DNA from: Calditrichota bacterium
Lineage (GTDB): Bacteria; Calditrichota; Calditrichia; RBG-13-44-9; J075
Direction: 5' to 3'
Assembly (NCBI GenBank): GCA_024275555.1
Contig: JAJRYW010000332.1
Location: 1-38,315 of the forward strand
DNA: 38,315 bases
Below, piece by piece: positions 1 through 38,315 of the stretch. The position numbers were made by a program, and so were the translations under genes. Numbering within the stretch: position 1 is the first letter of the stretch; each line of letters opens with the position of its first letter. The notes beneath the pieces were generated by a model. It saw only the letters and a list, made by a program, of their open reading frames with translations, was not told the origin of the DNA and ran no database searches.

Positions 1-18
1 ATTTCCAATATTCAATTT

Positions 19-1491
19 TTAAAGTTTCTCCGGGTCAATGTTTATATATATATCTTTCAAATCCGAGTAGATGTCCAGGGCTTCGGTGCCGGGCTCCCGG
101 GTGCCGTTTCCGGACTGGCGCAATCCCCCGAAGGGCATGTGCGGTTCACTGCCGTAAGTTCCTGCATTGATCACCGCTACGCCGGCCTGGATTTTATGCG
201 CAAATTCGGTGGCGCGATGGATGCTGCGCGTGTGAATGCAGGCCGTCAGTCCGTAGGGCGAATCGTTGGCCATCTGCAGGGCGGCTTCAAAATTCTTAAC
301 GCGATACAGACAGGTGATCGGGCCGAACAGCTCGGTGGTGGAAATTTCATCATGAGGATCCACCTGTTCGATGAGGGTAGGGGCCATGTAAAAGCCCTGT
401 GCGTGCGTATCACCGGTCAATCGATGTCCGCCGGCCAGAATGACCGCTCCATTTTGTTCGGCACGCCTGATGACCGCCAGCATATTGTCCAGCTGTTTGC
501 GATTGATCACCGGGCCGAGGTCGTCGTTATCGTCCGGTCCGACGGTTAGTTCACCCGTGCGCTGCACCAGCATGGTACGCAGTTGATCATAGACGCTGTC
601 AAAGATAATAATCCTGCTGCCCGACGCGCAGCGCTGCCCGGCGTTGCTGAAGGCCGACAACAGTATCCATTTGGCCGCCGCTTTTAGATCTGCATCATCG
701 CAGACAACCAGGGGATTTTTGCCGCCCAACTCAAGCGAAACCTTTGCCAGGCGTGCGCCGGCCACGGAGGCGATTTTCCGGCCAACCGCAGCGGACCCCG
801 TAAAGCTGATCACATCAACACCCGGATCGGCAACCAGCGGTGCCCCGGCTTCCTCACCGTATCCCTGCACGATATTCAAAACGCCGGGAGGCAAGCCGGC
901 CTCATGAGCGATTTTGCCGAAATACCAGGCCGTGGCCGGTGTGTCTTCAGCGGCTTTCAACACAGCGCTGTTACCGCAGAGCAATGCCGGAAACACTTTC
1001 CAGGCCACATTGGCGATCGGCGTGTTGGCGGCAATAATTAGTCCGGCAACCCCCAGCGGCTGCCGCACGGTCATGGCATATTTGTTGGGCACCGCACTGG
1101 TGGTGGTCCGGCCGTAAAACCGGCGGCCTTCTCCGGCTATAAACTCGCCCAGGGCAATGGCGCCGCCGGTTTCACCCAAGGCAGCGCCGGGAGCCATTCC
1201 GGTTTCCGCGGCAACGACGGCCGCGATCTCCCGGCGGTATTTACGCAGGGTCCGGGTAATTTCATACAGCAGGTCCCCGCGCTGTACCGGTGTAAGACTG
1301 GCCCACGCAGGCTGGGCGTTTCTTGCGGCCCCCACCGCTTTGTGGACATCATCGGTTCGGGAGCGCACCACTTTATACAGTTCTTTGCCGGTGTCCGGAG
1401 ACAGCTTGCCGAATGTGTTTTGCGACATTGCCTCCGACTCTTTTCCATCAATCCAGTTGGGAATTATACCGGGGATGTTATTCGGACTCAT
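19..1491 (-). CDS. Aldehyde dehydrogenase family protein
   Basis: ALDH motifs: FTGS (NAD binding), LELGGKNP (catalytic Glu), NAGQRCAS (catalytic Cys), ELFGP, PFGG. Start set at ATG 1491 (GGGG upstream); ATG 1527 is an alternative. Confidence 0.93.
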   Translation of the reverse strand: MSPNNIPGIIPNWIDGKESEAMSQNTFGKLSPDTGKELYKVVRSRTDDVHKAVGAARNAQPAWASLTPVQRGDLLYEITRTLRKYRREIAAVVAAETGMAPGAALGETGGAIALGEFIAGEGRRFYGRTTTSAVPNKYAMTVRQPLGVAGLIIAANTPIANVAWKVFPALLCGNSAVLKAAEDTPATAWYFGKIAHEAGLPPGVLNIVQGYGEEAGAPLVADPGVDVISFTGSAAVGRKIASVAGARLAKVSLELGGKNPLVVCDDADLKAAAKWILLSAFSNAGQRCASGSRIIIFDSVYDQLRTMLVQRTGELTVGPDDNDDLGPVINRKQLDNMLAVIRRAEQNGAVILAGGHRLTGDTHAQGFYMAPTLIEQVDPHDEISTTELFGPITCLYRVKNFEAALQMANDSPYGLTACIHTRSIHRATEFAHKIQAGVAVINAGTYGSEPHMPFGGLRQSGNGTREPGTEALDIYSDLKDIYINIDPEKL

Positions 1492-1756
1492 TTTAGCCCC
1501 ACTTTTTTTAGTTTGGTAATAGTTCATCGCAGAGTCGCAGCTTCCGGCCCATAGGGCCTATGGCCTACGCCCCGGGGGAGAGCGCAAAAGGTCATCTTTT
1601 TTTCGTTATTTCGTGCTTACTTTCTCCTGTCTGGGTCCGGTTTATCCGGGTAAATTATAGTCATTATTCTGGATTCGATATGAAACATTATAAAAAGAGC
1701 GGAGCGCAACGACATCTTTCATTATTCATTCGTCCCTCATCAATCGTCATTCCCCA

Positions 1757-2569
1757 TCACCAGGCGGTGTAGCCCCCGTCCACGATGAGTTCGGTGCCGG
1801 TCACATAGGAGGATGCCGATGATGCCAGAAAAAGTAGCGGGCCCCGCAGATCTCCGGCCTGTGCCATTCTTCCCATGGGTACGCGACTGCAGAATTTGCG
1901 TTTAAACTCTTCATCCTGGTCTCCGAGCACCCCGCCCGGTGACAGGGCATTGACCCGCACCCCCCGGGGAGCCCATACTGTCGCCAGATATCGGGTCAGG
2001 TTGATTACGGCCGCCTTGGAGGCGCCGTAAGCCGGCGGCTTGAGAAACGGCGGATCGCCGGGGATGTGATCGTAAAACCGTTGATCCGGTGAAACACCGG
2101 CATACAGCGAGCCGATGTTGATGATCGAACCGCGTCCCGCTGTCGCCATCCGGCCGCCAAAGACCTGGCTGACAAGAAAAACGCCCAGCGTGTTGACTTC
2201 GAGAATTTGCCGGTTTTCTTCCAGTGGGATATCTTCCAGCAGATAGCCGTCTGCCGCAGCGGAGGGAGGTCGGTCGATTCCGGCATTGTTCACCAGGATG
2301 GTGGGGATGCCGAAGATTTCAACGCATTGTCCACAGGCGGCTTCGAGGGACGACCGGTCCCTGACGTCGGTACGGTAAAGTATAAGGCGTGTCTCATCAA
2401 AGCCCGACTGCAGCCGGCGGTATTCTTCACTGACCGGGGCATCGGGAAGATCAAGGGCGAATACCGAGGCTTGTGCCTCAAGCAGGGTTTCAATCCAGAT
2501 CGGTCCCAGTTTGCCCAAGGCTCCGGTGACGACGGCCACCTTCGATTTTAAGCTGAACATGTTATTCAA
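1757..2569 (-). CDS. SDR family NAD(P)-dependent oxidoreductase
   Basis: TGALGKLG Rossmann motif, NNAG, YGASK (YxxxK), PGG, VDGG C-terminus. The TTG start overlaps the neuB stop (TTGA, 2566-2569), suggesting translational coupling. Confidence 0.92.
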   Translation of the reverse strand: MNNMFSLKSKVAVVTGALGKLGPIWIETLLEAQASVFALDLPDAPVSEEYRRLQSGFDETRLILYRTDVRDRSSLEAACGQCVEIFGIPTILVNNAGIDRPPSAAADGYLLEDIPLEENRQILEVNTLGVFLVSQVFGGRMATAGRGSIINIGSLYAGVSPDQRFYDHIPGDPPFLKPPAYGASKAAVINLTRYLATVWAPRGVRVNALSPGGVLGDQDEEFKRKFCSRVPMGRMAQAGDLRGPLLFLASSASSYVTGTELIVDGGYTAW

Positions 2570-3645
2570 GATGCAGCGGCCTCCGCCCAGCGTTCGGAAC
2601 CATTCAGCACCTCGATGGAGATGTCGTCATCTTCTTTCAGGGCCCGGCGGGTAGCCCGCCCGATGACTTTGTCGATCTCATAAGGATGCAGACCGTCGCC
2701 CGGCGATTTGATGGCAAGGTCTTCGCGCCGGATGGTATGACCGGCCGGAAGATCCCGGGCAGCCACAATTTTTTTGCCCATCTTGGTGATCGGGTTGACC
2801 TCACTGTCATACGTCCGCTTGATCCCGTCTCCCAGGGCAGCCTTGGTACGTTCCAAATCGCGCACCATCTTGCGAAACCCGATGGGTTCCAGGGAAAAAG
2901 CATGGTCGGTACCTTTCCAGGTGTGATTGAGGGTGAAATGCTTTTCGACAATCCTGCTGCCCAGCATGTAAGCGGCTACCGCCATGGCGATGCCATTGTC
3001 ATGGGATGACAAACCGACCACAATATCGGGGAAGCGTTCGCGAAAAGTGGTGATGACGCGCAAATTCAGTTCGCTGAATTCAGCCGGATATCCTGCCGTA
3101 CACTGTAAAATGCACAGCTGGGGGTTGCGCGGCATGATGGCGTCATAGGCCCGGTTGACATCTTCCATGGTCCCCCCACCGGTACTGATAATCATTGGTT
3201 TTTGAAATTCGGCGACGTGGGTGAGTAACGGGATGTTTTTCAGCTCGCCGGATGCCATTTTATAAAAAGGCAAGTCGAGTTTTTCCAGAAAATCAGCACT
3301 GGCAAAATCAAAGGCGGTGGCAAACAGGGTGACCCCGATTTCTTTGGCGTAATCCATGAGTTCCTTGTATTCAATGTAGCCGAATTCCAGAAATTCCCGG
3401 TGTTCTCCGTAGGTTGCGCCATAGCTGTTGGGATTGTCATAGGGCTTGTTATAACCTGCCTTGGTAAACAGCGACCGGTTGTCTCTTTTTTGCAGTTTTA
3501 CGGCGTCAGCACCGCATTCTTTCGCCACCCGGAACATCTCTTTGGCGGTCTCAAGTTTGCCCTGGTGGTTGTGGCCGATTTCGGCGATGACGTAACAGTC
3601 ACTGTCGTCTTGAACGATTTTACCGTCCAGTATTATTTTTCGCAT
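2566..3645 (-). CDS. neuB: N-acetylneuraminate/nonulosonate synthase family protein (NeuB) with C-terminal SAF/antifreeze-like domain
   Basis: IAEIGHNHQG, GADAVKLQ, KMASGE, ISTG, QCTAGYP, GLSSH, EKHFTL, GTDHAFSL motifs and a SAF-like tail. ATG 3645 is preceded by a GGGAGG RBS. Product specificity is unknown. Confidence 0.9.
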   Translation of the reverse strand: MRKIILDGKIVQDDSDCYVIAEIGHNHQGKLETAKEMFRVAKECGADAVKLQKRDNRSLFTKAGYNKPYDNPNSYGATYGEHREFLEFGYIEYKELMDYAKEIGVTLFATAFDFASADFLEKLDLPFYKMASGELKNIPLLTHVAEFQKPMIISTGGGTMEDVNRAYDAIMPRNPQLCILQCTAGYPAEFSELNLRVITTFRERFPDIVVGLSSHDNGIAMAVAAYMLGSRIVEKHFTLNHTWKGTDHAFSLEPIGFRKMVRDLERTKAALGDGIKRTYDSEVNPITKMGKKIVAARDLPAGHTIRREDLAIKSPGDGLHPYEIDKVIGRATRRALKEDDDISIEVLNGSERWAEAAAS

Positions 3646-3714
3646 TGTTAGTCCTCCCTTGCAAAATAATTGGTTTCCCCGAATACAAAAATTGGTGATG
3701 GGTTGATTAGTTGT

Positions 3715-3826
3715 TGATGTGGCCGCAAAAAGGCACAAAAACTACAAAAAGAAAATTTTATACTTAATAATTACAGTAGGTTATAAGATCAAGATTCAAA
3801 AATTTTGACTTTTTACAAGATTGTCA
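3715..3826. repeat. 112-bp dispersed intergenic repeat, copy 1
   Basis: Ungapped match to 34571-34682 with 11 mismatches over 112 nt (counted by eye), same orientation. Confidence 0.9.
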
Positions 3827-3880
3827 AATATGGATTTATCCCATTATATAGGAACGAACGTTACAAACAGCGCAACGGCA

Positions 3881-4411
3881 TCATTGTTCCCGGGTCCCAC
3901 GGCCGTCCGTCCGGCTTTGTGCAAACATATCACAAACTTCACGTACGGCGCCATAGCCGCCTGGGCGGCTTGTGCGGTATACGGCGTGGGCGATAACATC
4001 CGGATGTGCGTCGTGAACCACAATGGGCAGAGCGACGCACATAAGACAGGGCAGATCGTTGATGTCGTTACCCACAAACGCTACCTCGGCCAGAGAAATG
4101 CCTGACTCCCCGGCAATACTTTCCAGCGCGGCACGCTTGTCCCGGCAGTCCTGTACACAGCGAATCTTCAGCTTGTGAGCCCGGGCTGAAACCACCGGAT
4201 TGGCCTCGGTGGAGATGATAACAGTTTCAATTCCCAGCTGTTCCAGTTTCTGCAGGCCGAGGCCGTCACTTCGAAAACAGCGTACGGCCTCAGTGCCGTC
4301 CTGCAGGACATAAACCATGTTGTCGGTGAACACACCGTCAAAATCAAAAGCGATCAGGCGAATGTTACCGATTATTTTTTCTATCTTATGAGTGATTTTT
4401 ATTTGAGACAA
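3881..4411 (-). CDS. kdsC: KdsC-family HAD phosphatase (KDO-8-P / KDN-9-P phosphatase-like)
   Basis: FDFDGVFTD (HAD motif I), SDGLG, VGNDIND, GGYGAVREVCD, all typical of the KdsC/YrbI family. Confidence 0.85.
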   Translation of the reverse strand: MSQIKITHKIEKIIGNIRLIAFDFDGVFTDNMVYVLQDGTEAVRCFRSDGLGLQKLEQLGIETVIISTEANPVVSARAHKLKIRCVQDCRDKRAALESIAGESGISLAEVAFVGNDINDLPCLMCVALPIVVHDAHPDVIAHAVYRTSRPGGYGAVREVCDMFAQSRTDGRGTREQ

Positions 4412-4542
4412 ATTTCATTCCGCCCGTGGGTGGATATCGCACTCCCGTCAAGTGCGCTGCCAATGCTAAAGCTGTTGTTTATAACCCGTCCTGCGCCAGG
4501 CTGAGTCTTGTGCCGGATTGTCGTTTTCACCTTAATTATAAA

Positions 4543-6363
4543 TCATGGTACCCTACTTGCCGTAGTTTCGTTTGAAAATATTTCCCCGGTCGTGGGTCCC
4601 GCATGGAGTTTGGGATCGGTGCCCGTTTCGGTTTTTTCCAGGTGCAGGCCGGCAGCCGAAGAAACCTCCGCCGGGAAAACCGATCCGTCCTGTATTCGAT
4701 AGGCCCGATCCGCCACTTCCAGAAGGGCGGTTTGGTGGGAGATCGCCAACATGGTAATTTCCCCCCGCAGTTTCCGTAATGTATTACAAATGGCCGCTTC
4801 ACTTACCGGGTCGAGTGCGGTTGTGGCTTCGTCGAGTACCAGCAGTTTGGGCTTGCGTACGAGCGCGCGCGCGATGGCAATGCGCTGACGCTGGCCGCCG
4901 GACAGCTTGAGGCCGCGCTGGCCCACCGAGCTGTACATGCCTTTGGGCCTTTTTTCGACAAACTCCCAGATTCCTGCCTTGCGTAGCGCTGCTTCCGCTT
5001 CCCGTTCCGTGACATTCGGATCTCCCAGAGAGATGTTTATAAAAATAGAATCGTGAAGCAGCAGCGTTTCCTGGGGTACGTAGCCGATCATGCGCCGCCA
5101 TTGGTGCAGATCCGCCTGTGCCAGCGGTAGGTCGTCGAGCCAGACCTCACCGGTTTTCGGACGTAGCAGGCCGATGACCAGGTCCACAATGGTTGTTTTG
5201 CCGGCGCCCGACGGGCCGACGATTACGGTGATTTCCCCGGCTGGAAAGACAAGCGATATATCGTTGAGGACGTTGTTTTTCGAATAAGCAAACGATACTC
5301 GCTCCAGGCGAATGGCCCGTTTTAACTCCGGTTTCCGGTCCCCAAGCTTCGGTTCGCGCATTTTCTGTGCGATCTCAAGGGTCTGGGTCATGGACCAGTA
5401 ACTGTTTTCGAGGACACTCATTGTTTGATACTGTTTCTGGATTTTTCCGAGCTTGCCCAGGATGCGGCCAAGTAGCAGGATTAAAATCATGACGGCTGTC
5501 GGTGCCATGCCCCAGATAACAATCGTCACATAGATGGCAAGCAGCATAAAGGTCACTTTCATGGCCTCCTGGTAGGCTCCCAGTGACTCTTTGCTGATAA
5601 TTTCTTTTTGCAGGGCATTTTTTAATTTATTGGTTTTGCCAATCAGGATGGCTTCCGCCCGATCTTCACGTGCCATGGCTTTGAGGGGTTTGATGGATAG
5701 AATGCTGTTGACAAATTCCGAAGACATGGACTTTCTTACTTTTACCTGGCGGCGGCCGGCCCGTCTGGCCTTTTTTACAAACCGATTTAGCGGATACCAG
5801 AAGAACAACCCCGCTGCCAGGGCAATCAGGGTCGCTTTCCAGGATACCATCATGGCGATCACGACATAAATCACCGTGTGGATAATAACGACGATGATGG
5901 AAACGCCGGTGGCATAGGCCTTGGCTGTTTGAGACGTTTCACCTCCCATGGCGGCCGCAAGCTTGCCGATGGGCTGGCTGAGATGAAATTCCCAGCGCGC
6001 CAGCATATATGCCCGTAACATTTGCTGGCGTAACTTTGTCGTTAAATGCGCCACCGTGTATCCGACGTTGCGGTTGGCAATCAGAACCAGCACGGTTTTC
6101 AACAGCATGGCGGTCAGGATCAGCATCAACAGGAGTTCCAGCGTCGGGGTCAAGCCGATGGCGTTAAAAATGTCCTGGATCATCTTCCCGGCCGCGGTTG
6201 ACTGTTTGCCGGTTGCACCCTGGGTTTCTCCCAGTGCGATAGTCAGCAGTGGCAGCATCGCCGACAAGCCAATACCTTCGGCGATGCCGGATAACAGCAG
6301 GGCGGCCAACATCGACAGGGTTCGCCACGGGTACTGTCGGAAAATGATAATAACAAGGCGCAT
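4543..6363 (-). CDS. ABC exporter, fused TMD+NBD (MsbA/PglK-like lipid or glycolipid flippase)
   Basis: Multiple TM helices followed by Walker A GPSGAGKT, Q-loop YVPQ, signature LSGGQRQR, Walker B LVLDEATTALD and an H-loop. Start placed at ATG 6363 because the listed upstream extension overlaps spt in another frame. Confidence 0.9.
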   Translation of the reverse strand: MRLVIIIFRQYPWRTLSMLAALLLSGIAEGIGLSAMLPLLTIALGETQGATGKQSTAAGKMIQDIFNAIGLTPTLELLLMLILTAMLLKTVLVLIANRNVGYTVAHLTTKLRQQMLRAYMLARWEFHLSQPIGKLAAAMGGETSQTAKAYATGVSIIVVIIHTVIYVVIAMMVSWKATLIALAAGLFFWYPLNRFVKKARRAGRRQVKVRKSMSSEFVNSILSIKPLKAMAREDRAEAILIGKTNKLKNALQKEIISKESLGAYQEAMKVTFMLLAIYVTIVIWGMAPTAVMILILLLGRILGKLGKIQKQYQTMSVLENSYWSMTQTLEIAQKMREPKLGDRKPELKRAIRLERVSFAYSKNNVLNDISLVFPAGEITVIVGPSGAGKTTIVDLVIGLLRPKTGEVWLDDLPLAQADLHQWRRMIGYVPQETLLLHDSIFINISLGDPNVTEREAEAALRKAGIWEFVEKRPKGMYSSVGQRGLKLSGGQRQRIAIARALVRKPKLLVLDEATTALDPVSEAAICNTLRKLRGEITMLAISHQTALLEVADRAYRIQDGSVFPAEVSSAAGLHLEKTETGTDPKLHAGPTTGEIFSNETTASRVP

Positions 6364-6404
6364 CGTTTTTAGAAATCCAAACTTTCTGTTAATTAAACGT
6401 CCGA

Positions 6405-7595
6405 TCAGCCGGTTTGAGCGGTTTGATAAGCGGCAGCAAATGCCTGACCAATGTGCTCGATCTGCTCCGATGTGTGACCGGCACTCATACTGCAGCGCAG
6501 CAAAGCGCCGCCATCGGGCGTGGCCGGCGGCAGCACCAGGTTGACGTACACACCGTGTTCCACCAGTCGATTCCAGATGGCCAGGGCTTCGACTTTGTCT
6601 TCCTGCCTGATGGCGATAATGGGACTGGATTCCGGTCCCAGCGAAAGACCCAGGTTCTGCAGCTTTTGATAAAGCATGTCGGCATTCTTCCAGAGGCGGC
6701 GGCGCAACTCCGGTCGCGTGCGCAAAATATTTAATGCCTTGCGTGTCGAGGCGATGATCCCCGGTGACGACGATGCAGTGAATACGTAGGGCCGGCTTGC
6801 ATAGCGCACCAGGTCCAGTTGCCGATGGTTGCTGACGCAAAACCCGCCGATGGTGCCCAGGCTTTTACTGAAAGTGCCGACGATAAAGTCCGTCTCATCT
6901 TCCATACTGGTCTCCTCGGCAAGTCCCCGCCCGTTTTCGCCAAGAACGCCCAGGGAATGGGCCTCGTCTACCAGCAGATAAGCGCCGTATTTGCGTTTTA
7001 CCGCGGCGATGTCCGCCAGGGGCGCACGATCTCCCAGCATGCTGTAAAGGCCTTCCACAACAATCAGGACATTTGTGTTGCGTTTCGCAAGCCGTCGCAG
7101 CCGTTTTTCCAGATCATTTACATCGTTGTGCCGAAAGCGAATGACTTCGGCGCTTCCCAGGCGGCATCCATCATAAATGCTGGCATGGCAGTCCGCATCC
7201 AGCAGGATGACCTCATCGGGACCCACCAGGGTGGAGAGCATCGCCAGGTTGGCAATATAGCCGGTGGAAAAGACAATCGTATTGCGGTATCTAAAAAAAT
7301 CCGCCAACTCCTTTTCCAGGGCCACATGGCCTGAAAAGGTTCCATTGGCCATCCTGGATCCGGTGGTGCCGGTCCCCGCCCGGCGGGTGGCCTCGCAGGC
7401 GGCCTTGATACAATCGGTATCAAACGAAAGCCCCAGATAATTATTGCTGCCGGCCAGGATCATGCGACGGCCGTTGACAACAGCTTCTGTGGCCGAAATA
7501 ATCTCTTCCATGACGATATTGAAAAAGGCACTGCATTGCTGTTCAATTGATTGACGGGCAGCTGCCAGCGGCTGGAATTTATCGAAAATATTCAT
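6405..7595 (-). CDS. spt: Serine palmitoyltransferase (alpha-oxoamine synthase, PLP-dependent)
   Basis: GSNNYLGL, GTTGSRMANG, DADCHASIYDG, DEAHSLG and GTFSKS (PLP Lys) resemble Sphingomonas-type SPT. The acp/FAAL/CerR-like/bCerS-like neighbours favour SPT over BioF/Kbl. Confidence 0.87.
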   Translation of the reverse strand: MNIFDKFQPLAAARQSIEQQCSAFFNIVMEEIISATEAVVNGRRMILAGSNNYLGLSFDTDCIKAACEATRRAGTGTTGSRMANGTFSGHVALEKELADFFRYRNTIVFSTGYIANLAMLSTLVGPDEVILLDADCHASIYDGCRLGSAEVIRFRHNDVNDLEKRLRRLAKRNTNVLIVVEGLYSMLGDRAPLADIAAVKRKYGAYLLVDEAHSLGVLGENGRGLAEETSMEDETDFIVGTFSKSLGTIGGFCVSNHRQLDLVRYASRPYVFTASSSPGIIASTRKALNILRTRPELRRRLWKNADMLYQKLQNLGLSLGPESSPIIAIRQEDKVEALAIWNRLVEHGVYVNLVLPPATPDGGALLRCSMSAGHTSEQIEHIGQAFAAAYQTAQTG

Positions 7596-7618
7596 TGTCA
7601 GCCATCCTCGTTCAATTT

Positions 7619-7846
7619 TTAGATTTGCAGAACAAGGTCCTCAACGGTACGTACATCCGGTAGGATATTTAACGGAATAGAGATATCAAAGCGGTCTTCC
7701 ACGATTTCCAGAATCTTCATGACTTTTAGTGAATCAAGGCCCAGTTCGCCCACCAGATCCGTCTCCGGCCTGATTGCATATCCCTCCGGAACAAATGATT
7801 GGAGGATTTGGTAAATCTGTTGCAACATGTTTCCGTTTGCCTGCAT
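7619..7846 (-). CDS. acp: Acyl carrier protein (sphingolipid-dedicated type)
   Basis: 75 aa, acidic, LGLDSL phosphopantetheine motif, directly upstream of spt. Confidence 0.92.
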   Translation of the reverse strand: MQANGNMLQQIYQILQSFVPEGYAIRPETDLVGELGLDSLKVMKILEIVEDRFDISIPLNILPDVRTVEDLVLQI

Positions 7847-7896
7847 AACCTTTCATTTCCTTCCTTCGACCTTCGACATTTATACACAGCCGTGAT

Positions 7897-8838
7897 TTAC
7901 ACCCCGGTGTGCCACTGCAAAGTGCGCTGCAGACCCTCGGCCAGCAGGATTCGGGGAGTCCAGCCGGTACTTGTGCTCAGGGCCCCATTATCGCTGATCC
8001 AGTCGGTATGCTGCAGCTCACGAATTTTCCCGGGGGTTAGCATGGGTGCATAACCGAAAGCCCGGGCGGAGACCAGGTTAAGCATGGCGATCAGTTTTGC
8101 CAGGATCAGCGGGACCCTTATGCAAACCACGGGTCTGTCGCCTCTCAGGTGTCTGGCCGTGGCGATTACATCATGCCAGGAGTATCCGCCGGGTTTTCCA
8201 TCATGCAGCTCAAACGTGCGGCCCTGACCGTTGTTGCAATTCAGCCAGCGTACAATACCCTCTACCAGGTCTTCCACAAAAATCAGAGAAAAACGGCCCT
8301 GGCCGGACCCCGGCAGCGGAGCAACGCCCCTTGCCATCCGGCGCCAGACAGGCAGCAGCTCCCGATCGCCCGGGCCATATACCGCACATGGCCGAAAAAC
8401 GGTCCATGGCATTTTAGCAGATTCAGCGGCCAGTACCTCCTCTGCCAATCGTTTGCTGGCAGCGTAAGGAGATAGCTGAGGTTCCCGGGCTGCCAGCGAT
8501 GACATCAATAAAAAACGCGGCGCCGGGTGTTGTTCGGTCGCCGCTTGTACCAATTGTGCCACGCCATTTACATTTACATGATTGAATTGCGCCTGGGTGG
8601 CTCCGCGCACCGTGCCGGCGCAATGTACTATAGTATCCACTCCGCGGACCAGCTGCAGGAGACTTTGATGGTCTTCAAGGTCGCCCTCTATCCATTCGGC
8701 GGGAAGGCCGGCGGGCCGTTTGGAAGCCGATGCAGGGCGGAACAGAGCGCGGATATGCCAGCCGTTGGATGTCAATCGTCGTATCAATGCGCCGCCGATA
8801 AATCCCGTACCCCCGGTTAAGGCTAACGTGCGAGGCAT
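7897..8838 (-). CDS. cerR: NAD-dependent epimerase/dehydratase family protein, ceramide reductase (CerR)-like
   Basis: TGGTGFIG, SSLAAREPQLSPYAASK (YxxxK), VYGPGD. Its position between the acyl ligase and acp-spt matches the Caulobacter sphingolipid locus. Confidence 0.75.
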   Translation of the reverse strand: MPRTLALTGGTGFIGGALIRRLTSNGWHIRALFRPASASKRPAGLPAEWIEGDLEDHQSLLQLVRGVDTIVHCAGTVRGATQAQFNHVNVNGVAQLVQAATEQHPAPRFLLMSSLAAREPQLSPYAASKRLAEEVLAAESAKMPWTVFRPCAVYGPGDRELLPVWRRMARGVAPLPGSGQGRFSLIFVEDLVEGIVRWLNCNNGQGRTFELHDGKPGGYSWHDVIATARHLRGDRPVVCIRVPLILAKLIAMLNLVSARAFGYAPMLTPGKIRELQHTDWISDNGALSTSTGWTPRILLAEGLQRTLQWHTGV

Positions 8839-9010
8839 GGAGCTCTCCCATCAGACGCATTTTTAAACGATTTATTCATCCGCCTTCACGTTCAAACAGG
8901 GCGAAAACCTGATCTGCAAGCTGAACAAAAAAGGCGTTCGGCAGTGATTTCCGCTGCTTCACCCGTCTTTGATTCATCGGTTATGCTTGTTTGTTGTATC
9001 AAATTCAAGG

Positions 9011-10792
9011 TTAGACAGCCCGCTGGCGGAGCGTTGCGGCGTAAAGGTCTACGCTGGGTTCTTTTGATAGTTTGGCAGAGATCCGTTTCAGATACTCTTT
9101 GCGAGCTCCCGAGCGGGACAGCTTGCCGGACGTCGTTCTGGGTAAGGTATTGCGAGGCACGAGTTCAATCAGACAGTCAATGCCAAACTCCTTGCGTACC
9201 AGGCTGTGTAAACGCTCACGCAATTCAGCGCGCTTCTTTTCATCTGATTCACGGCACTGGACCATCATAACGGCCTGCTCCTGCCCATCCTGGCCGGGCA
9301 CCGAAAAGGACGAGGCATCCCCCGTACGTACTTCGGATTGCTGTTCCGCCACATACTCCAGGTCCTGGGGCCAGATATTGCGACCGTTGATGATGATCAG
9401 GTCCTTTTCACGCCCTGTAATTGCGAGGCTGTTTCCAATGCGATAGGCCAGGTCGCCGGTATTCAGCCAGCCCTCAGGAGATAAAACTTCCCGGGTGGAT
9501 CTGAGATCGCTGAAGTAACCGGACATGACGCTGGGTCCCCGGACATAGAGGGTTCCACAGTGCCGTTCCGGCAGCACCCGCCCCCGGGTATCTCTGATTT
9601 CCACTTCGTAACCTGGTAGCGGTGCTCCGCAATTAATAAAGGTATGTGAGGGTGTCGTCTCGTTGTCGTGAGCGGGATGCAGGGGCAGGGCTTTTTGCTG
9701 TTCAGCAAGCGCTGTGCGCTCCACATGATCGACATCGATTCCCTGGCCCAGGGGGGCAAAGCTTACCGCCAGGGAACATTCCGCCATACCATAGCAGGCT
9801 ACGTATGAACGTCGGTCAAACCCGCTGGGTGCTAAAAGACTGGCAAATTTATCAAGCGGATCGGTGCGAATTGTTTCCGCACCGACGCCGGCAAGACGCC
9901 AACTGCTAAGGTTGAACTTATCTGTTTCATTTTCCCGAATGCGGTGGGCGCACAATTCGTAACCAAACGGCGGACTGATGGACAGGGTCGCTTGATTTTG
10001 GGAAATCAGGCTCAGCCACATCCGCGGACGCATGGCAAAATCCCGGGTACTCAGGAAATCCACCGACAGCTGAGCCGCCATGGGGGACAACACCAGGCCG
10101 ACGAGTCCCATATCATGGTAATAGGGAAGCCAGGATACCGCCCGGTCACCGGGCCGAACCTGGATGCCGTATTTAAGAATAGCGAACAGGTTGCTCAGCA
10201 CAGCTTTCTGGGTGATCATCACGCCCCGGGGAAATCGAGTGCTGCCGGAAGTGTACTGCAGGTAGGCCACCTCGTTTGGTTGAGAGGGTCGCAACCGGGT
10301 ATTGGGTTCCATCAGATCGTAATAGTCCTGTGGAGTGCCGATAAAACGTAATTTTAATCCCTGGGCGGCTTCCGTCAGGTAGGGAAGAAAGTCCTCGGAG
10401 GCCATGGCAATTTCAGCCTGGCAGATTGACAGCAGTCTTTCCAATTGGGAGACATATGCCTGGCGGCCACCCAGGTGGATTGAAGCCGGCAGCGGAACGG
10501 GAATCAAACCTGCGTACTGACAGGCGAAAAAGAAACGCATAAAGTCAGGATGGGTTTCCGCCACCAGGGCTACGCGCGCACCGTGGTTAATTCCCAGGTC
10601 CATAAAACGGCGTGCCAGCGACTGGGCGTCTTTCTGTAATTCTGAGTAGGGCAGCCGTGCGTATAATTTTCCTCCACCGGTATAAAAATTATACCCGGTT
10701 TTTCCCCGGGCAGCGTAGTCGAGTGCTTCTGCTAGCGTAGAAAAATCTGCAATTCGTAACGGCAGATCATTAGCGGCCGGTGTAGCATCCAT
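9011..10792 (-). CDS. Fatty acyl-AMP ligase / acyl-ACP synthetase
   Basis: YLQYTSGSTRFPRG (A3), SWLPYYHDMGL, YGMAE, TGDL, GREKD, LPRTTSGK. AAGGAGG RBS before ATG 10792. Confidence 0.9.
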   Translation of the reverse strand: MDATPAANDLPLRIADFSTLAEALDYAARGKTGYNFYTGGGKLYARLPYSELQKDAQSLARRFMDLGINHGARVALVAETHPDFMRFFFACQYAGLIPVPLPASIHLGGRQAYVSQLERLLSICQAEIAMASEDFLPYLTEAAQGLKLRFIGTPQDYYDLMEPNTRLRPSQPNEVAYLQYTSGSTRFPRGVMITQKAVLSNLFAILKYGIQVRPGDRAVSWLPYYHDMGLVGLVLSPMAAQLSVDFLSTRDFAMRPRMWLSLISQNQATLSISPPFGYELCAHRIRENETDKFNLSSWRLAGVGAETIRTDPLDKFASLLAPSGFDRRSYVACYGMAECSLAVSFAPLGQGIDVDHVERTALAEQQKALPLHPAHDNETTPSHTFINCGAPLPGYEVEIRDTRGRVLPERHCGTLYVRGPSVMSGYFSDLRSTREVLSPEGWLNTGDLAYRIGNSLAITGREKDLIIINGRNIWPQDLEYVAEQQSEVRTGDASSFSVPGQDGQEQAVMMVQCRESDEKKRAELRERLHSLVRKEFGIDCLIELVPRNTLPRTTSGKLSRSGARKEYLKRISAKLSKEPSVDLYAATLRQRAV

Positions 10793-10937
10793 AGCAACTA
10801 TAGCCTCCTTGTTTAAATCAAGTCCGCGCAGGCGATTCACTCCCCCAAGAATCATCTGCTCAACTTAAAATCTGCAGCCTATCCCCTGATCTTCATCCTT
10901 TGCCATTTCAATTCAGGGCAGTGCTGCCGATGGTTGG

Positions 10938-10966
10938 GCAATACCTGATTTGCAATTAAATGTCAA
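10938..10966 (-). promoter_or_regulatory. Candidate sigma-70 promoter for the FAAL-cerR-acp-spt gene string
   Basis: Minus strand TTGACA, 17-nt spacer, then TATTGC (weak -10). Confidence 0.35.
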
Positions 10967-11626
10967 CTTCCGTACATCGCAATCCGGCTTAAATGGGTAT
11001 ACTACCGCAAAAGATGTTTTTTTTTGCGATAGCATGCCTGCTCATTTTCGATCATTCCGGGGGTTAATTTTACACATATAGATCGTTTAAGAGAGCGCCA
11101 AATCTTACAATAGACAAATGCCGCGTCTGCGGGGACGTTCGAACGCAAACCTTTATCACCTGCGGGTTAAGAGTCGTGACCGAAACGCAGTAAAGGCCGT
11201 GTTTTGTCGTCCTGCCGAATTTTTCGGCTCCTGCCGATTGCCATATTTTAGTAGAAAAATTACTGGGTTAACCAAAAAAAACTACAATTTTAAAAAAGCC
11301 TACCATGTATTTTTGGAACTGTAAAGTAATTGTCTTAAATATTTTAAAAAAATTTAAAGTTAAGATGCCAAAATTATTTAATTAATCAGTAATATCGTTA
11401 GCAGTCAGGAAAATTTAATGTCGATAATTTCAATTAACCCTGAACCTGAAATCGATTACAAGGAAATATGAAAAATTCTTCAAACAGTAATTATCTATTC
11501 GGGTTTGTCAATAGCGAATTTTCTGAATGCCCGGTGCGCAACACACAACCCAGTTTTCAGGTAATAGTGCACCGTTGAAAGATCCACAATCATTCGAACC
11601 CGTGAACGCTTGCCATGAGATCGCCG

Positions 11627-12424
11627 TTACCGGTCGCACAATATCTTTTCCACGAGTTGCCAATCGCCGGGCGAATCGACATCTATGGCTGCTTCCGGGA
11701 ATGGCATGACCACGGCACCCGCTTTAATTCCCATACGTTGCGAAATCCGGCCTAAAGCTTCAGTGAGGGACAAATGTCTCAGTAGATAACGCAGGACCGT
11801 TGACCACCCCAAAATCGTAATCATACGCAGGGGGTTTTTACGCCGGGTTTCGATGCTACGCCAGAAATCCGCCGCCAGCCGCGCCTGCGGGGTCAGGAAG
11901 GCAAACAGGTTACAGCCGCAGTAAGCCCCATCCTGCAAGCGAATGGCGGTTCTGCGGGTTTCGGGATAGGCGGCTTGCACCACTTCATGCAAAGCTACCC
12001 CCACCACGACGTCACAATCCGTCGTCTGCGCCCGGGAACAGAAATAATCCACAATACGGGTGTTTAGCAGGGCATGGTCGGCGGTGGTCAAAAGAATGGG
12101 GGTTTCGTCCGCCAAGGATTCGAGGACATGGAGGGCGCTCGCACTTGGGGTTGCCTGATTTTCACTCCACTCGACCCTGCCCGAGGTGATCAGCTGCCTC
12201 AGGTCCGGCTCCTGTTCAAGGATAGATCTGGGGGGGCCGCAAAGGATGCGGGTGTTTATCTGGGGTGATGCGGCCAGGGTAGCCAGCACGCGCAAGACCA
12301 TCGGTATGCCCCCAACAGGGATCATGGCTTTATAGCGAGCACCGGCGGCTTCAATCAGGGGATCTTTCGCTCCGCGGTCTGCGGCTAGTACTATTGCAGT
12401 AAACGCGGTCTGCGGATTGTGCAT
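11627..12424 (-). CDS. MobA-like NTP transferase (nucleotidyltransferase; CpgD-like by context)
   Basis: AIVLAADRG N-terminal nucleotide-binding loop, YKA..VGG.PM, TADHALL, C-terminal DVD. Confidence 0.8.
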   Translation of the reverse strand: MHNPQTAFTAIVLAADRGAKDPLIEAAGARYKAMIPVGGIPMVLRVLATLAASPQINTRILCGPPRSILEQEPDLRQLITSGRVEWSENQATPSASALHVLESLADETPILLTTADHALLNTRIVDYFCSRAQTTDCDVVVGVALHEVVQAAYPETRRTAIRLQDGAYCGCNLFAFLTPQARLAADFWRSIETRRKNPLRMITILGWSTVLRYLLRHLSLTEALGRISQRMGIKAGAVVMPFPEAAIDVDSPGDWQLVEKILCDR

Positions 12425-12442
12425 AGGCCCTTAGTCCAAAAA

Positions 12443-12795
12443 TTTCAGGTGTCGGTGTTCCCCGCTTCCGCTTCGCTTCAGACGGGATCTTCGTCAGGTT
12501 TCAGCACCTCAACTCCCTGAAACCTCGTGTGAAACTACACAGTGTTGGAACAGCGAACCGCAGAATATCGAATATTGAATGTCGAAGGAAGGAAACGCTT
12601 CGCTAAATCTTTTATAAAACAGACAGAATACATTATTCGACGTTGGACGTTCGATGTTCGGCGTTCATTTTTTTAGTTAACCCGTAATATAAAAATAGCA
12701 AAGACCAAAGTTTCTTCTACGATCAGACTGGACGCCCGCGGCCAGAGGCTCCGCTTATATGAAACTAGGCCAAAATGGCAGTTTCTCTTTCGATT
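12443..12795. repeat. Composite/nested intergenic repeat region with inverted heptamer arrays
   Basis: gaatatc-gaatatt-gaatgtc-gaa (~12562-12585) faces the inverted array ttcgacg-ttggacg-ttcgatg-ttcggcg (~12636-12663). tgaaacta occurs twice, and tttcaggtgt also occurs at ~18223. Confidence 0.6.
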
Positions 12796-12840
12796 AAATT
12801 TTTTCCGAGCGTCGTCTCGGAAAAGGCTTAGAGGCTCTAA

Positions 12841-14010
12841 TCAAAGTTTTTTGTTGTAAATGCGATAGGTTTTATAGACCCTGCCGCCGATTGATTCGAT
12901 AATATTGCGCATTCGCATGTTGTCCTCCAGTATCCAGGAAAGCTCAACTTCCTTGATGCCGAGTTTCCGGCCAGGTTCCAGAGTTGAGGCAATCATCATG
13001 AATGCGAGCGCGGCCCCCAGCAGGTTGTCATGGTAACGGCACCGTACGCCCATTAGGGGAATGCGCGCGGATTGGGGGTATTTTACCTTCAGTCGCCACA
13101 GCATTTTGAGCCAGCCGAAGGGCAGAAGCCTTCCATTGAGATCCCGGATGACCTCATTGATGTTCGGCAGAACCACGAGAAAGGCAGCGGGCTCTCCGTT
13201 CACCTCGGCAATTTTGACCAGTTTTTCATTGGCCAGCATTTTCAGATCCTTTCCCAAATGCTCGAATTCTACGGCGGTGAAGGGAACAAAGCCCCAGTTT
13301 TGTGACCAGGCATCGTCGTGAATGCTCTTGATAACTGCTAGTTCGGCGCTAAAATTGGATTTTTGAAGCGACCGGATGCGCACATTTTTTTTCGCCCTTT
13401 TGGTGACGGTCTGCATCGCGGCGGAAGGTTTAAAATCCGCATCGATAATGTACGCCAGCAGGTCCTTTTCTTTGGTGTACCCATTTTCAGCCAGGCGATT
13501 GCCATAATATGGCCGGGCATGGCCCATCATCAGCGACGGTGGGGTGTCAAAACCGTCCACCAGCAATCCAAGCTCCTGGTTGATGGATAGATTAAACGGC
13601 CCGCTGATGCGTTGCATTCCCTGGTTGCGCAGCCAGGACTCGGCCGTATCCAGCAATGCCTGAAATGTCCGGGTATTGTCTTCTGCTTCCAGCATCCCGA
13701 AAAAGCCGGTGGCATTCCGGTACCGTTCGAGATAAAGACTATCTTTCTGAGCACTGATTCGGCCCACGGGCCTGCTATCGCGGTAGGCCAGCCAGGAACA
13801 ATAGGCGGCATGCTTGAAATAAGGATTTTTCGGTGAAAGGTGCTCACGCCTTTCCAGCACCAGCGGGGGAACCCACATGGGATCGTCCCCATAGAGGGAC
13901 CATGGCAGGCGAATAAATTCATTCAGCGCACGGCGCCCCCCCACTTTGATAATTTGCAATGATTCATGACGGTGATGTCCGGGGGGCTGATGGTGTTGAA
14001 CAGGTTTCAT
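12841..14010 (-). CDS. bcerS: GNAT-fold N-acyltransferase, bacterial ceramide synthase (bCerS/YghO)-like
   Basis: LPWSLYGDDPMWVPPL, GRISAQ, FFGMLEA, GPFNLSINQELGLLVDGF, WSQNWGFVPFT, ELSWILEDN and KTYRIY are characteristic of the YghO/bCerS family, and the gene is in an spt neighbourhood. Confidence 0.8.
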   Translation of the reverse strand: MKPVQHHQPPGHHRHESLQIIKVGGRRALNEFIRLPWSLYGDDPMWVPPLVLERREHLSPKNPYFKHAAYCSWLAYRDSRPVGRISAQKDSLYLERYRNATGFFGMLEAEDNTRTFQALLDTAESWLRNQGMQRISGPFNLSINQELGLLVDGFDTPPSLMMGHARPYYGNRLAENGYTKEKDLLAYIIDADFKPSAAMQTVTKRAKKNVRIRSLQKSNFSAELAVIKSIHDDAWSQNWGFVPFTAVEFEHLGKDLKMLANEKLVKIAEVNGEPAAFLVVLPNINEVIRDLNGRLLPFGWLKMLWRLKVKYPQSARIPLMGVRCRYHDNLLGAALAFMMIASTLEPGRKLGIKEVELSWILEDNMRMRNIIESIGGRVYKTYRIYNKKL

Positions 14011-14072
14011 GGCTTTGATTCCGCTGGATTGTCCAAAATGATTTCAGGGTGCTGACGATTTTAAGCAGGGGT

Positions 14073-14101
14073 ATAATACACAGGTTGGTTAGCCGGGTCA
14101 A
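14073..14101 (-). promoter_or_regulatory. Sigma-70-type promoter of the bcerS-like gene
   Basis: Minus strand TTGACC, 17-nt spacer, then TATTAT, 63 nt upstream of the start codon. Confidence 0.55.
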
Positions 14102-14245
14102 TATCGAAAACAGCTAAATAAAATGGAAAAGATCAGCCGGCTGCAGCGAGCACCGGATTTGATTGTATAAATAGAACATTTTGATAATTAAAATATTAAG
14201 AAATGTTTATTTTTTAAGTAATAAACTCTTTACAGGCCGTATTTT

Positions 14246-14258
14246 TTGCATTATGCAA
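14246..14258. promoter_or_regulatory. Palindrome TTGCAT-T-ATGCAA, candidate MarR operator
   Basis: Perfect 6-1-6 inverted repeat in the AT-rich divergent region between bcerS and marR. Confidence 0.35.
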
Positions 14259-14390
14259 TACGTCATTAAAAAGATAGTTCGCTTCCGGTAAAACTTCGTA
14301 ATCCCTTAAAAACATCTATATTTTAAGTATGTTGTAGAAATTCCGAACCATCTAATTAGTCAGGTGAAAAGGGTCTGCAGAGGAGCACGG

Positions 14391-14858
14391 ATGAATAAAA
14401 ACACGGAAATATTGATTTATGAACTGGCTTTCCGGGTGCGTTTATACATAGCATCCAGGGTTCTGGATAAAAATGTAGCTGACTTGACTGATCGTGAAAG
14501 CCTCATACTTGAACTGATCGGGATGCAGGGCCGGATGAGTATATCGGAAATTGGAAAATTGTACCCAAAGGTGAGTAACAGCACCATTTCCACGACGATT
14601 ACAAAGCTATGGAAAGACAAAAAACTTGTTGATAAAAAGATATTGCCGGAAAATCAACGGGTAACAACCGTAAGTTTAACTGAAAAAGGCGAACAGGTAT
14701 TGGCGGAAATAAGAAGCTCCCAGTCGCATTTTTTCAGCACAATCACCCAATCCCCGGGCCTGATTTCCGATCAAGTCGAACATTTTCAGCGGCTTTTAAC
14801 AAATGCCATTGTTTTTTTTGATAAAACCCTCGGGCTGAAAGCTGACAAGGGGCCCTGA
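14391..14858 (+). CDS. MarR family winged-helix transcriptional regulator
   Basis: LTDRE..IL..I, SISEI, STISTTITKL..KKLV, ENQRVTTVSLTEKG pattern. GAGGAG RBS before ATG 14391. Confidence 0.85.
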   Translation: MNKNTEILIYELAFRVRLYIASRVLDKNVADLTDRESLILELIGMQGRMSISEIGKLYPKVSNSTISTTITKLWKDKKLVDKKILPENQRVTTVSLTEKGEQVLAEIRSSQSHFFSTITQSPGLISDQVEHFQRLLTNAIVFFDKTLGLKADKGP

Positions 14859-14869
14859 ATGATAAAAAA

Positions 14870-15955
14870 TTGATCATCGACCGTTACATAATCCGTGAAA
14901 TCAGCAAGCCCATGGCGGCTATATGCGCGGTTCTGGTAGCCATCTTTGCCAGCTACAGTGCCGCACAGTATCTTGCTGATGCTGTCAGTGGTCTGTTTCC
15001 GCCGGGAGCGTTGTTGTTGATGCTGGTGCTGAGAATCGCCATCGCCCTGGAGGTGCTGCTGCCCACAACCCTGTATCTGTCTGTTGTGATTGCTCTCGGA
15101 CGTATGCACAGAGACTCCGAAATGATTGCCCTGTCATCCTGTGGTGTCGGAACTTCCCGGGTACTGAAGTCCGTTTTCTATTTTGCATTCGCCATTGCCA
15201 TACTGGTAGCCGGTCTATCGATCTATGTCCGTCCGTGGGCCTTTAAAGAAGTTTACCGGTTACAGGCATATGCTAAGAGCGACTTTGATATTTCCCGGAT
15301 GGAAGCCGGAAATTTCTATGAAATAAAATCAGATCGTCTCGTTATATTTGCGGAAAAGGTAGACCACAAAGCTAATCGGGCGGAAGGGGTTTTTATCCGC
15401 AGCCAGGATGGACAAAACCTGCAGGTAATTTTTGCCAAGCAGGTCTATCAGCGTACCGAAGCAGTGCATGGCAGGCGGGTGTTACTATTGCAGGATGGAT
15501 ATCTCTACGAGTTTACGCGTAGCGGCGAAAAGGGTAAAATCACTCAATTTCAGCGAGTGACCTATTTAATATCGCCCAATGAGTCGATCGCACTTAAGTA
15601 TAAACGTAAAGCGGCCTCCACCGGGCATTTGTTTCGCTCACGCAAACTCAAGGATATCGCAGAATTCCAGTGGCGGCTATCCACACCCTTGTCGACCCTG
15701 CTTCTGGCACTACTCGGTGTGCCTTTGAGTCGAACGACTCCACGCCAGGGAAAGTATGTAAAGGTGGTCGCGGCTGTCTTGATTTTTGCAGTTTACTACA
15801 ACATTACCATCGTAGCCAAGAATTGGATAGAAAAAGGTGTTTTAAACGCCGTTCCTGGAATCTGGTGGGTTCAGGTCTCACTGGCAGGACTTGTCTTGGT
15901 GTTGCTGTGGCGTACGGGCGATGTGTTCGTACGCCGTGGTACAAAAATGACATAA
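14870..15955 (+). CDS. lptF: LptF/YjgP family ABC permease (paralogue in the sphingolipid locus)
   Basis: IIDRYIIREI N-terminus, DSEMIAL..CG, AEFQWRLSTP, 3 TM + periplasmic domain + 3 TM layout. Confidence 0.88.
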   Translation: MIIDRYIIREISKPMAAICAVLVAIFASYSAAQYLADAVSGLFPPGALLLMLVLRIAIALEVLLPTTLYLSVVIALGRMHRDSEMIALSSCGVGTSRVLKSVFYFAFAIAILVAGLSIYVRPWAFKEVYRLQAYAKSDFDISRMEAGNFYEIKSDRLVIFAEKVDHKANRAEGVFIRSQDGQNLQVIFAKQVYQRTEAVHGRRVLLLQDGYLYEFTRSGEKGKITQFQRVTYLISPNESIALKYKRKAASTGHLFRSRKLKDIAEFQWRLSTPLSTLLLALLGVPLSRTTPRQGKYVKVVAAVLIFAVYYNITIVAKNWIEKGVLNAVPGIWWVQVSLAGLVLVLLWRTGDVFVRRGTKMT

Positions 15956-15998
15956 TCGTTCCGGGGAACAAGCTATTGCGGCCAGGCCGGTACAACAG

Positions 15999-17066
15999 AT
16001 GAAAACGATTGATCGTTATATTGCCAAGCATACTATCTGGGGCGTTCTGTCGGTTTTATTTTTATTCGTTATTCTCTTCAGTTTTCTGGAACTTTTAGCG
16101 CAAATAAACGACATCGGAAAAGGTAATTACCAGATGCTGGATGTTTTTGTTTTTACGGGCTATACGGTGCCTAAACGAATAGTGGATTTGATGCCGGTGA
16201 GTATCCTGCTGGGCAGTATTGTTGCCTTGGGATTGTTGGCCGACCACAATGAGCTTACCGCCATGCAGGCTGCCGGTGTGTCGGTTGGAAGAATTTGCAG
16301 GTCTGTTCTTTCCGCGGGTGCCCTGCTTCTGCTGATTGTCTTTGTGCTGGCGGAATTCCTTGCCCCGCCAATGGAACAATATGCTCGAATCCGGCGTTCA
16401 AAGGCGATTTATGGTCAAGGTATATTTCTGACGAAAAACGGGTTCTGGGCTCGCCACGGCCATTCCTTCGTTCACGTCGGCAAAATCTTTTCCGGTGGTA
16501 TGGTGACCGATGTCGAAATTTTCGAACATGACAACCAGGGACGTCTAACCAGTTTTATTCATGCGCGCGGGGCAACGGTGCTTGACAATAGCCAGTGGTT
16601 GCTCAAGGGTATTAAACAAATCATCTTTTCAGAGCAAGGCATCAAAACACAAAATCCACCCAGCCTCATGTTAAATTCATTCCTGAGTCTTGAGCAGGTC
16701 GGTATTCTTGAGCTTCCCCCCGCCAGTCTCTCGATCTCCGATTTATACAAATTTGTGCAGGGATTGCGGCAGAGAGGACAGAATGAACAGCGATATGCGT
16801 TGGCATTTTGGCAGAAGCTAAGTCTTCCGATTACGAATCTGGTCATGGTGATGCTTTCCCTGGCATTTATATTCGGACCTACGCGTTCAATAACGGCCGG
16901 ACGCAGGATCGCTATGGCCTCCCTGGTGGGGATTGCCCTTTATCTGGCGTATCAGATAATCGGGCATCTGGGGTTATTGTTTGAGCTGCCGCCGGCAATC
17001 ACCACCCTGACACCGGTGCTGGCTGTGCTGGGGGTGGCTCTAAAGATGCTGAAGCGTGCTGCCTAG
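15999..17066 (+). CDS. lptG: LptG/YjgQ family ABC permease
   Basis: MKTIDRYI, HNELTAMQAAGVS, EFLAP, FWQKLSLP; immediately follows lptF. Confidence 0.88.
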   Translation: MKTIDRYIAKHTIWGVLSVLFLFVILFSFLELLAQINDIGKGNYQMLDVFVFTGYTVPKRIVDLMPVSILLGSIVALGLLADHNELTAMQAAGVSVGRICRSVLSAGALLLLIVFVLAEFLAPPMEQYARIRRSKAIYGQGIFLTKNGFWARHGHSFVHVGKIFSGGMVTDVEIFEHDNQGRLTSFIHARGATVLDNSQWLLKGIKQIIFSEQGIKTQNPPSLMLNSFLSLEQVGILELPPASLSISDLYKFVQGLRQRGQNEQRYALAFWQKLSLPITNLVMVMLSLAFIFGPTRSITAGRRIAMASLVGIALYLAYQIIGHLGLLFELPPAITTLTPVLAVLGVALKMLKRAA

Positions 17067-17227
17067 ATCTGGAATGTCTGATTTGGAATGACGAATGTCG
17101 AATGTCGAATTAAGGCTATAATTTATCCAATCAATTATTCAACCCGCAAACTATTCAACGGGGTCTGGATTTGGGATTTAAGAATTATTGGTGCCTGGAC
17201 TTTTCCCGATTATGGATGCAACTGTAC

Positions 17228-18148
17228 TTAAATATCCATTTCCAGTTCGGGGATAAACCGCCGATTGTTCGGGGAATAGACGTGCACCTTCATGTGGATG
17301 CCCCAGCCGGTGGCATTGCGCCTGAAACGGTAGATGTGATACCGGGCCCGACGTTCCGGTCTGGGGTCTGAGGCGGAAGCTGACGGAATTCCGATGACGG
17401 GGATTTTTCCCATCGGCACCTCCAGCAGGGCTTGACAACTGCGATGGGCATGGCCGTGCAGTACCAGTTCTGCACCGCAGCGTTTCACAACCGAGCGAAA
17501 CCGGTCGGCATCCGTCAGGCGTTTCCGCCAACCAACCGTCGCGGCAACCGGTGGATGGTGGATTAACACGACGCGCAGCAGCTGTCTGCGTCCGGTTTCC
17601 AGCAGGATTTGTTCCAGCCGTTGCAGCTGGACCTTGCCGATGGTGCCGACGGCCAAAAGCGGGTTGACGGGCCGTGCGGTGCAAACACCGATTATGGCTA
17701 TTCGATCGCGTATTCGCAAGACAGGATAAGTGATCTCAGTATTTGTTCCCGGTGCTGTTCCGGGAGGTTTTTCGTCGCAAGCCATGTAGTCCGCCCAGTG
17801 GGCGAAAGTGTTTTCCCAGATTGTTTTAACATACATGTCGTGGTTGCCGGGAATCACCGTAACCTGCCAAGAGGGCCCCAGGCACTGGAGCCATTTTGCA
17901 GTCCGGCGAAATTCTTCGGTTCGGCTGAGGTGCGTCAGATCCCCGGTAATGACGATATGATCGGGATGGCCGCTTTTCAAATCCTGCTGCAAGACGGCGA
18001 GGATTTCGTTGCTGTACCCGGCGTGCCGATGCAGCCACCATTTCAGGTATCCAAACAGGCGTTTATTTAATAGCTCCGGCACACGGATACCGTCAGGGCA
18101 ACAGCAGTGGGGATCGGAAAAGTGGGCTAATGTGAATGTCTCATCCAT
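17228..18148 (-). CDS. Calcineurin-like metallophosphoesterase
   Basis: SDPH, TGDLT, PGNHD, HHP and HGHAH metal-binding motifs. Confidence 0.9.
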   Translation of the reverse strand: MDETFTLAHFSDPHCCCPDGIRVPELLNKRLFGYLKWWLHRHAGYSNEILAVLQQDLKSGHPDHIVITGDLTHLSRTEEFRRTAKWLQCLGPSWQVTVIPGNHDMYVKTIWENTFAHWADYMACDEKPPGTAPGTNTEITYPVLRIRDRIAIIGVCTARPVNPLLAVGTIGKVQLQRLEQILLETGRRQLLRVVLIHHPPVAATVGWRKRLTDADRFRSVVKRCGAELVLHGHAHRSCQALLEVPMGKIPVIGIPSASASDPRPERRARYHIYRFRRNATGWGIHMKVHVYSPNNRRFIPELEMDI

Positions 18149-18194
18149 TGCTTGCCATGGTTTTTATGCAGGGTTAGGCCCTTATCGGGCTTTA

Positions 18195-18214
18195 TCTGAC
18201 AACATGTTGTCAGA
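18195..18214. promoter_or_regulatory. Perfect 20-bp palindrome TCTGACAACATGTTGTCAGA, candidate operator
   Basis: Exact dyad symmetry in the divergent region between the phosphoesterase and the lipid kinase. Confidence 0.45.
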
Positions 18215-18504
18215 AACTGAAGGTTTCAGGTGTTCGGGTTTCAGCAATTAAAAATTCAAAATAGTAAATCACAAATACCAAACGGATAATCCGCCGGCAT
18301 TTGGGCCATCGCCAGATTGAATATTTAAGCAATTCTACCTGCTTAAATCTTCCTTTCCAGATTGTCCGGATTAGAGTTTACAAGCGGGATGGTTAAACAT
18401 ATAGTATTAAGAACTTTTCCGCAACGCTGCATTGTTTTTATCCGTTGTTTCGCAAAAGATAGCCGTTCAGAGGTTCAGGGTTCAACTTAAATATAAGTGA
18501 GATT

Positions 18505-19560
18505 ATGGCCAAGATCTGCTTTGATAATTCGTCTCTAAAAGCTGTGACGGATACCGGTGATGCACCGGCGTCCATCGCAAATCGGTCGTTTAGCGGGGGG
18601 GTGTTGAAAGTGGGTGTGCTCAGCAATCCGTTTAGCGGCGCCAATCGAAACGGCCTGGGTCCCGTTAAAAAAGTGCTGACCGGGTATCCGCAAGTCCTGC
18701 ATTGTGAAGTTCAGACACCGGCGGATATAAAACTGGCGCTGGCCGGTTTCGCAGAACGGCAGGTGGATATCCTGGCGGTAAACGGGGGCGACGGGACCGT
18801 CCATGCGGTGTTGACCGCCCTCTTTAATCACAGGCCGTTTGTCCCACTGCCCCTGCTGGCTCTTTTGCCGGGAGGTACGGCTAATATGCTGGCCAAAGAC
18901 TTGGGCTTGAAAGGATCCCCGGGAAAAGCTTTGCGAAGGTTGCTGGGCTGGGCCTCCACCGGGAATGCAGATGCCGTCGTCGAACAGCGGGCGGTGTTGC
19001 AGGTACAGGCGCCTGGGCTTTGTGAACCGCTTTTCGGATTGTTTTTCGGTGCAGGCCTAATTTATCATGGAATCCGGTTTTTTCACGACAGGGTCAAAAC
19101 CCTGGGCCTGCGCGGCCGATCGGCCCAGGCGTTGATTGTGGGCCGCTACCTGCTGGCGCTCGCGGCAAAAAACAGGGATGTTGTCAGTCCGGTGTCCGTG
19201 GACATCGGACTGGATGGAAAACGGACGGAGGGCCAGCAATGCCTGCTGGTGCTTATCAGCACCCTTGAAAAGCTCATTTTAGGGTTTCGCCCTTACTGGG
19301 GCTGTGAAGAGGGGCCGTTGCGGTTCACCGCCGTGTGTGCCCGCCCGCGGCGCGTGTTGCGGACGGTGCTTGGCCTAACATGTGGTCTAAACAGCCGGCA
19401 CCCCGGGACGGAACACGGCTACCTCAGCCATAACGCCTATGCGATAGATCTAAATTTTCAAGGCGGCTTTGCCCTGGACGGAGAATTGTACATGCCGGCT
19501 GTCGGCTGCGGTCCCGTGGTGTTGCAAAAAGGCGGCCAGGCACCATTTTTGCGGTTGTAA
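18505..19560 (+). CDS. Diacylglycerol/sphingosine kinase family protein (ceramide kinase CpgB-like)
   Basis: LSNPFSG, GGDGT, LPGGTANMLA and LDGE DAGK-family motifs. The true start may be slightly downstream. Confidence 0.85.
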   Translation: MAKICFDNSSLKAVTDTGDAPASIANRSFSGGVLKVGVLSNPFSGANRNGLGPVKKVLTGYPQVLHCEVQTPADIKLALAGFAERQVDILAVNGGDGTVHAVLTALFNHRPFVPLPLLALLPGGTANMLAKDLGLKGSPGKALRRLLGWASTGNADAVVEQRAVLQVQAPGLCEPLFGLFFGAGLIYHGIRFFHDRVKTLGLRGRSAQALIVGRYLLALAAKNRDVVSPVSVDIGLDGKRTEGQQCLLVLISTLEKLILGFRPYWGCEEGPLRFTAVCARPRRVLRTVLGLTCGLNSRHPGTEHGYLSHNAYAIDLNFQGGFALDGELYMPAVGCGPVVLQKGGQAPFLRL

Positions 19561-19562
19561 CC

Positions 19563-20519
19563 ATGCAGATACCATTTGAAATTGTCGAGCAGATCCGCAG
19601 GAAAACCTCGCATTCGGCCTCCCCGCCTATGCAGGCTCTAATCACCAGTATTATGTCGCGCTACGGTGAAGCTGTCCAGGCGGTTTTATATTACGGGTCC
19701 TGCCTGCGCAAAGGCGATGAACTCGATGGGATCGTAGACCTGTATGTGCTGGTGGACACATACCGGTCCGCTTATCCCGGACGTCTGCTGCCGATGGTTT
19801 TTAATAAAATACTGCCCCCCAATGTTTTTTATTTGGAAATACCCTTTGAAGGTGGCATGGTGCGAACCAAGTATGCGATTTTTTCCGTCACTGACTTTCA
19901 GCGTGGCGTATCCAGACGCTGGTTTCATTCCTACGTATGGGGGCGATTTGCCCAACCGGCGGGCCTTTTGTATGCTCGCACTGCTGAAGTCGAGGACCGG
20001 GTGATAAACGCCCTGGCCCAGGCCGCTGTGACCTTTATTACCCGTGTGCTTCCCCGGGCGGCAGACAGGTTTTGCGCCAGGCAATTGTGGTGCCGTGGTC
20101 TTTTACTCAGCTACCGTGCCGAACTGCGGGCGGAACGGTCGGATAAGGTGGCCCGCCTGTATGATGCCTCGTCGGAACACTACGAGCAAATAACCCGTGT
20201 GGCCCTGGTCGGGGTTCCGTTTCCCGTTAAGATGGAGCCCGATTCGAAGCCGGTCAGTTACCGGGCCCGCATTCCTCTTCGCGTTCGTCGGTTCAGCCGT
20301 TTCACGTGGGCCGTCAGGTCGCTGCAGGGCAAATTGCTTTCAATCCTGCGTCTTTTCAAAGCCTGGTTCACGTTCCGCGGGGGGATGGATTACATTCTCT
20401 GGAAGGTGGAACGGCATTCAGGGGTTACCGTGGAGGTGACTCCGCGGCTGCGTCGGTTTCCGCTGTTGGCGGTTTTCGTACTCTCCTGGCGGCTTTACCG
20501 ACGTGGAGCTTTCCGTTAG
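19563..20519 (+). CDS. Tam41/Mmp37-like nucleotidyltransferase (putative lipid-phosphate cytidylyltransferase)
   Basis: YYGS...DLYVLVD (Pol-beta NTase GS + DxD-like), TKYAI, WGRFAQP and LSYRAELRAE..KV parallel Tam41 conserved blocks. It starts 2 nt after the kinase stop. Confidence 0.65.
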   Translation: MQIPFEIVEQIRRKTSHSASPPMQALITSIMSRYGEAVQAVLYYGSCLRKGDELDGIVDLYVLVDTYRSAYPGRLLPMVFNKILPPNVFYLEIPFEGGMVRTKYAIFSVTDFQRGVSRRWFHSYVWGRFAQPAGLLYARTAEVEDRVINALAQAAVTFITRVLPRAADRFCARQLWCRGLLLSYRAELRAERSDKVARLYDASSEHYEQITRVALVGVPFPVKMEPDSKPVSYRARIPLRVRRFSRFTWAVRSLQGKLLSILRLFKAWFTFRGGMDYILWKVERHSGVTVEVTPRLRRFPLLAVFVLSWRLYRRGAFR

Positions 20520-20615
20520 CCGGCCACACACCCGGGCCAGTCGAAGATCCCGCCGTCGGGGGTTAGAGATAATGGTTTGCTTCGCTCTGCCGTTTATAAA
20601 ATAAGATAGAATTCC

Positions 20616-21833
20616 TTATTTTACCGGTACCGTCTGAACAAAAGCCCCAAAATTTTTTACTTCCTCAAGCCGGCAACTCCACATGAGTTTGCCGTCATGA
20701 ACTGTTATGTCCGGACAACTGTCACACATATCCTGCCTGCCGTCGGGCTCAAAATTAACCGGTTGAATAATCATAAAGCTTTGTATATACGCCGGTAGAA
20801 AAAATTTCAGTGGATTGAATAGGGATGCCTTCAGGATATTGAAGAATATTTTTCGCATTTGTTTATCCACCAGACCGATAAAAAATGCCGCCAGCTTTCC
20901 TCTGGACACACTTTTGGGATCGGCATAAGCCAGGTAGGTTCCGGTGAACAGGTGGTCAAAGGTTTGCACCAGTTCCATAAACCGGGGCGACACATACCCC
21001 ATGGTTTTACCATTGAAAACGATGCGGTTGCCCAGCAGCCACTTGAACGAATCCGGGTTGGCGGTTCCGTTCAGATAAGCAGCCGGTTCATACATCGGAT
21101 CGGCTTCCCGGATTTTCTCGACAATATCAGGTGCCATAAGGGTACGTTCACCGCCCCATTCGGCTTCTTTATAGGTGTCCTGAACCTCAATTTTCTCACC
21201 GTTGGCATAAAAATCGAAGTTTCCGGTCAAGCTCGGAGAGCGAAACAGGATAAAGACGACGGTGTGTACAATATCCGCATGGTCCTGGGCCCAGCGTACC
21301 ATTTCGGGGATTTCATGAACGGTTTTATCCGAAATCGTGGCATTGAACGAACAGGCAATACCGCCGACTTTTGCCAACATTTTGGCATAATGCAACCTCA
21401 GTTCATTGAGTTCGATTTCCGTTGCGGCGGTGACTTTCGGTCGCTTCTGGCTGGTGTCGATGTGGAAGGTAAATCCATATACACCGGCGTTTTTGAGCTT
21501 CCAGAGCAACTTTTCATCCAGGGCCAGGCCGTTGGTGTTGATGATCGGTTTCCAACCCATGTCTTTTATCATGGATACCAGTTCGATAATCTGGGGATAA
21601 ACGAGCGGATCTCCCCCGGCAATGCTCATGCAGTCGCTTTTTCGCAGCTTTTTAAAGACCTCCAGGTCGGCCCTGACCTCTTCCAGTGTTTTGTGACCGT
21701 GGCCGTGGGGATCCCGGTAACAACCTTCACATCGCAGGTTGCAGTCGGTGGTAGGTTCCAGCCAGGAAATACCGTTGTCGGCGTAATTCCACGGAAGGCG
21801 GTAATAATCCAAATGATTCAGTTCGGCAGGCAT
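20616..21833 (-). CDS. Radical SAM protein of unknown function
   Basis: CNLRCEGC (CxxxCxxC), AGGDP, NTNG and extra C-terminal cysteines (CDSC...C). Start set at ATG 21833. Confidence 0.88.
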   Translation of the reverse strand: MPAELNHLDYYRLPWNYADNGISWLEPTTDCNLRCEGCYRDPHGHGHKTLEEVRADLEVFKKLRKSDCMSIAGGDPLVYPQIIELVSMIKDMGWKPIINTNGLALDEKLLWKLKNAGVYGFTFHIDTSQKRPKVTAATEIELNELRLHYAKMLAKVGGIACSFNATISDKTVHEIPEMVRWAQDHADIVHTVVFILFRSPSLTGNFDFYANGEKIEVQDTYKEAEWGGERTLMAPDIVEKIREADPMYEPAAYLNGTANPDSFKWLLGNRIVFNGKTMGYVSPRFMELVQTFDHLFTGTYLAYADPKSVSRGKLAAFFIGLVDKQMRKIFFNILKASLFNPLKFFLPAYIQSFMIIQPVNFEPDGRQDMCDSCPDITVHDGKLMWSCRLEEVKNFGAFVQTVPVK

Positions 21834-22108
21834 ATCTCTCTTCCTTGTTTTTACGTTTTCTGTTACAAGGGCAAAATCCAAAACTGTATATATAACCACA
21901 TTTTGATTATATAGCAAGCAAGAAAACGACAGCGCAGCGATTCTAATTACGACCCTGAAGCATCAGAAACTAGAATCACGGTCCAGAATACATGCGTTGA
22001 CACGCCATTCGGTATCTGGTAAATAGCGCATTCGACTGCTTAAGCTATGCTAAATTGTAATCCACGTGTGGACAATCCTTACGAAACGGTGACCCCAGGA
22101 CCCAAAAA

Positions 22109-23050
22109 ATGTTGCGTGCCTTTATCGCCCATATCCCCAGACGCCATATTGTAAAGATGGGCAGGCTGTTGGGATTTCTGATGTATTTTATAGTTGTGCC
22201 TCATCGGCGGCTGGTGAGACGCAACCTGCGATTTTGTTACCCGCAATGGTCCCGGAATCAAATCGACAAACTGAGCAGAGAAATTTTCAAAAACGCCGGG
22301 ATCACCTTTATCGAGATCTGGCAGATGTCGTTTTTCTCCCGGCAACAGCTCTTGGGTACGGTGAAACGGGTGCAGGGGATGGAACATATCGTCAGCGCTC
22401 TAAAGCAAAAGCGGGGGGCTATCGTGTTTACCGCCCACATGGCCAACTGGGAACTCGGGTTTTTATATGGAGGCTGTTATCTCGGATGGCCTGTTACCGG
22501 GGTGGCCAGGCACATTCGGCTGCCCTGGCTGGATCGTTGGTTTTATCGTCTGCGTACCCGTTTTGGCAACAAGATTGTTTTTAAAAAAGGTGCGTTGCCC
22601 GAGATGAGACAGATCCTTCGCAACGGCGAGATACTTGCGTTGACCCTTGACCAGAGCCGGCACAAACAGGCCATCGAGATAATGTTCTTTGGCCACCGGG
22701 CCACCGCAACCCCTGGTGCCGCTTTGCTGTCGATGCGCTGCAAGAGCCCGGTTATTCCAAGCTTTTGTATCAGGGAACCGAATGGTTCTCTCACGATTCA
22801 TTTCGCCCCGCCCCTCAAAATGGAGAAAACCGGGGACCTGAGAACTGATTTGCGGATCAACACCCAGAAAATGGTGGACGCGATGGAAACCATGATCCGC
22901 CGTTATCCGGATCAGTGGATCTGGTTTCAAAGACCCTGGAAAAAGACCTATCCCCAGCTGTACCCGGAGTGGTCTGCCCGCCGGCGTAAACATAAAAAAA
23001 GGAACAAGGGGGGGACCAGGCGGAAGCGGATTGGAACCGGGCCGGGATAA
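22109..23050 (+). CDS. lpxL: Lipid A biosynthesis lauroyl/lysophospholipid acyltransferase (LpxL/HtrB family)
   Basis: AHMANWE (HxxxxD/E), LDQ, FFG..A, IRRYPDQWIWF..RPWK. Confidence 0.8.
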   Translation: MLRAFIAHIPRRHIVKMGRLLGFLMYFIVVPHRRLVRRNLRFCYPQWSRNQIDKLSREIFKNAGITFIEIWQMSFFSRQQLLGTVKRVQGMEHIVSALKQKRGAIVFTAHMANWELGFLYGGCYLGWPVTGVARHIRLPWLDRWFYRLRTRFGNKIVFKKGALPEMRQILRNGEILALTLDQSRHKQAIEIMFFGHRATATPGAALLSMRCKSPVIPSFCIREPNGSLTIHFAPPLKMEKTGDLRTDLRINTQKMVDAMETMIRRYPDQWIWFQRPWKKTYPQLYPEWSARRRKHKKRNKGGTRRKRIGTGPG

Positions 23051-23060
23051 TAGGTCGATA

Positions 23061-23399
23061 CTATTGCCTGGTAATTTTCAGCGTGACGTCCTGGGGCAGG
23101 GCCAACCCTGCGACTACCTGGATTGCCTTGCAAACGGCTGCGGGTACGACGCAGGCTTCGCAACATCCTTTTTGAACCAGAACGGATCTTGAGATATCCA
23201 GGATAATGCTCTCCTTTTGGGGACTCAGTTCTTGATAAGCATCGATGGGAGTCTTCTCTTGAAAACGCGATGCCAGTTCTTTTATGGTGTCGCATGAACT
23301 CACAACTTTTAATTCCACGTTCATGCTGTCTTCCGTACTAGCTTTAATAACCGTCTTGAATCCGCAAATTCCCGCATCTACTTTTACCTTTGCTTCCAT
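23061..23399 (-). CDS. Conserved Cys-containing hypothetical protein (DUF6951-like)
   Basis: 112 aa, AGICGF, SSC, CCEACVVP; AGGAG RBS. The family name is recalled, not verified. Confidence 0.7.
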   Translation of the reverse strand: MEAKVKVDAGICGFKTVIKASTEDSMNVELKVVSSCDTIKELASRFQEKTPIDAYQELSPQKESIILDISRSVLVQKGCCEACVVPAAVCKAIQVVAGLALPQDVTLKITRQ

Positions 23400-23728
23400 T
23401 GATGAGTCTCCTTAAAGCCTTCCGTTTCGGTCATGGTAATGAAACCGGCCAACAAACAATTATACTCCAAATAGACAAATAGGTTTATTCCGCAACAGTG
23501 TGCTGAATTTTAGATTAATGCCGCCGTGGCCAAAGTCAATCTGTAAATTTTATCCTACCTTATTTAATAGATCCCTTTCAACGCTTTTCGATAAGGGTTA
23601 TTTGGCATATTCACCGACTAAAACAAGTTTGGGATTTTGAATTTCGGTCTTGGTGCCTTAGTGACTGAATTATTATGTTATGCTAAATCGAAGCAATCCG
23701 TCCCGGACGATATATTTAAAAAAAAAAT

Positions 23729-23755
23729 TAAAGTCTGCCCCGTAAGTACCGATAA
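23729..23755 (+). promoter_or_regulatory. Sigma-28 (FliA) promoter of flgM
   Basis: TAAA-N15-ACCGATAA versus consensus TAAA-N15-GCCGATAA, 80 nt upstream of flgM. Confidence 0.75.
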
Positions 23756-23835
23756 CATAGATGAAAACAAATTTGACAGGCATAGGGCATTGAGTTAAGC
23801 TTAGCGGCAGAGATTCTTTTTAAGGAGAAGCGAAC

Positions 23836-24144
23836 ATGGAAATAGACGGAAACCAGACCATAGGTATTGATGCCTATGTGAATCAGGTTCAAGATAAAAA
23901 TAAAGTCGGGATCCCCGACAACAAACCTGAAAAGACGGCAATGAAGACGGATACGGTTGTGATTTCAGATGCTGCCAAAAGAGTTCAGGAGGCCCGAAAG
24001 CAGTTGGATAACATTCCCGACGTTCGGGAAGATAAGGTATCACAGCTCAGAAGTCAGATTCAAGACGGAACTTACGAGATAAACGCTGATAAAATTGCGG
24101 GTAAAATGATTAAAGAAGGCCTTCTTAACGATGCCTTGAAATAG
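23836..24144 (+). CDS. flgM: Flagellar anti-sigma-28 factor FlgM
   Basis: DTVVIS..A, PDVREDKV..LR.QI..GTYEI....IA.KM; AAGGAG RBS; sigma-28 promoter upstream. Confidence 0.93.
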   Translation: MEIDGNQTIGIDAYVNQVQDKNKVGIPDNKPEKTAMKTDTVVISDAAKRVQEARKQLDNIPDVREDKVSQLRSQIQDGTYEINADKIAGKMIKEGLLNDALK

Positions 24145-24186
24145 TTATCTGCTATAGAATTTAATCTCACAGACTCGATCAATTCG

Positions 24187-24216
24187 AAATCCCGGGATTT
24201 TCCCGGGATTTTTTTT
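24187..24216 (+). terminator. Rho-independent terminator after flgM
   Basis: Stem AAATCCCGGGA / TCCCGGGATTT followed by a T-run. Confidence 0.7.
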
Positions 24217-24267
24217 GTCTTCTCATCCAGTGCCGCTGCCGGACCTGATCTTACAGCGGGTTTGCGG

Positions 24268-26112
24268 TTAATGGACATCGCAGACCAGGCAGTAGGCATA
24301 AACCCCCTGGGGGTCGTTTAACTCTACAATACCCTCCAGTTCGGGACCAAATTTTTTAAAAAACCGAACTGCGGGGTGGGCAGCACGGCCAAAAATATTA
24401 TTGGTAGCACCTGCCAGAAAGCGATTAAGTCGTTTGATCAATTTTTCCCTGGCGGTCAGGGGTTGTTCAATATAGATGACATCGTAATCCTTTAAGTTTG
24501 CCATGTTTGCCGCCGATTGCACAGCATCCTGCAGATTGCCGAATTGGTCGACCAACCCTAGTTCTTTGGCCGTTTTTCCCGACCACACCCGGCCCTGGGC
24601 GATTTTTTCAACATCCTGGAGGGGCATATTTCTTCCCTCAGACACCGTTTTTATGAAGCGCCGATAATTGTGCTGGATGACTTGCTCCATTGAATCCGCA
24701 ACGATCGGATTGAGCGGACGGGTGGTATCAAAGGCATCGGCCATGCGGGTGGTTCCCACGCCGTCGTTATGAACGCCCAGATAATCGAGGCTTTTTTCAA
24801 ATGTTGCAAAGGCACTGTAAATTCCAATGGAACCGGTAATGGTGGTCGGAGCTGCCCAGATTTCATCGGCTGCCGAGGCGATCCAATACCCGCCGGAGGC
24901 GGCAATCGAGTTCATGGATGCAATCACCGGTTTACCGGACCGGCGGGTGAGTTCAATTTCTTTACGGATAATTTCAGAGGCCAGCGCACTGCCGCCCGGG
25001 CTGTCAATGTGAAGAACCAGCGCTTTGACCTCATCATCCAGACGCGCCTGCCGGATTAGATCCGTCAAGGTGTCGCCGCCGATTTTTCCAGCCGGCTGAA
25101 CCCCGTCCAGGATAATACCCTTGGCGACAATAATCCCCACTTTTGAGGTGCCTTCACGGTTATGTTTCCGTTGCGGTTGAATAAAGGCCAGGTAATCATC
25201 GAATTGAATCTGATTAATGGTCATTTCATCCTTATTTTCACCCACCAGGGCAATCAGTTCTTCTCTGACTTCATTCCTGGTTTTGAGTGCATCGACCAGA
25301 CCGTGATCCAGTGCAAGCTGGGCGGAGTCCCCTTTGACCCTTGACAGATTTTCGGATACATTGTTGATATAGTCGTCGACAGCTTCGAGCGGCAACCCAC
25401 GCAATTCGGCAATACTTCCTGTGTAGGCATCCCACAGATCACTCAACCACGACAAATTTGCCTCTTTTGCATAGTCGGACATATCATCCCGCAGGAAAGG
25501 TTCCAGGGCCGATTTGTAGGTGCCGACTCTAAACACGTGGAACTGAATCATCAATTTTTCCAGGGCGCTTTTAAAATAATTGCGATAGATGCCGAATCCG
25601 GTGAGTGCCACGCCTCCCATGGGATGCAGATATAAATGATCGGCATGGGCGGCCAGATAATACTGTTGCTGCCCGTAATAATCGCCGGAGGCATAGATGG
25701 GTTTGCCACCGGCTTTAAAACGTTTGAGTGCTTCACCGATATCGGCAAGCTTGCTGGGTGGGGCATTGCCCATATCATGCAAGCTGAGCACCAGCGCTTT
25801 TACGCGTTGATCTTCTTTGGCATAGTCAATCACATCGATTATGTCTTTGAGTAAAGTTTCTTCACGGCTCGCCTCGCCTATCAACCGGCTGGAAAGCATG
25901 GTTTCCGTTTTTTGGATAACAATATCACCCCGCGGCGATAAAATCAGCGCAGCTTCAGCGGGAAGATCTCTTTTGCCCTCGTAAAAAAAGATTGAAAGAA
26001 AAAGGATGATCAGTGCCAAAAATATTAAATTTCCAACAATAACACGACAGACCGAAAGACCTTGCCAAAAACCTCTGATCAAATAGCGGAAAGCTTTAAA
26101 TAATGATTTCAT
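24268..26112 (-). CDS. sppA: Signal peptide peptidase SppA (67K type, S49)
   Basis: Tandem S49 domains, GTYKSA.EP, DSPGG, AASGGYWI, TGSIG, QGRVWSG. Start set at ATG 26112 (GAGGT upstream). Confidence 0.93.
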   Translation of the reverse strand: MKSLFKAFRYLIRGFWQGLSVCRVIVGNLIFLALIILFLSIFFYEGKRDLPAEAALILSPRGDIVIQKTETMLSSRLIGEASREETLLKDIIDVIDYAKEDQRVKALVLSLHDMGNAPPSKLADIGEALKRFKAGGKPIYASGDYYGQQQYYLAAHADHLYLHPMGGVALTGFGIYRNYFKSALEKLMIQFHVFRVGTYKSALEPFLRDDMSDYAKEANLSWLSDLWDAYTGSIAELRGLPLEAVDDYINNVSENLSRVKGDSAQLALDHGLVDALKTRNEVREELIALVGENKDEMTINQIQFDDYLAFIQPQRKHNREGTSKVGIIVAKGIILDGVQPAGKIGGDTLTDLIRQARLDDEVKALVLHIDSPGGSALASEIIRKEIELTRRSGKPVIASMNSIAASGGYWIASAADEIWAAPTTITGSIGIYSAFATFEKSLDYLGVHNDGVGTTRMADAFDTTRPLNPIVADSMEQVIQHNYRRFIKTVSEGRNMPLQDVEKIAQGRVWSGKTAKELGLVDQFGNLQDAVQSAANMANLKDYDVIYIEQPLTAREKLIKRLNRFLAGATNNIFGRAAHPAVRFFKKFGPELEGIVELNDPQGVYAYCLVCDVH

Positions 26113-26467
26113 ACCCTGACACCTCGCAATGAAGCGATCAAATAAATGGATTAATTTGAATAGAATATATATCAGAATCAAATAAAAAAAAGGGGGAACA
26201 CCCATTTATGTCACCCCGGACTTAAGAAATTTCGACTTTTTAAGAGATTATCAATCATTATATTTCAAGGAGGAATCAAAGTCCCCCCTTTTCTCCGAGC
26301 TCACTTCCGGCCAGTCGGACTTACAGCGCGGAAGACAGATCCGGACATCTACTAATAATATTTTATACTTTTTCATTGCATTACTAAAATTATGTATTAG
26401 AATAAAGTAATGTTAAATAAAGCCAATACCCATAAATGGATTTCATATCAACAAGGAGGCAAACAAA

Positions 26468-28378
26468 ATGAGTAAAATTATCGGAATTGATCTTGGAACA
26501 ACCAACTCTTGTGTGGCCATCATGGAGGGAGGCGATGCCAACATCATCACCAACCCTGAAGGCGGCCGCACGACACCTTCTATGGTCGCCATATCAGATG
26601 ATGGTGAACGGCTGGTGGGTCAGATTGCCAAAAGACAGGCCGTTACCAATCCTGAAAACACCGTGTTCGGCATCAAGCGTCTCATCGGTCGGCGGTATGA
26701 CACCAAAGAGGTGCAGGATGACATTCGGGTGCTGCCCTATAAAATCGAAAAGGCCGCCAACGGAGATGTTCGTATCAACCTGCGCGGTAAACAGTACAGT
26801 CCGGCGGAAATTTCATCCTTTATATTAGCCAACATCAAAAAAACAGCCGAAGAGTACCTGGGTGAAAAGATTACGGACGCCGTGATCACCGTGCCGGCTT
26901 ACTTTAGCGACAGTCAGCGTCAGGCTACCAAAGATGCGGGCAAAATTGCCGGTCTCAATGTTTTGAGAATTATCAACGAGCCCACGGCTGCTTCTCTGGC
27001 CTATGGGCTGGACAAGAAAAAAGATGAAAAAATTGCAGTATTCGACCTTGGCGGCGGCACCTTTGATGTTTCTATTCTCGAAATCGGTGACGGAGTATTT
27101 GAAGTCAAGGCCACCAACGGCGATACACACTTAGGCGGAGAGGATTTCGATCTGTACCTGATTGATTACCTGGCGAACGAATTCAAAAAAGAACAGGGAA
27201 TTGATCTCAGAGGCGACAAGATGGCACTGCAGCGCCTGAAAGAGGCCGCTGAAAAAGCTAAGATAGAATTGTCGACTTCTATGCAGACGGACGTCAATCT
27301 GCCGTTTATCACCGCCGATGCCAACGGACCCAAGCATCTGGCCATCAAGATAACGCGGGCTAAGTTGGAAAATATAGTAGATGATTTACTCGACAAGCTC
27401 GAATCCCCCTGCCGGATCGCGTTGAAAGATGCCGGCTTTTCCACCGGGGATATAAACGAGGTCATCCTGGTTGGTGGGATGACCCGCATGCCGGCGGTTC
27501 AGGAGCGGGTAAAAAAGATATTCGGCAAAGAGCCCAACAAGAGTGTGAATCCGGATGAAGTTGTGGCTATGGGTGCCGCCATTCAGGGAGCGGTTTTAAA
27601 AGGTGATGTTCAGGATGTTCTGTTGCTGGACGTAACCCCGCTTTCCCTGGGTATTGAAACCCTGGGTGGGGTGATGACCAAACTGATTGAAAAAAACACC
27701 ACCATACCGGCAAAAAACAGCCAGCTTTTTTCCACAGCTGAAGACAATCAGCCGGCGGTATCGGTTCATGTACTCCAGGGGGAACGTGAAATGGCATCGG
27801 ACAACAAAACCCTGGGACGCTTCGAACTCACCGGAATTGCACCGGCCCCTCGGGGCTTGCCTCAGATCGAGGTCAGCTTTGACATCGATGCCAATGGAAT
27901 CGTGGAGGTGTCGGCCAAAGATCAGGCCACCGGAAAGCGGCAGTCTATCCGGATCACCCATTCGTCCGGCCTAAGCCGGGAAGAAATTGATCGTCTGATC
28001 AAGGATGCTGAAATTCATGCCGGCGAGGACAAAGCTAAAAAAGAACTGATCGATGCCCGCAACGCGGCCGATTCCCTGATTTATGCCACCGAGAAATCCA
28101 TGGCTGAATTCGATGATAAGCTGCCTGTTGGCACCCGTAATGAGGTTCAAGGCGTAATCAGTGATCTCAAGCGTGCCATGGAAAATGATAATCCGTCAGA
28201 AATCAAGCGCTTAACGGAAACCTTAACCCATGCCTCCCATCGACTGGCGGAATCCGTGTACCGGCAGCCGGGTGCCGGGTCCGGACAGCAAGCTGGAGCT
28301 GCTGCCGGTGGCTATGAATCAGCGCCTTCCGGTAATGATGATGAGGTGGTCGATGCTGAGTATGAAGAAGTCCGCTAA
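26468..28378 (+). CDS. dnaK: Molecular chaperone DnaK (Hsp70)
   Basis: [36 protein letters not shown] linker, acidic VDAEYEEV tail; AAGGAGG RBS. Confidence 0.98.
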
Positions 28379-28398
28379 GCGGTAAGTTCAATGATCCA

Positions 28399-28476
28399 AA
28401 GGCGGTGGGTTCGACTCCCGCCGCCTTCTCGCCTTCTACCAGTCTTCGCTCGGAGCAACGCGGAGAGCGAAGGCGA
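28399..28476 (+). other. Hairpin with a tRNA/tmRNA 3'-end-like sequence plus a second palindrome (may act as the dnaK terminator)
   Basis: 11-bp stem AAGGCGGTGGG / CCCGCCGCCTT (one G-U) around the loop TTCGACT, then CGCCTTCTACCA, then the inverted repeat CTTCGCTC...GAGCGAAG. Confidence 0.55.
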
Positions 28477-28632
28477 TTAACTATTTAAATTTCGAGACGC
28501 TTAATTATTCCTTTGACTTATTTATCCAATGTTTATAAAGACTAAACCTTTCCTCACAAAATTTTAGCAATATTTGCTTAGTCTGACGGCTATGGGGGGG
28601 GTGAAGCTGCTATCGAGCTAATTTTTTTTTTA

Positions 28633-29574
28633 TTGCTGGGCGCCGGTGCCTATGTCGGCTGGAATATCGGCGCAAATGATACGGCCAACTGCATCGGCAC
28701 GGCGGTGGGTTGCGGGTTAATAAATTTCCGGAAAGCCGCTGTTCTGGTTGCCGTCTTTGTGATTGTTGGTGCCATGCTCCAAGGCGAGCACGTCATGAAA
28801 ACCATCAGCAAGGGTATCGTCAAAGAGGATTTAAACTATCTTGCCGTCATTGTGGCGTTGATCTGTTCCGGATTTTTTGTGACCTTGGCCACGTTCTACA
28901 GAATTCCCACATCGACTTCCCAGGCGATTGTCGGCGGAGTTGTCGGAATCGGGCTGGCGGTGGGCGCTGAAATAGATTATGCCAAATTAATTGTCATTGC
29001 TGAAAGCTGGCTTGTCTGTCCCCTGCTGGTCATGGCGCTTTCTTTTGGATTAATGGCGCTGGTGAAATTTATACTGAACAAATTTGGCGCCAGGTCCCTT
29101 CTTTTCCAGCAGGCATTCGGCTGGCTGGCGATACTTTCAGCGTGTTACGTCGCCTACTCCATGGGAGCCAACAATGCCGGCAATGCCGTGGGTCCCATCG
29201 CCAATCTCAATATTTTACCGCCAAAGGTGCTTTTGTTCATCGGCGGGGTGAGCATTGCCGTGGGCACCCTGACCTATGGCAAAAAAGTCGCGGATACCGT
29301 CGGCAAGAGTATTGCTCCCCTTGACATTCCGAGCGCATTTGTCGCTCAGATTTCTTCCGCCGTCGGCATGCATCTTTTTTCTTTGTTCGGTATTCCGGTT
29401 TCCACCTCTTCCGCCATTGTGGGTGCCGTGGTAGGTGTCGGCCTGAAAAAAGGTGCGAAATCGATCAGTAAAAAAACCATTATGACCATCCTGATCGGAT
29501 GGGTGTTGACCCCGACCCTGGCAGGAACGGTTTCGTTTGTTTCATACCGGATAATAAACTATGTGGCAGGTTGA
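28633..29574 (+). CDS. pit: Inorganic phosphate transporter (PiT/PHO4 family)
   Basis: GWNIGANDTAN and MGANNAGN PiT signature repeats, PTSTSQ / PVSTS. The start may be ATC 28612. Confidence 0.92.
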   Translation: MLGAGAYVGWNIGANDTANCIGTAVGCGLINFRKAAVLVAVFVIVGAMLQGEHVMKTISKGIVKEDLNYLAVIVALICSGFFVTLATFYRIPTSTSQAIVGGVVGIGLAVGAEIDYAKLIVIAESWLVCPLLVMALSFGLMALVKFILNKFGARSLLFQQAFGWLAILSACYVAYSMGANNAGNAVGPIANLNILPPKVLLFIGGVSIAVGTLTYGKKVADTVGKSIAPLDIPSAFVAQISSAVGMHLFSLFGIPVSTSSAIVGAVVGVGLKKGAKSISKKTIMTILIGWVLTPTLAGTVSFVSYRIINYVAG

Positions 29575-29620
29575 TTGACTCGGGGTTGAATATCGCTAAA
29601 AAATTGAAGGAGAATGGATT

Positions 29621-30268
29621 GTGTTCTTCAAAAAAGAAAAAGAGGTCATCGAGCTGATTTTAAAGCATCTCAACCTGGTAGAGGATTCCCTGAAAAATGG
29701 TATCCGAACCATTGAGTTTTATCTTGACGGCAATATCAGCGAAGCGAAAGTTTTATGCCGCAGGGTGAGAAATGAAGAGTCGGAAGCGGATATCGTTCGC
29801 TATAAAACGCGGGATAAACTCTATTCCGGGGCTTATTTGCCTTTGCTGCGGGAGGACATCTACAAGCTGATTGAAAGTATTGACAAAGTGGCCAACGCCG
29901 GTGAAGCCTGCTGCGACTTTTTTCTAAACCAGCGTCCGTTGGTTCCTGCAGAAATGAAACCCCATTTTGTTGCCGTTTCACAGGAATCATTAGGCATTAT
30001 TGATAATCTCAAACTTGCGGTGCTATGTTACTTTAAAGGCGAATGCAAAATCGAAGTCGTGCGGGAACACACCAAAGAGATTGGTCTCCAAGAATCCAGG
30101 GTAGATAAACTCGAGTGGGATTTGACCAAGGAAATCTTTACATCCTCACTGGATTTTGCACACCAGATACACCTGAAAAATTGCCTCGATCACATCGTTG
30201 AAGTATCAGACCGGGCGGAGGATGCCGGAGATCAGCTGGAGCTGGCGACGCTGAAATCGATGGTTTAA
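29621..30268 (+). CDS. TIGR00153/DUF47 PhoU-like phosphate transport regulator
   Basis: ESEAD, P..RED, E..VD.LE and SDRAED helical repeats; follows pit; AAGGAG RBS. Confidence 0.88.
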   Translation: MFFKKEKEVIELILKHLNLVEDSLKNGIRTIEFYLDGNISEAKVLCRRVRNEESEADIVRYKTRDKLYSGAYLPLLREDIYKLIESIDKVANAGEACCDFFLNQRPLVPAEMKPHFVAVSQESLGIIDNLKLAVLCYFKGECKIEVVREHTKEIGLQESRVDKLEWDLTKEIFTSSLDFAHQIHLKNCLDHIVEVSDRAEDAGDQLELATLKSMV

Positions 30269-30347
30269 CCGTTCATAGGTTCACCGTTCAAAGTTGCACA
30301 TGATTTATGCCATAGCGTAACCGTTCAAAGGTTCAATGCTCAACGTT
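30269..30347. repeat. GTTCA-type heptamer arrays (two clusters)
   Basis: ccgttcatag-gttcacc-gttcaaa-gttg and ccgttcaaag-gttcaat-gctcaac-gtt; same family as 18463, 31679, 31835 and 35153. Confidence 0.6.
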
Positions 30348-30505
30348 TAATTGCTAATTAGTTCCAAATTTTTATTAAGCCTGACGCAGCGGACGTTTTT
30401 CTCGTAAATACGCATCCCAAATCTACAATTGTCCCCTAAAAGCTGATTTAACGGAATAAAAACGGGATGAAAGTTAAGAGCCGCGTCATGCGTAATTTTA
30501 TCACC

Positions 30506-31654
30506 CTATGTTACCCCTATTTTTTCAAATTCTTTTATCTCTTTTTCCGAATAGCCCAGTTCCTGGAGAATGTCAGGTGTACTTTCGCCAAAATCCACCG
30601 GCGGGGTACGAACCGCCCCCGGTGTTTCACTTAGCTTGACAGGCACACCGAGGGTCTTTGACGTTTTGCCGTCGTTTCCCTTGATCTCAACCACCATTTC
30701 GCGTTGCCGGAAAAGCGGATCTTACAGAACCTCTGATAATGACTGGACCCGTCCCCAGCAAATATCCAAATCGCCGAGGATAGTATTCCATTTATCCAGG
30801 GTTTTTTGTTTAAACGCGTTGCGTACAAAATCGCGGATTTCTTTGCGGTGCTGATCATCATATTGCAGTTCTGCGTATTCAGGAACACCGAGAAGATCGC
30901 ACAATTGCTTCCAGAAGCGGTTTTCGACAGCACCTATGGAAATAAATCGTCCGTCGGCGGTTTCATAAGTATTGTAGCAGGCATAGCGATGGGACAAAAA
31001 ACTGTCGGCACGGGCGGGTTCCTGTCCGGTGAGCCGGCGGAAAAACAGTGCGGCGGGAAGAAACCCTACCATGCCGTCGGTCATGGAGATATCAATATAT
31101 TGTCCGTTACCGGTTTTTCCCCGGGCAAAGAGGGCTAACAGAATTCCGATGGCCGCATTCATACCACCGCCGGCAATATCGGCAATTTGAATTCCCGGGA
31201 TGGACGGGGGACGATCCGCTTCACCGATGAGGTCGAGAACACCGGCATAGCTCAGATAATTTGCGTCGTGTCCGACACGGTCGCGAAACGGTCCGGTCTG
31301 ACCGAACCCGGTAATCGAACAGTAGATAATTGCAGGATTGACCTTGCGAACTGTCTTGTAGCCGACTCCCAGTCGGTCAACAACACCTGGCCTGAAACCT
31401 TCCAACAGAACATCGGTGTTTTGGATCAGACGAAAAAAGATTTCCTTGCCTTTCTCGGTTTTCAGATTCAACGACATGTGCTCTTTGTTTCGATTGATCA
31501 AATTAAAAAAGAGTCCGTCCGCCAAAAAACGCTTGTCTTCGACAGCGATTACCCTGGCTCCGTGATCGGCCAGAATCATCGAACAGTAAGGGCCGGGCAA
31601 GAGGCGGGAAAGATCCAGGACGTTGACGCCGGCTAAGGCCCCAGGCTTCAGCAT
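30506..31654 (-). pseudogene. CaiB/BaiF CoA-transferase family III, interrupted by an in-frame TAA at 30722-30724
   Basis: LDLSRLLPGP, NRNK, EGFRPGV, GHDANY, ADIAGG. The reading SEVL*DPLFRQREMVVE...GEST stays in one frame. AAGGAG RBS before ATG 31654. Confidence 0.85.
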
Positions 31655-31678
31655 AAGTTTGCTCCTTTGCACATAGGT

Positions 31679-31865
31679 TGAGCGGTTCAGGGTTCAACGT
31701 TCCGGGTTGAAAAACCCAAACAGCTCGTATTAAAGGGATTGTGTCTTCATCTGGTTATAAATCCGTTTCACCTAATGGAGTATGACGGGTATTCCGGATT
31801 TCGATTAATATTAAGAGCAGTATCCATCGGTTGTAACCTTTGAACCCTGAACCTGGAACCGCTCA
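31679..31865. mobile_element. MITE-like 187-bp element with ~30-bp imperfect terminal inverted repeats
   Basis: Left TGAGCG-GTTCAGG-GTTCAAC-GTTCCGG-GTT; right (reverse complement) TGAGCG-GTTCCAG-GTTCAGG-GTTCAAA-GGTT; non-coding interior. Confidence 0.55.
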
Positions 31866-31927
31866 GTTCAGATTGAGTTCCTCAAATCCCTGCTGATAGC
31901 AGGACTGCTCAAGTGCAGTGCTCTTCC

Positions 31928-32734
31928 CTATTTCCCTTTAAACATCGGTTTTCTTTTTTCCATAAATGCGGTAACCGCTTCTACCACATCCTCGGATGGC
32001 AACACTGCGGCATTTTTCTGGGCCACATACTGCAAACCTGCATTGATTCCATAATCCCGGCTGTGCAGGATGACTTCCTTCGTCCCCTGGACCGTCAACG
32101 GCGGGCATTCAGAAATAAGACCGGCAATTTTTCGGGCCTCTGCATACAATGTCTGACGATCTTCGCAGATCCGTGTGAGCAGTCCCATCTGCAGGGCTTC
32201 CCCGGCAGTGAAGTCACGGCCTGTCAACGCCAGTTCCCTGAACCAGCCATGCCCGATGATGTACGGTAAACGCTGCAAAGTACCCAGATCGGCGATGATT
32301 CCCATGCGGGTTTCTCTGATACTGAAAACTGCATCTTTGGTGGCCAGGCGGATATCGCAGGCGCTTATCAGGTCAATACCGCCACCGATGCAATGGCTGT
32401 GAATGGCTGCAATTACCGGTTTGCGGCATTGTTCAATTTTGTTGAGCCCCCCCTGAAGCTCCAATATCGCTTTGCGGGTGTTTTCCCGCTGATCGGCACC
32501 TTTGCCGCTGAGCAAAGACCCAGCCTCCGTAAGATCGGTACCAGCTGTAAAGCTTTTGCCTTCGGCCTTGATGACCACCGCACGGATGGTAGTATCCTGG
32601 TCAAATTTTTCCAAATGCTCCGACAGCTCTTTAAAAAAAGGCGTTCCCATGGTATTGCGTTTTTCGGGGCGATCCAATGTCAACCAGGCAACATGTTCAT
32701 CTGTTTCAACTTTGAAGTAGGTGGTTGCGCTCAT
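31928..32734 (-). CDS. Enoyl-CoA hydratase/isomerase (crotonase) family protein
   Basis: LDRPEKRN, FTAGTDL, KPVIAAIH..CIGGG, ACDIR, ADLGTLQRLP, AFMEKRKP.F.GK. AAAGGA RBS before ATG 32734. Confidence 0.92.
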   Translation of the reverse strand: MSATTYFKVETDEHVAWLTLDRPEKRNTMGTPFFKELSEHLEKFDQDTTIRAVVIKAEGKSFTAGTDLTEAGSLLSGKGADQRENTRKAILELQGGLNKIEQCRKPVIAAIHSHCIGGGIDLISACDIRLATKDAVFSIRETRMGIIADLGTLQRLPYIIGHGWFRELALTGRDFTAGEALQMGLLTRICEDRQTLYAEARKIAGLISECPPLTVQGTKEVILHSRDYGINAGLQYVAQKNAAVLPSEDVVEAVTAFMEKRKPMFKGK

Positions 32735-32808
32735 ACGATGTCCTTTCTTTGCTAGTTCGCATATTTGACTTAATGACACTGAAAATAGTTGAGTTAAAGT
32801 CAAAATTC

Positions 32809-32985
32809 TTATTCTTTGCCGGGTAATTTATTCAGGTACTCCGCATCCATCGGTGAAAGGTTAAATTTCAAACACGCTTCCTCAATAATGCTCCGATAGT
32901 TTCGATCAGGATTATATTGATGTTCTTCGGCAATCCACTTGACGGCTTTTCGCAGGCCTTCGCCTTTCGGTTGAATAGTGCTCAT
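32809..32985 (-). CDS. 58-aa conserved hypothetical protein (not in the ORF track)
   Basis: MSTIQPKGEGLRKAVKWIAEEHQYNPDRNYRSIIEEACLKFNLSPMDAEYLNKLPGKE; AAGGA RBS; fills the gap between gatA and the crotonase gene on the same strand. Confidence 0.75.
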   Translation of the reverse strand: MSTIQPKGEGLRKAVKWIAEEHQYNPDRNYRSIIEEACLKFNLSPMDAEYLNKLPGKE

Positions 32986-33014
32986 GATAAGAATCCTTAC
33001 TTTCCATTTGTTTT

Positions 33015-34475
33015 TTATAAATTCGGCTTTTTCTTATGAAACTCCGTTGCCGCCTCAAAACTATGGGCCACTTTGAAAAGCATCTCTTCGTTAAAGTGAT
33101 TTCCCAGGATCTGCAGCCCGATAGGAAGGCCGTCTGATGAAAATCCGCAGGGTAACGACATCCCGGGTATGCCGGCAAGGTTGGCTGAAAGGGTGAAGAT
33201 GTCCGACAAATACATGGTCAGGGGGTCGTCGACTTTTTCTCCTATTTTAAAAGCTGCCGTGGGCGCCACCGGACAGGCGATGATATCACAGGTTTCAAAG
33301 GATTTTTTAAAATCTTCGGTGATAAGGGTGCGAACCTGGGATGCCTTGCCGTAATAGGCATCGTAATACCCGGCGGAAAGACAGTAGGTACCGATAATGA
33401 TGCGTCTTTGAACCTCCAGGCCAAATCCCTGCGACCTTGTGCTGCAATACATATTCATCAGGTCCGTGTTGTCTCTGTTGCGAAAACCGTATTTGACACC
33501 GTCATATCTGGCCAAATTGGAACTGGCTTCAGACGGTGCAATGACATAATAGACTGCCACCGCATATTGGGTATGGGGTAAAGAAATCTTCACCCGTTTG
33601 GCGCCCAGCTCTTCAAGGACCCCAACGGCATTGCTTACCGCCGACATCACAGCAGGATCCAACCCTTCGGTGGCGCTGTATTCTTCAGGGATACCGACGG
33701 TAATCCCTCTCAGATCGCCGCCGAGATCGGATGCATAATCCGGTACGTCCCTGGGCACCGAGGTGGAGTCGGACCGGTCATATCCGGAAATGATGTTCAT
33801 TAAAAGGGCACAATCGGTCACGTTTTTTGCCAGTGGGCCGATCTGATCCAATGAAGATGCAAAGGCAACCAGACCAAAGCGGGATACCCGCCCGTAGGTA
33901 GGCTTCATCCCCACAACACTGCAATGGGAAGCCGGCTGCCTGATGGAGCCCCCGGTATCCGATCCCAACGCTCCCAGACACATATCTGCAGCGACTGCCG
34001 CCGCAGATCCTCCGCTGGATCCGCCGGGGATACGGGTTGAGTCCCATGGATTGCGAGTAATTTTAATTCCGGAGTTTTCCGTGGATGACCCCATGGCGAA
34101 TTCATCCATGTTGAGTTTGCCGACAATCACCGCATTGGCGTCTCTTAGCTTCCGAATAACCGTTGCATCATAAGGGGGCACAAAATTTTCAAGGATTCGT
34201 GACCCACAGGTTGTTGGAAAGGCCTGGGTGCAAATGAGATCTTTAACTCCAAGTGGAATTCCGGTAAGCGGCAAACATTTACCCCTGGAAATTGCCTCAT
34301 CCGCTTGCGCGGCCTGCTGCATGGCAAGCTCGGCTGAAATGGTGATATAAGCGTCTATTTTATTCTCAACCGCATCGATTCTGTCCAAAACCGCCCGGGT
34401 CAACTCCCGGGAGGTTATTTTTTTGTTTTTTAAAAGCCGATGGGCTTCGTGAATGGTCAGTTCATACAAATCCAC
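33015..34475 (-). CDS. gatA: Asp-tRNA(Asn)/Glu-tRNA(Gln) amidotransferase subunit A
   Basis: Amidase signature KD, GGSSGGSAAAV, GSDTGGSIRQPA, SSNLARYDG, YYDAYY.KA. GTG start at 34475 with an AAGGAG RBS gives 486 aa. Confidence 0.97.
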   Translation of the reverse strand: MDLYELTIHEAHRLLKNKKITSRELTRAVLDRIDAVENKIDAYITISAELAMQQAAQADEAISRGKCLPLTGIPLGVKDLICTQAFPTTCGSRILENFVPPYDATVIRKLRDANAVIVGKLNMDEFAMGSSTENSGIKITRNPWDSTRIPGGSSGGSAAAVAADMCLGALGSDTGGSIRQPASHCSVVGMKPTYGRVSRFGLVAFASSLDQIGPLAKNVTDCALLMNIISGYDRSDSTSVPRDVPDYASDLGGDLRGITVGIPEEYSATEGLDPAVMSAVSNAVGVLEELGAKRVKISLPHTQYAVAVYYVIAPSEASSNLARYDGVKYGFRNRDNTDLMNMYCSTRSQGFGLEVQRRIIIGTYCLSAGYYDAYYGKASQVRTLITEDFKKSFETCDIIACPVAPTAAFKIGEKVDDPLTMYLSDIFTLSANLAGIPGMSLPCGFSSDGLPIGLQILGNHFNEEMLFKVAHSFEAATEFHKKKPNL

Positions 34476-34570
34476 TGATTGTTTCTCCTTGGTCGGTTGT
34501 TGGTCCCTGGTTTCCGGATCATAAAAGCTCAAAACAAAAGGGAAGAAGCGATTATTAATGAGCTATAAAC

Positions 34571-34682
34571 TGATGTGGCCGCAAAAAGGCACAAAAAACA
34601 CAAAAAGAAAATTTTATGCTTAATAATTACAATAAGTTATAATATTAAAATTCAAGAATTTTGACTTTTTACGAGATTGCCA
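34571..34682. repeat. 112-bp dispersed intergenic repeat, copy 2
   Basis: About 90% ungapped identity to 3715-3826; lies between gatC and gatA. Confidence 0.9.
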
Positions 34683-34727
34683 TAAACGAATATCCGTGAG
34701 TTTTTATTCGGCATCCCGAAATCCATC

Positions 34728-35015
34728 TTACCCCACCACTTTCGGCACGATAAAGTTCCCATCCTCCTTTTCGGGAGCGTTGGCCAATGCCTGCTCCCGA
34801 TCCAACGGCGGCCTTTGTTCGTCTTCGCGAAAGGCATTGGTTAAGGAAATCGCATGGGATGTCGGCCGGAGACCTTCCGTGTCGACTTCATTGAGTTTAT
34901 CGACATATTCCAGAACATCCCCAATCTGCCCGGCAAACTTATCTATGGATGCATCATCCAGTTGCAACCGTGCCAGATCAGCTACATACAAAACTTCGTC
35001 TTTGGTTATTTTCAT
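34728..35015 (-). CDS. gatC: Asp-tRNA(Asn)/Glu-tRNA(Gln) amidotransferase subunit C
   Basis: ITKDEV.YVA.LARL, L.EVDT, FRED, NAP, F.VPKV; 95 aa, upstream of gatA. Confidence 0.96.
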   Translation of the reverse strand: MKITKDEVLYVADLARLQLDDASIDKFAGQIGDVLEYVDKLNEVDTEGLRPTSHAISLTNAFREDEQRPPLDREQALANAPEKEDGNFIVPKVVG

Positions 35016-35152
35016 TGTAATATGTCCGTTGTCTGTTGTAATTTGGGTGTTGTTTATCGAGCAAATGAGCCCTCTGAGCCTTGAATCCTCAGCTCAGCTT
35101 CCATTCTATGCACTTTGCTTTCTGTCCAAGGCCCTCTCCACCCTGATACCAA

Positions 35153-35192
35153 GAACCCTGAACCTCTGAACGTTGAACCCGGAACCCTGAAT
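35153..35192. repeat. GAACCCT-type heptamer tandem array
   Basis: gaaccct-gaacctct-gaacgtt-gaacccg-gaaccct-gaat, abutting the SPOR gene stop. Confidence 0.7.
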
Positions 35193-35924
35193 CTACTTTT
35201 CAACCACAATCGGCTTCAGCCCCGTTTTTTTCAATTTGTTCAGGGTGCGTCTGGCAGAGAGCTTGCTTTTGTACTCTCCGACCCTGACGCGGTACCAGAT
35301 GCCTTTGCCCGGGACCTTGCCGATAGCCCGATAGGCGCGAAATCCCTTTTTCTTGAGCTTTGCCACCAACCGATCGGCATCACGCACGTCTTTCACCGAA
35401 GCTACCTGAACGGTATAGGTTTTTACGGTTGACCGGGTCTTGTTTATGGAATCAATCGGCAGCCTTTGAGAGGTTTTTGTCGCTCCTGTTTTTGGGGGCT
35501 TGGTTTTTTCGATGATTTTTTTGCCGGCTTTACCGTCCATTGGTAGAGGAGGCTTCTTTTTGGGTGAAGATTCTGTCTTTTTACCGGTTAACGGAGAATG
35601 CTTTTTTTGACCGATTTGAGTGTCTTCACGATTGTCTCTCAGGGCTTCATAAAAACCAAGCTTGGTCTTATCTCTTACAATCCCTGATTTCCCCCGGGTT
35701 TTCTGCTGTTCCTTATTCTTGAGATTTTCCCGGGATGCCTCCAGCCTTTTTTGAATTCCGGCGATATCAAATTTTACAGGCGCCGTACCTCTGCCAACCA
35801 GAACACCGATTATAAACATCCAGGCACAAACAAAGAAAATGAAGCAAACCCAGCCGGTAACGGCTTTGCGGCTTAAAATCAAAAACGGCTTTTTTGGCAA
35901 AGATACTTTTTTATTTTTTTTCAT
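35193..35924 (-). CDS. SPOR domain membrane protein (FtsN/DedD-like)
   Basis: One N-terminal TM helix (FIIGVLVGRG), a Lys/Pro-rich linker and a C-terminal YTVQVAS...WYRVRVG SPOR domain. Start set at ATG 35924. Confidence 0.88.
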   Translation of the reverse strand: MKKNKKVSLPKKPFLILSRKAVTGWVCFIFFVCAWMFIIGVLVGRGTAPVKFDIAGIQKRLEASRENLKNKEQQKTRGKSGIVRDKTKLGFYEALRDNREDTQIGQKKHSPLTGKKTESSPKKKPPLPMDGKAGKKIIEKTKPPKTGATKTSQRLPIDSINKTRSTVKTYTVQVASVKDVRDADRLVAKLKKKGFRAYRAIGKVPGKGIWYRVRVGEYKSKLSARRTLNKLKKTGLKPIVVEK

Positions 35925-36267
35925 TAAACGATCTCTTTTTACGCCGTAACCTTGAACCATAAAGGCTTTTTTTTGCCAAGTCAAGCAGCTTTCCCCAATC
36001 CGTTATGGATACCCTTCGAGGACCCAGGGTATCTTTAGTGAAGGAGATAGATGGAGTGCAAACGGTGATCTTGAATACGGTGATTTTTAATATAGAATAG
36101 ATGGGTTATGGTTGGTCTTCGGGGAGAGGTGAAGATGGCGTTGTTCCGATCTGAATCAATCAATGCCGGAATTGCATCGTACGTCCCTGTGAAAAAGAGG
36201 TTCTGAAAATATGAATGGAAAACTTATAATTATGCGCTTATTTTTCTCGTAATTTAGTCTAAAATTC

Positions 36268-36319
36268 AAAAAAGCCGGCTTTCCGTTCCGCATGAACTAT
36301 GGAAGGGACAACCGGCTTC
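36268..36319 (-). terminator. Probable terminator downstream of the CTERM protein gene
   Basis: Minus strand AAGCCGG...CCGGCTT stem with an internal helix, followed by a T-run. Confidence 0.5.
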
Positions 36320-36436
36320 GATCTTTTGGCGCAACTTTTATTTGATCCAAGTTTTAGTGGGCAAGGGGCTCCATCGGCACACCTATTGCCAATTCAATTT
36401 CTCTTGGATACGGATCAGTTCCATTTATCTTAGTCT

Positions 36437-36883
36437 TTATCGAACCTTGCGCCTCAAAAAGACCAGACCGATAAGACTGGAGCCAAGCAGAATCAAGCTC
36501 GGCGGAATCGGAACCGCTGTAACCTTAACTCCGAATAAGCCGGCTCCTACTGTGCCGCCACCGGTTCCAAAAATATTGGCAAAATATTTTTTACCGGGAC
36601 TTGCTGCAAAGGTGAAACTTCCAGGGTCGACGATGCTGCCCACAGGATCAGTTGCCGTTGTTATGGAGAGAAAAAGAAAGTCAAATCCAAAAATTGGGTC
36701 TTCGCTCAAATCGGAGAGAGTCGCCCTGTAAGTAAACGGTGCTGTGTCAGCTTCAAAATCAAAGGTTAGGCCAGTAGTTTCTTGTATCCAGCCGGTTGTC
36801 TCGAAAACAGTTGCTGCACCGGCAGAGAGGGGTATCAGCAGGCAGGCGATAGCTAAACTAACCAGACATAGTTTTAATTTCAA
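36437..36883 (-). CDS. Small secreted protein with a VPLPA-CTERM/PEP-CTERM-type exosortase sorting signal
   Basis: Signal peptide ending AGA; C-terminal VPIPPS + TM helix + RRKVR basic tail; TTG start with a GAGGTG RBS. Confidence 0.85.
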   Translation of the reverse strand: MKLKLCLVSLAIACLLIPLSAGAATVFETTGWIQETTGLTFDFEADTAPFTYRATLSDLSEDPIFGFDFLFLSITTATDPVGSIVDPGSFTFAASPGKKYFANIFGTGGGTVGAGLFGVKVTAVPIPPSLILLGSSLIGLVFLRRKVR

Positions 36884-37103
36884 GATTTCACCTCGTTTTT
36901 TAAATTAAAGATTGTGTTTATGAAAGAACAATAGCGCACTTTGCTGATCGAAAAGCAAGAAAAAGATGGGGATTCACTGAGCTAAACCATTCCACAAACT
37001 TGTCCCTAAATCAAAAAAAAATAAAAAGCAACCTTTTTCTGAACGATGCACAACAATCTTTCTCTGGAGGGCAAAGAGTTCACAACTAAGGCCCTACCCA
37101 TTC

Positions 37104-37952
37104 TCAACGCAAAACCACAAACCACGGATTGAGCAGGTTCTCCTTATTATAGATCAGCGGTTCATTTGTGTCGTATTGAAAAACCTTACACCCGGCGTTT
37201 TCGGCGATGGCCTGCCCCGCCGCCGTATCCCATTCCATGGTCGGCCCCGTTCGCGGGTAAATATCCGCCCTGCCTTCGGCCACCAGGCAAAGCTTAAGGG
37301 AGCTTCCGGCAGAGATAAATTCAACCTCGCCGTGCTCCTGCCGTTTTTCTTCCACAAATGCTTCCAATTCGGGTGAAGCGTGGGAACGGCTACCGATGAT
37401 GGTAAATGGGCGATTGGTTGAATAGCTGACCGGTAAGGTCGTTGCGGCCTCGATGATGCTATCGACGGCCTCCGCGGTGCTTTCAGCGGCCGAACCGATC
37501 ACCTGACGGTTTATCGCTTCAATATCGTCAATGGAATCTGTTTTAAAAGATCCCAGACTGTCTAAAGCAAAATAGAGCACGTTTTTGTCAGGCACATAAA
37601 TGACTCCCCCGGCCGGTTTCCGATCCCGAATCAGTGCGATATTGACGGTAAATTCGCCGTTTTTCTTGATAAATTCCTTGGTGCCGTCCAGGGGATCGAT
37701 GAGCCAATACGTATCCCATTTTTTTCTCTCCTCATAGGGAATATTTTTCCCCTCCTCGCTTAAAATCGGGAGATCTAATTTTCCAAGGCGTTGGACAATT
37801 ATTTCATGAGAGCGCTTGTCCGCCAAAGTAAGAGGAGATTTGTCAGCCTTTTCTTCTACCTCGAAATCAGGCGACCGATAGACATCCAGAATAGCATGAC
37901 CGGCATCAATGGCCGCCGTTACGGCTGTCAGCAGGTAAAATTTATCATTCAT
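37104..37952 (-). CDS. cysQ: 3'(2'),5'-bisphosphate nucleotidase CysQ
   Basis: KADKSPLTLAD, LSEEG, WLIDPLDGTKEF, SRSH, GSSLKLCLVAEG, WDTAAG, NPWF. Confidence 0.96.
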   Translation of the reverse strand: MNDKFYLLTAVTAAIDAGHAILDVYRSPDFEVEEKADKSPLTLADKRSHEIIVQRLGKLDLPILSEEGKNIPYEERKKWDTYWLIDPLDGTKEFIKKNGEFTVNIALIRDRKPAGGVIYVPDKNVLYFALDSLGSFKTDSIDDIEAINRQVIGSAAESTAEAVDSIIEAATTLPVSYSTNRPFTIIGSRSHASPELEAFVEEKRQEHGEVEFISAGSSLKLCLVAEGRADIYPRTGPTMEWDTAAGQAIAENAGCKVFQYDTNEPLIYNKENLLNPWFVVLR

Positions 37953-37972
37953 TAATCTCTCCTGTTTTGTTC

Positions 37973-38017
37973 GTTAGGATTGTTAAGATGGTTTAGATCG
38001 TTGAGAGCGTTTAGAAA
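37973..38017. repeat. Degenerate 9-bp tandem repeat (5 units)
   Basis: gttaggatt-gttaagatg-gtttagatc-gttgagagc-gtttagaaa, just upstream of cysQ. Confidence 0.6.
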
Positions 38018-38315
38018 AAACCGATGGAGGAAGGAAGACCACTTCGCGTAGAAGAGGGACGACAGCAAGACTTGACGATAAACTTTCAAATCTCTCATGG
38101 TTCCTATTAAGGTTGTTTTCTTTTCGTCCATCTTCCCTCGGCCTTCGTCCGTCGCCTTCGGCTTTCAGCTTCTTATTACTTCATTCCGCATTCTCCATTC
38201 CGGAATCAAATTCATCTGTTTTTTTTGAGTATGCCCTTTTTGCCTTTAACGGTCAAGCCGAATATTGAAAACCTTATTATTCGAAAGAGTTAACCGCAGA
38301 ATTACACTCAGTGGG

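Follow-up and report, generated by a model that had tools for sequence, protein, structure and literature searches.

The window analysed here, a stretch of 38,315 nucleotides, is an entire contig from its first base. At its left end lie nine co-oriented minus-strand open reading frames (ORFs), assigned using Pfam and NCBIfam, and a short repeat:

9011-10855, minus: fatty acyl-AMP ligase (FAAL; acyl-ACP synthetase role), first gene of the operon (NF006624, 788 bits; cut-off 600)
7897-8838, minus: CerR-like NAD(P)-dependent reductase of the epimerase family (PF01370, 108 bits)
7619-7846, minus: dedicated ACP (PP-binding, 40.8 bits)
6405-7595, minus: serine palmitoyltransferase (Spt; NF047599 equivalog, 628 bits; cut-off 500)
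4543-6363, minus: type-I ABC exporter with fused membrane and ATPase domains (ABC_membrane, ABC_tran), candidate glycosphingolipid flippase
3881-4411, minus: KdsC/YrbI-type HAD phosphatase, candidate ulosonate-phosphate phosphatase (NCBIfam and PDB relatives)
3715-3835, no strand assigned: dispersed repeat of 121 nt, inserted in the kdsC-neuB gap
2566-3645, minus: NeuB-family PEP-condensing ulosonate synthase, 359 aa from the likely ATG at 3645 (PF03102, 256 bits, plus SAF)
1757-2569, minus: SDR, its start overlapping the neuB stop by 4 nt (adh_short_C2, 139 bits)
19-1527, minus: ALDH, last gene of the contig, candidate ulosonate tailoring enzyme (PF00171, 485 bits)

The first-pass annotation had described these nine genes in this order, and all nine are present at these coordinates with these families. 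The spacing it gave holds as well (acp-spt 23 nt, spt-ABC 41 nt, ABC-kdsC 131 nt, and the 4-nt neuB/SDR overlap), as does its placement of a repeat between kdsC and neuB, where the 121 nt lie within a gap of 235 nt (3646-3880). The neuB ORF itself spans 2566-3738, and the ATG at 3645 is its likely true start. A second copy of the repeat is found at 34571-34691 (88% identity), and blastn returned nine matches on seven contigs of the bin, two of them within the window. The closest relative (L024) has the site without the repeat and keeps the neuB ribosome-binding region, which marks the repeat as an insertion specific to this lineage. Transcription could be uncoupled at this 235-nt gap. In the ABC-kdsC gap, where a promoter or terminator would have spoken against a single unit in the earlier reading, a weak test detected neither a consensus terminator nor a strong promoter. 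A gene-free, AT-rich stretch of 770 nt precedes FAAL. The contig appears to be mis-binned, as it is Desulfosarcinaceae-like in contrast to the remainder of the bin.

Ceramide genes, exporter and upstream neighbours

Further genes of interest lie upstream of FAAL:

11627-12424, minus: MobA/CofC-like nucleotidyltransferase, possible counterpart of Caulobacter CC_1153 (PF12804, NTP_transf_3, 51 bits)
12841-14010, minus: GNAT-like protein, candidate bacterial ceramide synthase (look-alikes and conserved neighbourhood)
14870-15955 and 15999-17066, plus: second, divergent LptF/LptG-family permease pair, LptF2/G2-like (PF03739, 225 and 247 bits)
17228-18148, minus: metallophosphoesterase, possible counterpart of Caulobacter CC_1158 (PF00149)
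18505-19560, plus: DAGK_cat lipid kinase, ceramide-kinase-like (PF00781, 58 bits)
19563-20519, plus: 318-aa protein directly after the kinase, with no family recognised in Pfam or NCBIfam

The bacterial ceramide route is matched by FAAL, ACP, Spt, the GNAT-like protein and the CerR-like reductase, whose gene is also placed between FAAL and ACP in relatives. The GNAT-like protein has no match in Pfam or NCBIfam; its language-model look-alikes are GNAT proteins of about 400 aa, which is a lead only, and it adjoins the cluster in relatives too, at 57-80% identity.

The ABC gene starts at the ATG at 6363; a 765-aa ORF from a TTG was rejected because it overlaps spt and is too long. Of the earlier description of this protein as an MsbA-like ABC exporter, the exporter domains stand, but it is not MsbA itself, scoring only 227 bits on the MsbA model against a cut-off of 602. 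All five relatives compared encode a canonical MsbA elsewhere (500-755 bits), whereas their cluster ABC proteins reach only 235-273 bits on that model. By these scores, the cluster exporter and canonical MsbA are separate paralogues, the former a dedicated one. Its gene directly follows Spt also in clusters that lack NeuB. The window LptF/LptG proteins share 71% and 68% identity with a cluster-linked pair in genome G091 and about 22% with that genome's other pair, which adjoins MsbA.

The phosphosphingolipid-type genes at 11.6-20.5 kb had been overlooked at first and could offer an alternative route to an anionic head group. In relatives, the MobA/CofC-like gene is conserved beside the cluster and the metallophosphoesterase gene near it, and the kinase and the 318-aa protein are conserved near Spt clusters.

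The ulosonate module and its continuation in relatives

The NeuB protein falls below the NCBIfam equivalog cut-offs for both NeuB_NnaB (300 against 399.65) and PseI (245 against 340). It is about equidistant from SpsE, PseI and NmNeuB in the PDB (E 1e-39 to 1e-44), and the conserved blocks of the family align. Neither the window cluster nor L024 showed an aminotransferase, acetyltransferase or NeuC-type gene. The proposal of a nonulosonic, sialic-like acid is thus not upheld: 'nonulosonic' is here a family label for NeuB with a putative product, and since amino-sugar genes are missing, a KDN- or Kdo-like acid would be expected in place of true sialic acid. The KdsC-like protein, whose PDB relatives are of KdsC type, also scores below its NCBIfam cut-offs (NF007019, 116 bits against 208; TIGR01670, 100.1 against 106.95; KDN-9-P phosphatase, 86 against 180). 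In NCBIfam the SDR comes closest to sugar-acid oxidoreductases (mannonate, gluconate-5, KduD) and the ALDH to the alpha-ketoglutaric semialdehyde and 2,5-dioxovalerate dehydrogenases, all under cut-off.

A cytidylyltransferase of NeuA/KdsB type and a transferase had been predicted beyond the left edge. This assembly holds no sequence left of position 1, because the window is the whole contig; these genes are missing from the window because the contig ends, and they were not found in the bin, which is probably not the source genome. In syntenic relatives, however, such a cytidylyltransferase and candidate ulosonate transferases lie just past the point that corresponds to this left edge. Among the best 80 of 331 NeuB loci, to which the following counts refer, the NeuB orthologues share 72-93% identity, and an SDR directly follows NeuB in 69 of the 70 loci that extend 1 kb or more downstream. 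An ALDH orthologue comes after the SDR in 34 of the 40 loci that extend 9.5 kb or more, and a CMP-ulosonate cytidylyltransferase is next in the module (54/54 loci; PF02348, best model PseF with 144 bits). Beyond it, the usual genes encode a transketolase-like enzyme, two TIGR04396 proteins (TIGR04396 in 33/40 loci) and a PAPS-type sulfotransferase (22/40), the last with the motifs GKSGTT and RDPRDxxVS, which we take to be PAPS-binding.

The two TIGR04396 proteins score 382 and 367 bits (cut-off 125), and they match weakly (58 bits) the BFO_1060 family. Transfer of pseudaminic acid depends genetically on Tanf_01245, the protein on which that family was founded. A His-Pro and an Asp-Glu-Glu motif are invariant across 31 sequences. 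These proteins resemble nonulosonate transferases and are candidate ulosonate transferases. TIGR04396 is annotated broadly, as a family of surface-carbohydrate proteins, and those of its distant relatives that have been characterised glycosylate a protein-bound O-glycan.

Linkage and co-occurrence of the module with Spt

The cluster is conserved in marine-sediment sulfate-reducing bacteria, where genes for ceramide synthesis and export stand together with those for an activated ulosonate. Linkage was counted in those Desulfobacterota-labelled NeuB loci, 37 from the best 80 of 331, whose upstream sequence reaches 5 kb or more. A co-oriented Spt gene, with ABC directly upstream of the module, ends 1.9-4.9 kb before neuB in 31 of these 37, so that the spt-ABC-(kdsC)-neuB-SDR-ALDH order, whose conservation the first-pass annotation had made a test of its reading, is kept in many genomes. 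The ABC gene is upstream of neuB in 32 of the 37 and KdsC lies between ABC and NeuB in 13 (in Gammaproteobacteria its gene comes last, at the module's 3' end), while four have a TIGR04396 gene between ABC and neuB. In Gammaproteobacteria, Spt is next to the module in none of 10 loci, the neighbour being an LpxL-family acyltransferase; a true Spt (59-63% identity) is nevertheless encoded elsewhere in seven of eight module-bearing genomes.

Co-occurrence was examined in 301 genomes drawn evenly from the order of G091, of which 23 had NeuB and 31 had Spt (both, 19; NeuB only, 4; Spt only, 12; neither, 266). Spt was thus present in 19 of 23 NeuB-positive genomes versus 12 of 278 NeuB-negative ones, counts in which related genomes are non-independent and to which linkage in a transferable island would contribute without a common product. 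Sixteen of the 19 genomes with both carry them within about 5 kb on one contig, one (G160) has them 2 Mb apart, and two have them on separate contigs; in eight of the 12 Spt-only genomes the contig stops right after ABC or KdsC. The single cluster-type ABC gene of G160 is beside KdsC-NeuB, not Spt, and in G045 Spt lies 30 kb from the module, with ABC beside Spt. In the order of G041, all 15 NeuB-positive genomes have Spt, which carries little weight because Spt is frequent there (37/45 genomes). G041 itself has LptF-LptG-ABC-x-ACP-Spt as one co-oriented run on a single contig, and in G042 the same LptF-LptG-ABC set adjoins the NeuB module. The module is found without Spt in four of the 23 NeuB-positive sample genomes and in G044 (Anaerolineales-labelled, 9.0 Mb) and G043 (2.3 Mb), which yielded only BioF-like matches of 34-37%. 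Conversely, complete Spt-ABC clusters stop after ABC, with no module, in G144, G187, G274 and G370, and ceramide plus exporter therefore do not require the module.

A candidate anionic glycosphingolipid

We give about even chances to the reading that the nine genes begin a larger, conserved set of envelope-lipid genes from a Desulfosarcinaceae-like bacterium, with a strongly anionic glycosphingolipid as its product. NeuB would condense PEP with a sugar phosphate to a KDN- or Kdo-like acid, KdsC would remove the phosphate from the ulosonate phosphate, and the SDR and ALDH would oxidise the acid or epimerise it, perhaps as far as a dicarboxylic ulosaric acid. After activation by the cytidylyltransferase, the TIGR04396 enzymes, working on the cytoplasmic side of the inner membrane, would transfer one or two residues to ceramide or to a group attached to it, with sulfation by the sulfotransferase as a possible further step. 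The ABC exporter would then flip the lipid, and LptF2/G2 would hand it over to the Lpt bridge towards the outer membrane. It is from linkage and co-occurrence that we infer the attachment of the ulosonate to ceramide.

Both features have also to be weighed under an explanation that we consider unlikely, though it deserves attention, in which the module supplies a CMP-ulosonate to LPS core, O-antigen, capsule or glycoprotein and adjoins Spt only through an envelope-gene island, ABC and LptF2/G2 serving plain or phosphorylated ceramide only. LPS, capsule or flagellin is the usual destination of NeuB-family products, but LPS is expected in all diderm members of the order, yet the module is largely restricted to the Spt-positive minority (31/301). 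The module copies without Spt, the LpxL-family neighbour in Gammaproteobacteria and the four Spt-ABC clusters without a module all fit a separate acceptor, as does the general annotation of TIGR04396 with its O-glycan-acting relatives; on the other hand, co-occurrence persists without linkage in G160, G045 and the seven gammaproteobacterial genomes. Also against it, the LptFG-ABC set beside the module in G042 is the one running with ACP-Spt in G041, four loci have a TIGR04396 gene lying between neuB and the sphingolipid ABC gene, and in G160 the cluster ABC stays with the module.

We regard as improbable a further alternative, in which the genes at 11.6-20.5 kb give ceramide a Caulobacter-type phosphate or phosphoglycerate head group and the NeuB module extends this group or is unrelated. 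The kinase, the NTP_transf_3 protein, the metallophosphoesterase and the second LptFG pair recur by Spt clusters with or without NeuB, and two reports describe the same enzyme types as needed for Caulobacter ceramide (di)phosphoglycerate, among them CpgB as a ceramide kinase (PMC10331486) and CC_1153 (PMC11324152). However, the three window enzymes are only putative counterparts, no CDP-alcohol-transferase-like protein was recognised, the neighbouring 318-aa protein being without a family, and a phosphate head group leaves the tracking of NeuB with Spt unexplained. Moreover, the two head groups are compatible, as Caulobacter has both glyco- and phosphosphingolipids according to PMC11324152.

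Overall, the cluster suggests an acidic outer-membrane glycolipid, predicted from its genes, that we still propose as undescribed, in line with the first-pass annotation. The anionic glycosphingolipid so proposed may be likened to Kdo2-lipid A. There is some precedent for acidic sugars on bacterial sphingolipids, since Sphingomonas makes glycosphingolipids with uronic acid, and the Chlorobium aminoglycosphingolipid is a partial precedent beside it. By enzyme type, the window kinase, CofC-like nucleotidyltransferase and phosphoesterase resemble the Caulobacter ceramide-phosphoglycerate genes. The window LptF/LptG pair, being second and divergent, resembles the LptF2/G2 pair of Caulobacter, which moves sphingolipids specifically (bioRxiv 10.64898/2026.04.12.717747).

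The nine-gene run and the ancestry of its contig

Assignment of the window genes to families with Pfam and NCBIfam models showed that nine co-oriented minus-strand ORFs occupy positions 19-10855. The run is present in full, with the families and gap sizes described in the first-pass annotation, and is listed here together with neighbouring genes.

Genes of the nine-gene run and further genes of the window
19-1527, minus strand: aldehyde dehydrogenase (ALDH; PF00171)
1757-2569, minus strand: short-chain dehydrogenase (SDR); the closest models are sugar-acid oxidoreductases, below cut-off
2566-3645, minus strand: NeuB-family synthase with NeuB and SAF domains (Pfam)
3881-4411, minus strand: KdsC/YrbI-type HAD phosphatase, under all cut-offs (NCBIfam)
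4543-6363, minus strand: fused ABC exporter (ABC_membrane and ABC_tran)
6405-7595, minus strand: serine palmitoyltransferase (Spt; NF047599, 628 (628.4) bits against a cut-off of 500)
7619-7846, minus strand: acyl carrier protein (ACP; PP-binding)
7897-8838, minus strand: epimerase-family reductase in the CerR position (PF01370)
9011-10855, minus strand: fatty acyl-AMP ligase (FAAL; NF006624, 788 bits against a cut-off of 600)
11627-12424: NTP_transf_3 protein
12841-14010: GNAT-like 389-aa protein, a look-alike lead only
17228-18148: metallophosphoesterase (Metallophos)
18505-20519: DAGK_cat kinase and a 318-aa neighbour without a family

The exporter gene starts with the ATG at 6363, and the start of neuB was placed at the ATG at 3645 by family match and a conserved GGGAGGA ribosome site; the listed ORF opens with a TTG at 3738. 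The PP-binding ORF lies 23 nt upstream of spt. As previously described, the kdsC-neuB gap (235 nt) is half filled by a repeat, which takes up 121 nt. This AT-rich, dispersed element of about 115-121 nt has one copy upstream of neuB (3715-3835) and another at 34571-34691, adjoining the 3' side of an amidase (GatA-like) gene (33015-34532). A blastn search with the gap returned 9 matches on 7 contigs of the bin (assembly GCA_024275555.1), 2 of them in the window and the others on contigs C478, C336, C32, C311, C620 and C243. The repeat is possibly MITE-like, and it is not present at the kdsC-neuB site of the closest relative locus, L024. The 770 nt upstream of FAAL, an AT-rich stretch in which no ORF reaches 70 aa, would suit the beginning of an operon. 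The first-pass annotation had regarded a promoter or terminator between the ABC and kdsC genes as evidence against its proposal; a consensus scan, a weak test whose totals were close to the shuffled expectation, recognised no terminator or strong promoter there or in the kdsC-neuB gap. No Rfam family reached its gathering score anywhere in the window, and no RNA dataset was listed for positions 1500-8000, all 23 runs containing at most 0.07 of the words of this interval. A 25-nt inverted pair, 88% complementary, was also observed, with one arm in the CerR-acp gap (7856-7880) and the other between the GNAT-like and nucleotidyltransferase genes (12571-12595); its 20-nt core has 2 matches, against 0.01 expected by chance, and the pair may represent an operator common to both sites or a small repeat element.

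The window is the entire contig G000:C241 of the bin, beginning at base 1. In the species-representative collection, the NeuB relatives are labelled Desulfosarcinaceae, Desulfobacterales and related groups, and L024, the best of their loci, matches the window collinearly across eleven genes, with 60-93% amino acid identity. No NeuB orthologue was found in the 40 relatives of the bin or in all 86 genomes of its assigned phylum, where the best Spt-like matches (34-40%) are BioF/Kbl-like; we attribute this absence to a binning problem rather than to the biology of the cluster. The DnaK protein of the window (26468-28378) shows 83-86% identity to three Desulfosarcinaceae-like genomes versus 60-70% to the relatives of the bin, whereas a second DnaK of the bin (G000:C367:4080-5978) shows 82-91% identity to the relatives of the bin versus 62-64% to Desulfosarcinaceae-like genomes. 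Because the two DnaK proteins differ in ancestry, we regard the contig as most likely a Desulfosarcinaceae-like fragment placed in the wrong bin. The binning composition test (GC content 50.2% versus 52.4%; tetranucleotide distance rank 128 of 142 contigs of at least 10 kb) was not decisive. Three Desulfosarcinaceae-like genomes, G091, G092 and G093, have two DnaK paralogues apiece, which share 83-86% and 78-79% identity with that of the window.

Genes beyond the left edge and the predicted acid

The contig stops before the position at which a cytidylyltransferase gene would follow ALDH. In L024, ALDH is followed by genes for a cytidylyltransferase, a transketolase-like protein, two TIGR04396 proteins, a sulfotransferase-like protein and a GT2 glycosyltransferase, three entries of which are specified below.

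Genes downstream of ALDH in L024
After ALDH: cytidylyltransferase (PF02348; top NCBIfam model PseF, 144 bits, below cut-off)
After the cytidylyltransferase: transketolase-like protein, fused
16416-19232: TIGR04396 pair, 466 and 470 aa (382 and 367 bits against a cut-off of 125)

We surveyed the loci of the best 80 of 331 NeuB relatives for this arrangement; all 80 come from MAG records. Among these 80, SDR directly follows NeuB in 69 of the 70 loci that extend 1 kb or more downstream, and a cytidylyltransferase (PF02348) follows ALDH or SDR in all 54 that extend 4 kb or more. Where at least 9.5 kb is available (40 loci of the same best 80), the counts are 34 for ALDH, 33 for TIGR04396, 29 for the transketolase-like gene and 22 for the sulfotransferase. 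The first-pass annotation had expected a NeuA/KdsB-type cytidylyltransferase and a glycosyltransferase past the left edge or elsewhere; in syntenic relatives these genes are indeed there, with TIGR04396 as the candidate transferase, but they were not recovered in this assembly. The bin yielded no orthologue of the L024 cytidylyltransferase or transketolase, only 31-34% matches to them (likely KdsB and a transketolase); since the contig seems mis-binned, this absence is uninformative.

The TIGR04396 family carries the NCBIfam name 'surface carbohydrate biosynthesis protein'. The two L024 members weakly match the BFO_1060 family (58 and 53 bits versus a cut-off of 200), whose founder, Tanf_01245 of Tannerella forsythia, is described in the available text of PMC5420450 as genetically required for transfer of a pseudaminic acid derivative and as bearing HP and acidic motifs. 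Across 31 aligned TIGR04396 sequences, His246-Pro247 and Asp83-Glu84-Glu85 are invariant, and weak matches to GT-B-type Pfam families occur (Epimerase_2 in 7/31, DUF354 in 5/31, LpxB in 2/31). A PDB sequence search with the TIGR04396 profile gave no match, and the one language-model lead was Glyphos_transf. The genes mostly occur as two tandem paralogues sharing about 55% identity, which would fit the addition of two residues by these candidate transferases; four loci of the best 80 of 331 have an extra copy between the sphingolipid ABC gene and neuB. The sulfotransferase-like proteins bear GKSGTT and RDPRDxxVS, which we take to be the two PAPS-binding motifs.

The first reading had called the acid 'sialic-like', an identity that is not established. 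NeuB scored below both equivalog cut-offs (TIGR03569, 300.1 versus 399.65; TIGR03586, 245.3 versus 340.25), while matching the Pfam NeuB and SAF models, so it is a member of the NeuB family whose specificity is not set by the models. It is about equidistant from SpsE, PseI and the meningococcal enzyme (PDB), with the conserved family blocks aligned. No aminotransferase, acetyltransferase or NeuC-type epimerase was recognised among the window genes at 19-10855, nor any amino-sugar supply gene downstream of ALDH in L024, where ORFs of at least 90 aa were taken as genes. The phosphatase, in which the HAD motifs DFDGV and GNDIND are readable, is also under its cut-offs (NF007019, 116 versus 208; TIGR01670, 100.1 versus 106.95; NF058599, 86.4 versus 180); a KdsC-type enzyme would imply that the substrate carries a phosphate, as it does in the KDN route and in the sialate route of animals. 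By NCBIfam, the SDR resembles 2-keto-3-deoxy sugar-acid enzymes and the ALDH resembles 2-keto-acid semialdehyde dehydrogenases. On these grounds, we speculate that the acid may be a non-aminated 3-deoxy-2-ulosonic acid, possibly oxidised to a dicarboxylic form. Our literature search on ulosaric acids found nothing relevant.

Linkage of the module to genes for sphingolipid synthesis and predicted transport

On the ceramide side, Spt lies above its curated equivalog cut-off, a dedicated ACP and an acyl-AMP/ACP ligase adjoin spt, and an epimerase-family reductase occupies the conserved CerR position. The 389-aa candidate ceramide synthase has no Pfam or NCBIfam match, its GNAT resemblance coming from language-model look-alikes only. 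The NTP_transf_3, GNAT-like, metallophosphoesterase and DAGK_cat genes, the last with its neighbour, recur beside Spt clusters whether NeuB is present or not; no CDP-alcohol-type transferase was recognised among the window genes with Pfam and NCBIfam. In Caulobacter, the same enzyme types make ceramide phosphoglycerate (available parts of PMC10331486 and PMC11324152), so the organism may also make a phosphosphingolipid, in addition to or in place of an ulosonate lipid; the head-group genes are here likened to the Caulobacter CPG/CPG2 genes by enzyme type, not by orthology. Two other lipid-related observations were made. A radical-SAM protein (20616-21917, plus a 72%-identical copy adjoining the Spt cluster of the relative genome G144), encoded on the minus strand in the window, has as its top NCBIfam match a weak one to the tetraether lipid synthase Tes (63 bits versus 450), and may be a further lipid-modifying enzyme of the locus. 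LpxL-family acyltransferases are encoded near the cluster in the window (22109-23050, plus strand) and directly beside the NeuB module in Gammaproteobacteria (L060, 8897-9868), the two being just 26-28% identical.

The linkage of spt to neuB was found again in other genomes, as the proposal of the first-pass annotation required. Within the best 80 of 331 relatives, 37 loci are labelled Desulfobacterota and extend 5 kb or more upstream of neuB; of these, 31 have a co-oriented Spt ending 1.9-4.9 kb 5' of neuB and 32 have the ABC gene upstream of neuB; the six loci without Spt are L040, L044, L046, L048, L055 and L100. We also examined co-occurrence in 301 genomes evenly drawn from the order of G091. 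A NeuB orthologue was present in 23 and a true Spt in 31, with both in 19, NeuB only in 4, Spt only in 12 and neither in 266. In 16 of the 19 genomes with both, the genes lie within about 5 kb of each other; they are 2 Mb apart in G160 and on different contigs in G322 and G355. The contig ends right behind ABC or KdsC in 8 of the 12 Spt-only genomes, and the remaining four (G144, G187, G274 and G370) have intact clusters terminating after ABC. As for the four NeuB-only genomes, NeuB is divergent (58-63% identity) in two and lies on a short contig-end piece in the other two. An alternative head-group cassette after ABC in the NeuB-less clusters was considered and dropped, the genes there being unrelated (TauE, FMN reductase, MCP) or a nucleotidyltransferase with LptF.

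The main rival explanation is that the module hitch-hikes and decorates LPS, capsule or protein, which we consider less likely than the reading preferred below. In Gammaproteobacteria, Spt adjoins the module in none of 10 loci (best 80 of 331 relatives), and a true Spt is present elsewhere in the genome in 7 of 8 module carriers tested. All 15 module carriers in the order of G041 have Spt, although this adds little because 37 of the 45 genomes there carry Spt. Two counter-examples carry the module with only BioF-like matches, namely G044 (Anaerolineales-labelled, 9.0 Mb) and G043 (2.3 Mb). Taken together, these figures support a functional tie between the module and Spt, short of proof, given the non-independence of related genomes and the co-occurrence that physical linkage produces by itself.

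The transport genes bear on the same question. Identity of the cluster ABC with the MsbA of the organism was ruled out, because the protein scores 227 bits on the MsbA model TIGR02203 (cut-off 602), and all five relatives inspected have a canonical MsbA elsewhere (500-755 bits), with the cluster gene among the weakest (235-273 bits). Since the exporter lies directly behind Spt even in clusters without the NeuB module, it would belong first to the sphingolipid core. Its position relative to the module varies: the sole cluster-type ABC copy of G160 accompanies KdsC-NeuB, at a distance of 2 Mb from Spt, that of G045 is grouped with Spt and separated from NeuB by 30 kb, and G041 has one copy in each setting. 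The LptF/LptG-family pair of the window (14870-17066) shares 71% and 68% identity with the G091 pair linked to the cluster and only about 22% with the other G091 pair, beside MsbA. The sphingolipid locus thus has a second LptF/LptG pair, apart from the MsbA-side pair, with a predicted role in transport. In G041, LptF-LptG-ABC-x-ACP-Spt form a single co-oriented run, and in G042 the LptF-LptG-ABC set stands back to back with the NeuB module. According to the available text of a Caulobacter study (bioRxiv 10.64898/2026.04.12.717747), sphingolipid transport requires such LptF2/G2 paralogues encoded within the locus. LptFG linkage as an argument for LPS was set aside in view of this precedent and the divergent second pair; the LptFG neighbourhood points to a sphingolipid instead. 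A MarR-family protein, a candidate regulator of the locus, is encoded directly upstream of the LptF2/G2-like pair (14364-14858, plus strand); in several relatives a MarR gene is instead divergent and adjoins FAAL.

Overall reading and comparison with known systems

The cluster is real, conserved and modular. In the reading we prefer, which in our judgement has an even chance of being right, a CMP-activated, often sulfated ulosonate would be placed on a sphingolipid, the dedicated ABC exporter would flip this lipid, and LptF2/G2 would take it over. It is also possible, though we hold it doubtful, that sulfate reducers and sulfur oxidisers of marine sediments make a Kdo2-lipid-A-like ceramide with one or two CMP-derived, non-aminated 3-deoxy-ulosonic (possibly ulosaric) residues, often sulfated, as a second, LPS-parallel anionic outer-membrane system spread across phyla via transferred modular cassettes. 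Its assembly would take place at the cytoplasmic face, with a dedicated MsbA-like paralogue as flippase and a duplicated LptF2/G2 set for delivery to the outer leaflet.

Bacterial sphingolipids are widespread and in Caulobacter can partly replace LPS; to our knowledge, little is known of their head groups and export routes beyond a few model species. The linkage of ceramide, ABC and second LptFG genes with CMP-ulosonate, transferase and sulfotransferase genes predicts a new class of acidic glycosphingolipids in abundant sediment bacteria. If correct, this would extend the Kdo/lipid A logic onto a different lipid anchor, give the uncharacterised TIGR04396 family a function, supply sediment lipidomics with candidate biomarkers and name a candidate for the inner-membrane sphingolipid flippase, a step for which the available portion of the Caulobacter work gives only a candidate gene (CC_1166). 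If incorrect, the locus would still be a conserved envelope-biogenesis island.

The window and the module of its relatives follow the same logic of enzyme types as Kdo2-lipid A, in which a PEP-dependent ulosonate-phosphate synthase, a HAD phosphatase and CMP activation lead to the transfer of at most two residues onto the lipid at the cytoplasmic face, followed by an ABC flippase and LptFG extraction (KdsA, KdsC, KdsB, WaaA, MsbA, LptB2FG). Here, however, the synthase is of the NeuB family rather than KdsA, the cytidylyltransferase is closest to PseF rather than KdsB, the candidate transferases are TIGR04396 proteins rather than WaaA, the exporter falls far below the MsbA cut-off, and the proposed acceptor is ceramide instead of lipid A. 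In the KDN route of Bacteroides thetaiotaomicron and the Neu5Ac-9-P route of animals, a synthase acting on a sugar 6-phosphate is combined with a KdsC-type phosphatase. The locus resembles the KDN route in pairing a NeuB-family synthase with a KdsC-type HAD phosphatase without amino-sugar genes, and its phosphatase resembles the KDN-9-P phosphatase model (NF058599) and the corresponding PDB entries, with a model score below cut-off and weaker than the matches to KdsC; the locus differs in its additional enzymes, of which SDR is obligatory and ALDH and a transketolase-like protein are usual.

The proposed acidic sugar on ceramide resembles vertebrate gangliosides and the acidic glycosphingolipids of Emiliania huxleyi, Sphingomonas and Chlorobium limicola. 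Sphingomonas has uronic-acid glycosphingolipids, and the Chlorobium limicola aminoglycosphingolipid reportedly contains neuraminic acid; we know of none of these lipids from an spt-linked NeuB/CMP/TIGR04396/sulfotransferase operon. The nearest precedents are thus eukaryotic sialic-acid glycosphingolipids, the Sphingomonas lipids and the Chlorobium compound. The available texts mention the sialic-acid glycosphingolipid of Emiliania huxleyi (PMC5371807) and cite the 1991 report on Chlorobium (in PMC11762602), beyond which a search on Chlorobium sphingolipid and neuraminic acid found nothing. A search of the literature, with the supplementary gene tables of PMC11334938 and PMC11324152 outside its scope, found no ulosonate- or sialic-acid-bearing bacterial sphingolipid and no spt-neuB linkage. 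The Tannerella forsythia enzymes Tanf_01245 and TFUB4_00887, as presented in the available text of PMC5420450, share with the TIGR04396 proteins a length of about 445-470 aa, a place beside a CMP-nonulosonate pathway, a GT-B/TagB-like prediction and the HP motif; the similarity is weak, and theirs act on a protein-bound O-glycan.

The Caulobacter crescentus locus CC_1152-CC_1168, so far as the available accounts describe it, shares acyl-ACP synthetase, ACP and Spt with the window, which has candidate counterparts of its CerR and GNAT-type ceramide synthase; it contains a second LptF/LptG pair, and has a lipid kinase, a nucleotidyltransferase and a phosphoesterase close by. Its product is an anionic outer-membrane sphingolipid, as would be the predicted product of the present locus. 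In contrast, those accounts describe no NeuB-type synthase, CMP-ulosonate synthetase, TIGR04396 protein or sulfotransferase there, and the candidate flippase of the window is a type-I ABC exporter encoded right behind spt.

Follow-up and report, generated by a model that had tools for sequence, protein, structure and literature searches.

Among the closest described systems is the ceramide diphosphoglycerate (CPG2) locus of Caulobacter crescentus (CC_1168-CC_1152), which comprises spt, acp, cerR, an acyl-ACP synthetase, bcerS, cpgA-D, CC_1153, CC_1158, and lptF2/G2/C2. Genetic work in Caulobacter has addressed these gene positions (Zik, 2022; Olea-Ozuna, 2024; Uchendu, 2026, preprint; and the papers on CpgB and CpgD). 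As described by Olea-Ozuna (2024), CC_1153 and CC_1158 mutants are affected in the CPG-to-CPG2 step, and Beta- and Gammaproteobacterial versions of the cluster occur in Nitrosomonas, Azotobacter, and Pseudomonas luteola. Spt-like proteins accompanied by bCerS/CerR have also been reported from Black Sea MAGs of 38 phyla, with the Desulfobacterota named as likely producers (Ding et al., 2024). That survey is described as screening Spt, bCerS, and CerR only, and its main text has 0 occurrences each of "ceramide kinase" and "phosphoglycerate".

The window analyzed here, a stretch of 38,315 nucleotides (contig JAJRYW010000332.1), holds a real and conserved gene cluster for ceramide synthesis, a phosphate head group, and outer-membrane export (Table 1). 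With the window proteins as tblastn queries, nine Desulfobacterota-labeled loci (L006-L014) were found to carry these genes in unchanged order, and because of this recurrence the arrangement is not due to chance. A Hyphomonas locus of the Caulobacter type matches the window gene for gene, in an order equal to CC_1165-CC_1152 as published (Olea-Ozuna, 2024), which bears out the resemblance to the Caulobacter sphingolipid locus proposed in the first-pass annotation; likeness to Caulobacter proteins was judged through this Hyphomonas MAG locus and published descriptions. The blocks common to the window, L006-L014, and Hyphomonas are ligase-CerR-ACP-Spt, CpgC-CpgB, LptG/F, and bCerS-nucleotidyltransferase. 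Open reading frames, Pfam, and NCBIfam recovered spt, acp, the ligase, the CerR-like and bCerS-like genes, the kinase, the phosphoesterase, and lptF/lptG where that annotation had placed them. The cluster is wider than the 6405..20519 first assigned to it, as an ABC exporter, a radical-SAM/LpxL-like pair, and a CMP-ulosonic-acid block adjoin it. A MarR gene inside the cluster was missing from the earlier gene list.

Table 1. Features of the sphingolipid cluster and its flanks, in window coordinates.
Feature	Position	Strand	Evidence or remark
Aldehyde dehydrogenase	19..1527	-	Pfam/NCBIfam, under equivalog cut-offs
SDR of ulosonic-acid block	1757..2569	-	Pfam/NCBIfam, under equivalog cut-offs
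NeuB-like synthase	2566..3738	-	Pfam/NCBIfam, under equivalog cut-offs
KdsC-like phosphatase	3881..4411	-	Pfam/NCBIfam, under equivalog cut-offs
MsbA-like half-size ABC exporter, candidate sphingolipid flippase	4543..6363	-	PF00664 + PF00005; outside first-pass coordinates
Spt, serine palmitoyltransferase	6405..7595	-	NF047599 628 bits, cut-off 500
Dedicated acyl carrier protein, acp	7619..7846	-	PF00550, E 2.7e-10; DSL phosphopantetheine motif
CerR-like NAD(P)-dependent reductase (SDR)	7897..8838	-	PF01370; GxxGxxG, YxxxK motifs
Fatty acyl-AMP ligase (acyl-ACP synthetase, AasR/ACP-synthetase position)	9011..10855	-	PF00501; NF006624 788 bits, cut-off 600
AT-rich 770-bp spacer	10856..11626	.	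probably promoter region of ligase-to-ABC operon
CC_1153-type nucleotidyltransferase (NTP_transf_3)	11627..12424	-	PF12804; PDB 2dpw, E 2e-22
bCerS-like N-acyltransferase (bacterial ceramide synthase position)	12841..14010	-	faint GNAT match, E 0.014
MarR-family regulator, divergent from bCerS	14364..14858	+	PF13463/PF01047; same place in L006-L010
LptF-type permease in cluster (LptF2-like)	14870..15955	+	TIGR04407 345 bits, cut-off 230
LptG-type permease in cluster (LptG2-like)	15999..17066	+	TIGR04408 344 bits, cut-off 240
Calcineurin-like metallophosphoesterase	17228..18148	-	PF00149; kept in 8 Desulfobacterota loci
CpgB-like lipid (ceramide) kinase	18505..19560	+	PF00781 (DAGK_cat); GGDG motif
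CpgC-like protein, Tam41 (phosphatidate cytidylyltransferase) family, 318 aa	19563..20519	+	homology, family profile
Radical SAM protein, possible cluster member in window's subclade	20616..21917	-	PF04055
LpxL-like acyltransferase, paired with radical SAM gene	22109..23050	+	PF03279

The alpha-oxoamine synthase of the cluster passes the SPT model, and among NCBIfam models it fits the betaproteobacterial one best. Its fold and PLP motifs are common to BioF and Kbl, and it scores 341 and 320 bits with their respective models, so that an enzyme of either kind, making no long-chain base, could be considered; both scores fall under the cut-offs of those models. Among solved structures the bacterial SPTs match best (2x8u, 424 bits; solved SPTs approximately 420), compared with 217 bits for KBL and at most 178 for BioF, and the motifs HASIYDG, DEAH, and GTFSKS align with solved relatives. 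With ACP, CerR-like, and bCerS-like genes flanking it in every related locus, a BioF or Kbl identity has a nearly negligible probability. The CerR-like protein is 33% identical to its Hyphomonas counterpart (E 4e-32), and lies between ligase and ACP in both loci. The ligase is 41.5% identical to the Hyphomonas protein and 60-80% identical to those of the Desulfobacterota loci. The bCerS-like protein was found in 16 related loci, at 40-43% identity to the protein in the Hyphomonas bCerS position and 54-79% to those of the Beta/Desulfobacterota loci; a search for relatives among solved structures found none.

The head-group genes are more divergent in part, the CpgB-like kinase sharing only 24-25% identity with the kinase beside CpgC in Hyphomonas. 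Two nucleotidyltransferases had been claimed for the cluster. The NTP_transf_3 gene is one, and is 41% identical to the Hyphomonas gene directly after bCerS; its assignment as cpgD was rejected in favor of the CC_1153 type by this match and position. The second can only be the 318-aa CpgC-like protein, which has no Pfam match of its own, PF09139 included, and is Tam41-like by family. It is 36-38% identical to the protein in the Hyphomonas CpgC position and has 3769 homologs at E ≤ 1e-5. PF09139 was found in 16 of 20 such homologs, and a profile built from the 20 matches Tam41 (PDB 6ig2, E 0.002) over profile positions 87-212. Similarity to the mitochondrial phosphatidate cytidylyltransferase Tam41/Mmp37 is thus weak and partial, and the putative substrate here is ceramide-1-phosphate instead; on this likeness, the CpgC-like family may activate a lipid phosphate in a CTP-dependent manner. 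The metallophosphoesterase may take the role of CC_1158, by analogy.

The pathway had been called near-complete. For CPG2 this does not hold, as the window is without CpgA and CpgD, with no remnant detectable by tblastn (best E-value 0.14), and Pfam found no LptC2 homolog in it. CpgA and CpgD were likewise not found in the two closest relatives of the window (G037 and G039), and lie within the cluster in G038, G040, and G041 (Desulfopila aestuarii DSM 18488 and two other MAGs). Both could sit elsewhere in the host genome. CpgD-like genes fill the slot of the 770-bp spacer in L007, L010, L011, and L014. In the window, this spacer has no ORF of at least 70 aa and no Rfam match, its conservation with L006 and L008 is weak, and it probably serves as promoter region for the operon running from the ligase to the ABC gene. 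Genes of the CC_1153/CC_1158 type are kept in the window without CpgA/CpgD, of which a simple "CPG only" reading gives no account.

The lack of CpgA and CpgD in the window, G037, and G039 would also suit a different product, in which the same backbone carries a non-glycerate head group and some other alcohol receives the CDP-ceramide-type intermediate. This alcohol could be ethanolamine, glycerol, inositol, or an ulosonic acid from the adjoining NeuB-like/KdsC-like/CMP-transferase block, with the radical SAM and LpxL-like enzymes possibly acting as further lipid modifiers. Genes at 19..4411 (minus strand), downstream of the ABC gene, form the putative start of this CMP-ulosonic-acid block. The spt-ABC-KdsC-like-NeuB-like linkage recurs in L006 and L008, which keep the order of the block, and in L007 it extends to the KdsC-like gene, where that locus ends; in G037 and G039 the block goes on with CTP_transf_3 and a transketolase-like gene. 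Among five relatives, only G037 and G039 share the radical SAM/LpxL-like pair (radical SAM copies 87-91% identical), and in L008 a radical SAM gene lies inside the cluster, between phosphoesterase and kinase. Marine sediments are reported to contain phospho-sphingolipids whose head groups are PE, PG, PI, or unidentified glycosylated moieties and whose producers are not known (Sollich, 2017). On the other hand, L007 (from G038) has a KdsC-like gene beside the ABC gene and carries CpgA and CpgD as well, which shows that one gene set does not rule out the other. The window yielded no transferase suited to such a head group, the pattern comes from three related genomes only, and the block may be part of a neighboring LPS or capsule region, given the sugar-modifying genes that come after it in G039. 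A non-glycerate head group is therefore a tentative alternative, on the doubtful side, to a glycerate-type one.

LPS machinery merely adjoining the ceramide genes could also be proposed for LptF/LptG, the MsbA-like ABC exporter, and the KdsC-like and LpxL-like proteins. Several LPS-type families do lie within 20 kb, both permeases exceed curated LPS-permease cut-offs, and the searched Methylotenera and Gallionellaceae genomes have a single LptF/G pair, sister of the embedded clade. However, four of the five relatives (G037, G039, G040, and G041) have four LptF/G matches, i.e., two pairs, and the pair outside the cluster makes up a Desulfobacterota group of its own in the tree. The embedded pair keeps its place in seven of the related clusters (L006, L007, L009, L011, L012, L013, and L014). 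G037 and G039 carry an LpxL-like copy of the window type (68-83%) and a second copy elsewhere (~50%). Caulobacter is described as requiring its locus-embedded LptF2/G2 during production of anionic sphingolipid (Uchendu, 2026, preprint). An ordinary LPS assignment is accordingly quite improbable, and a role for these proteins with the sphingolipid is preferred. The ABC gene begins 41 nt past the spt stop, no terminator-like site was found between the two on that strand, and an ABC gene also follows spt in L006, L007, L008, and L013.

In the trees, the embedded LptF/G group with proteobacterial LptF/G (supports 100/99 for G and 98/94 for F), and the window's LptF belongs to a group made up of copies embedded in such clusters, with betaproteobacterial LptF as its sister and other Desulfobacterota LptF placed separately. 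The window's LptF/G is, as judged from these trees, a second pair of proteobacterial ancestry, and for this reason the horizontal transfer earlier raised as possible is likely; the cluster seems to have been gained by a sulfate-reducer-like lineage from proteobacteria. Vertical descent from an ancestral Desulfobacterota cluster, with many losses and with Proteobacteria as recipients, would agree with its presence in several families of Desulfobacterota (as judged by record titles) and with a quick bCerS tree, in which Beta and Gamma sequences nest among Desulfobacterota and which leaves the direction of transfer unresolved. It is unlikely given the position of the embedded LptF/G away from the native Desulfobacterota pair and the betaproteobacterial fit of Spt. 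The distribution is also patchy: of 151 genomes sampled from the order of G037, 21 were found to carry bCerS, and no more than 11 of the 21, the window type, reach at least 55% identity.

The host had been taken as Desulfobacterales-like, and a placement check agrees: DnaK and GatA of the contig are 84-86% and 78-82% identical, respectively, to those of the closest Desulfobacterales/Desulfosarcinaceae MAGs, making the contig Desulfosarcinaceae-like by these markers. Both proteins differ from those of the order assigned to its MAG, the MAG encodes another copy of each, and by tetranucleotide composition the contig stands out as an outlier. For these reasons, the contig is probably misbinned and foreign to the organism forming most of the MAG.

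These data favor, with a probability of roughly 0.78, the view that the Desulfosarcinaceae-like contig carries a sphingolipid island of Caulobacter/proteobacterial type gained by horizontal transfer, with a proposed route from ceramide through an anionic head group to export. The backbone steps are supported by homology: the acyl-AMP ligase would load a fatty acid onto the dedicated ACP, and Spt would condense serine with the acyl chain to 3-ketosphinganine. The bCerS-like acyltransferase is predicted to attach the N-acyl chain and the CerR-like protein to reduce the ketone, giving dihydroceramide. By analogy with Caulobacter, the CpgB-like kinase would then form ceramide-1-phosphate, which the Tam41-like CpgC homolog and CTP could convert into a CDP-ceramide-type intermediate. 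The CC_1153-like nucleotidyltransferase and the metallophosphoesterase may complete one anionic head group only, so that the product would be ceramide phosphoglycerate or a comparable phosphodiester; with CpgA and CpgD missing, a second phosphoglycerate would not be added. Judging from gene context, the exporter of the MsbA-like type may flip the sphingolipid, the cluster LptF/LptG, powered by the cell's LptB, may extract it towards the outer membrane, and MarR is probably the cluster regulator.

Measured against known systems, the novelty at gene level is modest, as earlier publications already cover the widespread occurrence of CpgB, LptF2G2 embedded in the locus, and Spt/bCerS/CerR in MAGs of Desulfobacterota. 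Extension of sphingolipids to anaerobic sulfate reducers, as first claimed, is likewise not new at this level, the Desulfobacterota having been named by Ding et al. (2024). Like C. crescentus, by way of Hyphomonas and the published descriptions, the window has a ligase-cerR-acp-spt operon, bcerS followed by a CC_1153-type nucleotidyltransferase, adjacent cpgB/cpgC, a phosphoesterase, and embedded LptF/LptG. Unlike C. crescentus, it lacks CpgA, CpgD, and LptC2, has an MsbA-like ABC gene after spt and MarR inside the cluster, is flanked by the radical SAM/LpxL-like pair and the CMP-ulosonic-acid block, and belongs to an anaerobic Desulfosarcinaceae-like lineage. The closest relatives outside the Desulfobacterota are the beta- and gammaproteobacterial loci of Methylotenera, Gallionellaceae, and Lysobacterales, with bCerS 46-55% identical to that of the window. 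In Methylotenera and Gallionellaceae the LptF/G pair lies outside the locus, unlike the window, whereas the Lysobacterales locus has bCerS-NTase-LptF-LptG-CpgC contiguous, with its LptF/G in the window's clade. The Black Sea Desulfobacterota MAGs, as described by Ding et al. (2024), share with the window the same three backbone genes, co-localized and in an anaerobic marine setting.

The window carries a genuine, well-conserved Caulobacter-type phospho-sphingolipid cluster, which belongs to a Desulfosarcinaceae-like lineage. Its genes were mapped from the open reading frame (ORF) listing and from family scans of the window's ORFs (Pfam and NCBIfam; see table), and an Rfam scan of the window gave no match. 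The gene inventory proposed by the first-pass annotation (spt, acp, an acyl ligase, cerR- and bcerS-like genes, a lipid kinase, nucleotidyltransferases, a phosphoesterase and lptF/lptG paralogs) is borne out, as the ORF and family map recovers it and the expected motifs are present in the acyl carrier protein (DSL), the reductase (GxxGxxG and YxxxK) and the kinase (GGDG).

Genes of the sphingolipid cluster and its surroundings, in forward-strand coordinates of the window
Feature	Coordinates	Strand	Remarks
SDR, then aldehyde dehydrogenase		-	after the NeuB-like gene; the latter reaches the contig end
KdsC-like phosphatase and NeuB-like synthase	within 2566-4411	-	3' of the ABC exporter gene
MsbA-like ABC exporter	4543-6363	-	ATG 41 nt past the spt stop
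Spt	6405-7595	-	NF047599, 628 bits (cut-off 500)
ACP	7619-7846	-	DSL motif
CerR-like SDR	7897-8838	-	PF01370; GxxGxxG and YxxxK motifs
Fatty acyl-AMP ligase	9011-10855	-	NF006624, 788 bits (cut-off 600); first in transcription order
NTP_transf_3 nucleotidyltransferase	11627-12424	-	upstream of the ligase
bCerS-like protein, 389 aa	12841-14010	-	faint GNAT match only
MarR		+	within the cluster, before LptF/LptG
LptF		+	345 bits, over the TIGR04407 cut-off
LptG		+	344 bits, over the TIGR04408 cut-off
Metallophosphoesterase	17228-18148	-	between LptG and the kinase
DAGK_cat kinase	18505-19560	+	PF00781; NGGDGT in sequence
CpgC-like protein, 318 aa	19563-20519	+	no Pfam match
Radical SAM protein	20616-21917		beyond the CpgC-like gene; followed by an LpxL-like acyltransferase gene
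DUF6951 protein	23061-23399		between the LpxL-like gene and an S49 peptidase gene; unrelated to the cluster
FlgM anti-sigma-28 factor	23836-24144		as DUF6951
DnaK	26468-28378
GatA	33015-34532

With the bCerS-like protein as query, 16 loci were obtained from 50 pattern matches in species-representative genomes. Going by the labels of these records, the closest relative is in a Desulfosarcinaceae MAG (79% identity), followed by two "delta proteobacterium" MAGs (72%), Desulfopila aestuarii DSM 18488 (61%), a Thermodesulfobacteriaceae MAG (58%), Gallionellaceae and Methylotenera (54-55%), Lysobacterales (46%), Bacteriovoracales (42%), two Hyphomonas (40-43%) and a Lachnospiraceae MAG (28%); relatives also occur in Desulfobacterales MAGs and Desulforhopalus. 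When 21 window proteins were compared with these loci by tblastn, the entire cluster was found in identical gene order in the Desulfobacterota-labelled loci L006-L014. The Hyphomonas locus L020 reads ligase-CerR-ACP-Spt, then on the opposite strand the CpgC-like gene and the kinase, then LptG/LptF, and continues with DUF2141, bCerS, NTP_transf_3, a CDP-alcohol phosphatidyltransferase, HAD and NTP_transferase. This order equals that of CC_1165 to CC_1152 of Caulobacter, as described by Olea-Ozuna et al. (2024); therefore, the 318-aa protein of the window is the CpgC homolog, its nucleotidyltransferase is of the CC_1153 type, and its kinase stands at the CpgB position.

The alpha-oxoamine synthase of the window belongs to the Spt family by score, structural relatives and motifs, and is predicted to form 3-ketosphinganine from serine and acyl-ACP or acyl-CoA. 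The first-pass annotation had named a BioF/Kbl-type enzyme as the finding that would speak against a sphingolipid locus. That identity is not borne out: the protein passes the SPT model, scores higher on it than on the BioF, Kbl and HemA models, and falls under the cut-offs of both BioF (341 bits, cut-off 426) and Kbl (320 bits, cut-off 460). Its nearest solved structures are bacterial serine palmitoyltransferases, with 2x8u at 424 bits versus 217 for Kbl and at most 178 for BioF. The segments HASIYDG, DEAH and GTFSKS, which we take to be the PLP-binding lysine and the His/Asp motifs, align with 2x8u over residues 3-389. The bCerS-like protein shares 40-43% identity (E 1e-86) with its counterpart in the bcerS slot of the Hyphomonas loci, and the order of the bCerS gene followed by the CC_1153-type nucleotidyltransferase gene is common to those loci and the window. 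Its GNAT evidence is a sub-threshold PF00583 match (E 0.014), and a search of solved structures returned no relative. As in Hyphomonas, the CerR-like gene lies between ligase and ACP (33% identity). The CerR-like protein begins at its Rossmann motif (residues 7-15), without an N-terminal extension; Caulobacter CerR is described as periplasmic in Uchendu (2024).

The source MAG, which is labelled Calditrichota, consists of 691 contigs (4.86 Mb) and is 98% complete and 5.2% contaminated. The window's DnaK shares 84-86% identity with those of three related genomes, G037, G038 (partial) and G039, and 60-70% with those of the MAG's GTDB order, in which 36 of the 37 genomes had a match; contig C367 encodes another DnaK, whose identity is at the level of the MAG's order. 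Similarly, the window's GatA shares 78-82% identity with Desulfosarcinaceae-like relatives and 54-55% with the MAG's order, and a second copy lies on C145; LptF/G is duplicated as well, on C364 and C322. Homologs of bCerS are present in 35 of the 37 genomes of the MAG's order and, the source MAG's own copy aside, are 39-45% identical to that of the window. In a tetranucleotide principal component analysis of the 207 contigs of at least 8 kb, the window's contig (C241) is the seventh strongest outlier, near C243, C501, C70, C32, C342 and C589. Because of the DnaK and GatA identities, the second copies, the bCerS types and the tetranucleotide composition, the most plausible reading of C241 is a Desulfosarcinaceae-like contig that was probably misbinned, and the duplicated genes together with its outlier status point to a chimeric bin. 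The first-pass annotation had suspected a Desulfobacterales-like host and proposed placing DnaK and GatA; with that placement carried out, its view holds for the contig but not for the MAG. The probable binning error would otherwise credit the pathway to the wrong organism.

Contig C568 of the same MAG bears a further Spt-bCerS pair, which differs from that of the window (L023, 1112-2906). The model that fits its Spt best is the CFB-type one, at 516 bits (cut-off 640, not reached), and this Spt shares 36% identity with the window Spt; its bCerS homolog (43%) is partial and runs off the contig end. The C568 type is found in 35 of the 37 genomes of the MAG's order, so the bulk organism appears to make sphingolipids by a different type of locus.

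Among the candidate head-group enzymes, the window kinase and its Hyphomonas counterpart share only 24-25% identity (E 5e-8 to 2e-13), and the GGDG motif that the window kinase carries is named in the CpgB paper. The kinase gene ends 2 nt ahead of the CpgC-like gene, whose product is 36-38% identical (E 4e-47 to 2e-49) to the Hyphomonas protein adjoining the kinase. Of 6374 candidates, 3769 proved homologous to the CpgC-like protein at E<=1e-5, and many of these homologs have a precomputed match to PF09139 (Tam41). PF09139 was matched at E<=0.1 by 16 of 20 aligned family members, the window protein itself giving no match, and a profile built from these 20 members reached the solved Tam41 structure 6ig2 (E 0.002). 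This link agrees with the remark of Olea-Ozuna et al. (2024) that CC_1161 carries a CDP-diacylglycerol-synthase-type domain. These similarities support, and do not prove, that the CpgC-like protein could activate ceramide-1-phosphate in a CTP-dependent manner. The NTP_transf_3 gene is not a cpgD: its product matches the CC_1153 type by position and by its 41% identity to the corresponding Hyphomonas protein.

The inventory and order are Caulobacter-like, but the description of the pathway as near-complete does not hold for ceramide diphosphoglycerate: CpgA (a CDP-alcohol phosphatidyltransferase) and CpgD (CTP:phosphoglycerate cytidylyltransferase) were not found in the window. For CpgA, the window has no PF01066 gene, and three CpgA-type queries gave tblastn E-values of at least 0.46; five CpgD-type queries gave at least 0.14. 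The LptC family had no match among the window ORFs scanned. In genome-wide searches of the relatives with Hyphomonas proteins as queries, CpgA and CpgD (38-41% and 45-50% identity, respectively) were found inside the cluster in G038, Desulfopila aestuarii (G040) and G041. Orthologs were not found in the closest relatives, G037 and G039, where the CpgD query gave only partial matches of 31%. A CpgD-like gene occupies the slot between the CC_1153-like gene and the ligase in L007 (from G038), L010, L011 and L014 (a Thermodesulfobacteriaceae MAG); in the window, L006 and L008, the same slot is a weakly conserved, AT-rich spacer of ~700 bp. The window's spacer, at 770 bp, holds no ORF of at least 70 aa and is read as a putative promoter region. 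Recent pseudogenization of cpgA and cpgD, which would have left decayed copies, is unsupported, because no remnant was found in the window, L006 or L008; in L006 and L008, tblastn with the relatives' CpgA and CpgD gave nothing at E<=1e-3.

Another contig of the MAG was considered as the place of the missing genes. This contig, C98, has CpgA-like and CpgD-like matches of 28-29%, which were rejected for the window's organism as weak and as lying on a contig with the MAG's bulk composition. C98 (L022, 2-5344) encodes a partial, weakly CpgA-like protein, a HAD hydrolase, a CpgD-like NTP_transferase and a radical SAM/SPASM protein, as well as a fused NTP_transf_3 and CDP-alcohol phosphatidyltransferase. 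Together, these genes could give the bulk organism a CDP-alcohol route to a lipid head group.

In Caulobacter, according to the CpgD paper, CpgD makes CDP-glycerate, which CpgA uses to add the second phosphoglycerate. Given these roles and the absence of both genes, the pathway of the window's subclade is predicted to end at a mono-substituted phospho-ceramide. The subclade retains the gene types of the CC_1153-type nucleotidyltransferase and the phosphoesterase, which this prediction does not account for: in Caulobacter, CC_1153 and CC_1158 mutants accumulate ceramide phosphoglycerate (CPG) and have lost or reduced ceramide diphosphoglycerate (CPG2). Since the roles of both enzymes are unsettled in Caulobacter, natural variants that lack CpgA and CpgD provide a comparative handle on them.

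An LptF/LptG pair lies inside the sphingolipid cluster in 7 related loci, and four of the five related genomes (G037, G039, G040 and G041) have four PF03739 matches each. With the window's LptF and LptG as phmmer queries, cluster-embedded Desulfobacterota pairs scored 339-551 bits, the embedded Lysobacterales pair 202-241, the single pairs of Methylotenera and Gallionellaceae 175-183, the other Desulfobacterota pairs 44-66, and the embedded Hyphomonas pair ~35. A maximum-likelihood tree was built from 38 sequences, excluding a partial LptG-like fragment of the source MAG (L004) and partial Lysobacterales fragments. The cluster-embedded copies of Desulfobacterota and of Lysobacterales fall into a single clade (LptG 100/99, LptF 95/92), which is sister to the betaproteobacterial pair (LptG 100/99, LptF 98/94), both lying among proteobacterial sequences; the other Desulfobacterota pair is set apart (LptG 98/94). 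Placement of the embedded Hyphomonas pair is unsure because of its long branches (about 2 changes per column). From this tree position and the separate other pair, the window's LptF and LptG appear to be a second pair of proteobacterial ancestry, which fits the LptF2/G2 idea of Olea-Ozuna et al. (2024) and the Uchendu 2026 preprint. The preprint states that the locus-embedded lptF2/G2/C2 of Caulobacter can be deleted only when anionic sphingolipids are not synthesized, and that LptF2/G2 bind LptB. The copies on C364 and C322 are not accepted as the housekeeping LptF/G of the window organism, as they probably come from the MAG's main organism.

The possibility of horizontal transfer, raised at first pass, is graded as likely: the cluster was likely transferred from a Beta- or Gammaproteobacterial lineage. 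Beside the LptF/G ancestry, this reading is based on the window Spt, for which the betaproteobacterial model is the best NCBIfam fit, on the gradient of declining bCerS identity across the related loci, and on patchy distribution, bCerS being found in 21 of 151 sampled genomes of G037's order (11 of 151 at 55% identity or above). A quick bCerS tree mixes Beta- and Gammaproteobacterial with Desulfobacterota sequences and leaves the direction of transfer unfixed. There is good evidence that the synthesis genes and those for Lpt-type export came from proteobacteria in a joint transfer; the presence of LptF/G of such ancestry in a different phylum suggests that lipid synthesis and its export travel as one transferable unit.

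The genes adjoining spt extend the cluster. The ABC exporter gene lies 3' of spt in L006, L007, L008 and L013, and the same-strand gap between the two in the window contains no terminator-like site. KdsC-like and NeuB-like genes come next in L006 and L008; L007 has the KdsC-like gene, after which the locus ends. In G037 and G039 (L036 and L037), the block goes on with an SDR, an aldehyde dehydrogenase, a CTP_transf_3 cytidylyltransferase and a transketolase-like gene. By these families it would constitute a CMP-ulosonic-acid-type pathway, inside which the window contig terminates; the window's NeuB-like and KdsC-like proteins do not reach the equivalog cut-offs of NeuB, PseI, KdsC or Kdn-9-P phosphatase. 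In L014 (4177-5280), a PLD-like (PLDc_2) gene, a 455-aa gene and a GFO/IDH/MocA oxidoreductase gene follow spt and replace the ABC exporter. The head-group or export genes adjoining spt thus differ between lineages.

On the other side of the cluster, the radical SAM/LpxL-like pair was detected in the window, G037 and G039 and in none of the other genomes searched; L008 has it between its phosphoesterase and kinase genes. A further LpxL-like gene (~50% identity) is present elsewhere in G037 and G039. Among named families, the radical SAM protein matches tetraether lipid synthase (Tes) best, but with 63 bits against a cut-off of 450 and over the radical SAM core only. This protein is 87-93% conserved in G037, G039 and L008, adjoining the LpxL-like gene, and the G037 and G039 matches contain stops within the aligned frame near the N-terminus.

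These neighbors (the ABC exporter, the radical SAM/LpxL-like pair and the ulosonic-acid block) allow a more extended reading, to which we give roughly one chance in eight. The pathway may have been rewired, with CpgA and CpgD lost and the radical SAM/LpxL-like and CMP-ulosonic-acid genes recruited. The product would be a new LPS-mimicking anionic sphingolipid, for instance an extra-acylated ceramide phosphate with a Kdo/Kdn-like sugar acid, exported by the MsbA-like flippase and the proteobacteria-derived LptF2G2. If true, this could explain some of the unassigned phospho- and glyco-phospho-sphingolipids of anoxic marine sediments.

In euxinic Black Sea MAGs of 38 phyla, Ding et al. (2024) report Spt-like proteins, whose genes frequently have those of bCerS and CerR close by; Desulfobacterota are counted among the likely producers, a claim repeated in a sediment follow-up. 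The CpgB paper calls CpgB broadly conserved over bacterial classes. Olea-Ozuna et al. (2024) describe a 17-gene cluster that occurs in Alpha-, Beta- and Gammaproteobacteria and, in their proposal, was passed between these classes. Phospho-sphingolipids with no assigned producer are reported from marine hydrothermal sediments in Sollich (2017). Within the sources accessible to the literature search, which did not extend to published supplements that may list this lineage, no experimental sphingolipid from a Desulfobacterota isolate was found; a search for Desulfopila sphingolipids found nothing. The cluster therefore offers a testable gene set for the phospho-sphingolipids of sulfate-reducer-like bacteria in anoxic sediments, where such lipids were measured. 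Desulfopila aestuarii DSM 18488 is cultured and has the full cpgA-D set within its cluster, making lipidomics feasible. The gene-content variant of the window's subclade is itself informative: it differs from the Caulobacter system in having neither CpgA nor CpgD, in an extra ABC exporter, and in its neighbors, the radical SAM/LpxL-like genes on one side and an ulosonic-acid block on the other.
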